Assembly: GCA_963797555.1 (NCBI GenBank)
Contig: CAWCPV010000014.1
Coordinates: 64,001 to 128,000 of the forward strand
Length of the DNA: 64,000 bases
Direction: 5' to 3'
DNA from: an uncultured Gammaproteobacteria bacterium
Lineage (GTDB): Bacteria; Pseudomonadota; Gammaproteobacteria; CAWCPV01
Within the stretch, counting starts at the first letter, position 1. Every line of letters starts with the position of its first letter. Positions 1 through 64,000 of this stretch are shown here, piece after piece. Both the position numbers and the translations under genes were made by a program. The notes under the pieces were generated by a model that had not been told where the DNA came from, did no database searches, and saw nothing but the letters and a program-made list of their open reading frames with translations.

Positions 1-79
1 GCGGCCACAACGGCGCCGACTCGAAATCGGATGGGGGTCGAGAGGCCCCACGTGGGTTCGAATCCCACCCTCTCCGCCA
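1..79 (+). tRNA. tRNA-Ser(CGA), 5' end cut by the window edge
   Basis: Anticodon arm CCGAC-TCGAAAT-CGG, long variable arm, T-arm GTGGGTTCGAATCCCAC, 3' end CTCTCCGCCA. Confidence 0.93.
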
Positions 80-335
80 AATTTAGGTATCAAGAAATCT
101 CATATCCTCTCAAAACCCGCACTGCACAAGGCGGTGCCGGCTCTGCTTCATCTCGTACCGTCACATACATCGCTTGACATACCGTCAGTTGTGGCGGTAT
201 CCGGACGTAGCTTGGGAGCACGTACCGACAAACTACGTGTCTGCCATACTTCCCCAACATCTCCCGCCCATCTGCCTGAAGCTTTGAGGTGACGGAACCG
301 AACCCGCATCCTTCATCGAGCATCGAGAGGACACC

Positions 336-840
336 CTGCCGCTCACTGTTTCCGCGGCCCGCAACGCCAAGCCCAAACACACGCCGTACAAGCTCGCAGA
401 CGAGAGGGGACTGTACCTGCTGGTGAAGCCGGCTGGCAAGTACTGGCGCTTCGACTATCGTTTTGCAGGAACGCGCAAGACGTTGGCGATTGGCGTCCTA
501 CCCCGACGTATCCTTGGAAGATGCGCGGGAGAAGCGAGACGGGGCGCGCAAGCTGCTCGCCGATGGTACCGAACCTGGCCACCATCACAAAGCGCAGAAG
601 GCCGCCAAGATGACGGGCCAAGCCAATAGCTTCGAGGTGGTAGCGCGCGAATGGCATGCGAAATTCTCGACTGGCTGGTCCCCCAGCATGCCGCGTGGGT
701 CATCCAGCGGCTGGAGCGTGACGTATTCCCGTGGTTAGGTTCTCGCCCCGTTGCCGAAATTACGGGCCTGAGCTGCTCGTAATGCTGCGGCGCATTGAGC
801 ATCGCGGTGCTATCGGGACGACCCACCGGGCGTTGCAGTC
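336..840 (+). pseudogene. P4-type (Arm-DNA-binding) tyrosine integrase, N-terminal remnant, frameshifted and truncated
   Basis: Reads (CTG)PLTVSAARNAKPKHTPYKLADERGLYLLVKPAGKYWRFDYRFAGTRKTLAIGV / YPDVSLEDAREKRDGARKLLADG..NSFEVVAREWHAK across frames; directly after the tRNA; no catalytic domain. Confidence 0.88.
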
Positions 841-1040
841 TCGCCCAAGAGCAGGGTGCCCACCATCAGGCTGGACGGATACGCATACACACTCCTCGTG
901 TCGTCATGGAAGGCCCTCCTTGGCGATGCTCCCCCTGGCCGCATTTCGTCCAGAAGGCATCTCGGGGCCGGCGGATTGCCTAGGCAGCGGCAGGCCCGGA
1001 TGAATGCGGGCCTGCCACTCGCCGAGTTTGGCCTTAACTT

Positions 1041-1068
1041 AAGAAAGCCCCGCTCCGTGAGCGGGGCT
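1041..1068 (-). terminator. Rho-independent terminator of the PsiF-like gene
   Basis: Minus strand AGCCCCGCTC-ACG-GAGCGGGGCT followed by TTCTT. Confidence 0.75.
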
Positions 1069-1091
1069 GCAGGCAAGACTGCTGACTCCGC

Positions 1092-1370
1092 TTACTTAGC
1101 CGGTGCGGCGGGAGCCTCGCCCGCCGGAGCCGCGGGCGCTTCGGGGGCTGCCGGAGCGGCCTTATGCTGCGTGGTGTGGTGCTTCGAGGTGTGCTTCTCG
1201 ATGCAGGTCTTCATGTAAGCCTCGTGCTTCTCCTCGGGGACCTTGTGCTTCTTGGCCAGAGCCTCGCAAGTCTGTTCGGGCGTCTTGTGCTTGGTCGTGG
1301 CCATCGCCGGCAGCGAGGAGGCGGCGAAGCATACGCTCAGCGCGGTAACGGCTAGGACGGTCTTTTTCAT
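1092..1370 (-). CDS. Small exported PsiF-like protein with His/Pro/Ala-rich tail
   Basis: Signal peptide MKKTVLAVTALSVCFAASSLPAMA; motif C-EALAKKHKV..AYMKTC resembles the PsiF repeat; terminator downstream. Confidence 0.7.
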   Translation of the reverse strand: MKKTVLAVTALSVCFAASSLPAMATTKHKTPEQTCEALAKKHKVPEEKHEAYMKTCIEKHTSKHHTTQHKAAPAAPEAPAAPAGEAPAAPAK

Positions 1371-2129
1371 CAGAGCATCTCCTAGGTGCAGTTGGAACCA
1401 GCCGAAGCGACTTCCCAGGGCCGGGAAAGGTCGCGGCAATTGACTCGATCCGCAGCGTCAGGCTGATCCGAAATGCCTTTGCCTTGGTCTCTCAGCACCT
1501 TCCGGTTCATTCAGTCGGTGCTAGGGGACCAATTTACTTGCTCGAAGCGGGAAACCGAATCACAGGGTTGTACGAAGTTGTAAGAAGATGTCACGGCGCC
1601 GGGGGCTGATCGCTGTGCGGGCGACCGGGCTCGGTCCCGGGACGCTGCGATTTGGGCACCTAGTGTCTTCCGTTACGCCGAATGGCTACGCGTCCGGTTG
1701 AAATTGTCTGCTGCAGCCTGTCAGCAGGCAAATTCTGCTGTACTCTCTCCCGGCAGGCTCACGTGAATAACAGCACTCGGTCCAGCCCGTGCTACCCATA
1801 ACCCACGGCTCCATCCTGCCCCTCTACCGGTCACGTGCCGCACTCCCGAAGCCGCTGCATGGCTTCGCCCAGGCGAGCGTGCACCTGCCCCGCCCACCGT
1901 GGGCGCCGGGTAGGGGCCTGCCACGCCGCTTGGTACGCCTCCAGCAGTTCGCGGCGCACCTCTACGCTGATGCGGGCGATCACTACCTGGGCACGCGCTT
2001 GCTGTTCGGCAACAGCCTGCGCTATGTGACGGTTCCAGGGCCATTGGCTGGCGAGCGCCAGAGTCCGCGTCTGGCCTCGTCGCTGGTCCCTCGGGGAAAG
2101 CTGCTCCTGGGGTGCCTTTGGCAGCGATG

Positions 2130-2330
2130 CCCGTGGACCCTTGGGTGAATCGGCTCGGCGGCCACCTGTCTGGCCGGCCCGTGGCCCTCCCCCGCCGGTG
2201 GAGACCCTCGACCAGATGCCCGCCTTCGACCCCACGGAATGTCAGTCGGTGCCCGGCTTCGAGTTCGACCAGACCGTGGCCTGGTAGCTCCGCCTCCGCA
2301 AGGGGCACGGCAGCGTTCGCGCGGCCCGAC
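2130..2330 (+). mobile_element. IS91/ISCR-family transposase 3'-end remnant
   Basis: Ends ...PGFEFDQTVAW* (2258-2287), a typical IS91-family C-terminus; downstream DNA matches 31170-31200. Confidence 0.6.
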
Positions 2331-2817
2331 GGTGAGCCAGCGGAAGCGGGATCGTGCCGTTGTTGTCCCCACGCTTTTCCCATGTGGCAGGCTCAAGGGA
2401 ACCCCGCCGTGCGGCCGGATCCCTGAGACGGACCGCGGGATTGGGGCCGGCCCGTCTATAATCGAGACAGCGGCCTGTCGATGGAATCAAGCTGTGTGGA
2501 GAGATCGTCTCCATTCAGAAGGAGATATACACGGTAAAATCCCCCAGTCTCGGTATCATCGACATCGACAGCTCCAAGATCCGGCTGATTCGCTTGAAGC
2601 CGACTAGCACGCAAACAGAGGCACAGGGCCGACGGCTATACTGCTATTCGTTGTGCTCAACTGGCAGCGACTCAGGGGCTTTGAGTTCTGGGCCAAAGCA
2701 AGTGCGGGAGTGAAGTTCCGTGGCGGGATCGAGCAGCCGTCGTGGAAAGCGAAAGCCGTGCCTCGGAAACGGGAACGAAAATACAGGAGAGTCGCCCGTA
2801 GGGATTCGCACAAGAAC

Positions 2818-3546
2818 GTGACCAGGACCATCTGTTCAGCACTATTCCTGTTGGCCGCGATGGTCGCACACGGCGGCCCATCCGCTAGACTTGATCCTGA
2901 GGAATGGCTCAGGGAGGCTGAGGCTGCTTACGACAGAGTCACAAGTTACACCGCCGTCTTTCATAAACAGCAGCGCGTTGCCGGAAAGCTCCTTCCCGAA
3001 GAAACCATACTGCTCAAGTGCAGAAAGAAACCATTCAGTCTGTATATGAAGTGGATAAGAGCGCCTTACAAGGGAAGCGAGTTGCTGTATGTGGCAGGCT
3101 GGAATGAAGGCCGGATCAGGGCTCACAGGGGCGGGATACTGCGCTTCATCGTACGCAATCTCGACCCAAGGGACCCGCGGCTCATGGCGAGAGAACTTCG
3201 TCCGGTCACCAGTACGGGGATTGGATACCTCCTGGAAACCGTGGCGACAAACATCCGCAAGGCGATCAAGGTCGGCGAACTCACCTTCTCGGAGCATGGA
3301 GCAGAAACGCTGTACGGCAGGAACACGCAGGTCCTGGAAGTGGTTTTCCCAAAGGAGCAGGCAAAGGACTACGATGGTTACCGGTATGTCATCAACCAGG
3401 ATGTCGAGAGCAAGATCCTGGTGAGGATCAGAGTCTATGACCGGCATGACCAGCTCGTCGAGAACTACGGCTACGAGGACCTTGACCTTAACGCGGCACT
3501 CGCGGACGCCGCGTTCGATCCGAAGAATCCTGAGTATCACTTCTGA
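2818..3546 (+). CDS. DUF1571-like exported protein (LolA-type fold)
   Basis: Signal-like N-terminus; YTAVFHKQQRV..KPFSLYMKW..GSELLYVAGWNEG..FDPKNPEYHF; start codon uncertain. Confidence 0.7.
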   Translation: MTRTICSALFLLAAMVAHGGPSARLDPEEWLREAEAAYDRVTSYTAVFHKQQRVAGKLLPEETILLKCRKKPFSLYMKWIRAPYKGSELLYVAGWNEGRIRAHRGGILRFIVRNLDPRDPRLMARELRPVTSTGIGYLLETVATNIRKAIKVGELTFSEHGAETLYGRNTQVLEVVFPKEQAKDYDGYRYVINQDVESKILVRIRVYDRHDQLVENYGYEDLDLNAALADAAFDPKNPEYHF

Positions 3547-3976
3547 GAGCGCAGGGGAACCTTTCTTTTCACCGACAGGGGTCTGAGCCTGATAGCTGCG
3601 CCCAACCAGCCGTTGCACCGGAGGTGCGGAGCAGCGGCGTCGTTGCTCGCCGCGCCTCGGTGACATCAACTCAATAAAGAAGAATACCGATGAAGTACAT
3701 GATCAGTCTGACATCCGAGAAGATCACATCGGACGGGCCGCCATGCGTTCGCGAGCCAGCCTGTGTGCCGGCATGCGTATGGTGCTTCTTTAGCGCGCCG
3801 TGCCGGGTGCCGTGAAGCATTGAAGGCAGAGATGAGTTCGGGTCCGAGAACGTGATGACCACACACTTCGCGTCTGCCGAGCGATGCCCTACGGGAAGCG
3901 CTGCCTCCGGAGCCCGACAGGGAGGCGTCGGCTGGGCCCACGCCCTTCCACCCACCCTGCACCGTCACTCTGGGGT

Positions 3977-4573
3977 CTAGGGAGCGGGCGTCACCGAGAT
4001 AGCCACTGCCTCCGTGTAGCTGGCGCTGACGGCGTCGCCGACCTTGATGTTCTCGAGGTCGACGGCGGGCCCCACTTTCAGGACCACCGTCCGCTTGGCG
4101 CCCTTGATGGTCACCTTCCTCGTTTTCAGGTCGATGGCCTGGATGGTCCCGACCAAATCCACCGTCCTCGACACGATTCCACCGGGCTTCTCGCCAAGCG
4201 GGGTGCGGGACATGGTCGTGGTTTCCTTCCTCTCGCGGATTCCGCTGCTCCCCTTATCGAGCTTGAGCGCCAGCCCCTCGTAGTATTCCACGGTCACGTG
4301 ATCGCCCACCTTGAGCTGGGGAAGGTTCCGCGCCTCGGGCCCGACCACCACGTCGACCACCTCCCCCTCAGGATTCTTGAGGGTGACCACCCGATTTTTC
4401 AGATCCACGGCCTGTACCGTCGCGGTCAACGTCGAGACGACCGAAGCCCCTACCCCCGGGCCCGACCCTGTCGTCGCGGGACCCTGTTCTGGGGATGGTT
4501 CCTGCGCCAGAATCACGCCCGCCGACGAGACCAACAGCGTCGCTGCCAGTGCAGCCTTGATGGAAGGATTCAT
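3977..4573 (-). CDS. Exported protein with two repeated OB-like beta domains
   Basis: Signal peptide; internal repeats TVQAVDLKNRVVTLK..LKVGDHVTVEY and TIQAIDLKTRKVTIK..IKVGDAVSASY; SD AGGAG. Confidence 0.8.
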   Translation of the reverse strand: MNPSIKAALAATLLVSSAGVILAQEPSPEQGPATTGSGPGVGASVVSTLTATVQAVDLKNRVVTLKNPEGEVVDVVVGPEARNLPQLKVGDHVTVEYYEGLALKLDKGSSGIRERKETTTMSRTPLGEKPGGIVSRTVDLVGTIQAIDLKTRKVTIKGAKRTVVLKVGPAVDLENIKVGDAVSASYTEAVAISVTPAP

Positions 4574-5081
4574 AACCAAGCTCCTCCTTCGAGCAAGCAA
4601 ATAAGGTTACCGGGATTCGAGCACCCTGGGACTCGCGGCCTGTCGCAGGGCGGCCGTCCCCAGTCCCGCAACCCTTCGCGTTTCGTGTCCTGGAGATCGA
4701 CTCTCGGGCCGACCGGTAGTGTACCCACGAAGCGTTACGGATAAAAGCTGTATTTTGGCATGACCAGTGCCGCCGCCCGCCAGCGATGGGCGCAGATAAG
4801 TTTCCCACCGTGGCCGACCTCGGGACGCGTCTTGCGGACGGGGTGTGCGGCGCCCGGAAAGGCACCACCACGAGGGAACAATGGATGTGGAGACTTTCTT
4901 GTCGGGGCGATCCGTGCTCGGGGTCCTGCTTGACGGCTGAACAAGTACCTCCCTCGACGTGTTACGGCTGCCTGATGGCCAAGCCCGTCAATGAGGGAAC
5001 GTTCAACTGCCAGCGGGAGGGCCGGTCCGAGTGGAAGAAGGTGTCCCGGCAGCCCCTTGGGAACCGCAGCGCGGGGAGTGT

Positions 5082-5152
5082 TGGTTGTACTGCACCCGTA
5101 CGTCCGCTCTCCGCCATGTCGCTGCCGATATCGCGCCGGACGCGAATGGCGG
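5082..5152 (-). repeat. Dispersed ~110-bp repeat, copy A (partial, inverted)
   Basis: Reverse complement GCCATTCGCGTCCGGCGCGATATCGGCAGCGACATGGCGGAGAGCGGACGTACGGGTGCAGTACA aligns with copies at 5667 and 30898. Confidence 0.8.
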
Positions 5153-5666
5153 GTCATGTTAAGCGGTTATCAGATGCCTACCGCCGAGTGAAGGCGGTCG
5201 ACAGAGAAGCCGCACGGGAAGATCGTGGTTTGACCTGCCGGTTACCGTGGTCGGCGGCAGGCGTCTGATGAGCCGCGAGGGAGGCAACCGCGGGGGCTGT
5301 GGCACGAGGCCGGAAGCGCGAAGGCGCTATGGGGATTTGAATCGAGCCTATGGGTCGCAGAGGGGGGTGGGACCGTGCGGGTGAGGGCTGCAGGGTGCTG
5401 CGCGCAGGGAGAACAGAGAACACAAACTTCAGCCTACCCGTCGGCAAGGAACCGGCTTACTCTCCGGTGCGTGGCCTGGTTCCGCGTACTATTCAGCATG
5501 GTGGAATCCGGTCAGCGAGGCGATAGCGCATCCCGCAATAAGATAGCAAGGTCCGACCAAGGTCTTGGCACTCAGCGGCTCGTACGGTGCGAAGTCCGAG
5601 CACAAACCGGTTTGGGCCGGCTGTTGCCCGTCGGGCTGATCCTAAGGGACAGTGGCGGCCGAAAGG

Positions 5667-5773
5667 CCGGAGTCGACCCAAAGCGGCCATTCGGTTCCGG
5701 CACGATATCGGCAAGGACCTCGCGGAAAGCGGACGTACGGATGCAGTGCACCCAGCGGCGCAGAAGTGCGTTC
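5667..5773 (+). repeat. Dispersed ~110-bp repeat, copy B
   Basis: CCGGAGTCGACCCAAAGCGGCCATTCGGTTCCGGCACGATATCGGCAAG..AGCGGACGTACGGATGCAGTGCACCCAGCGG; colinear with 30898-31007. Confidence 0.85.
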
Positions 5774-5779
5774 GACGAG

Positions 5780-7099
<1,320 letters not shown>

Positions 7100-7132
7100 T
7101 CAAGTTGTTCTCGTCCCCCGTCCATCCGGACG

Positions 7133-8167
7133 TCAGGGCTTCACCATGACCTTGATCGCTTCGCGTTGGTTCATCGCGCGGTATCCGTCCGGCACCTCAT
7201 CGAGGCCGACGACACGGTCGAGAACGCGGCCGGGCTCGATGCGGCCTTCGAGGACGTCGGGCAGGAGTTCCTCGATGTAGGCGCGCACCGGGGCGGGGCC
7301 GCCGCTCACGGTGACGTTGTTGAAGAACGCCGGCTGCGAGGCGGGCATCGTGTCGTCCTCGGGCAGGCCAACGCGGCCGACCGCGCCGCCTGGACGGGTG
7401 ATCTCGATCGCGGTCTGCATCGCCTGGGCAAGGCCGACACACTCGAGCACGGAATCGACGCCATAGCCGCCGGTGAGCTTGCGCACGCGCTCGACCGCCT
7501 CGGCGCCGCGTTCGCTCACGATGTCGGTCGCGCCGAACTCCCTCGCCAGCGCGATTCGGTCGGGATGGCGGCCGAGGATAATGATCTGCTCCGCGCCGAG
7601 GCGTTTCGCGGCGATCACGCCGCACAAGCCGACCGCGCCGTCTCCGACGACGGCGACGGGCTTCCCGGGGCCAACTTTGGCAGCGACGGCGGCGTGATGG
7701 CCCGTCCCCATCACGTCCGACAGCGTGAGAAGCGACGGTATCAGCGCGTCGTCCTCGCGGACCGACAGGGCGAAAAGCGTTCCGTCCGCCAGCGGGACCC
7801 GTACCGCTTCGGCCTGCGCGCCAGCGACCTCACCGATGCCGAAGAACCCGCCGTGGATGCACGAGGTGTGCAGCCCTTGGTGGCAGAAAACACAGGTACC
7901 GTCTGAGTAGGCGAACGGCATGACGACGAGATTGCCGACCTTCAACGTGCGGACGTCGGCGCCGACGGCTTCGATGACACCGATCGCTTCGTGCCCCATC
8001 CTGCGGCCGGTCCCGCTCGGCTCCAGCGTCCGGTACGGCCAGAGGTCGCTGCCGCAGATGCAGGCGCGGGTGATGCGGACGAGCGCATCGGTCGGATTGA
8101 CCAAGGTGGCGTCAGGGACGTTCTCGATCCGGACGTCGCCGGCGCTGTACATGACAGTTGCACGCAT
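7133..8167 (-). CDS. Zinc-dependent alcohol dehydrogenase family protein
   Basis: CICGSD, GHE, Cys cluster DGTCVFC..C, GDGAVG nucleotide-binding motif. Confidence 0.93.
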   Translation of the reverse strand: MRATVMYSAGDVRIENVPDATLVNPTDALVRITRACICGSDLWPYRTLEPSGTGRRMGHEAIGVIEAVGADVRTLKVGNLVVMPFAYSDGTCVFCHQGLHTSCIHGGFFGIGEVAGAQAEAVRVPLADGTLFALSVREDDALIPSLLTLSDVMGTGHHAAVAAKVGPGKPVAVVGDGAVGLCGVIAAKRLGAEQIIILGRHPDRIALAREFGATDIVSERGAEAVERVRKLTGGYGVDSVLECVGLAQAMQTAIEITRPGGAVGRVGLPEDDTMPASQPAFFNNVTVSGGPAPVRAYIEELLPDVLEGRIEPGRVLDRVVGLDEVPDGYRAMNQREAIKVMVKP

Positions 8168-8198
8168 AGTGGCTTCCCTCCGGTTCCCGGTTGGCTCT

Positions 8199-8609
8199 CT
8201 ATTCGGCGCTCAATGCGCCCTCGTATTGCTCCTCGCTGACCTTCTCCACCCACTCGACGACCTTGCCGTCGAGCGCTTCCTGAATGGCGATGTGGGTCAT
8301 GGCCTTGGTCGCCATGGCACCGTGCCAGTGCTTCTCGCCCGGTGGGCACCGGACCACGTCACCTGGCCGAATCTTCCTGGCCGGCTCTCCCCAGCACTGG
8401 ACCAGGCCGCAGCCGGAGGTCACGATGAGGGTTTGGCCCAGCGGGTGGGTGTGCCATGCGGTCCGGGCGCCGGGCTCGAACGTGACGCTGGCGCCGCGCA
8501 CGCGTGCCGGCTCGGGTGCCTCGAACAGGGGGTCAATACGTACATGGCCGGCGAAATACTCGGCCGGCCCGTTGCTGGAGGGTTGTGAGCCGCTTCGTTG
8601 GATGTCCAT
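8199..8609 (-). CDS. Cupin-domain protein (hydroxynitrile-lyase-like)
   Basis: [28 protein letters not shown]. Confidence 0.9.
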
Positions 8610-8717
8610 TGCTAAACTCCTTGTCTCAGCCAAGCAGTCGCTTATCTGTCAACTGCTGCTGAGGACAATGGTAGCTCCAGCGGGAGCAAATGATTAGACG
8701 GTACAATTCGCATGGAC

Positions 8718-8736
8718 TTATGAGGTGCCTTCATAA
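8718..8736. promoter_or_regulatory. LysR-type binding palindrome abutting the regulator's start codon
   Basis: TTATGA-ggtgcct-TCATAA inverted repeat in the divergent intergenic region. Confidence 0.65.
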
Positions 8737-9631
8737 ATGCCGCGCGAAGACTTCAACGATCTCCTTGCCTTCCTCGTGGTTGCGCGGGACCGCAGCTTTA
8801 CCAAAGCGGCGGCGAAGCTCGGGGTATCCCAATCGGCGTTGAGCCACACCATCCGTGGGCTTGAAGCGAGACTGGGCTTTCGGCTGCTGAACCGCACCAC
8901 GCGCAGCGTCTCCCCGACTCAAGCGGGTGAACGCCTGCTCCGGACCGTGGGCCCCCGCTTCGAGGAGATCGAGGCCGAGGTGGCGGCTCTGAGCGAGCTT
9001 CGGGACAAACCCGCTGGCAGCATTCGGATCACGGCCACCGACTATGCGGTCGACACGATCCTCTGGCCGAAACTCGCGAAATTCCTACGGGAGTATCCAG
9101 ACATCCAGGTCGAGATCATCATCGACTACGGCCTGACCGACATCGTTGCCCAAGGTTATGACGTTGGTGTGCGAGCCGGCGAGCAGGTGGCGAAGGACAT
9201 GATGGCAGTCCGTATCGGGCCGGACATGCGTATGGCGGTCGTCGCCGCCCCATCGTATTTCGCGAAGCGATCCCCACCGAAGAAGCCACGGGACCTAACC
9301 GACCACAATTGCATCAACTTGCGACTGCCGACCCATGGCGAGTTGTACGCCTGGGAGTTCGAACGAGGCGACCGCGAACTGAAGGTGCACGTCGAAGGCC
9401 AGCTCGTCTTCAACGGCACCTTCCAGATGCTCAACGCGGCCCTGGACGGATTCGGCTTGGCCTATGTGCCGGAGGACGTGGCGCCGCCCCATCTCGCCAA
9501 GGGGCGTCTCAAGCGGGTGCTTGAGGATTGGTGCCCGCCTTTTTTTCGGACATCATCTCTATTACCCAAGCCGGCGACAGTCCTCACGAGCATTCGCCCT
9601 GCTGGTCGATGCGCTGCGCTACCGGGGTTAA
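8737..9631 (+). CDS. LysR-family regulator (PgrR/YcjZ-like), +1 indel in T-run near 9540
   Basis: SFTKAAAKLGVSQSALSHTIR HTH; correct C-terminus HLYYPSRRQSSRAFALLVDALRYRG* lies in another frame ending at 9631. Confidence 0.9.
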
Positions 9632-10292
9632 CACAGCGGCGCCATTCTGGATTTGAGGGCACTCAGGTTCGGTTGAGGACCTGCGCCGAACTGCCGCCAA
9701 AAGCGATGCTTGCCAACGTCTCGATCCAGACCGGTGCAATCTGCCCTCCGGTGTAAAGCGTTCACTGCGGCTGCACGGTGATTTCCGGTGCCAGGCCAAT
9801 GTCCGCTGATGGCCGAGAACGGACGTTCATGTAGCTGGCCCCCGCAGCTCGGCGCCGCAACGACTGCTCCCCCTCGATGTGCTCTCATTCCTTCGCCGCA
9901 CGACCCACGCTACCAGTCTCATTAAGGGACGCGCAATGGCTGAGAAAGGCAAAACACGGGAATTTTACCAAAAAGAACACTGCATTTTTTGCGTTCCCTC
10001 AGGCGCCGCCGGCGCTACCACTTGTCCCAGTGGCCGAGATGCTTATGGATAGCCCACCTTTTGTGTGCGGTGCAGCAACAATATGGCTCAAGGGTAAAGG
10101 GTAAAGGGAGAAGATTCCGGTGAGTACTTTGTTGTGGTGGCCGGAGTGAGGCCATGGGTATGGAAAACCTCGACGGCAACGGAAACCTGCGGCATGGGGC
10201 TGATCGCGCCTCGGCCTTGGTTATTGCCAGCCCCTGAAAAGGAACCTGAAACAGATATCCGAGTACGTCAAGGTTACGCTACCGGAGAAAAA

Positions 10293-10751
10293 ATGAGCGG
10301 CCAGTCGAGCTTGGAGGTGCAAAAAGCAATCTATGGACAGCTCGTTGCGGATGGCGAGCTGGCAAGTTTGAAATGTGCCGTTTACGATTGGGTGCCAACG
10401 AATGCGACGTTACCGTATTTAAGAGTCGGGGAGGATGATATTGCAGACGAGTCGACATTCGGAGTTGACAGGGCCTCGCAGGATGTTACCTTGCACGGGT
10501 TTTCGACTTATCCGGGCCGAAAGGAAATCAAGTCAATTCTGGCCCGGACGTATGAGCTTCTGCATAAGTCGAAATTGCAATTAGAGGGAACTAGTATGTG
10601 GGCGGGTTGCGTTTTGGTTTTTGAGGCCACCATTGAAGAGGAAGACGGGGTCACGTATCATGGCGTGCAGAGATTTAGGATAGTCACTACGGAGGCATTG
10701 AGAGATGAAGTTCCAATTGCAGAATTGCAAGCTATGGTTCGGAGCGCGTGA
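10293..10751 (+). CDS. Phage tail-completion protein (DUF3168-like)
   Basis: QKAIYGQL..VYDWVP..LPYLRVGE..TYHGVQRFRI; preceded by an HK97-gp10-like end (APRPWLLPA); lower GC. Confidence 0.75.
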   Translation: MSGQSSLEVQKAIYGQLVADGELASLKCAVYDWVPTNATLPYLRVGEDDIADESTFGVDRASQDVTLHGFSTYPGRKEIKSILARTYELLHKSKLQLEGTSMWAGCVLVFEATIEEEDGVTYHGVQRFRIVTTEALRDEVPIAELQAMVRSA

Positions 10752-11690
10752 CTATTCTGGCGATATGAATTCGATGGGCTTGAACTACGCCGCAGAAATG
10801 AAAGACTCGACCGTGTTCGGGGTCGATGCTCGGGCGAGGTTGGGTGGTTTGAAAGTGATTACTGTCTCGCACCACGGGTTCGTCGATTGGGACACGCTCA
10901 ACGAACCTGGAAGCACGGATGAGGATATGTTCGCGAGAGTGGGCGCAATCGAAGTGCCGATGTCAATGGCCGTTTCGTCGGTCCAGGGCCAGCCAGCCTA
11001 CACTTTCCGTGCTTCGATTGGCACGTACACGCCAGCGCGCAGTTGGGAGAGTTAACTCACCCCCGGCAAAGCCGGGGGCTTATTGGGTGAGCGCCTCAAA
11101 GGCGCCATAATACCGGGAGCCGCCCAAGGCGGCTGGACCTATGTCCGCAGCGTCAGTTGATCGTAGCGCTCCTCCTCTTGCTCTTGGTTCCGGATGTAAG
11201 CCCTTCAACTACCTTCGATTCCTTATGGCCCGCCAACTCGTGGAAGATCCGTCCCAGGTGGCGGCGCAGCGCCCCGAAGATCCGCTTTTTCCTGCACTTA
11301 CAGTCCCACTTCGTGTGGCTCAGACTCTGGTACTCTTTCATCGTGGATCCCCTTCTCTTGGCGGAGATTGGAGATTCACGACGACCGTCGTATAGGTCAA
11401 ACCTCGGTGAGTCCCCCGGCAAAGCCGGGGGCTTACCTCAGGGAGTTAATGAATTTCAGTTTGCAGCCTGAGGCCACTAATGGCACTAATGGTCCGCTAG
11501 TCCGGGGAACACTGATGGCGCTCGTTTCTGCTGTGGTTGCGAGCGGGAAGCGTGCTCCGTTCCAGGTCGGAGCCGTAGTTGCGCCTAAGGCGTTGTATGC
11601 CGCTTTGCATGTTTGGAAACTGAATACCGGTACTCTGGATGTGGTGATCGAAAGCGATAACGCGCGGGGATTCAGCTCGCCCGTGACAAA
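10705..11690 (+). pseudogene. Phage structural (tail-tube-like) gene interrupted by mini-IS200 and truncated
   Basis: DYSGDMNSMGL..DSTVFG..RLGGLK before the IS; ELMNFSL..GPLVRG..YAALHV..DVVIESD after it. Confidence 0.6.
11055..11445 (-). mobile_element. Internally deleted IS200-type element (tnpA remnant 11153-11341)
   Basis: MKEYQSLSHTKWDCK..RKKRIFG..LGRIFHELA; identical hairpins CCCCCGGCAAAGCCGGGGG at 11060-11078 and 11413-11431. Confidence 0.88.
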
Positions 11691-11799
11691 GGGTCTTGAG
11701 CCGAAGCCTCGCTGGCGTCGAGGCGCCGTAGCGAAGCGGGGAAACGATCATGCCTGTCGAACGCTGCCTGCGACATACGCCTGCCTGTCGAAGTCCTCG

Positions 11800-12130
11800 G
11801 CACCGGCTCTGTCCACTCAACCGTCGATCCGGCCGTGCCCTGTGTCCGGCCGAGGTCACCGGGCCATGCCGTTCCATGCAGGGGCGTTGTGGCGCCTGTG
11901 CGAGGCCGGCCTGCTGCACCAGCTCGGGCGCATCTCCACGCGTCTCCGGGGGCTTCATCAGCTCGGCGGTGCTGGGCCTGAACTGGCCGCACCTCAACTT
12001 CGACCGCGCAAACGTCGGCGACGACTTCGTTCCCCGGTGGTCGATCCCGTCCGGAGGACTACCGACAAGACCCTGGACGCCCCCGCCGTCATCGGCGCTG
12101 CACTGCTTCCGGGACCATCAGCCACAAGGT
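11800..12130 (+). pseudogene. Patatin-like phospholipase fragment
   Basis: SGRGHRAMPFHAGALWRLCEAGLL..RIS / VSGG.ISSAVLGLNW..VVDPVRR..KTLD, split over frames. Confidence 0.6.
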
Positions 12131-12277
12131 AGCCGAGGGTTACTGCAAGCACCCCCGTGGGCGTCTCCCGGTACAGCTCGTAGATCATAGTGGCGCGGTC
12201 GCTGAGGCGGGCGCAGGCATAACCGACGTACATCTAGCCTAAGCTGCAATTCGGAAATAGACCAAGGGGAGGCGAAG

Positions 12278-13750
12278 ATGAACAGACAAGTGGATGTGGC
12301 GGTTATCGGCGCGGGCCATGCAGGCCTAAACGCCATCAAGGAGATCCGAAAAGTTACCGACAATTATGTCCTGATCAACGGCGGTCAGCTCGGGACCACC
12401 TGTGCGCGAATTGGCTGCATGCCTTCCAAGACGGTACTGCATCTGGCCGAGACCTACAACAATAGGAACCACTATCAAAAGCTCGGAATTAAGGGTGCAG
12501 AGCACGTCCGCGTAGACATACCGAATGCCATGGAACGCATCCGGGATCTGCCTGATATGTTCGTCGATCTGATTCTCGCCAACACCACAGACGACATGGG
12601 CGACACGCTCATCGATGGCTATGCGGAGTTTATCGATACCCAGACGCTGCGGGTGGGTGACCAGATCGTACACGCCAATGCGACCGTGATCGCAACCGGG
12701 GCACGCTCGTTCGTGCCGCCCGAGTGGCGCGAGCTTGAGCACGGCGTCCTGACTGTCGAGACCCTGTTTGAGCAAGAGACTCTCCCCGAATCCATCGCCA
12801 TGCTTGGGCTCGGTCCGATGGGGATTGAGTTCGCCCAGGCGTTGCATAGACTGGGCGTCAGCGTCGTTGGAATCGAGCGAAGCGATGCCGTCGCGCGTAT
12901 TGCCGATCCCGTGGTCAACCGGGTCGCCGTTGAAATCATCGCGAGGGATTTTCCCCTTTGGCTCGGCGCAGATCTCTCCATTGAGCGGCGAGGCGACAGT
13001 TTCCGGGTCGAGGCGGGCGACCGCCAAGCCGAGGTCGAGAAGCTGTTCGTCGCCGCGGGGCGTCGCCCCAACGTTGACGGACTTGGCCTGGAGCGCCTGG
13101 CGGTGCCAACCGACCGTCAGGGCGTACCGCTGCACAACCCATTTACCATGCAGCTCGACCGCTTGCCCATCTACATCGCCGGTGATGCCGCGGGTGGGCT
13201 CGCCACGCTGCAAAAGGCGACCGATCAGGGGCGCATCGCCGGCTACAATGCCGTGCGCCGTTCTGCGACAGGTTTCAAGCCTAAGACACAGATGTCCATC
13301 GTCTTCTGCGATCCCAACGTCGCCTCGGTGGGGGCGCTTTGGCCCGAGCTTGACCAAGAGGTCAGCGCCGTCGGGGAGGTTCGACTTGGACCGGTGGGGC
13401 GTGCCATGATCATGGGGCAGAATCGCGGCATTCTGCGCATTTACGCGGATAAACCATCTGGGAACATCCTCGGGGCCGCGATGGTCGGTCCGCACTGCGA
13501 GCACCTGGCCCACTTGGTGGCTTGGGCTGTGGAAAAAGGCATGACCGTCACCGAAGCCCTGCGCATGCCGTATTACCACCCGGTATTGGAGGAAGCGCTA
13601 CAGGACGCGTTGTATGACCTGGATCGTCAGGTAAACGGGCGTGCCTCCGCTATGGTACAGCTCGAACGCCTGGATGTTGAGGTTGCCACCCGGCCTCTAA
13701 GCCTAACCTCGGCCGAGACGGAACCAAAGGGTTCCATGACCTATGCCTGA
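12278..13750 (+). CDS. Dihydrolipoamide dehydrogenase-family flavoprotein disulfide reductase
   Basis: VIGAGHAG, GTTCARIGCMPSK redox disulfide, ATGA, GRRPN, HPVLEE. Confidence 0.9.
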   Translation: MNRQVDVAVIGAGHAGLNAIKEIRKVTDNYVLINGGQLGTTCARIGCMPSKTVLHLAETYNNRNHYQKLGIKGAEHVRVDIPNAMERIRDLPDMFVDLILANTTDDMGDTLIDGYAEFIDTQTLRVGDQIVHANATVIATGARSFVPPEWRELEHGVLTVETLFEQETLPESIAMLGLGPMGIEFAQALHRLGVSVVGIERSDAVARIADPVVNRVAVEIIARDFPLWLGADLSIERRGDSFRVEAGDRQAEVEKLFVAAGRRPNVDGLGLERLAVPTDRQGVPLHNPFTMQLDRLPIYIAGDAAGGLATLQKATDQGRIAGYNAVRRSATGFKPKTQMSIVFCDPNVASVGALWPELDQEVSAVGEVRLGPVGRAMIMGQNRGILRIYADKPSGNILGAAMVGPHCEHLAHLVAWAVEKGMTVTEALRMPYYHPVLEEALQDALYDLDRQVNGRASAMVQLERLDVEVATRPLSLTSAETEPKGSMTYA

Positions 13751-13889
13751 TGGTGGAGTGGTTGGGAACGCTCCTCAAGTCGTAGGCCGGCCGAGCCTTC
13801 GCCTCCCACCGGCGCTCTGACGGTCTCTGGTATGATCACTGCTGACGCTGTCACCGTGGCAGCGAGCATGCCTCGCGGAGGGAGACACT

Positions 13890-14123
13890 ATGGAGACCCA
13901 ACTGGTGGACGTTACCGTCCACATCGACGAGACGGTCGGCAAAGACCGGCATAGCGAATTGGAGGATGCTCTGCGTGCCATCGACGGCGTGGTGTCCGCC
14001 GGGTTCGCAGAGGGCAAGCCGCACCTCCTGATCGTCCAGTACAATCCCCAGCGAACCAGTTCGGGGCAAATATTGGAGCGGGTTAAATCGCACGGTGTGC
14101 ATGCCGAACTGGTAGCGATGTAG
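13890..14123 (+). CDS. HMA-like ferredoxin-fold small protein without CxxC
   Basis: LEDALRAIDGVVSA..HLLIVQYNP..ILERVK; SD GGAG. Confidence 0.75.
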   Translation: METQLVDVTVHIDETVGKDRHSELEDALRAIDGVVSAGFAEGKPHLLIVQYNPQRTSSGQILERVKSHGVHAELVAM

Positions 14124-14307
14124 GGGATCTTGTTCGCTGTCCGGCCTGAGCGGTGGGCGGTGCGCACCGCTTTGACCGGCCTTACTGCGAGTCGGCGTAC
14201 AAGTCCGCAGCCGCCCACCGCATGAGGGGTGCCCTCAGGACGGCAGTGGTCTGTGGCGGCGCGTGCAGGAGAGCTGGAAGCTTGTCCGGCGGCCTCCCAT
14301 CTGCACG

Positions 14308-15213
14308 TCACCTCCAAGCGAGGCTCCAGCCCTGCTCGGCAAGCGGCCTGAGCACCGGCTCCACCATCGCATCGACGAAACGGCGCCGCTGCGGGTTGGC
14401 GCGGGCCAGATCCGCCCATTGCGTCCCCGGCGTCAGGCCCGCGGCTTCATACAGGGCGGCACCCGGATAGAAGAGGGTGTCCGCGAAACGCCGCAGCAGG
14501 CTCCCGGTCAGCAGCCGCAGCAAAGGGGCTTGCCAGCGCGCGACGCCCGGCAGTAGCCGCTCCAGCGTATCTCGGGCGTGGGCGATGTGGCGCGCCTCTT
14601 CGACGATGTGGATGTGCACCATCTCGTGTACGGCCGGGCACAGCGCCGTACCGTGCTGGTGCAGGAAGCGGTTCATGCGATCGGGCAACGACTCCCCGAT
14701 GAACACGGCGAGCCAGAAGCCTGCGTGGCGGAACGGCAAGTGGCGCCCCGCCAAGTTTGCGAGCGCCAGGTGGGGGAAAGGCGAAGGCGGGGGCGCCAGC
14801 CCGCTGCGCTGAATGAGCTCCAGGAACATCAGGCTGTGACCCGCCTCTTCCCGGATCTCGTGCAGACAATACACGCGTGCGCTCGGCTCTGGACAGTCGC
14901 GTTGCGCCCAACGACCGAGGCGCTCCAGGAAGATCCCTTCCAGCCACAGCCCGGCCTGGAGCAAGTGCATGAACTCGAAGTGGGAGAGCGCGAGGCGACG
15001 CGCCTCCGGCAGCTCCTGGAACGCCCCGACGCCCCCGACGGACAGGGCCTGCTCGGGCATCCAGGGGTGCGCCGTGTCGACTCGCTCCCAAGGAATCCGC
15101 ACGAGCGGGTCGCGGTAGGGCGTGCTACGGCTGCTCAGTTGTTGCTGCAGGGTTGGCGGAGGTGAGACAGCGGACATGGGTGTTGATGGGGCGTCCGACC
15201 GGCGAGGTTTCAT
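14308..15213 (-). CDS. AurF-like diiron oxygenase (ferritin-like fold)
   Basis: Two ExxH motifs: EIREEAGHSLMF and HIVEEARHIAHA. Confidence 0.85.
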   Translation of the reverse strand: MKPRRSDAPSTPMSAVSPPPTLQQQLSSRSTPYRDPLVRIPWERVDTAHPWMPEQALSVGGVGAFQELPEARRLALSHFEFMHLLQAGLWLEGIFLERLGRWAQRDCPEPSARVYCLHEIREEAGHSLMFLELIQRSGLAPPPSPFPHLALANLAGRHLPFRHAGFWLAVFIGESLPDRMNRFLHQHGTALCPAVHEMVHIHIVEEARHIAHARDTLERLLPGVARWQAPLLRLLTGSLLRRFADTLFYPGAALYEAAGLTPGTQWADLARANPQRRRFVDAMVEPVLRPLAEQGWSLAWR

Positions 15214-15314
15214 GTTAGCGTGCCGCTCTATGCCCGGTAAACTACCGCCTCACCCTGTCGATTGCGCGACGGTGCCAACTGCATTAAGCTTAACTCCCTT
15301 GAGCGCGAAGACAC

Positions 15315-15404
15315 GGAGAGGTGTCCGAGCGGCTGAAGGAGCAGCACTGGAAATGCTGTGTACGGGTAACCGTACCGCGGGTTCAAATCCCGCCCTCTCC
15401 GCCA
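15315..15404 (+). tRNA. tRNA-Ser(GGA)
   Basis: GGAGAGG acceptor stem, anticodon loop CTGGAAA, long variable arm, GGTTCAAATCC, CCA end. Confidence 0.97.
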
Positions 15405-15416
15405 GACGGTTCCCAT

Positions 15417-15531
15417 GGTGGTGCGTGCCGGTCCCCCCGCAACGAGACGTTGTGAACCCCGTCAGGCCCGGAAGGGAGCAGCGGCAGCAATGTTCTGGTG
15501 TGCCGGGGTGTGGCTGGCATGTACCGCCGCC
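15417..15531 (+). ncRNA. ffs: Signal recognition particle RNA (4.5S)
   Basis: Conserved core TCAGGCCCGGAAGGGAGCAGC within a long hairpin; canonical position before dnaX. Confidence 0.93.
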
Positions 15532-15603
15532 CAATTTTGTCCCCGCGGGCGCCGCGTCGGGTAGAGACCCGAGGCGTCTGCAGGGCTCGTCAGCGTCGTC
15601 TCC

Positions 15604-17175
<1,572 letters not shown>

Positions 17176-17188
17176 AAAGGAGTGCATC

Positions 17189-17515
17189 ATGAAAGGTGGC
17201 CTAGGAAAGATCCTCAAGCAGGTCCAGGACATGCAAGTTAATATGCAGAAAATGCAGGAGGAGTTGGCTGCCCTGGAGATATCGGGAGAGTCAGGCGGCG
17301 GTATGGTCAAAGTCCTCATGACCGGCCGTCATGAGGTGCGGCGAGTGAGCATCGATCCGAGCTTGCTGGGGGATGACCGGGAGATGCTGGAAGATCTGGT
17401 GGCGGCGGCCATCAACGACGCCATCCACAAGGTGGAGGAGGCGGGCAGGGAGAGGCTTGCCGGCATGGCGGCCGGGCTGGGGCCGCTGGCCGGTCTGAAT
17501 CTGCCCTTCCCCTGA
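17189..17515 (+). CDS. ybaB: YbaB/EbfC nucleoid-associated protein
   Basis: [24 protein letters not shown]; sits between dnaX and recR. Confidence 0.96.
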
Positions 17516-17517
17516 GC

Positions 17518-18114
17518 ATGGCCGCGAGTCAGCTCATCCGACAGCTCATGGATGCCTTGCGGTGTCTGCCGGGAGTGGGTCCGAAGTCCTCCCAGCGCAT
17601 GGCGTATCACCTGCTGGAACGAGACCGGGAGGGAGCGCGACGACTGGCTCAGGCCTTGGCTGAAGCGGCGGAGAAGGTAAGGCATTGCGCCTATTGTCGT
17701 GTCCTCACCGAGACGGAGATCTGTTCCATCTGCGCGGATCCCCGCCGCGACGGCTCCAGTCTTTGCGTAGTGGAGATGCCTGCGGACGTCGAGGCGATAC
17801 AGCAGGCTACGGGCTACCGCGGCCGGTACTTCGTCCTCATGGGTCACCTGTCTCCGCTGGACGGCGTGGGGCCGGCGGACCTCGGTGTGGACCGACTGCT
17901 AGAGCGTACCAAGCTCGGCGAGGTGCGAGAGGTCATCCTGGCGACCAATCCCACCGTGGAAGGTGGTGCGACGGCCCACTACATCGCCGATCAGCTCCAC
18001 CGACAGGGGATCCGGGTGACGCGGCTCGCCCACGGGATACCGCTGGGGGGAGAGCTGGAATCCGTGGACCGCGGCACCCTGGCCCATGCGTTCGGGGATC
18101 GGCGGGATTTCTAG
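17518..18114 (+). CDS. recR: Recombination mediator RecR
   Basis: [12 protein letters not shown]4 zinc finger, [12 protein letters not shown] Toprim. Confidence 0.97.
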
Positions 18115-18195
18115 CCTGCCAAGCGACACGCCGCAAGGGCCCGTGGCGGCGTCGGGCCCATCCCCAGACGCCGGACCGACCTTCGGCCCGCCCTC

Positions 18196-18531
18196 TCAGT
18201 CATCCACCACAGCGCCGACCTTTGCGGCGCAGATGAAATCGTTCTCCGACAGCCCGCCGATGGCGTGGGTGCTATAGCGAACACGACAGCGTTTGTAGCC
18301 CACTTCCAGCTCGGGATGGTGGTCCTCCCGATGGGCAATCCATGCCAGCGCGTTCACGAAGGCGATGGTCTGGTAGTAATTCTTGAACGCGAAGGTCCGA
18401 CTGATCTCCTTCGCCGTCTCGCTCAGCTCCCAGCCGGAAACTTGCTTTAGCATCGCGGCTGCCGCCTCGGGCGTCATGGGCGGGGTGCCGGCGTCGCACG
18501 GCTTGCAGCGCCGCTCCCGAAGCGCGCTCAC
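18196..18531 (-). CDS. phhB: Pterin-4-alpha-carbinolamine dehydratase
   Basis: EDHHPEL..YSTHAIGGLSENDFICAAK. Confidence 0.93.
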   Translation of the reverse strand: MSALRERRCKPCDAGTPPMTPEAAAAMLKQVSGWELSETAKEISRTFAFKNYYQTIAFVNALAWIAHREDHHPELEVGYKRCRVRYSTHAIGGLSENDFICAAKVGAVVDD

Positions 18532-18821
18532 TATTTGGACTCGGCGCCGAAGTGGTAGAAATCAGCGTTCAAGTATGCGACCACGTCGGCGATGTCTTGG
18601 TCGGACCATGCGAGGCCGCGCGCCATCTTGCAGCGGCCGACCTGTGCTTCCAAGCCCGGGAGGCTTGTGACCATGCGGTTGGAACGCGTATAGACGCTGC
18701 TGTTGTGGCAGGACGTGCACTGGCTCGCGTGCAGAATCTTGCCGTGCTCCACGTTGGCTGCCTGCGCCGCAGCGAAAGCGCTGCACAGGGTGAGGGCAAT
18801 CATCAGGGAATGTGTCTTCAT
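18531..18821 (-). CDS. Monoheme c-type cytochrome
   Basis: Signal peptide plus CTSCH. Confidence 0.88.
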   Translation of the reverse strand: MKTHSLMIALTLCSAFAAAQAANVEHGKILHASQCTSCHNSSVYTRSNRMVTSLPGLEAQVGRCKMARGLAWSDQDIADVVAYLNADFYHFGAESK

Positions 18822-20086
18822 GCGTAAACCTCTCCGGTGGACATGGGGTTCTTCTGCAGTAGATGGGCGATCCGCACGGGTGCCGGCGGATGCGTGTCGT
18901 AAAAGGCCGAATAAAGCGGGTCCGGCGTCAGGGTGCTGGCGTTCTCCTTGGATAGCTTCACCAGGGCGCTGATGAGCGCTTCGGGGTTTACCTGGCCGGC
19001 GGCGTAGTCGTCCGCCTGGTACTCATGTGCCCGCGACAGGCGCGCAACGATCGGCTGCAGGAAGAAGCCCAGCAGCGGCACGGACAACAGAAACAGGGCC
19101 AGGGCGCCATGGGCCGAGGGGTGCGTGAGTCCCAGCCCGTCGTAGAACCAGGGCTGCTGAGCGATCCAGCCGAGCAGGCCGAAGGCCCCGAGGCTGACAC
19201 CTCCCAACCATGCCAATCCCTTCTGGACGTGGCGCCGGCGAAAGTGGCCGAGCTCGTGGGCCAGGACCGCTTCGACTTCCGTCGGCGACAGCGTTTCCAG
19301 CAACGTGTCGAAGAACACGATGCGCTTTTCCCGGCCCAGCCCCGTGAAATACGCGTTGCCATGCCCGGAGCGCCGCGAGCCGTCCATCACGAAGATACCG
19401 CGGCTTGCGAAGCCGGCGCGCCGCAGCAGGGCCTCGATGCGCTCCCGCAGGGTCTGATCCGCGAGGGGTGTGAAACGGTTGAAGAGAGGTGCGATGACCC
19501 GCGGGAAGGCCCAAAGCATGAGCATGGCAAAGGCCATCCAGGTTCCCCAGGCATAGACCCACCAGTAGCGTCCGGCCGCCCCCATGAGCCAAAGCACTGC
19601 GCTGCTCAGGGGGAGCGCGAGCAGGCCGGTGAGGAGCAACTCCTTGGCGCTGTCCGCCCAGAACACGGCGGCTGTCGTGCGGTTGAAGCCGAAGCGCTGC
19701 TCGACTACGAAGGTCCGGTAGGCGGACAGAGGCAGCTCTAGGACCATGCTGAGTCCGAGGACGCTCAGAATGACCGCGCAGCCGGTCGCCAGCGAGCCCA
19801 CACCCAGGCTGCGCCACAGCCGGTCCAGCCACTCCAGGCCGCCGCCCAGGGTCCAGCCCAGGAGGAGCAGGCTGGTCAAGGCGATCTCCAGCAAGGCTGT
19901 CCTGGCCCGGGCGACCGCGTAGTCTGCGGCCCGCGCGTGGGCTTGCGCCGACACCATGCCCCGAAACGGTGACGGCACGTCCGTGCGACAGCGCTGGACA
20001 TGCGCGATCTGGCGGCGCGCGAGCCACCACTGAGCACCCGAGGCGAGGCCGAGGGCCGCGAGGAACACCAGGCTGAAGGGCTGCAT
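18818..20086 (-). CDS. M48 (Ste24-like) membrane metallopeptidase
   Basis: NAYFTG, AHELGH, HEYQAD, THPP. Confidence 0.95.
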
Positions 20087-20176
20087 GGGCGGATCACGCC
20101 GGTCGGATGGCAAGGCTCCAGGTTAGCCTCTGCTAGAATGCAAGGCAAGCCCGCAAACCTTACGGAAACGCAAGCC

Positions 20177-20722
20177 ATGGCACAAGAACCCGGCAATCTG
20201 GTGTGGATAGACTTGGAGATGACCGGGTTGGACACCGGCCGGGACCACATCCTGGAGATCGCCACCGTGATCACGGACTCCCAGCTCAACGCGATTGCCG
20301 AAGGCCCGGTGCTCGCCGTCCACCAGAGCGACGCGGTGCTCGATGCCATGGACGACTGGAATCGGGCGCAGCATGGGGGATCGGGCCTCATCGACAAGGT
20401 GCGGGCAAGCAAGCTGAACGAGGCGGAGGCGGAGCGCCTCACCCTGGAGTTCGTGCAGCGCTATGTGCCTCCCAAGAAGTCCCCGATGTGCGGCAACAGC
20501 ATCTGCCAGGACCGCCGGTTCCTGCACCGCTGGATGCCGCTACTGGAGCAACATTTTCATTACCGCAACCTGGATGTCAGCACTCTCAACGAGTTGGCCC
20601 GGCGCTGGAAACCCGAGGTCGCCGACGCCGTCGTGAAGGCTTCGCGCCATCAGGCGCTGGATGACGTCTACGAGTCCATTCGCGAGCTGCGTCTTTACCG
20701 GGACCAGCTCCTGAAGATCTGA
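20177..20722 (+). CDS. orn: Oligoribonuclease
   Basis: [28 protein letters not shown]. Confidence 0.97.
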
Positions 20723-20725
20723 CCG

Positions 20726-22546
20726 GTGGCCGGTCCCGCTGAGAGCGCCCCTTCCAGAGGCGGCTGGCGCGCCCTCACCACCCTGCTGCCCTATCTTTGG
20801 GTGTACCGTTGGCGTGTCGCCGTGGCCATGAGCTGCCTGCTTCTGGCCAAGGTGGCCACGGTGGCGCTGCCCTTGGTGCTAAAGGGCGTGGTGGACACCC
20901 TGGATGCCAGCCGCGCCCGCGAGCTGATCTTGCCCCTCGGGCTGCTGCTCGGGTACGGGGGCCTGCGTCTCGCCAGCGCTCTGTTCGGCGAGCTCCGCGA
21001 CATCATCTTCGCGCGCGTGACTCAGCACAGTATCCGGCGTGCGGCTCTGGGCGTGTTCCGCCACCTCCACACCCTCAGTCTGCGCTTCCATCTGGACCGC
21101 AAGACCGGGGGGATCTCGCGGGACATCGAGCGTGGCGCTCGCGGCATCAGCTTCTTGCTGACCTTCATGGTGTTCAACATCCTGCCGACCCTCGTGGAGA
21201 TCGGCCTCGTCGGCGCTGTGCTCCTCGCCCGTTTCGATGCGGTGTTCGCGCTGACCGTGCTGCTGACGGTCGGCGGTTATATCGCCTTCACGGTAGCACT
21301 GACGGAGTGGAGGCTGCGCTTCGTGCGCCTGAAGAACGACATGGATTCCAAGGCCAACACACGCGCCATCGACAGCCTGCTGAACTACGAGACGGTGAAA
21401 TACTTCGGCAGCGAAGCTTACGAGGCGCAGCGCTACGACGACACCCTGAGCCGGTGGGAGCAGGCGGCCATCCAGAATCAGACCTCCTTGTCGGCGCTCA
21501 ATGCCGGGCAGGGGACCATCGTGGCCTGCGGCGTCACGGGGCTGATGGTGATGGCGGCCCAGGGAGTGGTGCGGGGCGCCCTGACCCTTGGAGACCTGGT
21601 GATGGTCAACGCCTATCTGCTGCAATTGATGATGCCGCTGAACTTCCTCGGATTCGTCTACCGGGAGATCAAGAACGCCTTGGTGGACATGGAGCGCATG
21701 TTCGGGTTGCTGGACCAGTGCCCGGACGTGGTGGATCCCCCGGATGCCCCGGCCCTGCGCGTGAGCAAGGGCGAGGTGCGGTTCGAGGAGGTCGCGTTTG
21801 CCTATGACGCGGCGCGCCCCATTCTGCGAAAGGTGGATCTGGTCATTCCCCCCGGACGCAAGCTCGCTGTGGTCGGCCCGTCCGGTGCCGGCAAGTCGAC
21901 CCTCGTGCGGCTGCTGTTCAGGTTCTACGACGTGCGCGCCGGGCGCATCCTCATCGACGGGCAAGACATCCGTGACGTCACTCAGCGCAGCCTGCGGGAC
22001 GCCATCGGTATCGTTCCCCAGGACACGGTGCTGTTCAACGACACGCTTTACTACAACATCGCTTACGCTCGCCCGGACGTTGCCCGAGAGGAAGTGCTGC
22101 GGGCTGCCGAGCTCGCCCATCTCGGGCGTTTTATCGCCTCCCTGCCGCAGGGGTACGACACCGTGGTAGGGGAGCGCGGCCTGAAGCTCTCCGGCGGCGA
22201 GAAGCAACGCGTGGGAATCGCCCGCGCCATCCTCAAGAATCCCAGGATTTTGGTCTTCGACGAGGCGACCTCCTCGCTGGATTCCAAATCGGAGCAAGCG
22301 ATCCTGGATGCGTTGGGCGAGGTGGCACGCAACCACACCACGCTGGTGATCGCCCACCGGCTCTCCACGGTGGTGGACGCCGATCGCATCCTGGTCCTCG
22401 ACCACGGCAGCATCGTGGAAGCGGGAACCCATCCCGAGCTGCTCGCTCGTGGCGGGCTCTACGCCGGCCTGTGGGCGCTGCAGCAGGAGAGGCAGCGAGA
22501 GGAGGAGCCCCCGACCCTGCGCTCCGTGGGCCGCCAGGCATCGTAA
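20726..22546 (+). CDS. Atm1/ABCB-type ABC exporter (fused permease and ATPase)
   Basis: IDSLLNYETVKYF, GPSGAGKST, LSGGEKQR, FDEATS. Confidence 0.95.
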   Translation: MAGPAESAPSRGGWRALTTLLPYLWVYRWRVAVAMSCLLLAKVATVALPLVLKGVVDTLDASRARELILPLGLLLGYGGLRLASALFGELRDIIFARVTQHSIRRAALGVFRHLHTLSLRFHLDRKTGGISRDIERGARGISFLLTFMVFNILPTLVEIGLVGAVLLARFDAVFALTVLLTVGGYIAFTVALTEWRLRFVRLKNDMDSKANTRAIDSLLNYETVKYFGSEAYEAQRYDDTLSRWEQAAIQNQTSLSALNAGQGTIVACGVTGLMVMAAQGVVRGALTLGDLVMVNAYLLQLMMPLNFLGFVYREIKNALVDMERMFGLLDQCPDVVDPPDAPALRVSKGEVRFEEVAFAYDAARPILRKVDLVIPPGRKLAVVGPSGAGKSTLVRLLFRFYDVRAGRILIDGQDIRDVTQRSLRDAIGIVPQDTVLFNDTLYYNIAYARPDVAREEVLRAAELAHLGRFIASLPQGYDTVVGERGLKLSGGEKQRVGIARAILKNPRILVFDEATSSLDSKSEQAILDALGEVARNHTTLVIAHRLSTVVDADRILVLDHGSIVEAGTHPELLARGGLYAGLWALQQERQREEEPPTLRSVGRQAS

Positions 22547-22799
22547 GCTTGCGAGCCCGTTCCGGGCACCCCGCGTACTTCTGTCCCGTTGCTTTCGGGA
22601 GTCGATGGGCACGCGCCGGTCAGTGCGTTCGGCGGCGTGGAGGCGGTGATCTCGCCCGTGCCTGGGGGTCGAGGCGGCATTACGGGGAAATGACGAATCG
22701 CCGCGGCGCTCGGCATGAGACCGGCGGGTGGCGCGGGATGGATGCGGGAGCAGCCATGGTATGCCGGACAGTAGGAAAAGGAGATGGGGGCGGGATTTA

Positions 22800-22929
22800 G
22801 CGGGGCGGGGGCCCGCTCAAAGGCGATCTGAAAGGCTTTTGGTCGATCACTGTCCGCGCCAACTGGCGCGTGATCTTCCGCTTTCAGGACGGCCATGCCG
22901 CCGATGTTGACTTGGTGGACTACCACTAG
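22800..22929 (+). pseudogene. higB: HigB toxin, C-terminal half only
   Basis: PLKGDLKGFWSITVRANWRVIFRFQDGHAADVDLVDYH*; no N-terminal half. Confidence 0.8.
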
Positions 22930-22944
22930 AAAGGAGATTTTGTG

Positions 22945-23232
22945 ATGTCGATGCTCAATCCCCCCCATCCGGGCCGTATCGTGCGGCAGGAGTGCCTTGA
23001 GGCGCTTACCCTCAGTGTTACCGAGGCCGCCAAGGTGCTGGGCGTGACTCGTCAGACCCTGAACAATCTTGTGAACGAGAAGGCCGCGATCTCCCCGGAA
23101 ATGGCCATTCGCCTGGAAAAGGCATTCGGAAGCACGGCCGATACCTGGCTTCGCATGCAGGCGGCCTACGACCTTGCGCAGGCCAGGAAAAAAGCCGACA
23201 ACATCCATGTGACGCGCTTTGTCCCGGTATGA
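22945..23232 (+). CDS. higA: HigA-family antitoxin
   Basis: [44 protein letters not shown]. Confidence 0.93.
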
Positions 23233-23248
23233 AAGGAGCCTGTCACTG

Positions 23249-23557
23249 ATGAGCGAAGCACTTACCAAAGTCGGCATGAGGCCAGCCCATCCGGGCAGCT
23301 TTATCCGCACCGAGATTCTGGACGAGCTGGATTTGCCGGTTTCCCGCGCTGCTGAAATTCTTGGCGTGCGCCGCGCGACCCTGTCCGACCTGGTCAACGA
23401 GAAAGCCGCCCTGTCGCCGGAGATGGCGCTCAGGGTCGAAAAGGCTTTCGGCGTCTCCATGGACACCCTGCTGCGCAGGCAGGCATGGTATGACAGCTAC
23501 GCCATGCGGCAGCGGCAGGACGAAATCAACGTGCGGAAGTACGAGCCGACGCGGTGA
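23249..23557 (+). CDS. higA: Second HigA-family antitoxin
   Basis: PAHPG..AAEILGVRRATLSDLVNEKAALSPEMALRVEKAFG. Confidence 0.9.
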   Translation: MSEALTKVGMRPAHPGSFIRTEILDELDLPVSRAAEILGVRRATLSDLVNEKAALSPEMALRVEKAFGVSMDTLLRRQAWYDSYAMRQRQDEINVRKYEPTR

Positions 23558-23738
23558 GGCCATGAAAAGGCCAGCGGGGCAGGGCAGTCCCCTGCCGTTG
23601 CAGCGGCAGGCTTCGGCCCTTTAAGGGGCGTAAGGCGAATACGGGGGTGAGTGCTCATTTCTTTCTTCCGTCACCTGGAAATATGGAATAAGTTTGTTCT
23701 GTGCAGGACCGATAACAAAGAACGAGGATCGCCGTTCC

Positions 23739-26474
23739 ATGGCATTACACCCGGATTTTCCGCGCTCGCCCTACGCAATACTTCCCCCCGAGCTGCGCTG
23801 GTTCCCGGCGGCGGAAGAGCTGCGCAGCACCGCCTATGAAAAGCTCCTGCCACCGCTGGTAGCCAGGGTACGCGAAGCGGTCAATGCCTGGCGCGCCACC
23901 GATTATGCCGGCGCCTCGGCCACGTCGCGCGCACTGCTCACCTGGTGGTTCGAGACCGATCACCTGATCGAGCAGGCCGACGGCACGCAGAGCCAGTTCC
24001 GCTACTACTTCGCCCAGCGCGAGGCGGTCGAAACCGTGATCTGGCTCTATGACGTGCGCGGTGCACGGGACAAGTTCGACCTGCTGCGCTTCGATGCCTC
24101 CGGTGCGGTATCCGCCAACATGTTCGACGAGAGCTGGCCGCGCTTCGTGGTCAAGATGGCCACCGGCGCGGGCAAGACCAAGGTGCTCTCGCTGCTGATG
24201 GCCTGGAGCTACTTCCACAAGCTCTACGAAGCGGATTCGACGCTGGCGCGCAACTTCCTGCTGATCGCGCCCAACATCATCGTGCTCGACCGCCTGCGCG
24301 CCGATTTCGACGGGCTACGCATCTTCTTCAATGACCCGGTGCTGCCCGACAACGGCCACGGCAGGGCGCAACTGGCGCGATGACTTCCAGCTCGCGCTGC
24401 ACATCCAGGATGACGTGCGCGTGGTGCGGCCGACGGGCAATCTGTTCCTGACCAACATCCACCGCGTCTATCTGGGCGAGGTCGCCGGAGCCTTCGCTGG
24501 ACGATGACGACCTGCGCGACTACTTCCTCGCCCCCTTCGGGGCCAAGCCGGTCGGCAAGACCACGGACAGCCAGACCGACCTGGGCGAGATCGTGCGCGA
24601 GATCGACGAGCTCGCCGTGTTCAACGACGAGGCGCACCACATCCACGACCCGCGCCTGGCCTGGTTCCAGAGCATCCAGGACATCCATCACCGGCTGCTG
24701 CAGAAAGACCTGCGCCTCGCCATTCAGGTGGACGTGACGGCCACGCCGCGCCACAACAACGGCGCGATCTTCGTGCAGACGGTGAGCGACTATCCACTGG
24801 TCGAGGCGATCGCCCAGAACGTGGTCAAACAGCCGGTGCTGCCGGACGCGGCGAGCCGCGCCAAGCTGGCCGAGCACCAGAGCCCCCTCATCACCGAGAA
24901 ATACGCCGACTACCTTGATCTCGGCATCGAGGAATGGCGCAAGAGCTACGCCGAGCACGAGAAGCTGGGCAAGAAGGCGGTGCTGTTCGTGATGGTGGAC
25001 GACACCCGCAACTGCGACGAGGTGGGCGCCTACCTGGAGAAGATTTGCCCGGAGCTGCAGGACGCGGTGCTGGTGATCCACACCAAGGCGAACGGCGAGA
25101 TTTCGGAAGCCGCGGGGAAGAAGAACAAGGAAGAGCTGGAGCGGCTGCGCGCGCAGTCGAACGAGATCGACACCTGGGACTCGCCCTACAAGGCGATTGT
25201 CTCGGTGCTGATGCTCAAGGAGGGCTGGGACGTGCGCAACGTCACTACCATCGTCGGCCTGCGCGCCTATGCCGCCCCAAGCAACATCCTGCCGGAGCAA
25301 ACCCTGGGGCGGGGGCTGCGCCGCATGTATTTCGGCAGCGACCAGCGCGAGACCGTCTCCGTGATGGGCACACCCGCCTTCATGGAATTCGTCGAATCCA
25401 TCCAAAACGAAGGCGTCACCTTCGACCGCGTCCCCATGGGCGGCGCCGGCGGACGGGAACGGCAGGACTCGCTGGTCGTCGAGGTCGAGACCGAATCGCC
25501 GGATAAGAACATCGACGCCCTCGACATCTCCGTGCCGCGCCTGACCCGGCGCTACAACCGCGAATTCAAGGACCTGACCGAGCTGGAGCCCGAGCACTTC
25601 GGCAACCCGAAGCTGCCCGTCAAGCCCTTCACGCCGGAGGAAACCCGCGAGATCGTCTTCAAGACCATGCTGGAGGGCGAGGTCGATCACACGATGCAAC
25701 TCGATGGCACCGGCCCGGGCGACTACCGCTCGGTCGTTGCGTTCTTTGCCCGGCAACTCCTCAAGGACTTGCGCCTCGTCGGCGGCTACGACCAGCTCTA
25801 TCCCAAGGTCAAGGTGTTCATCCGCGACCACCTCTTCACCCACCCGGTCGATCTCGAAGACCCGATCATCCTGCGCAACCTGTCCGAGCCGGAAGTCGGC
25901 AAGGTGCTGTTCGATCACTTCCGCGCCGCGATCAACGCGCTGACGATTTACGAAGGCGGCAGCGCGCGCATCGACGGGCACATCCGGCTGCGCGATACCC
26001 GGCCGTTCCGCACCGAGCCGCGCGGCTTCCTGCCGGCGAAGAAATCCGTGTTCAACCGCATCGTCGGCGAGGCCAACGCCGACGCGCTGGAACTGGCCTT
26101 TGCCGCGTTCCTGGAAGCCGCGCCCGACGTGCAGGCCTTCGGCAAGAACTACATGGCCGTTGGCTTCAAGATCGAGTACGTCAAGGCCAACGGCGAGCTT
26201 TCGACCTATACGCCGGACTTCATCGTGCGCACCACGGACGGCAAGGTCTGGATCGTCGAAACCAAAGGCCGCGAGGAAATCGACCTGCCGCAGAAGATGG
26301 CGCGCCTGCGCCAATGGTGCGAAGACGCCACCGAAGCGACCAGGGACGACGGCGGGCCGCGCGTATCACTTCGTCTACGTCGATCAGGAGGGCTTCGAGC
26401 AGCACAAGCCGTCGTCGTTCGCGGGCCTGGCGAGCGCGTTCCGCGAATACCAGGACGAGGACCACAAGGACTGA
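23739..26474 (+). CDS. res: Type III restriction enzyme Res subunit, frameshifts near 24360, 24485 and 26355
   Basis: YFAQREAVE, MATGAGKT, NDEAHH, LKEGWD, QTLGRGLR, YTPDFIV..IVETKG. Confidence 0.92.
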
Positions 26475-26476
26475 CG

Positions 26477-28867
26477 ATGGCGAAGCAGGACAAGAAAGCC
26501 TACGACCTGAGCGACGGCCGAGCAGCGCGACCTGGTGACGCTGATCCAGCAGGGCAAGGCCGCTGCCGGAGAAATACCGCTTCATCCTGTTCGAGGACAA
26601 GCGCGAGGTCGAGCTGGTGTGGAACGGCAAGACGCGCGACGTGTGCACCACGGTGCTGCCCTTCCAGACGCTGGAGCACGTGGACGAGCCGCGCACGGAA
26701 ACCAAAACTCAGCACGAGCTGTTCGACAGCCGCGGCCGGCAGCTCAAGCGGCTGGACCAACAAGCTGATCTGGGGCGACAACAAGCTGATCCTGTCCTCG
26801 CTGAAGAGCGGGCGCGCTGCGCCGGCAGATCGAGGACGCCGGCGGCCTCAAGCTGATCTACATCGACCCGCCCTTCGACGTGGGCGCGGATTTCAGCATG
26901 GACATCGAGATCGGCGGCGAGACCTTCCACAAGGAAGCGAACCTGCTGGAGCAGATCGCCTACCGCGACACCTGGGGGCGCGGGGCGGACAGCTTCATCG
27001 CATGATTCTACGAGCGGCTGATCCTGATGCGGGATCTGCTGGCGGACGATGGCAGCATTTATGTCACATTGCGATTGGCGGGTGAATCACCTGATTCGCG
27101 CTGGCGATGAGACGAGGTTTTCGGCACAGCAGATCACTTCTGCAATGAAATAATCTGGAAGCGCAGCCAGTCGCACATAGCAGCGCACAGCGATGCGGAA
27201 TCAGTCCACGACATCAATTCTGCTTTACACCAAAGGCCGACCGTAGACTTGGAATGAAGTTACAGCAAGCGTACGACGCCAATATGTCGAGACGCGCTTT
27301 GACTGCAACGACGCGGACGGAAGAAGCATGGAATCAGACGCATGACATTGACAGGATCCAGGCATCCGTCGAGGCGAGATCTGGCAACGTCCATGGCGTG
27401 GCTTTAATCCGACTGAAAAGCGGACGACACTGGGCCTACTCGCCAGCAGAACTCGATAGGTTGGATGCAGAGGGCGTGATTCATTGGCCGGACAAACCGG
27501 GAGGTGACCGCGCTGAAGCGATATCGAAGATGAATGCAAGGGATGCCTGTTCAGGACATGTTGGACTGACATCTACGCAATCGCAACCAATGGCGCAGCA
27601 AGCGTCTCGACTACCGACACCCAAAAGCCAGAAGCCCTGCTCGAACGCATCATTAAGGCCAGCAGCAACGAAGGCGACCTGGTCGCCGACTTCTTCTGCG
27701 GCTCCGGCACGACGGCGGCCGTGGCGGAGAAGCTGGGGCGCAAATGGATCTGCACCGACCTCGGCAAGTTCGCGCATCCACACCACGCGCAAGCGCCTGA
27801 TCGGCGTGCAGCGCGAGCTGAAGGCAGCGGAGAAGGACTTCCGCGCCTTCGAGGTGCTGAACCTCGGCCGCTACGAGCGGCAAGCGTATCTGAACGTCGG
27901 CGGGCGGCTTGACGCGGCAAGCAGAAGGAACAGGCCCTCGCCCAGAAAGAGCAGCGAGTTCCGCGAGCTGATCCTGCGCGCCTACAAGGCCACCGGCTTT
28001 GGCGGCAGCGAGGGCGCGCCGGCGCAGGATGGCTTCTTCCACGGGGCGCGCAACGGGCGGCTGGTGGTCATCGGTCCGATCAATCTGCCCGTCGGGCGGC
28101 TGTTCGTCGAAGAGGTCATCACCGAATGCCGCAAGCGCGGCGCGTCGCGCGTGGACGTGCTGGCCTTCGAGTTCGAGATGGGGCTGTTCCCCGCCGTGCT
28201 GGAAGAGGCGCGCGGCAAGGGCATCGACCTTGCCCCGAAATACATCCCCGCCGAAGTCTTCGACAAGCGGGCGGTGGACAAAGGCCAGGTGGTCTTCCAC
28301 GACGTCAGCTTCGTCGAGGCCACGCCGCGCTATGACAAGAAGAACAAGCTGGCGGTCAGGATCGAGCTGACGGACTTCTCCGTCTATTACACCCAGGGCG
28401 CCGCCGAGGCCGCGATTGCCGCCATGAAGGAGGGCAAGAGCGAGGTCATCTGCGAACAGGGGCAGCTCTACAAGGTGAGCAAGAGCAAGGACGGCATCGT
28501 CAAGAAGGAACGCCTGACCAAGCACTGGACGGACTGGGTGGATTACTGGGCAGTGGACTTCGACTACATGAGCCGCAAGGAAATCATCAAGGTGCCGGTG
28601 GGCACCGGCCTCGGCGGGGTCGGTTCATTGCCTGGCTTTGAGCCGCCACAGGGCGAGCTGGCCATGCCGGACTTCGAGGAACGCTGGACCGGCGGCTACA
28701 TCTTCGAGAACGAATGGCAGAGCTTCCGCACCCGCCAAAGCCGCGACCTGGAACTGACCACGGCCCTGCACACCTACGACCGGCCCGGGCGCTACACCGT
28801 GGCCGTCAAGGTGATCGACATCTTCGGCAACGACACGATGACGCTGGTGCCGGTGAATGTGGGATGA
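26477..28867 (+). CDS. mod: Type III m6A methyltransferase Mod subunit, heavily frameshifted
   Basis: [15 protein letters not shown] (motif IV), [11 protein letters not shown] (motif I), C-terminal [12 protein letters not shown]. Confidence 0.88.
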
Positions 28868-28949
28868 ACCGGCCCTTCGTCATTGTCACAATGGCTACAC
28901 TGAGGCTTAGCGGGGCAAGTAACGCAGGCAAGGAAACAAAGGCGTACCC

Positions 28950-29947
28950 CTAAATTCCGATCCTCTCGACCTCATCCATGGAGACCTTGTCGCTGCGCCG
29001 GTCGTAGAGCCGCGTGGTCTTGGGGTCCGAGTGCGCGGCCATCTGCTGGGCGTGCTCCAGCTTGGCCTCGGGGTTTTCGAGATAAGCTGTGATGCCGGTG
29101 CCCCGGAAGGTGTGGTTGCAGATGCCGGGCGTCTCGATCCCGGCCTGTTGCGCCCGGCGCTTGACCATCGCCCAGGCGCGCTGACGGTCGAGACGGCGCG
29201 CGCCGAGCGCTTTGGTCTTGCGGTCCACGGTGCGGAAGAGGGGGCCGTCCTTGTCCTCCCCGATCCCGGCCGCCTCGATGTACTCGCGCAGCCAGTCCTT
29301 GAGGTTATGCTGGCAGGGCATCTCATGGTGCTTGCCGCCTTTCTCGTGCAGGCGCACCCAGAGCGTCTCCTGCTTCCGGTATACGTCCTTCACGTTCATG
29401 CTCACCGCCGCCGAGACCCGCGCGAAGGTGTAGATCATGAGCCCAATGAGCGCGCGGTTGCGCAGGCCCACAACCGTATCTGTCGGGATCGGCGCGGAGC
29501 AGCCGCCGGGCCTCGTTCGGCGTGAGGATCGGCGTCTTGCCCTTGGTGTAGGAGAATTTCGGCCCCCGGACGAAGGATGCCGGGTTGGTGTGCAGGACAT
29601 GGCCGGTCACCAGCCAGTCGAACAGGTGGCGCAGCGCCGCGAGCTGCTGCTTGACGCTCTGAGCCTCGTAGGATCGGGTCTTGATCTCCACCCAGGCCGC
29701 GACATGCACCGGCTCGATGTCGAGGAGGTCCGCCGATCCCGGCAGCATCCTCGGCCCAGCCGAGGAAGTCCCGCACCGCGCGCAGATAGGCTTCGCGGGT
29801 GTTGCGGTTCCTGATCTGCGCGGCGAAGAACTCGATGAAGCGCTTCTCGGCGTGGCCCCCGGCGCGCACGATCAGCGACGGCATCCCCGTACGCCGCCTG
29901 CGGTTTCCAGAACCCCCGATTTTGCTGTGACCAGCTCGCCCGTCATG
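28950..29947 (-). CDS. Tyrosine recombinase/integrase, frameshifted
   Basis: EFFAAQIRNRNTREAY, LRNRALI..FARV, EKGGK, HTFRGTGIT, AHSDPKTTRLY give the R-K-H-R-H-Y set. Confidence 0.9.
29904..29947. repeat. Direct repeat with 30716-30759 (duplicated recombinase 5' end)
   Basis: TTTCCAGAACCCCCGATtTTGCtGtGACCAGCTCGCCCGTCATG at both positions. Confidence 0.85.
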
Positions 29948-30077
29948 CAAATTCTCCACATCGTGGAAGGATTGCAAGGATACGAGAGAGGGAGTAGCGC
30001 GGTGGAGGCATCACGGAAGAATTCTCTTGCTCTATGGTAGGAACTTTTACTACTATGGAGTAAGGAGGGTATTTGTC

Positions 30078-30353
30078 ATGGCCAATGTCGAAAAGGTTAG
30101 TGTTGCGCTGACGCCGGAAATGCTGGCTGTCGTGCGTGAAGCCGTTGAGAGCGGCGAATATGCGTCCAGCAGCGAGGTCATGCGCGAAGCGCTGCGGGAG
30201 TGGACGCGGCGGCGCGCTCTGGAGAGAACCGAGGTTGAGGCGTTGCAGCGTCTTTGGCAAGAAGGTCTGGAGAGCGGGCCGGGGCGTTTCCCCGATATGG
30301 CGGCGATCAAGGCCGAGGCCCGTCGCCGTCTTGTCGAGGCCAAAGAGAAGTAA
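30078..30353 (+). CDS. parD: ParD-like (CopG/RHH) antitoxin
   Basis: VSVALTPE..VESGEYASSSEVMREALR. Confidence 0.9.
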   Translation: MANVEKVSVALTPEMLAVVREAVESGEYASSSEVMREALREWTRRRALERTEVEALQRLWQEGLESGPGRFPDMAAIKAEARRRLVEAKEK

Positions 30354-30374
30354 CAGCCAGGTCCGTGAGGGAGC

Positions 30375-30671
30375 ATGCCAACAATCAAGCGGACGGCGCG
30401 GGCCGAGGAAGACCTGATCGACATCTGGCTCTACATCGCGCATGACGATGTTCGGGCCGCCGACCGCCTGCTTGATGAAATCGAAGAGAAGTTCTTTCTT
30501 CTCGCGGATCAGTCCTCCCTTGGCCCGGCCCGGCCGGATATTGCGCCGGGGCTTCGTTACCTGCCGGTCAGGCGGTATCTCATCCTGTACCGTGAAGTCA
30601 CGGGCGGCATCGAGATTGTCCGCGTGGTGCACGGTGCCCGTGATGTCCCGGCTCTGATGCGGGACACGTAA
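30375..30671 (+). CDS. parE: ParE/RelE-family toxin
   Basis: AEEDLIDIWLYIA..YLILYR..IEIVRVVHGARD. Confidence 0.92.
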   Translation: MPTIKRTARAEEDLIDIWLYIAHDDVRAADRLLDEIEEKFFLLADQSSLGPARPDIAPGLRYLPVRRYLILYREVTGGIEIVRVVHGARDVPALMRDT

Positions 30672-30897
30672 GTCGTCAAGCTTGCGCCGCCGCGTTCCGG
30701 CTGCGCCGTCCGTGCTTTCCAGAACCCCCGATGTTGCCGCGACCAGCTCGCCCGTCATGATGCCCCCTCCCTCGGTTCAATAGTACATAACCTCCTTTAT
30801 GTCCCATTCTTAGCACAGTCTCCACACGGGCTCAAGACGTTCCATCGGGGCATGGTCGTGGTCAGATTTGAAACGAATTTTTTGTTCTGCGTCAGGT

Positions 30898-31007
30898 CCG
30901 GTATCGACCCACAACCGCCATTGGCGTCCGGCAAGACATGGGCAGCAACGTGGCGGACAGCGGACATAGGGATGCAGTGCACCCAGCGGAATGCAAAAAT
31001 GCGTTCC
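30898..31007 (+). repeat. Dispersed ~110-bp repeat, copy C
   Basis: CCGGTATCGACCCACAACCGCCATTGGCGTCCGGCAAGACATGGGCAGC..AGCGGACATAGGGATGCAGTGCACCCAGCGG. Confidence 0.85.
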
Positions 31008-31019
31008 GGGCCGGACACC

Positions 31020-31386
31020 CAACCGGGATAGCCCCGGCGCGTGGGCCGGCCCGAGTGGGAGGAGTCCGCCGACCAGAGCCCCGCCTATAACCCGGCAGAA
31101 GGCCGGCCGGCGCCCGCCTTCGAATTCGACCAGACCGTGAGTGGGTCAAGACCCGCCACGGAGCCTATCCGCAAGGGCGACGGCAGCGTTCGCGCCGCTC
31201 GGCGGGAAACCCCCCACTGCAACTCGCAGGCGCCCCGTTGGGAGGGTTCGGCTGGCCTCGTCCACAGAAATCCGCCCTGCGGACCCGTTCCCACCGCACC
31301 GAGCCTCCGAACCTTGACTGGTGTTGACTGGTCCCCGTCCCAGGATTACTCTTTCCCTACGCTAGATGCGGTTGAAGTTCCTACCT
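31020..31386 (+). mobile_element. IS91/ISCR 3' remnant with oriIS-like end
   Basis: ..PAPAFEFDQTV transposase tail; GCGGTTGAAGTTCCTACC at 31368-31385 resembles the ISCR oriIS. Confidence 0.65.
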
Positions 31387-31474
31387 GTCACGGTAGCGGT
31401 CCGCGAGTCCGCCGCTCACTAAGCCAGGTGTTCATTCGTCGTCAACCCACACCCATGTACCAGGAGGAATCACC

Positions 31475-31753
31475 GTGGAAACCAAAGACTACCTCAAAAG
31501 CACCCTTGGCCTGTGGCAGGAATACGCGAAGGCTTACACCGACTTCGTGGTAGAAGCCATGGAGCAAAACGTGAAGGCCGCGCTGGCCCTGCGCCAGCGG
31601 CTGGACCAGATGGCCGCCGAGATTTCCAAACAGGCGCAGGCCTTGAGCGCGCAGGAGCAGGAGATCGTGCTGCAAGCCGCCGACTCCATTCAAACGCAGA
31701 CCAGAGCGGTCTCCGAGCGCCTGAGCCGGGTCTCCACCCCGCCGGCAAAGTAA
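31475..31753 (+). CDS. Small all-helical phasin-like protein
   Basis: SD GGAGG; amphipathic Ala/Gln/Glu-rich helix. Confidence 0.6.
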   Translation: METKDYLKSTLGLWQEYAKAYTDFVVEAMEQNVKAALALRQRLDQMAAEISKQAQALSAQEQEIVLQAADSIQTQTRAVSERLSRVSTPPAK

Positions 31754-31784
31754 AAGGTGCTCGTCAGCCGCGGTCGCATGCGAA

Positions 31785-32115
31785 GTGTGGCAGAAGGTCT
31801 TCCTCAAGCTCGAACTGTCGCAGAGCCGGTTCGGCGGCGTGTTGGCCAACGCCGCACTGTTTCACGTCCCCAGCCAGAAGTTGCCGCGCGTATTGCTGGA
31901 ACTGCACGCCACGCGGAAGCGAGCGGCGTGCTGTTCAGCTCGAACCCGCACGGCCATAACGAGGAAGGCTGGAACCGCGGGCGCTACGGCGCCTACCACG
32001 ATCTCGAGGGTTGGCGCCGCTACCTGTCAGCCGCGGGTTTCGTCGAACTTACCCACTATTACCGCCTGCCGCGCGAACGGCAACCGTGGCTGGCGAGCGT
32101 CTGGCGCAGGCTCGC
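31785..32115 (+). pseudogene. Class I SAM-dependent methyltransferase C-terminal fragment
   Basis: FGGVLANAALFHVPSQ.LPRVL / GVLFSSNP.G.NEEGW..RYGAYHD..QPWLASVWR. Confidence 0.75.
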
Positions 32116-32118
32116 ATC

Positions 32119-32874
32119 ATGGTCGAGTCGCTGCTGCTGGCCGTGACCCGCGTCACGACGATGTTCGGGCAGCAACACCTGTCCAACGCGACCGGCTTCT
32201 TCTTCGAGCGGGATGGCCGGTTGTTCCTGGTGACCAGCCGACACGTGGTGCTGGACGAGGCGAGCGATCATCGTCCGGACCGGCTGGAGATCGAGCTGCA
32301 CGTGGCGCCGGAGAACGTGGCGATGACAAGGCAGTTCTCCATTCCGCTCTATTGGGACCGGAAGTCGATCTGGCGGGAGGCGCGCGACGCGGCCGGCACC
32401 ATCGACGTCGTCGCCCTGGAGATCGAGCGCCCTGCCCTGCCGGAGACACTTCTTTATCATGCATTTGCGCCCGCTCACCTGGTCAAGCAGCTTGACCAGA
32501 TCGAAGTGGGAACGTCGGTGCTGATCGCCGGTTTTCCGCTGGGCTTTCACGACACGCTGCATCGGCTGCCGGTCGCACGGCAGGCGGTCATCGCCTCGGC
32601 GTTCGGGCTGCGGTTTCAGGGCCACGGATACTTCCTGACGGACGCGCGGATGCACCGCGGCACGAGCGGCGCACCGGTCGTCGCGCGAGAGCCGACTCAA
32701 CGCGCCGGCCGGGCGGAGTTGCCGTGGGTGCTGCTCGGGGTCCACGCTGCCCGGATGGACGTAGCCAACCGTGACGCCCAGCAGGACGAACGGCTGAACC
32801 TGAACTGCGCCTGGTACGCCGACGTGCTCCTGGCCCTCACGCAGGACGCCACGTTCGAGCGCGCCAGAGGATAG
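32119..32874 (+). CDS. Trypsin-like serine protease
   Basis: ATGFF, LVTSRHV, IDVVAL, GTSGAPV. Confidence 0.88.
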   Translation: MVESLLLAVTRVTTMFGQQHLSNATGFFFERDGRLFLVTSRHVVLDEASDHRPDRLEIELHVAPENVAMTRQFSIPLYWDRKSIWREARDAAGTIDVVALEIERPALPETLLYHAFAPAHLVKQLDQIEVGTSVLIAGFPLGFHDTLHRLPVARQAVIASAFGLRFQGHGYFLTDARMHRGTSGAPVVAREPTQRAGRAELPWVLLGVHAARMDVANRDAQQDERLNLNCAWYADVLLALTQDATFERARG

Positions 32875-33156
32875 CGGTGCCAGCCCAGCGCAAGCAGCGC
32901 ATGGCGCGAGTGCTCACCGACGACGGTTTTTTCCAGGGAGGCCCCGGCGCCGTTTGCGCGAAGCGGCGGGGACGGCGCTGCAATCTCTCGCTGACCTCCT
33001 CGGCGAGGACTCCGGCCACACGGTCCCGGCGCCTTCGTGAAATCCGGGCTGGTCGTGGAGGGTTTGGCGCCCCTCCGCCGCGGGTGGGCTTTCCATACAT
33101 CTTTTTATCACGCAAAGAGCCCCTACTCTAGCGGAATGGACGAAGCCAAGCCCCTT

Positions 33157-33411
33157 TCACGCGCCCCCCAGGCCGCGGTAAGCGCGGTCCATCGCTTCGC
33201 ACAGTAAGGCGCGCCGCCACTTCTCATCGCCGACCGCCTCTAGCTCGGCGAAGGTGGCGTCGAGCAGCGGCCCGGCCAGCTCCCCCGGTGGCGTCTCGTC
33301 ACCGTAGAGGTAGCGCAGATAACGCCCGATCCTGAGCGCGCCTTCCGCCCGGGTGCGCGGTGGTGGCGGCTTCTTCCCCGCCCTGGTTGCCCGTCGTGCC
33401 ATGCCTGCCAT
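33157..33411 (-). CDS. Hypothetical small protein
   Basis: Open frame with GC-typical codon use; no family recognised. Confidence 0.45.
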   Translation of the reverse strand: MAGMARRATRAGKKPPPPRTRAEGALRIGRYLRYLYGDETPPGELAGPLLDATFAELEAVGDEKWRRALLCEAMDRAYRGLGGA

Positions 33412-33474
33412 TACGCCAAGCCCTTATGCTTGTCTCCTGCCTTAACGAAATCAACATGTTATGTGTTAACAGGA

Positions 33475-33506
33475 AGCCGAGCAAAAGGGTTCCCTTTTGC
33501 TCGGCT
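33475..33506. repeat. Perfect 15-bp inverted repeat next to an IHF consensus site (33449-33461)
   Basis: AGCCGAGCAAAAGGG-TT-CCCTTTTGCTCGGCT; AATCAACATGTTA matches WATCAAnnnnTTR. Confidence 0.75.
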
Positions 33507-33592
33507 GTTTGCCATAGTGTTTTCATTGATCAGTGCGCGTTACTGTTATATACGACCCCCCTCGGCGTTCCGTGGTCCTGACCGCCCCCCGA

Positions 33593-34176
33593 TCATTGCC
33601 GCTCCGGCACAATGTTCATGGCGTCGTCGAAAGTGCCGTCCAACACGTTTTCGCGCCGATAATGTCGGGAGGCGAACATCTTGCGTGCACCGCTCAGCTC
33701 GTCGTAGCCGAAGACAAACACCCTTATCCAAGCATCCGACCCAAGGCTCAGAAGGTCAATCAGCTCGCACGCTCCCTCCGCGAGACGTTCACGAACGCCA
33801 TCTCCGTAGGCAGAGAGAGCGAAGCGCGGTGTCTTCTCTGCCTCGAGGAAGATCATTCGGCCCTTTTGCGGTGAAAGCAGCGGGAAGCGAGACCCGTCCA
33901 GGTGCAGATACGCGATCTCCCAGATTTCCGGACGGTTATGGTGAAGGCCCTTGACGTTGAGTTGGGCAATCACTTCAACGTCTATCACTCCACGCCGACC
34001 GGTGTTCATGACTTTCACTCTGTAGAGACGCCCGCACGGACTGTCGGGGTACGCAATGCGACTCACGGCCTCACTGAAAGCGATGTTGGGCACGAGAAGC
34101 CGGTAAACCACCCACCAGGCCGCGAGCGCCCCAGCACCCCGATGGGGATGCCCAGGATTATCCCTACAAAGTCCAT
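33593..34176 (-). CDS. Hypothetical protein with N-terminal TM helix and beta-rich domain, frameshift near 34130
   Basis: MDFVGIILGIPIGVL / GALAAWWVVYRLLVPNIAFS..YRVKVMNTGRR. Confidence 0.55.
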
Positions 34177-34391
34177 CGGCAGGCCCCCAACCAATGTGCG
34201 CACGAACGCCACACCTCTTTGTTGCTGGCGACCAGCATGCGAAAGCCGCTACGCTTCCCCTACCCCGGCTGCCCAAGCCGCTTTTTCAGCAGCCCGCCGC
34301 CGAGCCGCCGCGATGGCAAGCCACGCCAGCACGCGCACGACGCAGCTTTAACGACGACCTTGGTCACTAAAGTTCTTCAAGATGTCTATGG

Positions 34392-35082
34392 CTAATACCG
34401 AAGCGTCCGAAGCCACTCAATATGAGAGGCCAAGCCATCCAACCCAGGGAACATTGATGCTCGGGTTACTCCATACCTGTATAGAATAAATTTGAACTGA
34501 CGCCTAAAAGAGCTGGCAATGATGTATTTGTCAATCTTGTCCGATTCAAAAGGCTCCCTTCGGTTTAGGATAAATAGTAAATAGTCCAGCTTGGGATGTA
34601 ATTCGCTCCGTAATATGTGAGGGCGTGAAGCGTCAACGGTGTCGATCGCAAATGGGTCAGGATTCACCTCAAGATCGATAGGGGGGCCAATATCGTATGC
34701 GTATACCACACTGTCTCGCGCATGCTCTTCGGCAACTGCGAAGTATGCAGCGACTAAGGGATTTAGAGTCCAGTCTAGGAGTCGGGTTGGTAGGCCATGG
34801 TGTTGCGCCAGTGCGTAGCCAGATGCAAGTGGTCGAGCACGCTACTCGGAGATACGGTAGTGCATGGGCTCGAAAGCGATCAAAGATAACTCGCTCCTCG
34901 TGCGCAAACATCTTGCTCTTGTTGAGAAATTCAATGCGCCCAATCTTTGGAATAAGAAGGTAAGACGCGTCGCGTACTCCACGATAAGCGATAATACGTT
35001 TTCCATACGAAAGGATAGCTTCGTGAAACATGTTAAACGAGTCTATCAAGATCGTGCTGGCCACATATCCCTCGGACTTCAC
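34392..35082 (-). CDS. FRG-domain protein, frameshifted, low GC
   Basis: YRGV..LIPKIGR; [24 protein letters not shown]; [13 protein letters not shown]. Confidence 0.88.
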
Positions 35083-35373
35083 CGAAACCTAACGCTGGAG
35101 TGAAAAGAGCGACCTTTGATCTGCCAACCGTCTTACAAGCGGTCGGCCATGTCCTCGCACGCAGCCTGGGGCTGGTCCCAACAGTCTAGCCCAATGCCCC
35201 GAATGCGGGTAGGTCGTGCGAAAGTGGCGCGCTGCCCGTGCCGGACGGCCAAGCGTGACGCTCGCAAAAATTCACCGGCGTATGGCCGGGTATGCTCACG
35301 AAAACTGGACGCGCCGGGTTTCCGGGGACACACTGCCTTTAAGCTCGTCGACCAATTCCCCTCCCGGCACCGG

Positions 35374-37659
35374 ATGAACCGACCACGCCTTTTTCTGTCC
35401 GCGGTCAGCGAAGAGCTACGCACGCCCCGCCAGGCTGTGGCCGCCACGGTCCGCACCCTAGGCTACGACGCTGTGTCGCAAGACAACTTCCCCACCGGGT
35501 ACGGCGAGCTGCGCCAATGGCTGCGCGAGCAAATCGATTCCTGCGAGGGCCTCATCCAACTCGTCGGCCATGGCTACGGGGCGGAGCCGCCCGAGGTGGA
35601 CCCCGACTACGGCCGTGTCTCCTACACCCAGCTCGAATTCCTCTACGCCCACCGCCACGGCAAGAAGACCTGGATAGATTCTGGTCGGCGAACAGTGCCA
35701 CCGCGACAAGCCGCTCGACCGGCTCGACCTGCCGCGTGAAGCTGTTCATGGTGACCCCGCCGGCTACCAGGCCGAGCGGCGAAAGCTCCAGCAGGACTAT
35801 ATCGCCCGCCTCAAACGGGAGAATCACCTCCGCCATACCGCGAACAACGACACCGAGCTGCAAAACATCGTCCTGCGCCTGCGCGACGAGCTTCGCGAGC
35901 TGCGGCGACAGTGGGAAGAGTGGCTGGCGCAGGATGCCGATTTCAAAGCGCGTACCACAGGCCGTCTGGACGAACTAGCCGAAGCGGCCCAGCTGACCAC
36001 CGAGAAAATCCGCGCTCACCTCCTGCGGACCACCGAGGAAACCCATCGCCGGGAGTTGGCTGAGGCCGAAGCAGCCACCGACTGGAAGGAGAGTCAGCGC
36101 CTGCGCGAAGCGGCTGAGACGGCCCATGCCGCCCGGTTGTCCGCATCGAGGACTTGGCCGCCTCCTTTGCCAGATCGAGGGTCGCGGCGCGGCCACCAGT
36201 GTATTCAAGCAGATGAGCCGCACCTTGAGCAAACAAGGCGTAGACGAGGCTATCCACTACGTAGCGACGCAACGCCCCTCCATCCTCCGGACCGTCCGTG
36301 CCCGCGCCGCTGCTGCCCGCGAGCGCAACCGCGGCGACCTCCGGCCCTTGTTGCGGATCGCCGCCCTGTATGAAACCAAGGGCGAGCCGGCCAAGGCGCC
36401 GCTCTCTTTATACCGACATCCTGGCCTCCTGAGCCGGATTGGCCGGAGGCCCTCCACGCTGCTGCCTTGTTCCTCGTCAGCCAGGGGGATCTCGCCTGTG
36501 TTCGCACCACCCTCGCCGATGCTCGGCGCGACTACGACGAAGCCTACCGCGTCGCCCAACGTCTCACCGCTGCCGATTGCACCAACACCCAATGGCAGCG
36601 CGAGCTTTCGGTCTCCTACGAGCGACTCGGCGACGTGGCGGCGGCCCAGGGCCAGATGAGGAGGCCGCAAGGCTTTACGGCGAGGACCTGGCAATCGCCA
36701 AGCGCCTGGCCGCGGTTGACCCCACCAACACCCGATGGCAGCGCGACCTCTCGGTGTCCTACAACAAGCTCGGCGACGTGGCGGCGGCCCAGGGCCACCC
36801 GGAGGAGGCCGCAAGGCTCTACGGCGAGGCCCTGGAGATTCGCAAGCGCCTAGTGGCGGCGGTTGACCGCACCAACACCCAATGGCAGCGCGAGCTCTCG
36901 GTCTCCTACGAGCGACTCGGCGACGTGGCGGCGGCCCAGGGCCAGATGGAGGAGGCCGCAAGGCTTTACGGCGAGGACCTGGAGATTCGCGAGCGCTTGG
37001 CCGCGGCTGACCGCACCAACACCCAATGGCAGCGCGAGCTATCGGTGTCCTACAACAAGCTCGGCGACGTGGCGGCGGCCCAGGGTCATCCGGAGGAGGC
37101 CGCAAGGCTCTACGGCGACGGCCTGGAGATTCGCGAGCGCCTGGCCGCGGCTGACCCGACCAACACCCAATGGCAGCGCGACCTCTCGGTGTCCTACAAC
37201 AAGCTCGGCGGCCTGGTGGCGGCCCAGGGCCACCCGGAGGAGGCCGCAAGGCTCTACGGCAACGGCCTGGAGATTCGCGAGCACCTGGCCGCGGCTGACC
37301 CGACCAACACCCGATGGCAGCGCGACCTCTCATTGTCCTACAACAACCTCGGCGACGTGGCCGCGGCCCAGACCCAAATGGAGGAGGCCGCACGGCTCTA
37401 CGGCGAGGGTCTGGAGATTCGCAAGCGCCTAGCGGCGGCTGACCCGACCAACACCCGATGGCAGCGCGACTTGTCGGAGTCCTACTGGAAGTTGGCCGAT
37501 CTGGCTGAACAGCAGAACAAAGCCGACGAAGCACGTGGCTACTGGAAGCAGGCATTGGATGTGCTCTCGGGCATCAAGGATCGGGGCCTGCACCTATCGC
37601 CGGAGGATCACCAGCGGCTGGAGACCCTCCGCCTGCGCGCCGGTGCCGCTGCGCCGTGA
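35374..37659 (+). CDS. DUF4062 N-terminal domain plus tandem TPR protein, several frameshifts
   Basis: [28 protein letters not shown]; coiled-coil linker; 48-aa repeats [21 protein letters not shown]. Confidence 0.8.
36581..37500 (+). repeat. Seven tandem ~144-bp TPR-coding repeats
   Basis: ACCAACACCC(A/G)ATGGCAGCGCGA starts at 36581, 36724, 36871, 37015, 37159, 37303 and 37447. Confidence 0.95.
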
Positions 37660-37802
37660 CGCCCTGTGAGCGGCGCACGACGGCTACACTTCCGTCCCCC
37701 GCGGGCGTAGGGGTGCCAGCTTCGTATCCCGTCTCACCCCCTCGACTTCCCTTTCCTCCTGCCCTACTTCCTTTCGCCGGAGCCGTAGGAAAGGAAGCCA
37801 GG

Positions 37803-38300
37803 ATGCAGAAGGAGTTCAATTTCCGCTCGCTGATGGTCAAGGACCAGAACGGGAGATACCGCCCCGCCTCGGGCGATGAAATCATCGAGGCCGCCCTGGG
37901 GGAGATCAGGAAGCGGTTTGCCCGCGGCGCGGCCCTCACCTCGCCGCAGGCGGCAAGGGAGGCCATACAGCTTCGCCTCGCTCCCCTTCCGCACGAGGTG
38001 TTCGCGGTCCTGTGGCTCGACAACCGCCACCGGGTCCTCGCCTTCGAGGAGCTGTTCCGGGGCACGATAGACGGGGCGAGCGTGCATCCGCGCGAGGTGG
38101 TCAAGGCCGCGCTGCGCCACAACGCCGCGGCCTGTATCTTCGCCCACAACCACCCGTCCGGGGACCCCACCCCGAGCCCGGCCGACAAACAGATCACCCA
38201 AAGGCTCAAAGAGGCCCTCGGCCTGGTGGAGGTGAGAGCGCTCGATCACGTGGTCGTGGCCGAAACCACCTGTTCGTTCGCCGAGCTGGGGTTAATGTAG
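37803..38300 (+). CDS. radC: RadC-like JAB-domain protein (mobile-element type)
   Basis: [37 protein letters not shown]. Confidence 0.93.
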
Positions 38301-38309
38301 GAGGCCGCC

Positions 38310-38531
38310 ATGGATGACAAACCGGAAGTCATGAGCCCGGACATCTTGCAGTTTCATTGCGAGGAGCGCAGCAGGGAGCTTTACGCGGCCTTCGATGCGG
38401 TGCGCAGGCTCGACCCCGACGGCCAGGCCGCCGTGCTCAAGGCCCTGCGCGAGGAGCGCGACCTGCCGCTGCGGCAGGACCTGGCGCGCTATCGCCAGGC
38501 GCTCGCACTGGCGCTCGGCCGGGAGCCTTAG
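38310..38531 (+). CDS. Hypothetical protein
   Basis: SD GGAGG; directly follows radC. Confidence 0.55.
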   Translation: MDDKPEVMSPDILQFHCEERSRELYAAFDAVRRLDPDGQAAVLKALREERDLPLRQDLARYRQALALALGREP

Positions 38532-38561
38532 TACAAGGAGGCCGAGGCGGCCGCGCCCTTT

Positions 38562-39103
38562 TTACCCGTCTTCTTTTCCTGCCGCCTGCAGCGCGTTCTG
38601 CGCCGCTCTTGCCCGCAGCCATGCCTGTCCCCAACTGGCCACGAGCCACAGGACAAGGCTCGGCCCCACGATCAGCGCGAGCGACGCAGCGATCATCTTC
38701 CGTTGTTCCCGGCGGCGAACGCTGCGCCCAGTTGGCCGAGCATTCCCGCATCCTGGCCCAGGACATAAACGAAAAAAGCCGCCGTCACGCTCACGACCAT
38801 AACCCAGAGCATCAGCGCGTACTCGGCTCCATGAAAGGTTACCCTGAGCCATAGCGCGGGCTTTGGGCCGCTGCGCTTCGGCTGCCGCGGGCGCATCCAG
38901 TCTAGCGCCATCCACAGCACGAGGCCCGGCACCAACAGAGACAGCATAATCACGTGCTGGGTGTGCGTAGTTCCGGCACTTGCGTCCACTACCGCTTTCA
39001 GACGGTCAATGCTGTGCGCATCCTGGCGTATCAGAAAAACCAAACTCGCCGTCACCGCATGGACGACGCCGAGCCAGGCGGCCAACAGCAACGCCAGGGT
39101 CAT
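38562..39103 (-). CDS. Hypothetical multi-pass membrane protein, probable frameshift near 38700
   Basis: Three hydrophobic helices in one frame and a fourth in an overlapping frame. Confidence 0.45.
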
Positions 39104-39341
39104 AAAGATTTGCCCGCGCCCACAGCGCAGGCTTCGGGATGGGAATGGCGGCCATGGCTCTCCTCTGTCTTGTCCCGTGCGTGCAAGCATATTCCGCCCC
39201 CCTTCCCCGACAATCTTCCTTTCCTACTGCCCTTTCCTGCTTCCTGCGGGGGAACGCCTTCCCCCTGGCCCGAGCCTGTAGTCTCGGGCGCACCCCCTTC
39301 TGCGGGGACACCCCGGAACGCTGCCATGGCGCGCGGCGTGG

Positions 39342-39358
39342 CGCACCACTGCGGTGCG
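39342..39358. promoter_or_regulatory. NtrC-like enhancer site
   Basis: CGCACCActgCGGTGCG versus consensus TGCACCAnnnTGGTGCA, ~130 bp upstream of a sigma-54 promoter. Confidence 0.6.
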
Positions 39359-39485
39359 CCAGCTCGCGACTTGCGTCGCCGTGAGAGGAATGCTTCCGCC
39401 AGCCGGGCGCATCTGCGCGCCGGGCTGGTGAGCTAACCAGTTGTAAATGCGGATAAACTGCTATAGGCGAGACCGCCCGGCGGTA

Positions 39486-39501
39486 TGGCACAAAGTTCGC
39501 A
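39486..39501 (+). promoter_or_regulatory. Sigma-54 (-24/-12) promoter
   Basis: TGGCACAAAGTTCGCA (GG-N10-GC). Confidence 0.7.
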
Positions 39502-39545
39502 CGGCCCATGTTGCCGTATCTCTGTCTACAGGCCGTGAGGGAACG

Positions 39546-39722
39546 ATGGCAGGAAGTGGCCTGGGGTCGACTGCTGGCACAGGTTCGCGACCGTCGTCCT
39601 CGCGCGCCCAGGACGCTATGGAGCCATGCATGCTGCGCTTAGTGGTGGCACTCGGGTTGGGCACGGTTCTGCTGATCATCAGCATCACCGCCATCCTGCT
39701 CGGCATCGCAGAGCCGATCTGA
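39546..39722 (+). CDS. 58-aa single-TM small protein
   Basis: SD GAGGG; hydrophobic C-terminus LVVALGLGTVLLIISITAILLGIA; sigma-54 promoter 45 bp upstream. Confidence 0.55.
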   Translation: MAGSGLGSTAGTGSRPSSSRAQDAMEPCMLRLVVALGLGTVLLIISITAILLGIAEPI

Positions 39723-39937
39723 TCGCCGCGGCGGCGCCGTTCAGGCGCTGGGTCGCTTCGACAGCCCGGTCTACCGGTGCCCTTCTGACTCAGCCGGAAG
39801 GCCGGCCGGCAAGGCCGGGAGAGCGATCCTGCCGCGCGGTGCTGCGCTGGACTCGAGCGTGCCGAAAACAGGGCCGCCCTTCGGCGGGGCAGGGCCAGCG
39901 CGGGGGATTGCGACCGATCGAGGTTCCGCCTGCGTGC

Positions 39938-41563
39938 TTAGAGACGGGGACCGGCGTCCTGCAAGCGGCTGTCTCTCGGGAAGCGAGTGAAGTTCGTCAC
40001 GAATTTATGGATCAGCTCCCGCGCCTGGCGGTCGTATGCCGTCCTGTCACGCCAAACGTTGCGAGGATTCAGGATGTGGCTGTCCACGCCGCGAACGTAT
40101 TTGGGGACCTGTAGGTTGAGGCCAGGCAGAGCGTGCAACTCCACGTCCACGAGGTCCCCGCGCAGAATCGAGTGGATGAGCGTGCGGGTAGTGGCGATCT
40201 CGAAACGCCGTCCGTCCTCGTGGCCATAGCTTCCCCCCATCCATCCGGTGTTGACCAGATAGACCGGCGTCCCGTGACGCTGGATGCGCTCCATCAGGAG
40301 CTGCGCATACTCCTGGGGCCGTCTCGGGAAGAACGGGGCACCGAAGCACGCACTGAAGGTCGGCCGCACCTCCTTGAACTGTCCCACCTCGGTTCCCCCG
40401 ACCAGCGCCGTATAGCCGCTCAGGAAATGGTAGGCCGCCTGCTCCTTGGTGAGGACCGACAGAGGGGGAAGCACGCCGTAAAGGTCGCAAGTGAGAAAGA
40501 TGATCGCCCGCGGGTGCGTGGCGCGATTTCCCGGCATACGCATGTCGACGTAAGCACGCGGGTAGGCCACCCGGGTATTCTCGGTGATCGAGGCGTCGTC
40601 GTATCGCGGTGCATGGGTGATGGGGTCGAGGAGCACGTTCTCCATGATGGCCCCGAAACGGATGGCGTTCCAGATGACCGGCTCGCGCACGGGTGAGAGG
40701 TTGATGCACTTGGCGTAACAACCCCCTTCGAAGTTGAACACGCCGGCGTCGTTCCAGCCGTGCTCGTCGTCGCCGATGAGGAACCGGCCGGGATCTGCGG
40801 ACAAGGTCGTCTTGCCGGTCCCGGACAGCCCGAAGAAAAGGGCCACGTCACCATCCTCGCCAACGTTGGACGCGCAGTGCATGGGCAAGACTTCGTAGCT
40901 CGGCATGAGGTAGTTCATGACCGAGAACATGGCCTTTTTCATCTCGCCGGCGTATGGCATGCCGCAGAGCAGAACGCGCCGTTTGCCGGGGTGGATGACG
41001 ACGACACCGTCGCTCGCGGTGCGATCGCGTTTCGGGTCGGTCAGGTAAGAGGGTGCGGCGGCGATGGTCCAGTCCACGCGCGGCGGCAGCGCTGCCGCTT
41101 GGTGGATGAAGAGCTGACGCGCGAATAGGGCCTGCCATGCCGTCTCGCTCGTGACACGCAGCGAGAGGGTGTGATCGGGGTCGGCCCCGACGCGCGCGTG
41201 GGTAATGAACAGATCACGATCCCTGAGGTGGGCATGGGTGCGGGTCCAGAGCGCGTCGAACGCCCCCTCGTCGAACGGCTGGTTGATGGCCCCCCAATCG
41301 ATGTGGTCGGCGCTGCTGGGCTCGTGCACGATGAAACGGTCTTGAGGGGAGCGGCCGGTGCGTTTTCCGGTGGTGACCACGAGAGCCCCGTTTGACGCCA
41401 GGACCCCTTCTCCCCGCTCGATGGACGACGTGACCAGGCGGGGTACCTGGAGGTCGACATGGAAACGGGTCGAGTCGGCGAAGTGCGAGTCGGTGCCGTG
41501 CTCCCTATCGCCGCTGATTGGCTCGGGGGGTGCCGCGTCTGAACATGGGCGTGGACAGCTCAT
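39938..41563 (-). CDS. pckA: Phosphoenolpyruvate carboxykinase (ATP)
   Basis: TGRSP, YAGEMKK, LPMHC, GLSGTGKTTLS, IGDDEHGW, FEGGCYAK. Confidence 0.97.
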   Translation of the reverse strand: MSCPRPCSDAAPPEPISGDREHGTDSHFADSTRFHVDLQVPRLVTSSIERGEGVLASNGALVVTTGKRTGRSPQDRFIVHEPSSADHIDWGAINQPFDEGAFDALWTRTHAHLRDRDLFITHARVGADPDHTLSLRVTSETAWQALFARQLFIHQAAALPPRVDWTIAAAPSYLTDPKRDRTASDGVVVIHPGKRRVLLCGMPYAGEMKKAMFSVMNYLMPSYEVLPMHCASNVGEDGDVALFFGLSGTGKTTLSADPGRFLIGDDEHGWNDAGVFNFEGGCYAKCINLSPVREPVIWNAIRFGAIMENVLLDPITHAPRYDDASITENTRVAYPRAYVDMRMPGNRATHPRAIIFLTCDLYGVLPPLSVLTKEQAAYHFLSGYTALVGGTEVGQFKEVRPTFSACFGAPFFPRRPQEYAQLLMERIQRHGTPVYLVNTGWMGGSYGHEDGRRFEIATTRTLIHSILRGDLVDVELHALPGLNLQVPKYVRGVDSHILNPRNVWRDRTAYDRQARELIHKFVTNFTRFPRDSRLQDAGPRL

Positions 41564-41653
41564 GGCGTGCCTCCTCTGCTTGGAGCTTGTGAAGAATTCG
41601 TCTTTAATTCACAGGCGCTGAGATTGCCGTGGGGTTCTCTGAACCATCGAGGC

Positions 41654-42919
41654 TCACTGGGCCTGGAGTATAGATGCCGGGCTCTGCCTCCTCGCCCGCG
41701 CCTGCAGTTCCACCAGCTCTTCCTCCACCCCGGCGGCGTGCGTCAACTGGGCCACGTTGTGCTTGGCGAAGAACCCCTGGAACGAGCCGAAGCGCTGCAC
41801 GTACTCGACGATCAGAGACGAGTGCTGCGAGGCGCCCGAGAAGATCTGCTTGAGACCTTCGTCCTTGGAGCCGATCACGTCCAGCAGAAACTCCTTGCCT
41901 TGGTCGCGCAGCGCATGCACCACATACTCGATGTTTTCCATGCCGTCGCGATCGCCGTCCGCGACCCGGAAGGCGATGTGGTGCAGACGCGGGCCGTAGT
42001 TGCGCACGAAGTTCTCGGTCGGCGAGGGCAGACGCTCCAGGTGGCCGACGAAGTAGGGGGTGTTGTTGGCTGTAAAAACCTTCGCTGGGCTGCGGGTCTC
42101 GTCCGCGTGGTGCGTGCTCTTGGTGACGTTGGTGGAAGAGTTCTGATCGACGATGTCGTAGGAGCCCCAATAATAGTAGCTGGACCAGGAGAGGTACTCG
42201 AGGATGGCTACCTCGCGGTTCTGGCTGTAAACTCGGGTCGCGAGATGGTCGATGGGCTGGACGAGGTCCGCGATGCGCAACTGGTGCTGCAGCGTCTTCG
42301 CCGCCTCGTATACCTCCTGCACCTCTGCACGTATCGAGCCCAGGCCCAGGGCGTACACCCGCAGCTCGTGAGGCGGGCGCTCCCAGTACGCGACGATGTT
42401 GTGCGTGTATGGCGAGGGCTTGCTCACGGCCATGTTGCCCGGCAACTCCAGCTTGCGGATCTCGTCCTGCGAGAAGAAACGGAACTCCCGCTCCTCCTGC
42501 AGGGTGACTACGCTGTGCAGGTCGGTGACCCGCAACACCTCGCCGATGTAGCGGCAGTTGGGCCTCTTCGCCCCGATGGGGTAGACCTCGTTGAGGCTGC
42601 GAAAGATTCCGCGTGTGTTCGGGTCCTTCACCTCACGCACCAGGAAGTCGGGCGAATCCATGTTGACACGCAGGACGTGGGTCCAATGGGACTCGCTCTC
42701 CAGGGTCACGAGATAATGGTAGGGTGTCATCAGCGACAGCTCGGCCACGTACTGGACGGAGTGGCCCGGCTCCACGGTGAGCATGACCGCGTCGATCTCT
42801 CGGATCATCTCCGTCAGGCCCAGCCGGTCCCGCTCTTCCAGGAGGCGCGCCAGGTAGTCCTCGAAGAATTTGGAGTTGGTCTTGTCTCCGTTGCGGGGAA
42901 ACGCCAAAGAGTGGGTCAT
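41654..42919 (-). CDS. HPPD-like VOC-superfamily metalloenzyme
   Basis: IDHLA..YGPRLHHIAF..LKQIFS..EYVQR..QGFF, matching the His/His/Glu triad pattern of hydroxyphenylpyruvate dioxygenases. Confidence 0.75.
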   Translation of the reverse strand: MTHSLAFPRNGDKTNSKFFEDYLARLLEERDRLGLTEMIREIDAVMLTVEPGHSVQYVAELSLMTPYHYLVTLESESHWTHVLRVNMDSPDFLVREVKDPNTRGIFRSLNEVYPIGAKRPNCRYIGEVLRVTDLHSVVTLQEEREFRFFSQDEIRKLELPGNMAVSKPSPYTHNIVAYWERPPHELRVYALGLGSIRAEVQEVYEAAKTLQHQLRIADLVQPIDHLATRVYSQNREVAILEYLSWSSYYYWGSYDIVDQNSSTNVTKSTHHADETRSPAKVFTANNTPYFVGHLERLPSPTENFVRNYGPRLHHIAFRVADGDRDGMENIEYVVHALRDQGKEFLLDVIGSKDEGLKQIFSGASQHSSLIVEYVQRFGSFQGFFAKHNVAQLTHAAGVEEELVELQARARRQSPASILQAQ

Positions 42920-42964
42920 AGGCCGGTAGGGTCCTCCCGGAGTCGTGGGTTACCCGGATGACAT

Positions 42965-42980
42965 AGCAAACTCCGTGCCT
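42965..42980 (-). promoter_or_regulatory. Sigma-54 promoter of the VOC-pckA unit
   Basis: Minus strand AGGCACGGAGTTTGCT (GG-N10-GC). Confidence 0.7.
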
Positions 42981-43100
42981 CACGATCCGGTGCCAGGCGG
43001 ATTGTCGTCGCAAACGGCCCGAGCGCCTGATTCTGCTCGGAAAATGTCTCGGTGACGCCTCGTGGTGCGGCGTGCTCCGGGCATTTCCGGAGGCAGCCAT

Positions 43101-43138
43101 GGCGCCTAGTTGGTGCGATGCCGCACTGCTGCGGAGCA
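43101..43138. promoter_or_regulatory. Tandem NtrC-like sites
   Basis: GGCGCCTAGTTGGTGCG and CGCACTGCTGCGGAGCA, 21 bp apart, between divergent sigma-54 promoters. Confidence 0.5.
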
Positions 43139-43205
43139 GGGTGCCGAGAGGACGCAGGCCAGACCACGCACTGGCCCAAGTATCGCGGGATCGGTCGCCG
43201 CTGCT

Positions 43206-43221
43206 TGGCACGGAACGTGCT
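43206..43221 (+). promoter_or_regulatory. Sigma-54 promoter of the AstE/M14 operon
   Basis: TGGCACGGAACGTGCT (GG-N10-GC). Confidence 0.7.
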
Positions 43222-43268
43222 GCCTGCATGAGCCGGAGGACTGCCTGCAAATCCTTTGAGGACAACGG

Positions 43269-44231
43269 ATGCGGATATGGCGTGAGGATGTTCTGGGTTT
43301 CGAGATGCCCTACGGCGGAGCGCGTACGGTCAGGCGTATGGCGTTCGCCGGCGCCGATCGGCCGAAGCTCGCCGTGGTGGCCGGCATCCACGGTGACGAG
43401 CTGGACGGACTCTACCTATGCCAGCGGCTCATGGCGTGGCTCGAGGGCCTGTCGCACGAACATCCGCAGGCGCTGCTCGGGAGGGTCGATCTCTACCCCG
43501 CGGCGAATCCCCTCGGGACCGATGTGCTGGCGCGCGAGATGCCGCCCTTCGAGGCTGACCTGAACCGGGCCTTTCCAGGCCGCGGCGACGGCAGTTTGCC
43601 CGAGCGTGTGGCCGAATGCCTGCTGCGCGATCTGGAAGGCAGCGCACTGGTGGTGGACGTGCACGGGAGCAATCGGTTTCTGCGGGAGATTCCCCAACTG
43701 CGCCTCCCTCCCGAGCACGCCGAGACCCTGTTGCCACTCGCCCGCCATCTCAATGTGGAGCTGGCATGGCTGCAGCCGTCGCCGCTCAGGACGACGTTGC
43801 GCAGCGTGCTCAATGCGCGGGGTATCCCGTGCATCATCGTGGAGACAGGGATTGCCCAGCGCGTGCACGCTGCCGAGGTGGAACAGCTCCTGATCGGAAT
43901 ACTGAGCACCTGCCGAGCGCTCGGTATCCTTTCCCAGGCACTGGAGCTGCCTCCGTGCTGCTACAGCGCGCACGTGGTCCGGGAAAGCGACATCTCCTAC
44001 GTGAACTCTCCTGCAGCCGGCCTGTTCGTGCCCGCAGCCGCTCACGGCAGCTCGGTGTACCAGGGACAATCGCTGGGACACATCGTTTCGCCCGAAGAGG
44101 CGCAGCCGCTAGCCGAGGTGCAGGCGCCCGTGGCCGGGCGGCTGTTTAGTCTGAGGGAGGTCCCGATGGTTTATGAAGGCTCGCTGCTCGGGCGCATCGC
44201 GGACGCCCAGGCATTGGGACAAGTCCCGTGA
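43269..44231 (+). CDS. Succinylglutamate desuccinylase/aspartoacylase-family (M14) protein
   Basis: GIHGDE, DLNRAFPG, DVHG, IVETG; C-terminal biotinyl-like barrel. Confidence 0.9.
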   Translation: MRIWREDVLGFEMPYGGARTVRRMAFAGADRPKLAVVAGIHGDELDGLYLCQRLMAWLEGLSHEHPQALLGRVDLYPAANPLGTDVLAREMPPFEADLNRAFPGRGDGSLPERVAECLLRDLEGSALVVDVHGSNRFLREIPQLRLPPEHAETLLPLARHLNVELAWLQPSPLRTTLRSVLNARGIPCIIVETGIAQRVHAAEVEQLLIGILSTCRALGILSQALELPPCCYSAHVVRESDISYVNSPAAGLFVPAAAHGSSVYQGQSLGHIVSPEEAQPLAEVQAPVAGRLFSLREVPMVYEGSLLGRIADAQALGQVP

Positions 44232-45166
44232 CGCGCCGGCACTTAAGACAGGTGGCGGCGCCGCTAGGCGAGGCCGATATCCCGTACCACGACCTCGGGG
44301 GGGACGGCGCGCCCCGGGCCGTTCTGGTGGCCGGGTTGCGAGGGAACGAGGTGAACGGGGTGTTCGTGCTGGCGAGACTGGCGGCGTACCTCGGCGCGCT
44401 CGGCAGGGGCGAGCAGCAGGGGCGCCTGGGCGGGCGTACGCTGATCGTTCCCGCCGTGAACGTCGCCGGCCTGCACACCTCGACCCGGACCTGGCCGGTC
44501 GACAACACCGACATCGACCAGATGTTTCCGGGCAATGACCGGGGCGAGACCACCCAGCGCATCGCCTACGCGCTCTTGGAGATGAGCAAGGGTAGCTACT
44601 TCCGGATCGATGTGCGGGGCGGCTCAGAGGGCCTGGAAGAGGTCCCTCACGTGCGTCTCGTGGAACCCCACGACGACGAACGCAGCACGGCCTGCCAGTT
44701 CGGCCTGCCGGTGGTGGAGGCGCTGCCGGAGGAGGCTCACGGGACTAGCCTGTACGCGGCCTGGCGGCCTTGGGGTGGGGAGTGCTTCGTGCTGCACGCG
44801 GGTCTGGCGGGCACCTTGCAGTTGCGTCACTGCGAGCGCCTGTTCCATGCCATCGTGGCCTTCCTGCACCGCACCGGGATTCTGCAAGACATCACCCTCT
44901 CGGAGGAGGACGACCTCCACTACTTCGGCGTCGACCAGCGTGTGACGCTCCGTGCCGAGCGGGCAGGCATGTTCGTCTCCCACCTGGACGTGGGGCGCTG
45001 GGTCCAGGCGGGCGAGACCATCGGCCACGTGTACGACGGCTTCGAGGGGGAGTTGCGGGCCGAGGTGCGGACGCCGGTATCGGGCCTGGTGAGCAGCCGG
45101 CGCAGACAACCCGTCACCTTCGAGGGTGATGTTCTGGCGCAGATCCAGCGGCCGCGATCGGGCTGA
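44228..45166 (+). CDS. AstE/AspA-family paralogue lacking zinc ligands
   Basis: GLRGNE, DIDQMFPG, DVRGG, VLHAG; overlaps the upstream stop (GTGA). Confidence 0.85.
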   Translation: MTRRHLRQVAAPLGEADIPYHDLGGDGAPRAVLVAGLRGNEVNGVFVLARLAAYLGALGRGEQQGRLGGRTLIVPAVNVAGLHTSTRTWPVDNTDIDQMFPGNDRGETTQRIAYALLEMSKGSYFRIDVRGGSEGLEEVPHVRLVEPHDDERSTACQFGLPVVEALPEEAHGTSLYAAWRPWGGECFVLHAGLAGTLQLRHCERLFHAIVAFLHRTGILQDITLSEEDDLHYFGVDQRVTLRAERAGMFVSHLDVGRWVQAGETIGHVYDGFEGELRAEVRTPVSGLVSSRRRQPVTFEGDVLAQIQRPRSG

Positions 45167-45229
45167 GTCGCACTCGACGCGGCCGTTGTGCCACACTGGT
45201 GCCGCCATCACGCACCGAGTTCCCGGGCC

Positions 45230-46921
45230 ATGTCCGAGTTGCGCTTCGATCGCTACTACCGTTACGAAGACCTCTCTCGTGTCTTGCATGCCTTGCCTGC
45301 ACAATACCCCGACCTGGTTCGCATCGAGAGCATCGGTCGCAGCTTCGAGGGGCGGGATCTGTGGCTGCTGACCCTGACTCGCTTCGACACGGGCGCCGAT
45401 GCGGACAAGCCTGCCCTGTGGGTGGACGGCAACATCCACGCCGCCGAGGTGGCCGCTTCCAGCGCTTGCCTGTATTTCCTGCATCGTCTGATCACGGGTT
45501 ACGGCAGCGACCCGGACATCACTCGTTGCCTGGATACACGGGTGTTCTACGTGTGTCCGCGAGCGAACCCGGACGGAGCGGAGTGGGCACTCGCCGATCG
45601 TCCGCGCTTGGTGCGCTCCAGCACGCGCCCGTATCCGTTCCCGGACCCTCTGCCCGGTGGAATGACGCCCGAGGACGTCGACGGCGACGGTCGCATCCTG
45701 TGGATGCGGATCGCCGACCCCAACGGTCCATGGAAGAAGTGCCCCGAGGAGCCGCGCCTCCTGGTCCGACGGGAGCCTGCCGAAACCGGTGGCGAGTACT
45801 ACCGGTTGCTCCCGGAGGGGCTCGTCGAACACTACGATGGTGCGATGATCCGTCTCAAGGATAGCGAGCAAGGCCTTGACTTGAATAGGAACTTCCCAGC
45901 TCAATGGCGTCTTGAGCAGGAGCAGAAAGGGGCGGGACCCTACCCGACCTCGGAGCCGGAGGTCAGAGCCTTGGTGGAGTCCATCTGCGCTCACCCGAAC
46001 ATTACCGGCGGCGTGTCTTTCCACACGTACAGCGGCGTCCTGCTGCGCCCCTACAGCGACCGCGACGACGATGCGTTCCCGGCCGAGGATCTCTGGACCT
46101 ACGAGAAGATCGCGCAGAAGGGGACGGCGGTCACCGGCTATCGCGCGGTCTCGTCTTTCCGGGAGTTCCGCTATCACCCTCGACAGGTGACTACCGGGGT
46201 TTTCGACGACTGGCTCTATGAGCACCGCGGCGTCTTCGGCTGGACGGTGGAGCTGTGGAGCCCTCAGCGGGAGGCGGGGATCGAGGGGTACCGTTTCATC
46301 GAATGGGACCGCGAGCACGCCGTCGAAGATGATCTGAAGCTGCTCCAGTGGAGCGACCGGACGCTCGGCGGCCGGGGCTATGTCGCGTGGTACCCGTTCG
46401 AGCACCCACAGCTCGGCCCGGTGGAGTTGGGGGGCTGGGATTACTTCCACGCGCTCCAGAACCCGCCCCCGGAACTCTTGGAGAAGGAGCTGAGGCCGTT
46501 CCCCGAGTGGTTGGTCTGGCACCTGCTCATCTCCCCGCGTCTCGAGCTGTGCGAGGTCTCCGCGGTCTCCTTGGGCGGGGACCTTTACCGGATACGTCTG
46601 GTGGTCCAGAACACGGGCTGGCTGCCCAGCTATGTGACCAAACGTGCCGTGGACAAGCGGTTGGTGCGGGGCGTGCGCTGCGCGATCGAGCTGCCCGAAG
46701 GCGCGCGTCTCACCATGGGGGAGCCGGTGCAGGAGCTGGGACAGCTAGAGGGCCGTGCCTACAAGCCATCCGCCCCGAGCGGGTGGATGGCGGGTACTTT
46801 CGATACTACCGACGATCGCGTCAAGGCCGAATGGGTGGTGTGCGCCCCGACCCGCGGCACGGTGCACCTCACTGCCCGCCAGGAGCGCGCCGGGACCGTG
46901 CGAACGGCACTCCCGCTGTAG
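45230..46921 (+). CDS. M14 zinc carboxypeptidase
   Basis: GNIHAAE, NPDG, DLNRNFP, SFHTYSG, TVEL. Confidence 0.92.
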   Translation: MSELRFDRYYRYEDLSRVLHALPAQYPDLVRIESIGRSFEGRDLWLLTLTRFDTGADADKPALWVDGNIHAAEVAASSACLYFLHRLITGYGSDPDITRCLDTRVFYVCPRANPDGAEWALADRPRLVRSSTRPYPFPDPLPGGMTPEDVDGDGRILWMRIADPNGPWKKCPEEPRLLVRREPAETGGEYYRLLPEGLVEHYDGAMIRLKDSEQGLDLNRNFPAQWRLEQEQKGAGPYPTSEPEVRALVESICAHPNITGGVSFHTYSGVLLRPYSDRDDDAFPAEDLWTYEKIAQKGTAVTGYRAVSSFREFRYHPRQVTTGVFDDWLYEHRGVFGWTVELWSPQREAGIEGYRFIEWDREHAVEDDLKLLQWSDRTLGGRGYVAWYPFEHPQLGPVELGGWDYFHALQNPPPELLEKELRPFPEWLVWHLLISPRLELCEVSAVSLGGDLYRIRLVVQNTGWLPSYVTKRAVDKRLVRGVRCAIELPEGARLTMGEPVQELGQLEGRAYKPSAPSGWMAGTFDTTDDRVKAEWVVCAPTRGTVHLTARQERAGTVRTALPL

Positions 46922-46968
46922 GGCGACCGTTCAACGCGGTGACTTCCCGAATGGTCAGACCGGCCGGC

Positions 46969-47844
46969 CTACTGGGGAACTACCCGTAGATCGATCTTCG
47001 GCATGACCGGCTCCTTGCCCTGACCCTTGAAGACGCCGCGCCGTGGCGCCGCGTCGTGGGAGTCGCGGCCGCAGGCAACGGCGATATAGCTGGCGTCGAT
47101 AGGCGCCCGACGCACCACATCGAAGCCTTGCCATCCGGTGCCGGGCACCAAGATCTCGGTCCACGCGTACAGTCCATAGCTGGAGGACTCACTGTCCCGG
47201 AGCGGCTCCGCGCGGTATCCGGTGACGTAACGGGCGGGGATGCCCCAGCCGCGAGCGATGCTGATCATCAGGTGCGCAAAGGCCTGGCAGTCCCCGGTCT
47301 TGTGCTGGAGCGCCGCCTCGAGGGCTGTCCCCTCGACTCCGAACTGGGGCACATACTGCATCTCGCCGGCGATCCATTGCATCCCCTGGTGGATCGCATC
47401 CGTCAGGGGCTGCGCCGGGTCGCGGCCGGGCACCGCGAAGTCCAATTCATGAGCGAGATTCGGCAGCAGCGGCGTGCTGGGACTGCGATAGTAAAGGTAA
47501 GCGAGCAGCCGCGGCTGCTCGCGGATGGTCTCGGCCAGCCACGCGTCCTCCATGGCGGGCGTCAGCGGGGTGCGCGCGGGCGGCTCGCCGTTGAGCGTCT
47601 GCACCTCGCTCGAGGTTTCGATCGTCACGTGCTCGTGGTGGGGCAGCAGACCGAAGCAATGGACGCGATTGCCGAAGGCGTCCTGCCAGCTCCACATCTC
47701 GTTCTCCGGCTGCATGTTGACCGTGGAACCGAGAAGGCGTTGCTGCCCGTCATCCCGCGGCACCATCCGCAGCTCGCAGTGGTGCTCGCGGACGGGGCCT
47801 TCGGCGAAGGTGACTTCCATGCGGTGTTCGATCAGATAGCGCAC
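46969..47844 (-). CDS. Transglutaminase-like protein with His-to-Tyr at the catalytic position
   Basis: DAFGN N-domain, GDCQAFAH, ARYVTGY, LYAWTE..GWQGFD. Confidence 0.9.
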   Translation of the reverse strand: MRYLIEHRMEVTFAEGPVREHHCELRMVPRDDGQQRLLGSTVNMQPENEMWSWQDAFGNRVHCFGLLPHHEHVTIETSSEVQTLNGEPPARTPLTPAMEDAWLAETIREQPRLLAYLYYRSPSTPLLPNLAHELDFAVPGRDPAQPLTDAIHQGMQWIAGEMQYVPQFGVEGTALEAALQHKTGDCQAFAHLMISIARGWGIPARYVTGYRAEPLRDSESSSYGLYAWTEILVPGTGWQGFDVVRRAPIDASYIAVACGRDSHDAAPRRGVFKGQGKEPVMPKIDLRVVPQ

Positions 47845-48806
47845 AGGGTTTCCTCCACGTGGGCCTCGAAGTACTCCGCCGCGAGCGCCGAGTGCACGGC
47901 CAGCACCCTTTCCAGGAACGCCTCCAGGAACTCATGCAGTCCTTGAGCGAACACTGTCTGGGGCGTGTTGCGGGTGAGTATGTCGGCAAGCCCCTGGAGG
48001 GCGCCTTGGCTCACGCTCTCCGGGCCGGGCTGTTCGATTTTTTGCACGGCACCGCTCAGGCGGTCGACGCAAAAACGCAGTGACCGCGGGAAGTCCGCAT
48101 CGAAGATGATGAACCCAGCGATATCCAGGGGTCTCAGCCCGCTCTGGTAACGGCGACGGAAGGCCTCGAACCCGGAGAGGCTCTTCAGGAGTGCCACCCA
48201 CTGATAGTAGTCCAGGGGTGAGCCCACCATGGACAGCTCGGGCAGCAGCAAATGGTACTTCACGTCCATGATGCGCGCGGTCATGTCCGTGCGCTCGAGG
48301 AAGGTCCCGAGGGTGTAGAAGCTGAATGCCTCCCCGCGCATCATGCTGCTCAGCGTGACGCCGTGGAAGCGGCCCACTTCGTCGCGCACCAGAGCGTAGA
48401 AGGGCGCCGCCCGTTCTGGAATGAGTGGCGTCTTGAGGCGCTCCGAGGCGGCGAGCCACAGCTCGTTCATCGCCTCCCACATTTCCTTGGAGATCCGGTC
48501 CCGCAGTACCCGCGCGTTCTCACGGGCCGAGCGCAGGCTGTTGCGGATGCTCCCCGGATTGGCCCGCTCCTGGGTGAGGAACTGAATCACCCGGTTCGCC
48601 GTGACCTCGCCGTCCGGATAGAGCTCGGCGTACGTCTCCTCCGACCCGGTGATGTTGAGCAGCGGCCGCCACTGGGCCTCTGCGGGGAGGGAGTCCTCGG
48701 CCTCCACCAAGTACAGGAGGTTGATCTGGAGCATGCGGGCGGTGTTGTCCGCACGCTCCAGGTAACGGGACATCCAGTGCAACGACTCGGCGATCCGGCT
48801 CAACAT
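47832..48806 (-). CDS. Alpha-E domain protein
   Basis: MLSRIAESLHWMSRYLERA, ARENAR, FLERTDMTAR, FPRS. Confidence 0.93.
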   Translation of the reverse strand: MLSRIAESLHWMSRYLERADNTARMLQINLLYLVEAEDSLPAEAQWRPLLNITGSEETYAELYPDGEVTANRVIQFLTQERANPGSIRNSLRSARENARVLRDRISKEMWEAMNELWLAASERLKTPLIPERAAPFYALVRDEVGRFHGVTLSSMMRGEAFSFYTLGTFLERTDMTARIMDVKYHLLLPELSMVGSPLDYYQWVALLKSLSGFEAFRRRYQSGLRPLDIAGFIIFDADFPRSLRFCVDRLSGAVQKIEQPGPESVSQGALQGLADILTRNTPQTVFAQGLHEFLEAFLERVLAVHSALAAEYFEAHVEETLCAI

Positions 48807-49017
48807 GGTTCGTGACTCGACTTGTGCCCAGTACCCCGCCGTCTATGCAAACGGGCGGTGCGATACGCTCCCATGGTCGGCACTCAGGGCTCGTGAAGAA
48901 ATCGTCGCTGCGCCATCACTACACTTCGGGAACACGCATGTGGCACGCTGATGTGTGGGGTCCGGTCGATCCGGCCGCAGGGTGACAAATCCCGGCCTGC
49001 GGATTTATTAGGCTCCC

Positions 49018-50463
49018 TCAGTCCATCAGCACCCACGTATCTTTGCTGCCGCCCCCCTGCGACGAGTTCACCACCAGCGACCCCTCGCGCAGCGCCACGC
49101 GGGTCAGTCCCCCGGGGACCACCTCGATGTCCTCGCCGTAGATAACGAAAGGCCGTAGGTCCACGTGGCGTGATTCTAGCTCGCCGTTCAGGTAGCAGCT
49201 GTGCACGGAGAAGTTCACCACCGGCTGGGCGATGTAGTTCCGCGGGTTCTTCTGGATGGCGTCGGAGAACTCGCCCCGTTGCTTCGGGGTGGAGGCGGGC
49301 CCCACCAGCATGCCGTAACCCCCGGACTCGTTCGCCGCTTTGACGACCATCCGCTCCAAGTTGTCCAGAACGAAGGCCTGCTCCTCCGGGTTGACCATCT
49401 CGTAAGTGGAGACGTTCTCGAGGATGGGCTCCTCCGCGAGGTAATAGCGGATCACGTCCGGCACATAGGGATAAACGGCCTTGTCGTCGGCGATGCCGGC
49501 CCCCGGTGCGTTCGCCAGAGCGACGTTGCCGGCGCGCCAGGCGTTGATGATCCCGCTGACGCCCAGAGACGAATCGCGGCGGAAGCAGAGCGGGTCGAGG
49601 AAGTCGTCGTCCACCCGCCGGTAGACCACGTCTACCCGCTGCAGGCCGCGCGTGGTCTTGGTGTAGACGGTGTTGTTCTTCACCACCAAGTCCCGGCCCT
49701 CGACCAGCTCGATGCCCATCTCCTTGGCCAGGAAGGTATGCTCGAAGTATGCGGAGTTGTAGATGCCGGGCGTGAGGACCACGACCTCGGCCTGCTCTCG
49801 CCCGCGCGGCGAGATGTGTCGCAGCGCCTGGAGAAGCAGCGCCGGGTAATGCTCCACCCGGCGCACGCGGTAGCGGGCGAAGAAGTTCGGCATGATGGAC
49901 CGCTCCAGCATGCGGTTCTCGATCATGTACGATACGCCCGAGGGGGTGCGCAGGTTGTCCTCCAGCACCACGTAGCGGCCTTGCTCGTCTCGGATGAGGT
50001 CGATCCCGCTGATGTGCGTGTAAACGTTTTGCGGGGGATCGATATCCATCAGCTCGAAGCGCAGATGCCTGCCCTGGTAAATGAGGTCGGCCGGAACCAC
50101 TCCGTCTCGGAGCACACGCTGCTCGTGATACAGATCCTTCAGGAACAAATTGAGCGCCCGCACCCGCTGCTTCAGCCCCGCCTCGATGGCGACCCATTCC
50201 TGGGCCGGGATGATGCGCGGGATGATGTCGAAGGGCCAGATGCGTTCGATGCCATCCTCCTGGTCGCCGTAGACGGTGAAGGTGACCCCCTCGCTGAGCA
50301 GGGCCAGATGCGCCTCCCTCACCTTTTCGGCGAGTGCGCTCTTGCCCGCCTTGCGGATATGCTCCCACAGCGGGAGATAGTGGGTGCGGGGCTCGAAGTC
50401 GTCCTGGAAGAACTCGTGGTAGGGGACGTCGTCCGCCTTTTCGCCGCTCTCCGGAACGTACAT
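49018..50463 (-). CDS. Circularly permuted ATP-grasp type 2 ligase
   Basis: LEDNLRTPSGVSY, NSAYFEH, YRRVDD, GGYGM, DLRPF, NSSQGGGSKDTWV. Confidence 0.95.
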   Translation of the reverse strand: MYVPESGEKADDVPYHEFFQDDFEPRTHYLPLWEHIRKAGKSALAEKVREAHLALLSEGVTFTVYGDQEDGIERIWPFDIIPRIIPAQEWVAIEAGLKQRVRALNLFLKDLYHEQRVLRDGVVPADLIYQGRHLRFELMDIDPPQNVYTHISGIDLIRDEQGRYVVLEDNLRTPSGVSYMIENRMLERSIMPNFFARYRVRRVEHYPALLLQALRHISPRGREQAEVVVLTPGIYNSAYFEHTFLAKEMGIELVEGRDLVVKNNTVYTKTTRGLQRVDVVYRRVDDDFLDPLCFRRDSSLGVSGIINAWRAGNVALANAPGAGIADDKAVYPYVPDVIRYYLAEEPILENVSTYEMVNPEEQAFVLDNLERMVVKAANESGGYGMLVGPASTPKQRGEFSDAIQKNPRNYIAQPVVNFSVHSCYLNGELESRHVDLRPFVIYGEDIEVVPGGLTRVALREGSLVVNSSQGGGSKDTWVLMD

Positions 50464-50495
50464 GCTGACTCCAGTGGATGGCCCGGCAGCACTGA

Positions 50496-50511
50496 TGCAA
50501 GGTTCGCTCCA
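50496..50511 (-). promoter_or_regulatory. Sigma-54 promoter of the CP-ATP-grasp operon
   Basis: Minus strand TGGAGCGAACCTTGCA (GG-N10-GC). Confidence 0.65.
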
Positions 50512-50688
50512 GGCACCGGCGCCAGACTCGGCAGGCCGGGCGCAGAGGGTGCACTATTCATTGTCGGCCCGGATGCCGGTGTGCTCGACAAGGTCCTGCG
50601 CTAGCTCCGCGAATCCGAGCGCCAGCCGTCTCCGGCGACGGCGCGGATTCAGGCTCCAGGGCCGTGCGTGCACCGGCGCCGGCCGGCT

Positions 50689-50705
50689 TGCACCAGCATG
50701 GGGCA
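50689..50705. promoter_or_regulatory. NtrC consensus site
   Basis: TGCACCAgcaTGGGGCA, one mismatch to TGCACCAnnnTGGTGCA. Confidence 0.65.
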
Positions 50706-50747
50706 GGCCGTATGGTGTTCGGGAGCGGGGTCGCTGCCGCGGACTCG

Positions 50748-50763
50748 TGGAATGGTTATTGCA
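50748..50763 (+). promoter_or_regulatory. Sigma-54 promoter of the DUF2126 gene
   Basis: TGGAATGGTTATTGCA (GG-N10-GC). Confidence 0.65.
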
Positions 50764-50815
50764 ACAGTCCGCCGTGGCCTCGCAGGCCCTCCGGGCGCAT
50801 GAGGAGCCCCAGCCC

Positions 50816-53800
50816 ATGGCGATTCTCGTCGCATTGAGCCACCAGACCCACTACCGCTACGACCGGCTGGTGACCCTGTCGCCGCACGTGATTCGGCTGC
50901 GCCCGGCCCCTCACAGCCGTACGCCGATCCACGCCTATTCGCTCAAAATCCGCCCGGAGAAGCACTTCATCAACTGGCAGCAGGACCCGTTCGGGAACTA
51001 CCTGGCGCGGCTGGTGTTCTTGGAGCGGACGCGGGAGCTCTTCGTCGAGGCGGAACGTCATCGCCGACATGACGGTAATCAACCCCTTCGACTTCTTCAT
51101 GGAGGAATACGCCGAGCACTATCCCTTCGACTACGAGCTGCAGCTCAAGAAGGAGCTCGTTCCGTATCTGGAGCTGAAGGAGAGCGGACCGCGGCTGCTG
51201 GAGTGGCTGTCGCGTGTGGACCGCTCGAAGAAGAACATCGTCTACTTCCTGGTCGATCTGAACCGGCGCCTGCAGCAGGACATCGGCTACATCATCCGTA
51301 TGGAGCCTGGCATCCAGACCTGCGAGAAGACCCTGGGACGCGGACTCGGCTCGTGCCGGGACACCGGCTGGCTGCTGGTGCAGATCCTCCGCCACCTGGG
51401 GCTCGCGGCGCGTTTCGTTTCCGGCTACCTGGTGCAGCTTACCGCGGACGTCAAGTCGCTGGACGGGCCGTCGGGGCCCGAGCAGGACTTCACCGACCTG
51501 CACGCCTGGGCCGAGGTCTATGTACCGGGCGCCGGCTGGGTGGGTCTGGACCCGACCTCGGGCCTGTTCGCGGGCGAGGGACACATCCCGCTGGCCTGCA
51601 CTCCCGATCCGGTGAGTGCGGCGCCTATTACCGGCTCCACCGACGATGCCGAGGTGGAATTCCATTTCACCAACCGGGTCACCCGCATCCACGAGGATCC
51701 GCGCGTCACCAAGCCCTACCGCGAGGATCAGTGGGCGACCATCGATGCATTGGGCCGGGCGGTGGACGCCGAGCTGTCCGCGCGCGACGTGCGCCTCACC
51801 ATGGGAGGCGAGCCCACCTTCGTCTCCATCGACGACATGGACGGTGCCGAGTGGAACATCGCCGCCCTGGGCGCCGCCAAGCGCGAGCTGGCGGGCGACC
51901 TGTTGCGGCGGCTGCGCGAGCGCTTCGCGCCCGGCGGCGTGCTGCAATACGGACAGGGCAAGTGGTATCCGGGGGAGCCTCTGCCCCGCTGGTCGCTGGG
52001 CTGCTTCTGGCGCGAGGACGGACAGCCGGTGTGGCGGGACCCGATGCGCATGGCCGACGAGCAGCGTGACTATGGCTACGGGCCGCACCACGCCGAGCAG
52101 TTCGTGCGGCAGCTCGCCAGGCGGCTCGGTTTGGGTGAGCGCTACATCGTTCCGGGGTACGAGGATCCGGTCTTCCACCTGTGGAAGGAGCAGCGGCTGC
52201 CGGCCAACGTCGACCCTCTGAAGAGCGACCTCAAGGACGCCGAGGAACGCCGCCGCCTCGCACGGCTGCTGGCCGGCGACCTGGGCAGCCCGGCAGGCTA
52301 CGCGCTGCCGCTGCGCGCCCGCCACGGCACCGACGCCGCGCGCTGGGAGAGCAGCTCCTGGACCTTCCGTCTCGGCACCATGTACCTGACGCCGGGCGAC
52401 TCTTCGATGGGCCTGCGGCTGCCGTTGGAGTCACTGCCCTGGGTCGCCCCCGAGAAGCGCGAGGTGCGGCCGGAGCGCTCCCTGTTCGAGCCGCTCCCGC
52501 CGCTCGGCGACTACTACGGGGAGGTCGCCCGCCGTTACAGCCAGCCGCTCGCAGAGCAAGGGACGCGCGGGGATATTCAGGAGCAGGTGGTCAACGGAGC
52601 GGGCGAGAACGGGGAGAACAACGAGCCCGCGGAGGTCCTGCACACGGCCCTGTGCGTCGAAGTGCGTGAGGGACGGCTGCATATCTTTCTGCCGCCCCAG
52701 ACCCACCTGGAGGACTACCTGGACTTGGTGGCCAGCATCGAGGCCACTGCCGCCGACCTCGACATGCCGGTGATGCTGGAGGGCTATGAGCCGCCCCGCG
52801 ATTGGCGATTGCTGCGTCTGCTGGTGACGCCGGACCCCGGGGTCATCGAGGTCAACATCCACCCGGCGCACAGTTGGGAGGAGTTGGTCGAGAACACCTC
52901 GGCTCTCTATGAAGAGGCCCGGCTGGCCCGGCTCGGCACGGAGAAGTTCATGCTCGACGGGCGCCACACGGGCACCGGTGGCGGTAACCACGTCACCATC
53001 GGCGGTGCCACGCCCGCCGACAGTCCCATCCTGCGGCGGCCGGACCTGCTGCGCTCGCTCATCACCTACTGGCAGCACCATCCGTCCCTTTCCTACCTGT
53101 TCTCGGGGCTGTTCATCGGCCCCACGAGCCAGGCGCCCCGAGTGGACGAGGCCCGCGACGAGAGCGTCTACGAGCTGGAGATCGCTTTCCAGCAGATGCC
53201 GGCGGGCGAGGTGCCCCAGCCGTGGCTGGTGGACCGCTTGCTGCGGCACTTGCTGGTCGACCTGACGGGCAATACGCATCGCGCCGAGTTCTGCATCGAC
53301 AAGCTCTACTCCCCCGATAGCCCGCCGGGGCGCCTCGGGCTTGTGGAGCTGCGCGCCTTCGAGATGCCTCCCCATGCCCGCATGAGTCTGATGCAGATGC
53401 TCCTGCTGCGGGCGCTCATCGCGTGGTTTTGGACGCAGCCTTACCGCCACCCGCTGGTCCGCTGGGGCACTGAGCTGCACGATCGCTTCATGCTGCCGCA
53501 CTACGTGTGGCGTGACCTGGAAGAGGTCACGTGCGATCTGCGGCGCGCCGGCTACCCGTTCCAGGCGGAGTGGTTCGCCCCCTTCCAGGAGTTCCGCTTC
53601 CCGCACTACGGCAAGGTCACCGTGCGGGACATCGAGCTGGCTCTGCGCATGGCGGTCGAGCCGTGGCATGTGCTCGGGGAGGAGGTGACCCGCGCCGGCA
53701 CTGCGCGATTCGTGGATTCCTCCGTGGAACGGCTGGAGGTCAAGGTGACGGGTCTTACCGACTCGCGCCACATAGTGGTGTGCAACGGCCGCCGCGTCCC

Positions 53801-54212
53801 GCTCCACAACACGGGGACTCAAGGGGAGTACATCGCCGGGGTGCGCTACCGGGCCTGGCAGCCTCCTTCCGGGCTGCATCCCACCATCCCGGTGCATTCG
53901 CCCCTCGTCTTCGACATCATCGACGGCTGGAGCGGGCGCGCCATCGGCGGCTGCACTTATCACGTGGCGCACCCGGGCGGGCGCCACTACGAGGACTTCC
54001 CGGTCAACGCCTATGAAGCCGAGTCACGGCGCATCACGCGTTTCTGGGGCTACGGGCATACTCCGGGGGTGCTGCAGCCGCCTCCGGAGGTGACGAGACT
54101 CTCCCAATTCTTTCCCGAAGGGCACCCGCCCGGGCCCATGCAGCCGCCGGCCGAGACACCCGACGCGGAGTACCCTTATACGCTCGATCTGCGCCGCCGT
54201 GCCGGCTGCTGA
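50816..54212 (+). CDS. Transglutaminase plus DUF2126 putative amidoligase, one frameshift near 51055
   Basis: IRLRPAPH..WQQDPFGN; GSCRD; LHAWAEV; LTMGGEPTFVS; TPDPGVIEVN; GTGGGNH; ELRAFEMPPH. Confidence 0.93.
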
Positions 54213-54728
54213 CCCCATCTCGCGTGGGGTGGCCGCAGTTCGATCCAGCCCATCGCCAGCCCTGCCGACCAGCGCGCAGGGCGGGTGGAGCGGCGCGTAA
54301 CCGATCGTCTACCCCTGTCAGGACGCCCTCCGAATTACCGGTGATCGCGGAAGCTTCGTACCTGGGGCAGCGCTTCTCCGGCATGGCGCCGGCCGGTCGA
54401 ACGTTTCGCCTGCTCACGTCGGAGGCCAGCCGCACGCCCCGCCCGACGCCGCTCGCCGCCCGAGCATGCCGTGTGCGTCCTGAGGAGGACCGGGTGCAAC
54501 ATGGGCAGTCTGTCCATTACAATTCGCTCCGACAGGGCCAGGTAGCCCAGATGGCGGACGGACCCGATGAGTCCTTCAGCGTGACGTTCGGCTCGGAATG
54601 TTCGGCAAGGATTGAACCGCCAGAAAGCGACGGCCGGCACGTACGGCACGCGGCACCCTGTTACGGTAGGGACGATGGGTGGCGCTGCGCTCCATCCATC
54701 CTGACGAGGTCCGCTACGAGGTCCACCC

Positions 54729-57275
54729 GTGAATCCTATGCCTGACGCGGGTACGACTCTGCAGCGCCACGAGGGCGCGCGGCTGCTGGAAGACTATCAG
54801 CCGGTCCCCGGGACCTACGACGAGATGTGCTCCGAGCCCGGGGCGCTGCGCTCCCACTGGGAGTATTTGGCGCGCTGCCTGGCAACGCTGGGGCCAGGCG
54901 CACTGGTGGAGCGCCGCCAGGAGATGCTGCGCCTGCTGCGGGAAAACGGGGTGACGTACAACGTCTACGGCACCCCCGAGGGGATGGAGCGGCCCTGGGC
55001 GCTGGATCCGATCCCCTACCTCATCACCAGCCGGGAATGGGCGGTCATCGAGCGCGGCCTGATGCAGCGGGCCGAGCTGCTGAACGCCATCCTGGCGGAC
55101 TTGTACGGTCCACGAGATCTGCTCCGCAAGGGCTTTCTCCCCGTCGAGCTGGTCCACGCGCACCCGGGTTTCCTGCGCGCGTGTGTCGGAGTTCCGGTGC
55201 GCGGGCGCCATCTGCTGCTCTATGCCGCGGATCTGACCCGTTCCCCCGATGGTGCCGTCTGGGTGATGGGCGATCGGGCTCAGGCTCCATCCGGTGCCGG
55301 TTATGCGTTGGAGAACCGCATCGTCGTGTCCCGGGTGCTGCCCAGCGTGTTCCGGGATTCCCACGTACACCGCCTGGCGCACTTCTTCCGCACCGTGCGC
55401 TCGGCCCTGGCGCTCGCCTCGCCCCGCCCCCTGGACCCGCCCCGCATAGTCCTTCTGACACCGGGGCCGGGCAACGAGGCCTATTTCGAGCACGCCTACC
55501 TCGCCAACTACCTCGGCTACTCCCTGGTACAGGGGAGCGACCTCACCGTGCGCAACGGCGTCGTGTGGCTCAAGACCCTCGACGGCCTGCAGCGCGTCGA
55601 TGTGGTTCTGCGTCGCCTGGACGATACCTTTTGCGACCCCCTCGAGCTGCGCGGCGACTCCCTGCTGGGTGCACCGGGATTGCTCGCTGCGGCCCGCCTG
55701 GGGAACGTGACGCTCGCCAATGCCTTGGGCAGCGGGGTCCTGGAGAACCCAGGGCTGATGGCGTTCCTGCCGGCCCTCTGCCGAAAAATCCTGGGAGAAG
55801 ATCTCCGCATCCCCTCCGTGGCCACTTGGTGGTGCGGCGGCGACAAGGAGAGAGAGTACGTGCTTGCCAACCTACATCGGCTCGTCGTCAAGCCCGTCTT
55901 TCCCCATCCCGCACGCTGCACCCTCTTCGGCAGCCGCCTGAGCGCCGCCGAGCGCCAGGCACTGGCCGAGCGCATCCGAGCCCGGCCCTATCTCTACGTG
56001 GGTCAGGAGCAGGTGCGCCTTTCCAATGCGCCGGTCTTGGCCGATGCTCGGATGGAGCCGCGGGCCATGGCCCTGCGGACCTTTCTGGTGGCCGGCGAGG
56101 AGGGCTACGCGGCGATGCCGGGAGGTCTGACGCGGGTCGCTGCCAGCGGGGACAGCCAGCTCGTCTCCAGCCAGGCCGGGGGGGCGAGCAAGGACACGTG
56201 GGTGCTGGCCTCGGAGCCCGAGAGGCACGTGACCCTGTTGCCGCCCGCAGGCAGGCCGCTGCCGCTCACGCGCACCGGGGGCGAGGTCCCGTCGCGCGTT
56301 GCCGACGACCTGTTCTGGCTCGGCCGCTATGCGGAGCGCGCCGATCACCTGGCCCGCTTGCTGCGCGAGACGATGCTGTTGTTGCTGGAGCCGGAGACCT
56401 CGGCGCCGGAGCTACAGCTCCCCGTGCTGCTGCGCGCCGTGACCAAGATGACCGCAACCGAGCCCGGGTTCGTGGGAGAAGGCGCGGAACGACGCCTCGC
56501 CGCACCGGAGCCGGAGCTGCTCTCCCTGGTCAACGACGGCGCGCGGGCGGGCACGTTGGCCTTTACCCTGGATGCCGCCGTGACCGCAGGCCGCTCGGTA
56601 CGCAGCCGGCTGTCCGATGATGCGTGGCGCGTCATCAACCGGCTGGGGATGCGGGCGGAGCCCCCGGCAACGCTGGGGCAAGGGGTGGCCATGACCGAAG
56701 GGGCCTTGACGGCCCTCGCCGCCTTCGCCAGCCTGAGCAGCGAGAGCATGAGCCGCGGCCAGGGGCTGCGTTTCTACACGCTGGGGCGGCGCCTGGAGCG
56801 GGCGCTCGACAGCGTCGCGTTGCTGCGCTTCGTGGCGACGCGGGCGGCAGAGGCGGGCCAGCCGGTCTGGGACGTCCTGTTGGCCGTGACCGACAGTGTG
56901 ACCACCTACCGCCGCCGTTACCGCGGGGCGGCCCAGGCAGGTGCGGTCCTCGACCTGGTGCTGTGCGATGAAAGCAGCGCGCGTTCCGTGGCCTACCAGT
57001 TGGCCGCCCTGGAGCGGGAAGTGGGCCGGCTGCCCCGGCGCGGGTCGATTCCACACCGCACGCAGGAGGAGCGGCTCGCCATCGAGGCGCTCGCGGCAGT
57101 CCGGCTGGCCGACGTCGAGCGCCTGGCGGATCTACCGGCCGACGCCGCCGGCCCCGGTGGGTTGGAGCCCTTGCTGGTCCGGGTGGCGCAGCTCGGGTGC
57201 GCTCTCTCGGACGCCATCACGGCGGCCTATTTCAGCCATGCCGAGCTGCCGCAACAACTGGTGAGCCTGGGGTGA
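54729..57275 (+). CDS. CP-ATP-grasp fused to an alpha-E domain
   Basis: APSGAGYALENR, YFEHAYLA, GGASKDTWV, then SRVADDLFWLGRYAERA and GRRLERA. Confidence 0.93.
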   Translation: MNPMPDAGTTLQRHEGARLLEDYQPVPGTYDEMCSEPGALRSHWEYLARCLATLGPGALVERRQEMLRLLRENGVTYNVYGTPEGMERPWALDPIPYLITSREWAVIERGLMQRAELLNAILADLYGPRDLLRKGFLPVELVHAHPGFLRACVGVPVRGRHLLLYAADLTRSPDGAVWVMGDRAQAPSGAGYALENRIVVSRVLPSVFRDSHVHRLAHFFRTVRSALALASPRPLDPPRIVLLTPGPGNEAYFEHAYLANYLGYSLVQGSDLTVRNGVVWLKTLDGLQRVDVVLRRLDDTFCDPLELRGDSLLGAPGLLAAARLGNVTLANALGSGVLENPGLMAFLPALCRKILGEDLRIPSVATWWCGGDKEREYVLANLHRLVVKPVFPHPARCTLFGSRLSAAERQALAERIRARPYLYVGQEQVRLSNAPVLADARMEPRAMALRTFLVAGEEGYAAMPGGLTRVAASGDSQLVSSQAGGASKDTWVLASEPERHVTLLPPAGRPLPLTRTGGEVPSRVADDLFWLGRYAERADHLARLLRETMLLLLEPETSAPELQLPVLLRAVTKMTATEPGFVGEGAERRLAAPEPELLSLVNDGARAGTLAFTLDAAVTAGRSVRSRLSDDAWRVINRLGMRAEPPATLGQGVAMTEGALTALAAFASLSSESMSRGQGLRFYTLGRRLERALDSVALLRFVATRAAEAGQPVWDVLLAVTDSVTTYRRRYRGAAQAGAVLDLVLCDESSARSVAYQLAALEREVGRLPRRGSIPHRTQEERLAIEALAAVRLADVERLADLPADAAGPGGLEPLLVRVAQLGCALSDAITAAYFSHAELPQQLVSLG

Positions 57276-58246
57276 TTTGCTACCGCATCACCCACACCAC
57301 CTCGTACCGGTATAGCGGGACCGTGTCTCTTTGCCACAGCGAGGCCCATTTGGTGCCCCGTCGCGCCGGCAGCCAGCAGCTCCTGACGGCCGATCTGGCG
57401 ACGCAGCCCGCGCCGGCCGTGCGCTGCGATCGCGAGGACTTCTTCGGCAATCCCACGACGTACTTTTCCGTGGAGGTGCCCCACGATGCGCTGGAGGTGA
57501 CTGCTACCAGCGAGGTCAGCGTGATCTCCAACGGCGCCGGTGTGGATCTCACCGACGGACCGTCATGGGAGGAGGCGCGGGGGGCGCTGGCACTGGGTTC
57601 CGGCCAAGATCTCCGGGAGGCGCGCCAGTTCGTGCTGGAGTCGCCGTTCGTGGGCAGGATGCCCGAGCTTGCGAGCTATGCGCAGTCCTCGTTCACCACG
57701 CGCCGGCCCCTGCTGGATGCGGTGCGGGATCTGATGGGGCGTATCCACCGCGAGTTCGCCTACGATCCCGGATTCAGCACCATCGCGACCCCGGTGGAGA
57801 AGGTCCTGGCGCACCGCCGCGGGGTCTGCCAGGACTTCGCCCACCTCGCTATCGGCTGTCTGCGCTCCTTGGGTCTGGCGGCCCGTTACGTGAGTGGCTA
57901 CCTGGAGACGCTCCCGCCTCCCGGCCGGCCGCGGCTTCAGGGCGCAGACGCCTCCCACGCCTGGCTGTCCGCGTTCGTCCCGGACGTGGGCTGGGTCGAC
58001 CTCGACCCGACCAACGACCAGGCCCCCGGCGAGCGCTACGTCACCCTGGCCTGGGGCCGGGACTACGGAGATGTAACGCCCCTCAAGGGCGTGCTTCTGG
58101 GAGGAGGGGACCATGAGCTCACGGTCCGGGTGGATGTGCAGCCGTTGCGGGCTAGCGGTGGACCGGCGCCGGCCGCCCCGCGGGTTCCCTGCGGTGCCGC
58201 GCCATCGGGCGGCTGGGCGCCGCCACCAGGTGCTCTACTGGCGTGA
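57272..58246 (+). CDS. Transglutaminase-like protein with intact Cys-His-Asp triad
   Basis: GVCQDFAH, SHAW, LDPTN, WGRDYGDV; GTG start overlaps the upstream stop. Confidence 0.93.
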   Translation: MICYRITHTTSYRYSGTVSLCHSEAHLVPRRAGSQQLLTADLATQPAPAVRCDREDFFGNPTTYFSVEVPHDALEVTATSEVSVISNGAGVDLTDGPSWEEARGALALGSGQDLREARQFVLESPFVGRMPELASYAQSSFTTRRPLLDAVRDLMGRIHREFAYDPGFSTIATPVEKVLAHRRGVCQDFAHLAIGCLRSLGLAARYVSGYLETLPPPGRPRLQGADASHAWLSAFVPDVGWVDLDPTNDQAPGERYVTLAWGRDYGDVTPLKGVLLGGGDHELTVRVDVQPLRASGGPAPAAPRVPCGAAPSGGWAPPPGALLA

Positions 58247-58738
58247 GCCACGTCGGCCTCCTGCTCGGCCGACGCGTGCCGCTCGAGGCGCTGGCGCAGC
58301 GGCGTGCAGCGTCCAAGGATGTGAGCAGACCGAGAAAGGATGATAACCGTGTCTGACCCCATTGTCTCTGGGCGCGTCCTCGGGAGGCCGCCATGTTCTA
58401 CGCCGCAAACAGTCCGGGCAGCGGGTGTATAATTCCAGGTCGTCGGGAACCGCTGGGAAGACCCGGGCGTTCCCGAGCAGAGCGGGTAGTGGCTACACTG
58501 GGGCATTGGAGTACCCATGGACGCAGCGAGACGCCGGTGGTGCGTCTCGGGAACGGTTGGGACCTGATGGACAACATCGGGCATCGGTAAGACACCGCCG
58601 GATGTTCGGTGCAGCGCTTCAGCGATCTCGTCTCGGCCACCAGACTGCGGAGCCGGGTTAGTGGCTGAGGACCAGCGGGCCGGAGGCGCTCACGGGACGA
58701 CCAAGAGAGTCCTGCGGGCTGTATCCGCGGACATCAGG

Positions 58739-59695
<957 letters not shown>

Positions 59696-59744
59696 CCCGC
59701 ATCGCTCAGCGCCGTCGGCAGGCACCGCCCTGCCGGGCAACTCG

Positions 59745-60482
59745 TCAAAGGGATTGGTGGTTCTCATGGCCCCCGTGCTCCAGATGCGCTCCTGAGTGTC
59801 TCGATGATAGGTTGCCGGCAGCGAGGCTGAGCACCGCGGCCAGCGCGACCAATAGCCCAACAGCCTGCCGTAGCTGACCCTTGGCCAGCAGGCGCGTCAC
59901 GTGTCCGGTGAGGACGCCGGCCCCAACGACGGCCGGTAGCGTGCCCAGCCCGAAGGCGAGCATGTACAAACTGCCCAGGCCGGCGCCGCCCGCGGCCGTG
60001 CTCCACGCCAACAGCGAATACACCAGCCCGCAGGGCAGCCAGCCCCACAACGCGCCGAAGAACACCGCCCGGCTCAGAGAGCGCACTGGCAGCAGGCGCC
60101 GTCCCACGGGCTCCAGCCGGCGCCACAGTGGAGTCCCTAGACCCTCCAAGCGGGCAAATTGTGGGAACCAGCCCGCGAGATAGAGTCCTATCCCGACCAT
60201 CAACACCGCCGCCAGCCCCTGCATGATGGCGTGGCCGGCAGCAGGTCCCAGAGCCTGCATGACGCCCCAGCCTGCACCTCCCGCCAGCGCCCCGGCGAAG
60301 GCGTAGGTCCCGACCCTGCCCGCACTGTATGCCAACGCATAGAGCAACAAACCGGTTCGGCGCGCCCTGATCTCCGGGGAAAGGCTCAGAGTCAATGCGC
60401 CTACGATGCTGCCGCACATGCCGAGGCAGTGCAGCGTGCTGGCGAGTCCCAGCACAAACGCGAGCAGTACGGAACGCTCCAC
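59745..60482 (-). CDS. DsbD_2/TauE-like membrane protein
   Basis: [29 protein letters not shown]. Confidence 0.9.
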
Positions 60483-60937
60483 TATCGCCTACTCCGCCGC
60501 CTCCCGGCCATCTCCTAGTCAGGGCGCGCGCTCTCGACGGGCAGTCGGCAGCCATGGGCCGAGGCGGCATGGCGGCCGCTCACGGGCATTCATCCCTCGA
60601 CGAGGGAGAGCCATAGACGTGCCTGAAACGGCGGAGCGACTCATCAAGGAGCCCGAGGACGCGATTTTGGGAAACCGTTGGGGCGGCATTCGTCGGTGAG
60701 GCCAAACTGGATGGTCGCCGACATCGCTACGGTACCACCCCCCCGTCTCCGTGGGCAACGGCCGCGATCTCCGGCCGGCTTCCCTCGCTGGTCCCTGCGC
60801 CGCGGGGAGACGGGCGGGGCCGGTTGTCACGGGATGCGGGCACTGGGAGCTGGAGTTACATGCCGAGATGGTGTACCGAGCACGGCGCAGAGGTGCCGGA
60901 GGTATTGCCGGGACCCGGAGCCGTGTGAGCAAGCGCT

Positions 60938-60951
60938 TGACAGGCATGTCA
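60938..60951. promoter_or_regulatory. CopR/CusR-box-like palindrome
   Basis: TGACA-ggca-TGTCA, 23 bp upstream of the DUF2946-like start. Confidence 0.45.
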
Positions 60952-60974
60952 GGCGCGCAGCATGCTACTTTGCT

Positions 60975-61295
60975 ATGGTGCATCGCCGCCCTGTCGCCAT
61001 TGTCCTCCTCGCATTCCTGGTGCTAGTCGCCCAGGGGCGCGCGGCGGTGCATCCGCTCTCTCACCTGAGCGAGCCGCTCTCGGGACCGGGGCAGCCCGAC
61101 AAACACCTGCCGCATTCCCACGTATGCGAGCAGTGTGTCGCTCTTGCCCCATTGGGCGGGGCTCTGCCCTCGGTGCCGCAGGTGATCGAGCCGCCGCGGA
61201 CGGTGACTGTGCCCGTGCCGCCGATAGCCCCGCGCATCATTATCTGCCGTATCCGCCGTCCCTATTTCTCCCGCGCCCCACCGCCTCTCGCCTGA
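60975..61295 (+). CDS. DUF2946/CruR-like leader protein
   Basis: Hydrophobic N-terminus, His residues, CEQC, Pro-rich linker, C-terminal SRAPP. Confidence 0.85.
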   Translation: MVHRRPVAIVLLAFLVLVAQGRAAVHPLSHLSEPLSGPGQPDKHLPHSHVCEQCVALAPLGGALPSVPQVIEPPRTVTVPVPPIAPRIIICRIRRPYFSRAPPPLA

Positions 61296-61370
61296 GCCTC
61301 AAAGCCCGTAACGGCAGGCCCCCGATGGGGGGGTCTGTGTGGCCTTGTTGCCTGGCGGTGAGGAAAAACC

Positions 61371-63959
61371 ATGAACCAACGCACCCTGCGGGTGGCGCCT
61401 GAGACTATCGTTTTGCGCCCGTTCCAACCCCGCGAACCGTCGCACGCGCGTCCTCGATTCCCGGTATCGGCCCTGAGAATCCTTTGGTCCTGTCCTCGTG
61501 CACCTTTGGCCCCGATCGCTGATTTACCCAGCGCGTCTCCCATCTCCCGACCCACGCGTGACGGCACACATCTCTCGCGGCTCGCCTTCGCCGCGATCCT
61601 GCGCGCCGGGGTGCCCATCGCAGCGGCGGTTGCGACGATCGCCGCGCCTCAGCTCGCCCTGGCGCAATCCGAGCCGGTTCATGGCGTCGCGCGGGATGCG
61701 TTGCAGCGGCCGCTGGCGAATGTCGGCATCCGCCTGGAGACGCCCGAGGGCAAGGTTGTGGCGCGCACCACGACCGATGAGAACGGACGTTTCTCGCTCC
61801 GCGGCGTGGCGCCAGGCGTCTATTCGCTCATCGGCGACAAGGGCGGCTTCGAAACCGCCACCGCGATCGTGACAGTCGGCGCCAAGGGCGCGTCGAGCGA
61901 TCTCACCCTCGCCTCGAAAGAGGCGCTCGGTCTGCGCGTCACTGCCGAGCGGCTCGCGGCCGCGCGCAGCAATATCCAGCCGCCGATCGGCGCCAGCACT
62001 TATACGCTGAGCCAACAGGCCATCGCGAGCCAGCCTCGCGGGGAGAATACGCCGCTCAATCAAACGCTGTTGCAGGCGCCGGGCGTATCGCAGGATTCCT
62101 TCGGTCAAATCCATGTCCGCAACGACCACGCCAATGTGCAGTACCGCATCAATGGCGTGATCCTGCCCGAAGGCATCAGCTTTTTCGGCCAGAGCCTGAC
62201 CTCGCGTTTCGCCTCATCGATCGACCTCATTGCCGGCTCGCTGCCGGCGCAATACGGGCTGGTCACGGCCGGTGTCTTCGACATTACCACCAAGTCGGGC
62301 GCCTTCGAGCCGGGCGGGTCGGTCGGCATGTACGGCGGCAGCCATGCCTGGCTCGAACCCAGCATCGAGGATGCCGGCTCGGTCGGCAGCTTCAACTATT
62401 ACGTCGCGGGCGACTACCTTCAGAACGACATCGGCATCGAAAATCCGACCGCGTCCTATGATCCGATTCATGATTTCACCCAGCAGGGTCACGGCTTCGC
62501 CTATCTCGAGGATATTCTCGATCCTACCAGCAAGGTCAGCGCCATCCTGGGCGCTTATCACGGGTCATTCCAGATTCCGAACAGCCCCGGCCAGATGCCG
62601 AGCTTTCAATACGGCGGCCAGACCAACTTCGATTCCACGCTGCTCAACCAGAACCAGAACGAGAGCAACGACTATGCGGCGGTGTCCTATCTGAAATCGA
62701 CCCAGGACTACGACTTTCAGATTTCCGCTTACGCCCGCTTCAGCCGCCTTGCCTACTCGCCCGACCAGGTCGGGGATTTGATGTTCTATGGCATCGCGCA
62801 GAACGCAACCCGCGAAGACACCGCGGAGGGCCTTCAGGCCGACAGCACCTATCGCCTGGGCGGCGGCCACACCCTGCGGTTCGGCGCGCAGTTCGGTGCC
62901 GAACACGCGACCTCCGACACCAACTCCCTGGTCTTTCCCTGTTTCAATCCGGACTGCTCGAGCGTCGGCACGAGCCCGGTATCCGTCGCCGACAGCAGCG
63001 CCAAGAACGGGTACACCTATAGCGTCTATCTACAGGACGAATGGAAGGTGCTGCCGAAGCTCACGGTCAATTACGGCGGGCGCTTCGATCTCCTCAACGC
63101 CTACACGAACGCGAACCAGCTCAGCCCGCGCATCAACACCGTGTGGAAGCCCAACCCCGACACCACTTTCCATGCCGGCTATTCGCGCTATTTCACGCCG
63201 CCGGCCTTGGAGCTGATCTCCGGTCTATCCATCGCCAAGTTCGCCGGCACGACCGGCTATCCCGCGGGCTACACGCCGGAATCACCCCCATTGGATTCCC
63301 CGATCCTGCCGGAGCGCTCCAACTATTTCGATATGGGAGTCGACCACGTCTTTCTGCCCGGGCTGAAGCTCGGCGTCGACGCCTATTACAAGCGCGCGGA
63401 CGATCTGATCGACGAGGGGCAGTTCGGCGCACCGATCATCCTCTCGGTGTTCAACTACGCGCAGGCCAACGTTTACGGGGTGGAATTCAGCGGCAGCTAC
63501 AGTCGCGGCAACTGGTCGGCCTATGGGAATCTCGCCGTGGGGCGGGAGTTAGCCAATCAAGTCGATTCGCAGCAGTTCAATTTCAGCCCGGACGACCTCG
63601 CCTATATCGCGGACCACTACATCTACACCGACCACAGCCAATGGGTCACCGCCTCGGGCGGCGTGGCCTACAACTGGCGTGGCACACGCTTCAGCGCCGA
63701 CCTCATCTATGGTTCGGGGCTCAGGGAAGACAGCGATGATGTCCCCAACGGGGGCACCGTGCCGGGTTATGCGCAGGTGAATTGCGGTGTCTCGCACCGT
63801 TTCAAGGATGCGCCGGGCGGGCCCATCGAGCTGAGTCTCAGCCTGGTCAATCTGTCCGACAACATCTACCAAATCCGCTCCGGCTCCGGGGTCGGGGTGT
63901 TCGCACCGCAGTATGGGCCACGGCGCACCATCTACGCCGGGATCCGCAAGTTCTTTTAG
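61371..63959 (+). CDS. TonB-dependent receptor with N-terminal carboxypeptidase-regulatory-like domain; true start may be downstream
   Basis: Plug LLQAPGV..YRINGV; beta-barrel YLQDEW, LSPR; terminal Phe. Confidence 0.92.
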   Translation: MNQRTLRVAPETIVLRPFQPREPSHARPRFPVSALRILWSCPRAPLAPIADLPSASPISRPTRDGTHLSRLAFAAILRAGVPIAAAVATIAAPQLALAQSEPVHGVARDALQRPLANVGIRLETPEGKVVARTTTDENGRFSLRGVAPGVYSLIGDKGGFETATAIVTVGAKGASSDLTLASKEALGLRVTAERLAAARSNIQPPIGASTYTLSQQAIASQPRGENTPLNQTLLQAPGVSQDSFGQIHVRNDHANVQYRINGVILPEGISFFGQSLTSRFASSIDLIAGSLPAQYGLVTAGVFDITTKSGAFEPGGSVGMYGGSHAWLEPSIEDAGSVGSFNYYVAGDYLQNDIGIENPTASYDPIHDFTQQGHGFAYLEDILDPTSKVSAILGAYHGSFQIPNSPGQMPSFQYGGQTNFDSTLLNQNQNESNDYAAVSYLKSTQDYDFQISAYARFSRLAYSPDQVGDLMFYGIAQNATREDTAEGLQADSTYRLGGGHTLRFGAQFGAEHATSDTNSLVFPCFNPDCSSVGTSPVSVADSSAKNGYTYSVYLQDEWKVLPKLTVNYGGRFDLLNAYTNANQLSPRINTVWKPNPDTTFHAGYSRYFTPPALELISGLSIAKFAGTTGYPAGYTPESPPLDSPILPERSNYFDMGVDHVFLPGLKLGVDAYYKRADDLIDEGQFGAPIILSVFNYAQANVYGVEFSGSYSRGNWSAYGNLAVGRELANQVDSQQFNFSPDDLAYIADHYIYTDHSQWVTASGGVAYNWRGTRFSADLIYGSGLREDSDDVPNGGTVPGYAQVNCGVSHRFKDAPGGPIELSLSLVNLSDNIYQIRSGSGVGVFAPQYGPRRTIYAGIRKFF

Positions 63960-64000
63960 CGGGATGTCCGGTCCCATCGAATCACCCTTCGCTGTGTTTT

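Follow-up and report, generated by a model that had tools for sequence, protein, structure and literature searches.

Two copies of a widespread ligase system lie side by side behind candidate nitrogen-starvation promoters

Gene content of the island

The window analysed is the whole 64,000-nt stretch of DNA, taken from an assembly of 5.35 Mb in 20 contigs that is 84.6% complete. The following genes and features, with their window positions, strand and supporting matches, were located in the island.

39938-41563, minus strand: pckA, ATP-dependent PEP carboxykinase (PEPCK_ATP, E 1e-191)
41654-42919, minus strand: VOC421, 421-aa protein with a predicted HPPD-like two-barrel VOC fold (predicted structure; no Pfam family)
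43269-44231, plus strand: AstE1, AstE/AspA-family zinc deacylase (AstE_AspA_cat, E 3e-21)
44228-45166, plus strand: AstE2, paralogue of AstE1 (AstE_AspA_cat, E 4e-14)
45188-46921, plus strand: M14 carboxypeptidase, cytosolic, 577-aa ORF (Peptidase_M14, E 1e-51)
46969-47844, minus strand: TG291, transglutaminase-like, gene 3 of a three-gene operon (Bact_transglu_N and Transglut_core)
47832-48806, minus strand: aE324, alpha-E protein (E 9e-93)
49018-50463, minus strand: CPG481, stand-alone circularly permuted (CP) ATP-grasp ligase (E 7e-162)
50816-54212, plus strand: transglutaminase::DUF2126, putative amidoligase (DUF2126, 1371 bits)
54213-54728: unusually long intra-operon spacer (516 nt) between transglutaminase::DUF2126 and CPGaE848
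54729-57275, plus strand: CPGaE848, CP-ATP-grasp::alpha-E fusion (Pfam)
57197-58246, plus strand: TG349, transglutaminase-like; its Cys, His and Asp motifs are canonical (Pfam)
58739-59860, minus strand: sigma-54 activator in three frames (short N-terminus, AAA+, HTH_8)

All the genes listed in the initial annotation are present at 39.9-58.2 kb, as revealed by Pfam profile matches for all but VOC421. CPG481 is close to PDB entry 3N6X (E 2e-161), the M14 carboxypeptidase keeps the HxxE motif and its ORF likely starts at Met15, and the true start of TG349 is probably near 57281. The core combines two previously described kinds of module from the functionally uncharacterised CP-ATP-grasp/alpha-E/transglutaminase system. 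Module B includes transglutaminase::DUF2126, the CP-ATP-grasp::alpha-E fusion and TG349, and module A, as judged from sequence, would include CPG481-aE324-TG291 together with AstE1 (active) and AstE2 (non-catalytic). A third module type, formed by a stand-alone ligase and alpha-E, is located on contig C5 in this genome. What had been described as a supercluster is not one conserved unit, being instead a lineage-specific juxtaposition of separable modules.

The analysis of catalytic residues revealed that TG291 keeps the Cys and has a Tyr in place of the catalytic His, a substitution also found in its three nearest relatives (P0391, 96%; P0392; P0393), and transglutaminase-like proteins encoded by the third gene often lack catalytic residues. 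AstE1 keeps its HxxE motif, along with the second His and the catalytic Glu. In AstE2 a His replaces the catalytic Glu and both zinc histidines are changed to Arg; these substitutions recur in the relatives P0272 and P0273, and none of 120 AstE2-family members has the catalytic Glu, so that AstE2 is probably a non-catalytic partner of AstE1. Since they are common to independent relatives, the TG291 and AstE2 changes are lineage traits and not errors. The transglutaminase::DUF2126 protein has an N domain and a core with Cys/His/Asp, and its frame is broken by a 1-base insertion at 51054. The extra base was absent from the contigs of related strains in two runs, a sign of either faulty assembly or a change that occurred very recently. 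Two of the hydrolases proposed at the outset, TG291 and AstE2, are thus catalytically degenerate; together with the frameshift in one ligase gene, this makes module function in this strain uncertain.

The activator at 58739-59860 is not NtrC, because it has no receiver domain and is split over three frames. A 97% identical copy is located on contig C3, and the activator was found near the cluster in 1 of 80 loci, so it is not a conserved neighbour. Another contig carries the gene of a true NtrC (C4:337233-338597; 750 bits against a cut-off of 558.6).

Sigma-54-type promoters and NtrC-like boxes

Sigma-54-dependent promoters have the -24/-12 consensus TGGCAC-N5-TTGCW, and candidate sites were scored by their mismatches to this sequence. 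The sites and NtrC-like boxes found in the window are the following.

39342-39358: palindromic NtrC-like box, about 144 nt upstream of the site at 39486-39501
39486-39501, plus strand: sigma-54-type -24/-12 site of a small ORF, a peripheral third unit (1 mismatch)
42965-42980, minus strand: VOC421 sigma-54-type promoter (1 mismatch, 45 nt upstream of the start codon)
43101-43138: two weak NtrC-like boxes, 21 nt apart, between divergent promoters (3 mismatches each)
43206-43221, plus strand: AstE1-AstE2-M14 sigma-54-type promoter (1 mismatch, 47 nt upstream of the start codon)
50496-50511, minus strand: CPG481-aE324-TG291 sigma-54-type promoter (2 mismatches, 32 nt upstream of the start codon)
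50689-50705: best NtrC-like box of the window, in a divergent control region (1 mismatch to TGCACC-N5-GGTGCA)
50748-50763, plus strand: sigma-54-type promoter of the transglutaminase::DUF2126 operon (2 mismatches, 52 nt upstream of the start codon)

Sigma-54-type sites on both strands of the 5.35 Mb amount to 89 with at most 1 mismatch and 1145 with at most 2, a background low enough to place the four correctly located sites far beyond chance. Genome-wide, the -24/-12 motif shows no excess at 1 mismatch (85 sites versus 66-109 for control spacings). A site with at most 2 mismatches, mostly 35-63 nt upstream, precedes 55 of 77 VOC421 orthologues, versus 1-5 of 77 for control spacings of 3, 4, 6, 7 and 8, and this promoter conservation is described here for the first time. 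Sites also precede 7/9 C5-type ligase genes and, with 1 mismatch, both module A orthologues (G270 and G301). Among 17 transglutaminase::DUF2126 orthologues, 7 have a site with at most 2 mismatches, which is well placed in only 5, and the controls are noisy. No site was found within 300 nt of this genome's own C5 ligase and Anbu-like genes. Co-regulation of the units, as had been supposed, is supported by their common sigma-54-type promoters, which are kept in orthologous loci.

NtrC-like boxes with at most 3 mismatches were found in 53 of 74 upstream regions, versus 17-28 of 74 for control spacings, and 44 of the 88 hits are located 140-200 nt upstream, frequently in pairs spaced about 31 nt. 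The box at 50689 is the single one with 1 mismatch in the window. The boxes close to VOC421 and AstE1 have 3 mismatches and do not exceed chance, the 64 kb containing 52 hits of this quality. Of the sigma-54/NtrC wiring put forward in the initial annotation, the conserved sigma-54-type promoters and the enrichment in NtrC-like boxes stand; the adjacent activator is not NtrC. Searches for rpoN in the incomplete assembly gave 0 matches with PF04552 and PF04963, and 0 tblastn hits when the longest ORFs from the rpoN loci of five relatives served as queries.

In PMC5491218, a Burkholderia cenocepacia cluster that has these domains too, I35_5080-83, is described as sigma-54 and NtrC dependent, and the accessible parts of PMC3235984 and PMC6376114 report the Anbu operon as the most upregulated in Pseudomonas putida under nitrogen limitation. 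For homologues, NtrC/sigma-54 induction under nitrogen limitation has thus been published before (PMC5491218, PMC3235984).

Linkage of VOC421, the AstE pair and other neighbours

VOC421 has no Pfam or NCBIfam match reaching threshold. Its AlphaFold model (pLDDT 93.9) retrieved HPPD and hydroxymandelate synthase with Foldseek (E down to 4.6e-17, about 390-450 aligned columns), which predicts an HPPD-like, Fe(II)-oxygenase-fold protein. The triad H225/H314/E372 aligns with the HPPD motifs and varies little or not at all among 26 sequences, and identity across families is 73-80%. At most 1.5 kb separates VOC421 from a core gene of the system in 49 of the 80 metagenome loci; the proportion is 20 of 23 where both flanks reach at least 3 kb, and 8 of 10 where they reach at least 5 kb. 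The loci stem from related organisms and do not count as independent cases. PF14403 is present in 26 of the 28 other class genomes bearing VOC421 versus 61 of the 271 without it, at a distance, read by hand, of at most 5 kb in 14/28. The suggested co-occurrence of the VOC gene with CP-ATP-grasp genes elsewhere is thus upheld, and on this linkage VOC421 can be counted among the conserved accessories of the CP-ATP-grasp system. In most relatives its usual place is between the third module type and module B. Both the HPPD-like fold and the linkage to system genes are new.

A search of 299 other genomes of the class and 400 other genomes of the phylum gave clear orthologues of the AstE pair in 1 genome of each set. 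In both, the genes are arranged on one strand in the order ligase, alpha-E, transglutaminase, AstE1, AstE2, so the expected association with CP-ATP-grasp genes was observed in 2/2 other genomes carrying the pair; its position behind the same three-gene operon is new. VOC421 and AstE2 orthologues seem to lie together on metagenome contigs of 28953, 13383 and 5728 nt, matched by nucleotide size alone. From these two genomes and the size coincidences of contigs, the AstE pair appears to be a true part of the ligase system.

The M14 carboxypeptidase and pckA, which had been counted among the partners, are passengers of local extent, probably co-transcribed in this lineage alone, M14 with the AstE operon. 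None of the 80 M14 orthologous loci contains other cluster genes, and pckA is located behind VOC421 in 1/80 loci. Here, VOC421 and pckA share a strand, pckA lying 90 nt downstream, and the gap contains nothing that resembles a terminator, so the two are probably co-transcribed. The initial statement that no Anbu is visible was correct for the 64-kb window; Anbu-like genes are located elsewhere in the genome (C5:32093-32821 and C4:48583-49410) and in 8 of 80 relatives' loci. Other neighbours in relatives are a GAF-glucan phosphorylase (9/80 loci) and, as single cases, a glutamate synthase large subunit, a glutaminase and a GltD-like protein.

Possible roles of the modules

With this gene content, these folds, the conserved linkage and the -24/-12 promoters kept together with NtrC-like boxes, the region is reasonably likely to be a nitrogen-limitation regulon island of separable amidoligase modules. 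Under nitrogen limitation, NtrC from contig C4 and sigma-54 would activate every unit, amide bonds would be formed via acyl-phosphates by the ATP-grasp and DUF2126 enzymes, the thiol (transglutaminase-like) and zinc (AstE1) amidohydrolases would cleave amide or isopeptide bonds, and the oxygenase-like VOC421 may modify the substrate or the product. This logic, read here from genes, resembles the synthesis and cleavage carried out by the glutathionylspermidine synthetase/amidase pair, and also that of cyanophycin synthetase together with cyanophycinase and CphZ.

As to the substrate, a tentative possibility is that nitrogen is scavenged from small molecules, which would be ligated, oxidised and hydrolysed in turn, as the Puu and AST pathways do in principle. 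An amine compound would be acylated or gamma-glutamylated by the ATP-grasp or the glutamine-synthetase-like DUF2126 enzyme, the conjugate transformed by the HPPD-like oxygenase, and glutamate or aspartate released by AstE1 or the transglutaminase-like hydrolases. This route is favoured by the conservation of VOC421, with its metal triad, at a level typical of a metabolic enzyme, by the apparent NtrC-type control of the units and by the glutamate synthase, glutaminase, GltD-like and GAF-glucan phosphorylase neighbours, as well as by the action of AstE-family enzymes on N-acyl amino acids and isodipeptides, according to PDB names and the available text of PMC9974463. However, no transporter, aminotransferase or dehydrogenase was found as a conserved member of the cluster, and proteasome-like Anbu, present in relatives' loci as well as the classical operon, speaks for substrates that are peptides or proteins.

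Such substrates correspond to the protein/peptide tagging reportedly proposed for this system by Iyer et al. in 2009. This hypothesis is summarised in the accessible parts of PMC5666114 and PMC6376114. The ligases would attach a tag, either an amino acid or a peptide, to proteins, possibly alpha-E, and transglutaminase-like peptidases or Anbu would remove the tags or degrade the proteins, recycling nitrogen. The core domain set, the fusion of alpha-E to the ligase in module B and the Anbu-like genes in the genome and relatives agree with this proposal, which is nevertheless doubtful, slightly more so than scavenging, since a Fe(II)-oxygenase-fold enzyme and an N-acyl-amino-acid deacylase are both unexpected, third-gene transglutaminase-like proteins often lack catalytic residues, and no Anbu peptidase activity, stable complexes or confirmed tagging were found in PMC6376114.

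It is improbable that the locus is decaying or mis-assembled and no longer functional in this organism. The insertion at 51054, the activator in three frames, the residues lost from TG291 and AstE2, and the limited completeness with only 20 contigs could be read in this way, but the substitutions recur in independent relatives, the catalytic Glu is missing throughout the AstE2 family, the extra base is absent from related strains, and every other gene is unbroken and has a high GC content at third positions.

A cyanophycin-like nitrogen-storage polymer built and degraded by the cluster, as initially suggested, is very unlikely in spite of the formal parallel with an ATP-grasp synthetase, cyanophycinase and the AstE-family dipeptidase CphZ (which, in the available text of PMC9974463, hydrolyses isodipeptides from an ATP-grasp-made polymer and requires its catalytic Glu), because induction of homologous clusters occurs when nitrogen is limiting, a state in which a store would be drawn on and not filled (PMC3235984 and PMC5491218), ligase and hydrolase genes have one operon and promoter in common, and AstE1 is not close to CphZ, with no CphZ chain among its PDB matches.

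The 516-nt spacer within module B corresponds to no Rfam family, has no plus-strand sigma-54 site and shows small indels in relatives' contigs.

Gene content and sequence quality of the region

The gene map was drawn from an ORF listing with a third-position GC filter and from Pfam scans. All the genes named in the initial annotation were placed in this way, and its inventory was correct. Module A consists of CPG481, alpha-E and TG291 together with AstE1 and AstE2, and module B of the large gene, a CP-ATP-grasp::alpha-E fusion and TG349.

Genes of the cluster (window coordinates, strand, description and, in brackets, basis of assignment)
39938-41563, minus, pckA (ORF and Pfam)
41654-42919, minus, VOC421, VOC-fold protein of 421 aa
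43269-44231, plus, AstE1, deacylase family (Pfam AstE_AspA_cat)
44228-45166, plus, AstE2, deacylase family (Pfam AstE_AspA_cat)
45188-46921, plus, M14 carboxypeptidase (Peptidase_M14, E 1e-51)
46969-47844, minus, TG291, transglutaminase-like protein (Pfam)
47832-48806, minus, alpha-E (PF04168, E 9e-93)
49018-50463, minus, CPG481, circularly permuted ATP-grasp ligase (Pfam)
50816-54212, plus, transglutaminase::DUF2126, the large gene (DUF2126, 1371 bits)
54729-57275, plus, CP-ATP-grasp::alpha-E fusion (Pfam)
up to 58246, plus, TG349, transglutaminase-like protein (Pfam)

The circularly permuted (CP) ATP-grasp matches to PF14403/PF04174 (E 7e-162 and 2e-144) extend over the full profile length. 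Alpha-E is located directly downstream of CPG481, on the same strand and after a 211-nt gap; in module B the CP-ATP-grasp is found with alpha-E and is followed by the transglutaminase-like TG349. The large gene includes a transglutaminase N domain, the core and DUF2126, and the Cys, His and Asp motifs are retained in both the large gene and TG349. TG291 also has transglutaminase domains, with Cys and Asp kept and the catalytic His replaced by Tyr. This replacement is common to its three nearest relatives, one of them an independent metagenome protein with 96% identity; more distant orthologues retain the His and several are devoid of the Cys.

The large gene changes frame, with the N domain in one frame and the core and DUF2126 in another. 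Alignment with two relatives (G039 and G001), which show the same gap, located one extra base at position 51054. This site was checked in the Logan contigs of four marsh-metagenome runs, and the extra base was absent from the contigs of related strains in the two runs covering it (depth 13.8/13.8 in X2 and 6.68/6.68 in X3; X1 and X4 had no cover at the site). As assembly completeness is 84.6%, in 20 contigs, the frameshifts may be assembly errors, and their presence in several genes, with this completeness in only 20 contigs, suggests an indel-rich long-read assembly.

The spacer that separates the fused ligase gene from the large gene (54213-54728) has 516 nt, compared to 50-110 nt in relatives from other families. 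It is retained in near relatives with small indels and has no Rfam match; the whole stretch 38000-61500 gave no Rfam match at the gathering score. Copies with 87-97% identity to the end of TG349, the adjacent activator gene and a DsbD_2 gene (57998-60928) are found on other contigs of the same genome (C3:784758-785122, C3:420923-422936 and C6:57121-57610), and an element of about 100 nt (58283-58381) recurs on contigs C3, C4 and C14; these repeats may be either a segmental duplication or strain-variant contigs. A probable mobile island, with lower GC content at 34-36 kb, precedes the cluster at 24593-38300.

Genes of the probable mobile island (window coordinates)
24593-27085, protein with TnsA-like endonuclease domain
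28950-29600, phage-type integrase
36439-37659, TPR protein
37656-38300, RadC-like JAB protein

Members and passengers of the ligase system

VOC421 showed no Pfam hit at E up to 0.001 (the nearest, Glyoxalase_4, had E 0.021 and 15.6 bits against a cut-off of 27), no NCBIfam hit and no direct sequence match in the PDB, and ESM Atlas returned only unnamed clusters and VOC-type leads. Its homologues, 75-99% identical among the best 120, are all named 'hypothetical'. The family is compact, with 257 representative clusters at E up to 0.001 and 46 at 1e-30 among 1.84 billion proteins. A profile search yielded weak matches to HPPD chains (E 0.0018), in which the HHxA and EYxQR motifs were aligned, and H225, H314 and E372 were invariant or nearly so in an alignment of 26 sequences. 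The AlphaFold model was confident (pLDDT 93.9, pTM 0.91), with a two-domain VOC fold and a predicted 2-His-1-Glu metal triad, and Foldseek matched it over the whole length to HPPD and hydroxymandelate synthase (E down to 4.6e-17, TM 0.51-0.73). VOC421 is thus predicted to share with these enzymes the two-barrel VOC fold, the C-terminal helix and the His/His/Glu triad, and its initial description as an HPPD-like VOC protein was right. It differs from them in its low identity (12-18%), its position in nitrogen-regulated ligase clusters and its separate family, being outside the HPPD family by every curated model.

Linkage of VOC421 to the ligase system was analysed in the best 80 metagenome loci of 364 relatives, a non-independent sample from related organisms. 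In 49 of these 80 loci a gene for CP-ATP-grasp, alpha-E, DUF2126 or transglutaminase was found within 1.5 kb, and the proportion was 24/33, 20/23 and 8/10 when at least 1.5, 3 and 5 kb of flank, respectively, were available on both sides. The commonest arrangement on the upstream side is a divergent pair of stand-alone ligase and alpha-E genes (26/80), this pair being co-directional in 10/80; downstream of VOC421, the large-gene operon is convergent in 14/80 and co-directional in 4/80. Stand-alone ligases next to VOC421 are 64-77% identical to the third ligase copy of the own genome, on contig C5, versus 46-62% to CPG481, and by this measure they are assigned as orthologues of the C5 copy and not of CPG481. 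VOC421 is present in 28 of 299 other genomes of the class. PF14403 was found in 26 of these 28 genomes and in 61 of the 271 without VOC421 (tallies that take in G039, G140 and G295), and both genes are within 5 kb in 14/28, with coordinates read by hand. Co-occurrence of VOC421 with the ligase genes in other genomes, as expected from the initial annotation, was therefore found, and on this genomic evidence VOC421 is considered part of the CP-ATP-grasp/alpha-E/transglutaminase system.

Other genes also adjoin VOC421. A GAF-domain alpha-glucan phosphorylase (DUF3417 and Phosphorylase, about 880 aa) was found in 9 of the 80 loci (L096, L115, L124, L143, L159, L164, L166, L169 and L173), and single neighbours were the large subunit of glutamate synthase (L096), a glutaminase that carries a cNMP-binding domain (L159) and a GltD-like protein (L123). 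A second, shorter protein with DUF2126 alone (about 730 aa, 33-39% identity to that of the window) is located upstream of VOC421 in L117, L120, L122 and L166, and it would be a variant amidoligase devoid of the transglutaminase part.

In AstE1 the H-x-x-E motif of the AstE_AspA_cat domain is intact, as are the second His and the catalytic Glu. AstE2 has R38, R130 and H190 at the positions of His, His and catalytic Glu; its two orthologues have kept the histidines and lost the Glu, and the nearest AstE2 relatives are also devoid of the zinc histidines. The catalytic position in 120 proteins of the AstE2 family is occupied by Q (92), R (26), H (1) or L (1), and never by Glu. In CphZ, a member of the AstE family, the equivalent Glu is essential (PMC9974463). 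From these residues we infer that AstE1 and AstE2 probably form an active/inactive heteromer. Both proteins gave only sub-threshold matches to DoeB in NCBIfam. The AstE_AspA_cat domain and the AstE1 motif residues are shared with the AstE/AspA family (succinylglutamate desuccinylase, aspartoacylase, DoeB and CphZ), the differences being the tandem active/inactive pair and a context without ast, doe or cyanophycin genes. CphZ also provides a precedent for cleaving the product of an ATP-grasp ligase (PMC9974463).

AstE1 orthologues are rare, with one in 299 other genomes of the class (G270, 48% identity, other hits being 28-33%) and one in 400 other genomes of the phylum (G301). Both genomes encode, on one strand, a ligase (74-75% identical to CPG481), alpha-E (54-56%), transglutaminase (41-42%), AstE1 (47%) and AstE2 (45-50%), and because of this shared order the pair is assigned to module A. 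The proposed association of the AstE pair with the ligases was borne out, since it follows a CP-ATP-grasp operon in both other genomes that carry it. In addition, three metagenome contig sizes (28953, 13383 and 5728 nt) recur among the records of VOC421 and AstE2 orthologues, a circumstantial basis which suggests that near relatives keep the VOC421/AstE arrangement of the window.

The same did not hold for the M14 enzyme. This protein has a Peptidase_M14 domain with an HxxE motif at residue 84, and its 396 relatives (about 60-69% identity) are distributed in Chloroflexota, Cyanobacteria, Armatimonadota, Betaproteobacteria and other phyla. The best 80 of these 396 loci, with up to 10 kb on each side, contained no other cluster gene at E up to 1e-10, and M14 is absent from the G270 and G301 operons. 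In the 80 VOC421 loci, AstE1, AstE2 and M14 were found in none, and pckA and the activator in one each. By gene neighbourhood, M14 and pckA are regarded as passengers and not as members of the system. Of the 'supercluster' initially described, the genes and the AstE and VOC membership were confirmed, and a conserved single unit was not, its juxtaposition being lineage-specific and M14 and pckA passengers; separating real members from passengers prevents the term from being over-read. The cytosolic M14 protein of 577 aa (45188-46921; loci L004-L083) matches no NCBIfam model and represents an unusually conserved, unnamed subfamily.

Sigma-54-type promoters, NtrC-like boxes and regulators

The consensus of the sigma-54 -24/-12 promoter is TGGCAC-N5-TTGCW and that of the NtrC box is TGCACC-N5-GGTGCA; candidate sites were scored against these forms, with GG and GC fixed in the former. 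Four sigma-54-type sites with at most one mismatch were found in the window. Two of them, correctly oriented, are located in the 350 nt that separate the divergent VOC421 and AstE1 genes, at 45 and 47 nt before the start codons. CPG481 and the large gene are likewise divergent, and the stretch between them has two sites with two mismatches, at 32 and 52 nt before the starts. The whole genome (5.35 Mb) contains 89 sites with up to one mismatch and 1145 with up to two, without enrichment of the motif over control spacings, so the promoter argument rests on position and conservation. A site with up to two mismatches precedes 55 of the 77 VOC421 orthologues with enough upstream sequence, nearly always 35-63 nt before the start, compared to 1-5 of 77 for control spacings of 3, 4, 6, 7 and 8. 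The predicted promoter is, on this comparison, strongly conserved upstream of VOC421. Sites were also found in 7 of 9 stand-alone ligase genes adjoining VOC421 (four of them perfect) and in both CPG481 orthologues (one mismatch each). Conservation is weaker for the large-gene orthologues (7/17, five well placed, with controls up to 3/17), and the C5 ligase gene and two Anbu-like genes of the own genome have no site with up to two mismatches within 300 nt.

NtrC-like boxes with up to three mismatches are present in 53 of 74 VOC421 upstream regions, versus 17-28 of 74 for control spacings; half of the hits (44/88) are 140-200 nt upstream of the start, and these boxes are often paired at a distance of about 31 nt. 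Only one box in the 64 kb of the window has a single mismatch; it is located at 50689, within the control region of CPG481 and the large gene. The boxes at 43101 and 43122 are no better than expected by chance. In the stretch 39342-39722, a fifth sigma-54-type site (39486-39501, one mismatch) has a palindromic NtrC-like box with two mismatches 144 nt upstream (39342); it is oriented toward the 3' end of pckA and precedes a small ORF ending in a hydrophobic, probably membrane-spanning segment. A sigma-70 and terminator scan of the intergenic regions gave nothing useful.

The adjacent sigma-54 activator gene (58739-59860, minus strand) is spread over three frames and is repeated on contig C3 with 97% identity. 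Its match to the NtrC model TIGR01818 is confined to profile positions 130-363, with about 65 aa before the AAA+ domain, so a receiver domain is lacking; with no full-length match to this model, its identification as NtrC was discarded. The true NtrC is encoded at C4:337233-338597 (750 bits against a cut-off of 558.6). No rpoN was detected in the assembly, either with PF04552 and PF04963 or by tblastn with the longest ORF taken from the rpoN locus of each of five relatives; four of these queries had the size of rpoN, and the fifth, with 826 aa, may represent a different gene. As NtrC and at least nine other sigma-54 activators are encoded, this absence is taken as assembly incompleteness, and it still counts against the sigma-54 reading.

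Comparison with known systems and possible functions

The Anbu-type operon includes CP-ATP-grasp (COG2308), alpha-E (COG2307), transglutaminase-like (COG1305) and Anbu, a proteasome-like protease (Valas & Bourne 2008, PMC3235984; Fuchs 2017, PMC5666114; Piasecka 2017, PMC6376114). The first three genes of module A have the identical order, and its sigma-54-type promoters fit the published induction by nitrogen limitation. In P. putida the three-gene-plus-Anbu operon is the most upregulated under nitrogen limitation, according to a note in PMC3235984 citing Hervas 2008, and published work places Anbu-associated genes among the most strongly nitrogen-regulated. The differences here are the TG291 without catalytic His, the attached AstE1/AstE2 pair and the lack of Anbu. 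None of the Pfam-scanned ORFs of the region matched the Proteasome family, and the earlier statement that no Anbu is visible thus holds for the window and not for the genome, which has Anbu-like genes on contigs C5 and C4.

Module B resembles the large-transglutaminase cluster, which includes the Rv2566-Rv2569c region of M. tuberculosis and I35_5080-83 of B. cenocepacia, and differs from it in the fusion of ligase and alpha-E, the one-base insertion in the large gene and the 516-nt spacer before the fused gene. A large transglutaminase-domain protein, CP-ATP-grasp, alpha-E and transglutaminase are shared with the B. cenocepacia cluster, whose expression drops by 6-9.4 log2 units when ntrC is mutated and which depends on sigma-54 as well (PMC5491218). 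Rv2411c and Rv2567 figure in a preprint solely as negatives for the synthesis of GABA-trehalose (bioRxiv 10.64898/2026.04.15.718621).

The ligase system is widespread (PF14403 in 88 of 300 genomes of the class), and the function of its Anbu-associated genes has been a standing question since 2008-2009. The regulation and the core were already known, the gene juxtaposition is lineage-specific, and the new element is that the HPPD-like family and the AstE1/AstE2 pair are conserved members of the system. No literature linking an HPPD-like or AstE-like gene to the system was found, though supplements (e.g. the NtrC regulon tables of PMC5491218) might list one; 'dioxygenase' does not occur in the available text of PMC3235984 and PMC6376114, nor 'glyoxalase' in that of PMC3235984.

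The favoured reading is an NtrC/sigma-54-controlled set of amide-forming and amide-cleaving enzymes, with small-molecule scavenging and protein tagging as its main mechanistic rivals. For the three-gene-plus-Anbu operon, an unproven tagging hypothesis is described in PMC3235984, PMC5666114 and PMC6376114. It would be replaced, in a tentative and rather improbable proposal, by an NtrC-controlled small-molecule pathway in which the ligase conjugates an amino acid to a nitrogen compound, a dedicated, hitherto unnamed family of HPPD-like Fe(II) oxygenases oxidises the conjugate, and the AstE1/AstE2 heteromer or thiol amidases release the amino acid; if true, nitrogen would be scavenged by a new route and the Anbu-associated genes would have their first function. 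The locus adds two linked components of interpretable chemistry, an Fe(II)-oxygenase-fold protein and a putative active/inactive zinc deacylase pair, which are easier to assay than the ligases and narrow the possible products to something oxidisable and deacylatable.

The glutathionylspermidine synthetase/amidase combines an ATP-dependent ligase, which forms an amide bond, with a papain-like thiol amidase able to undo it. This pairing logic is shared here, and CPG481 is close to PDB 3N6X, a 'putative glutathionylspermidine synthase' (E 2e-161); the PDB comparison gave no solved relative for alpha-E and the large protein. In the cluster, however, the activities would be on separate proteins, and the ATP-grasp is circularly permuted and either needs alpha-E or is fused to it.
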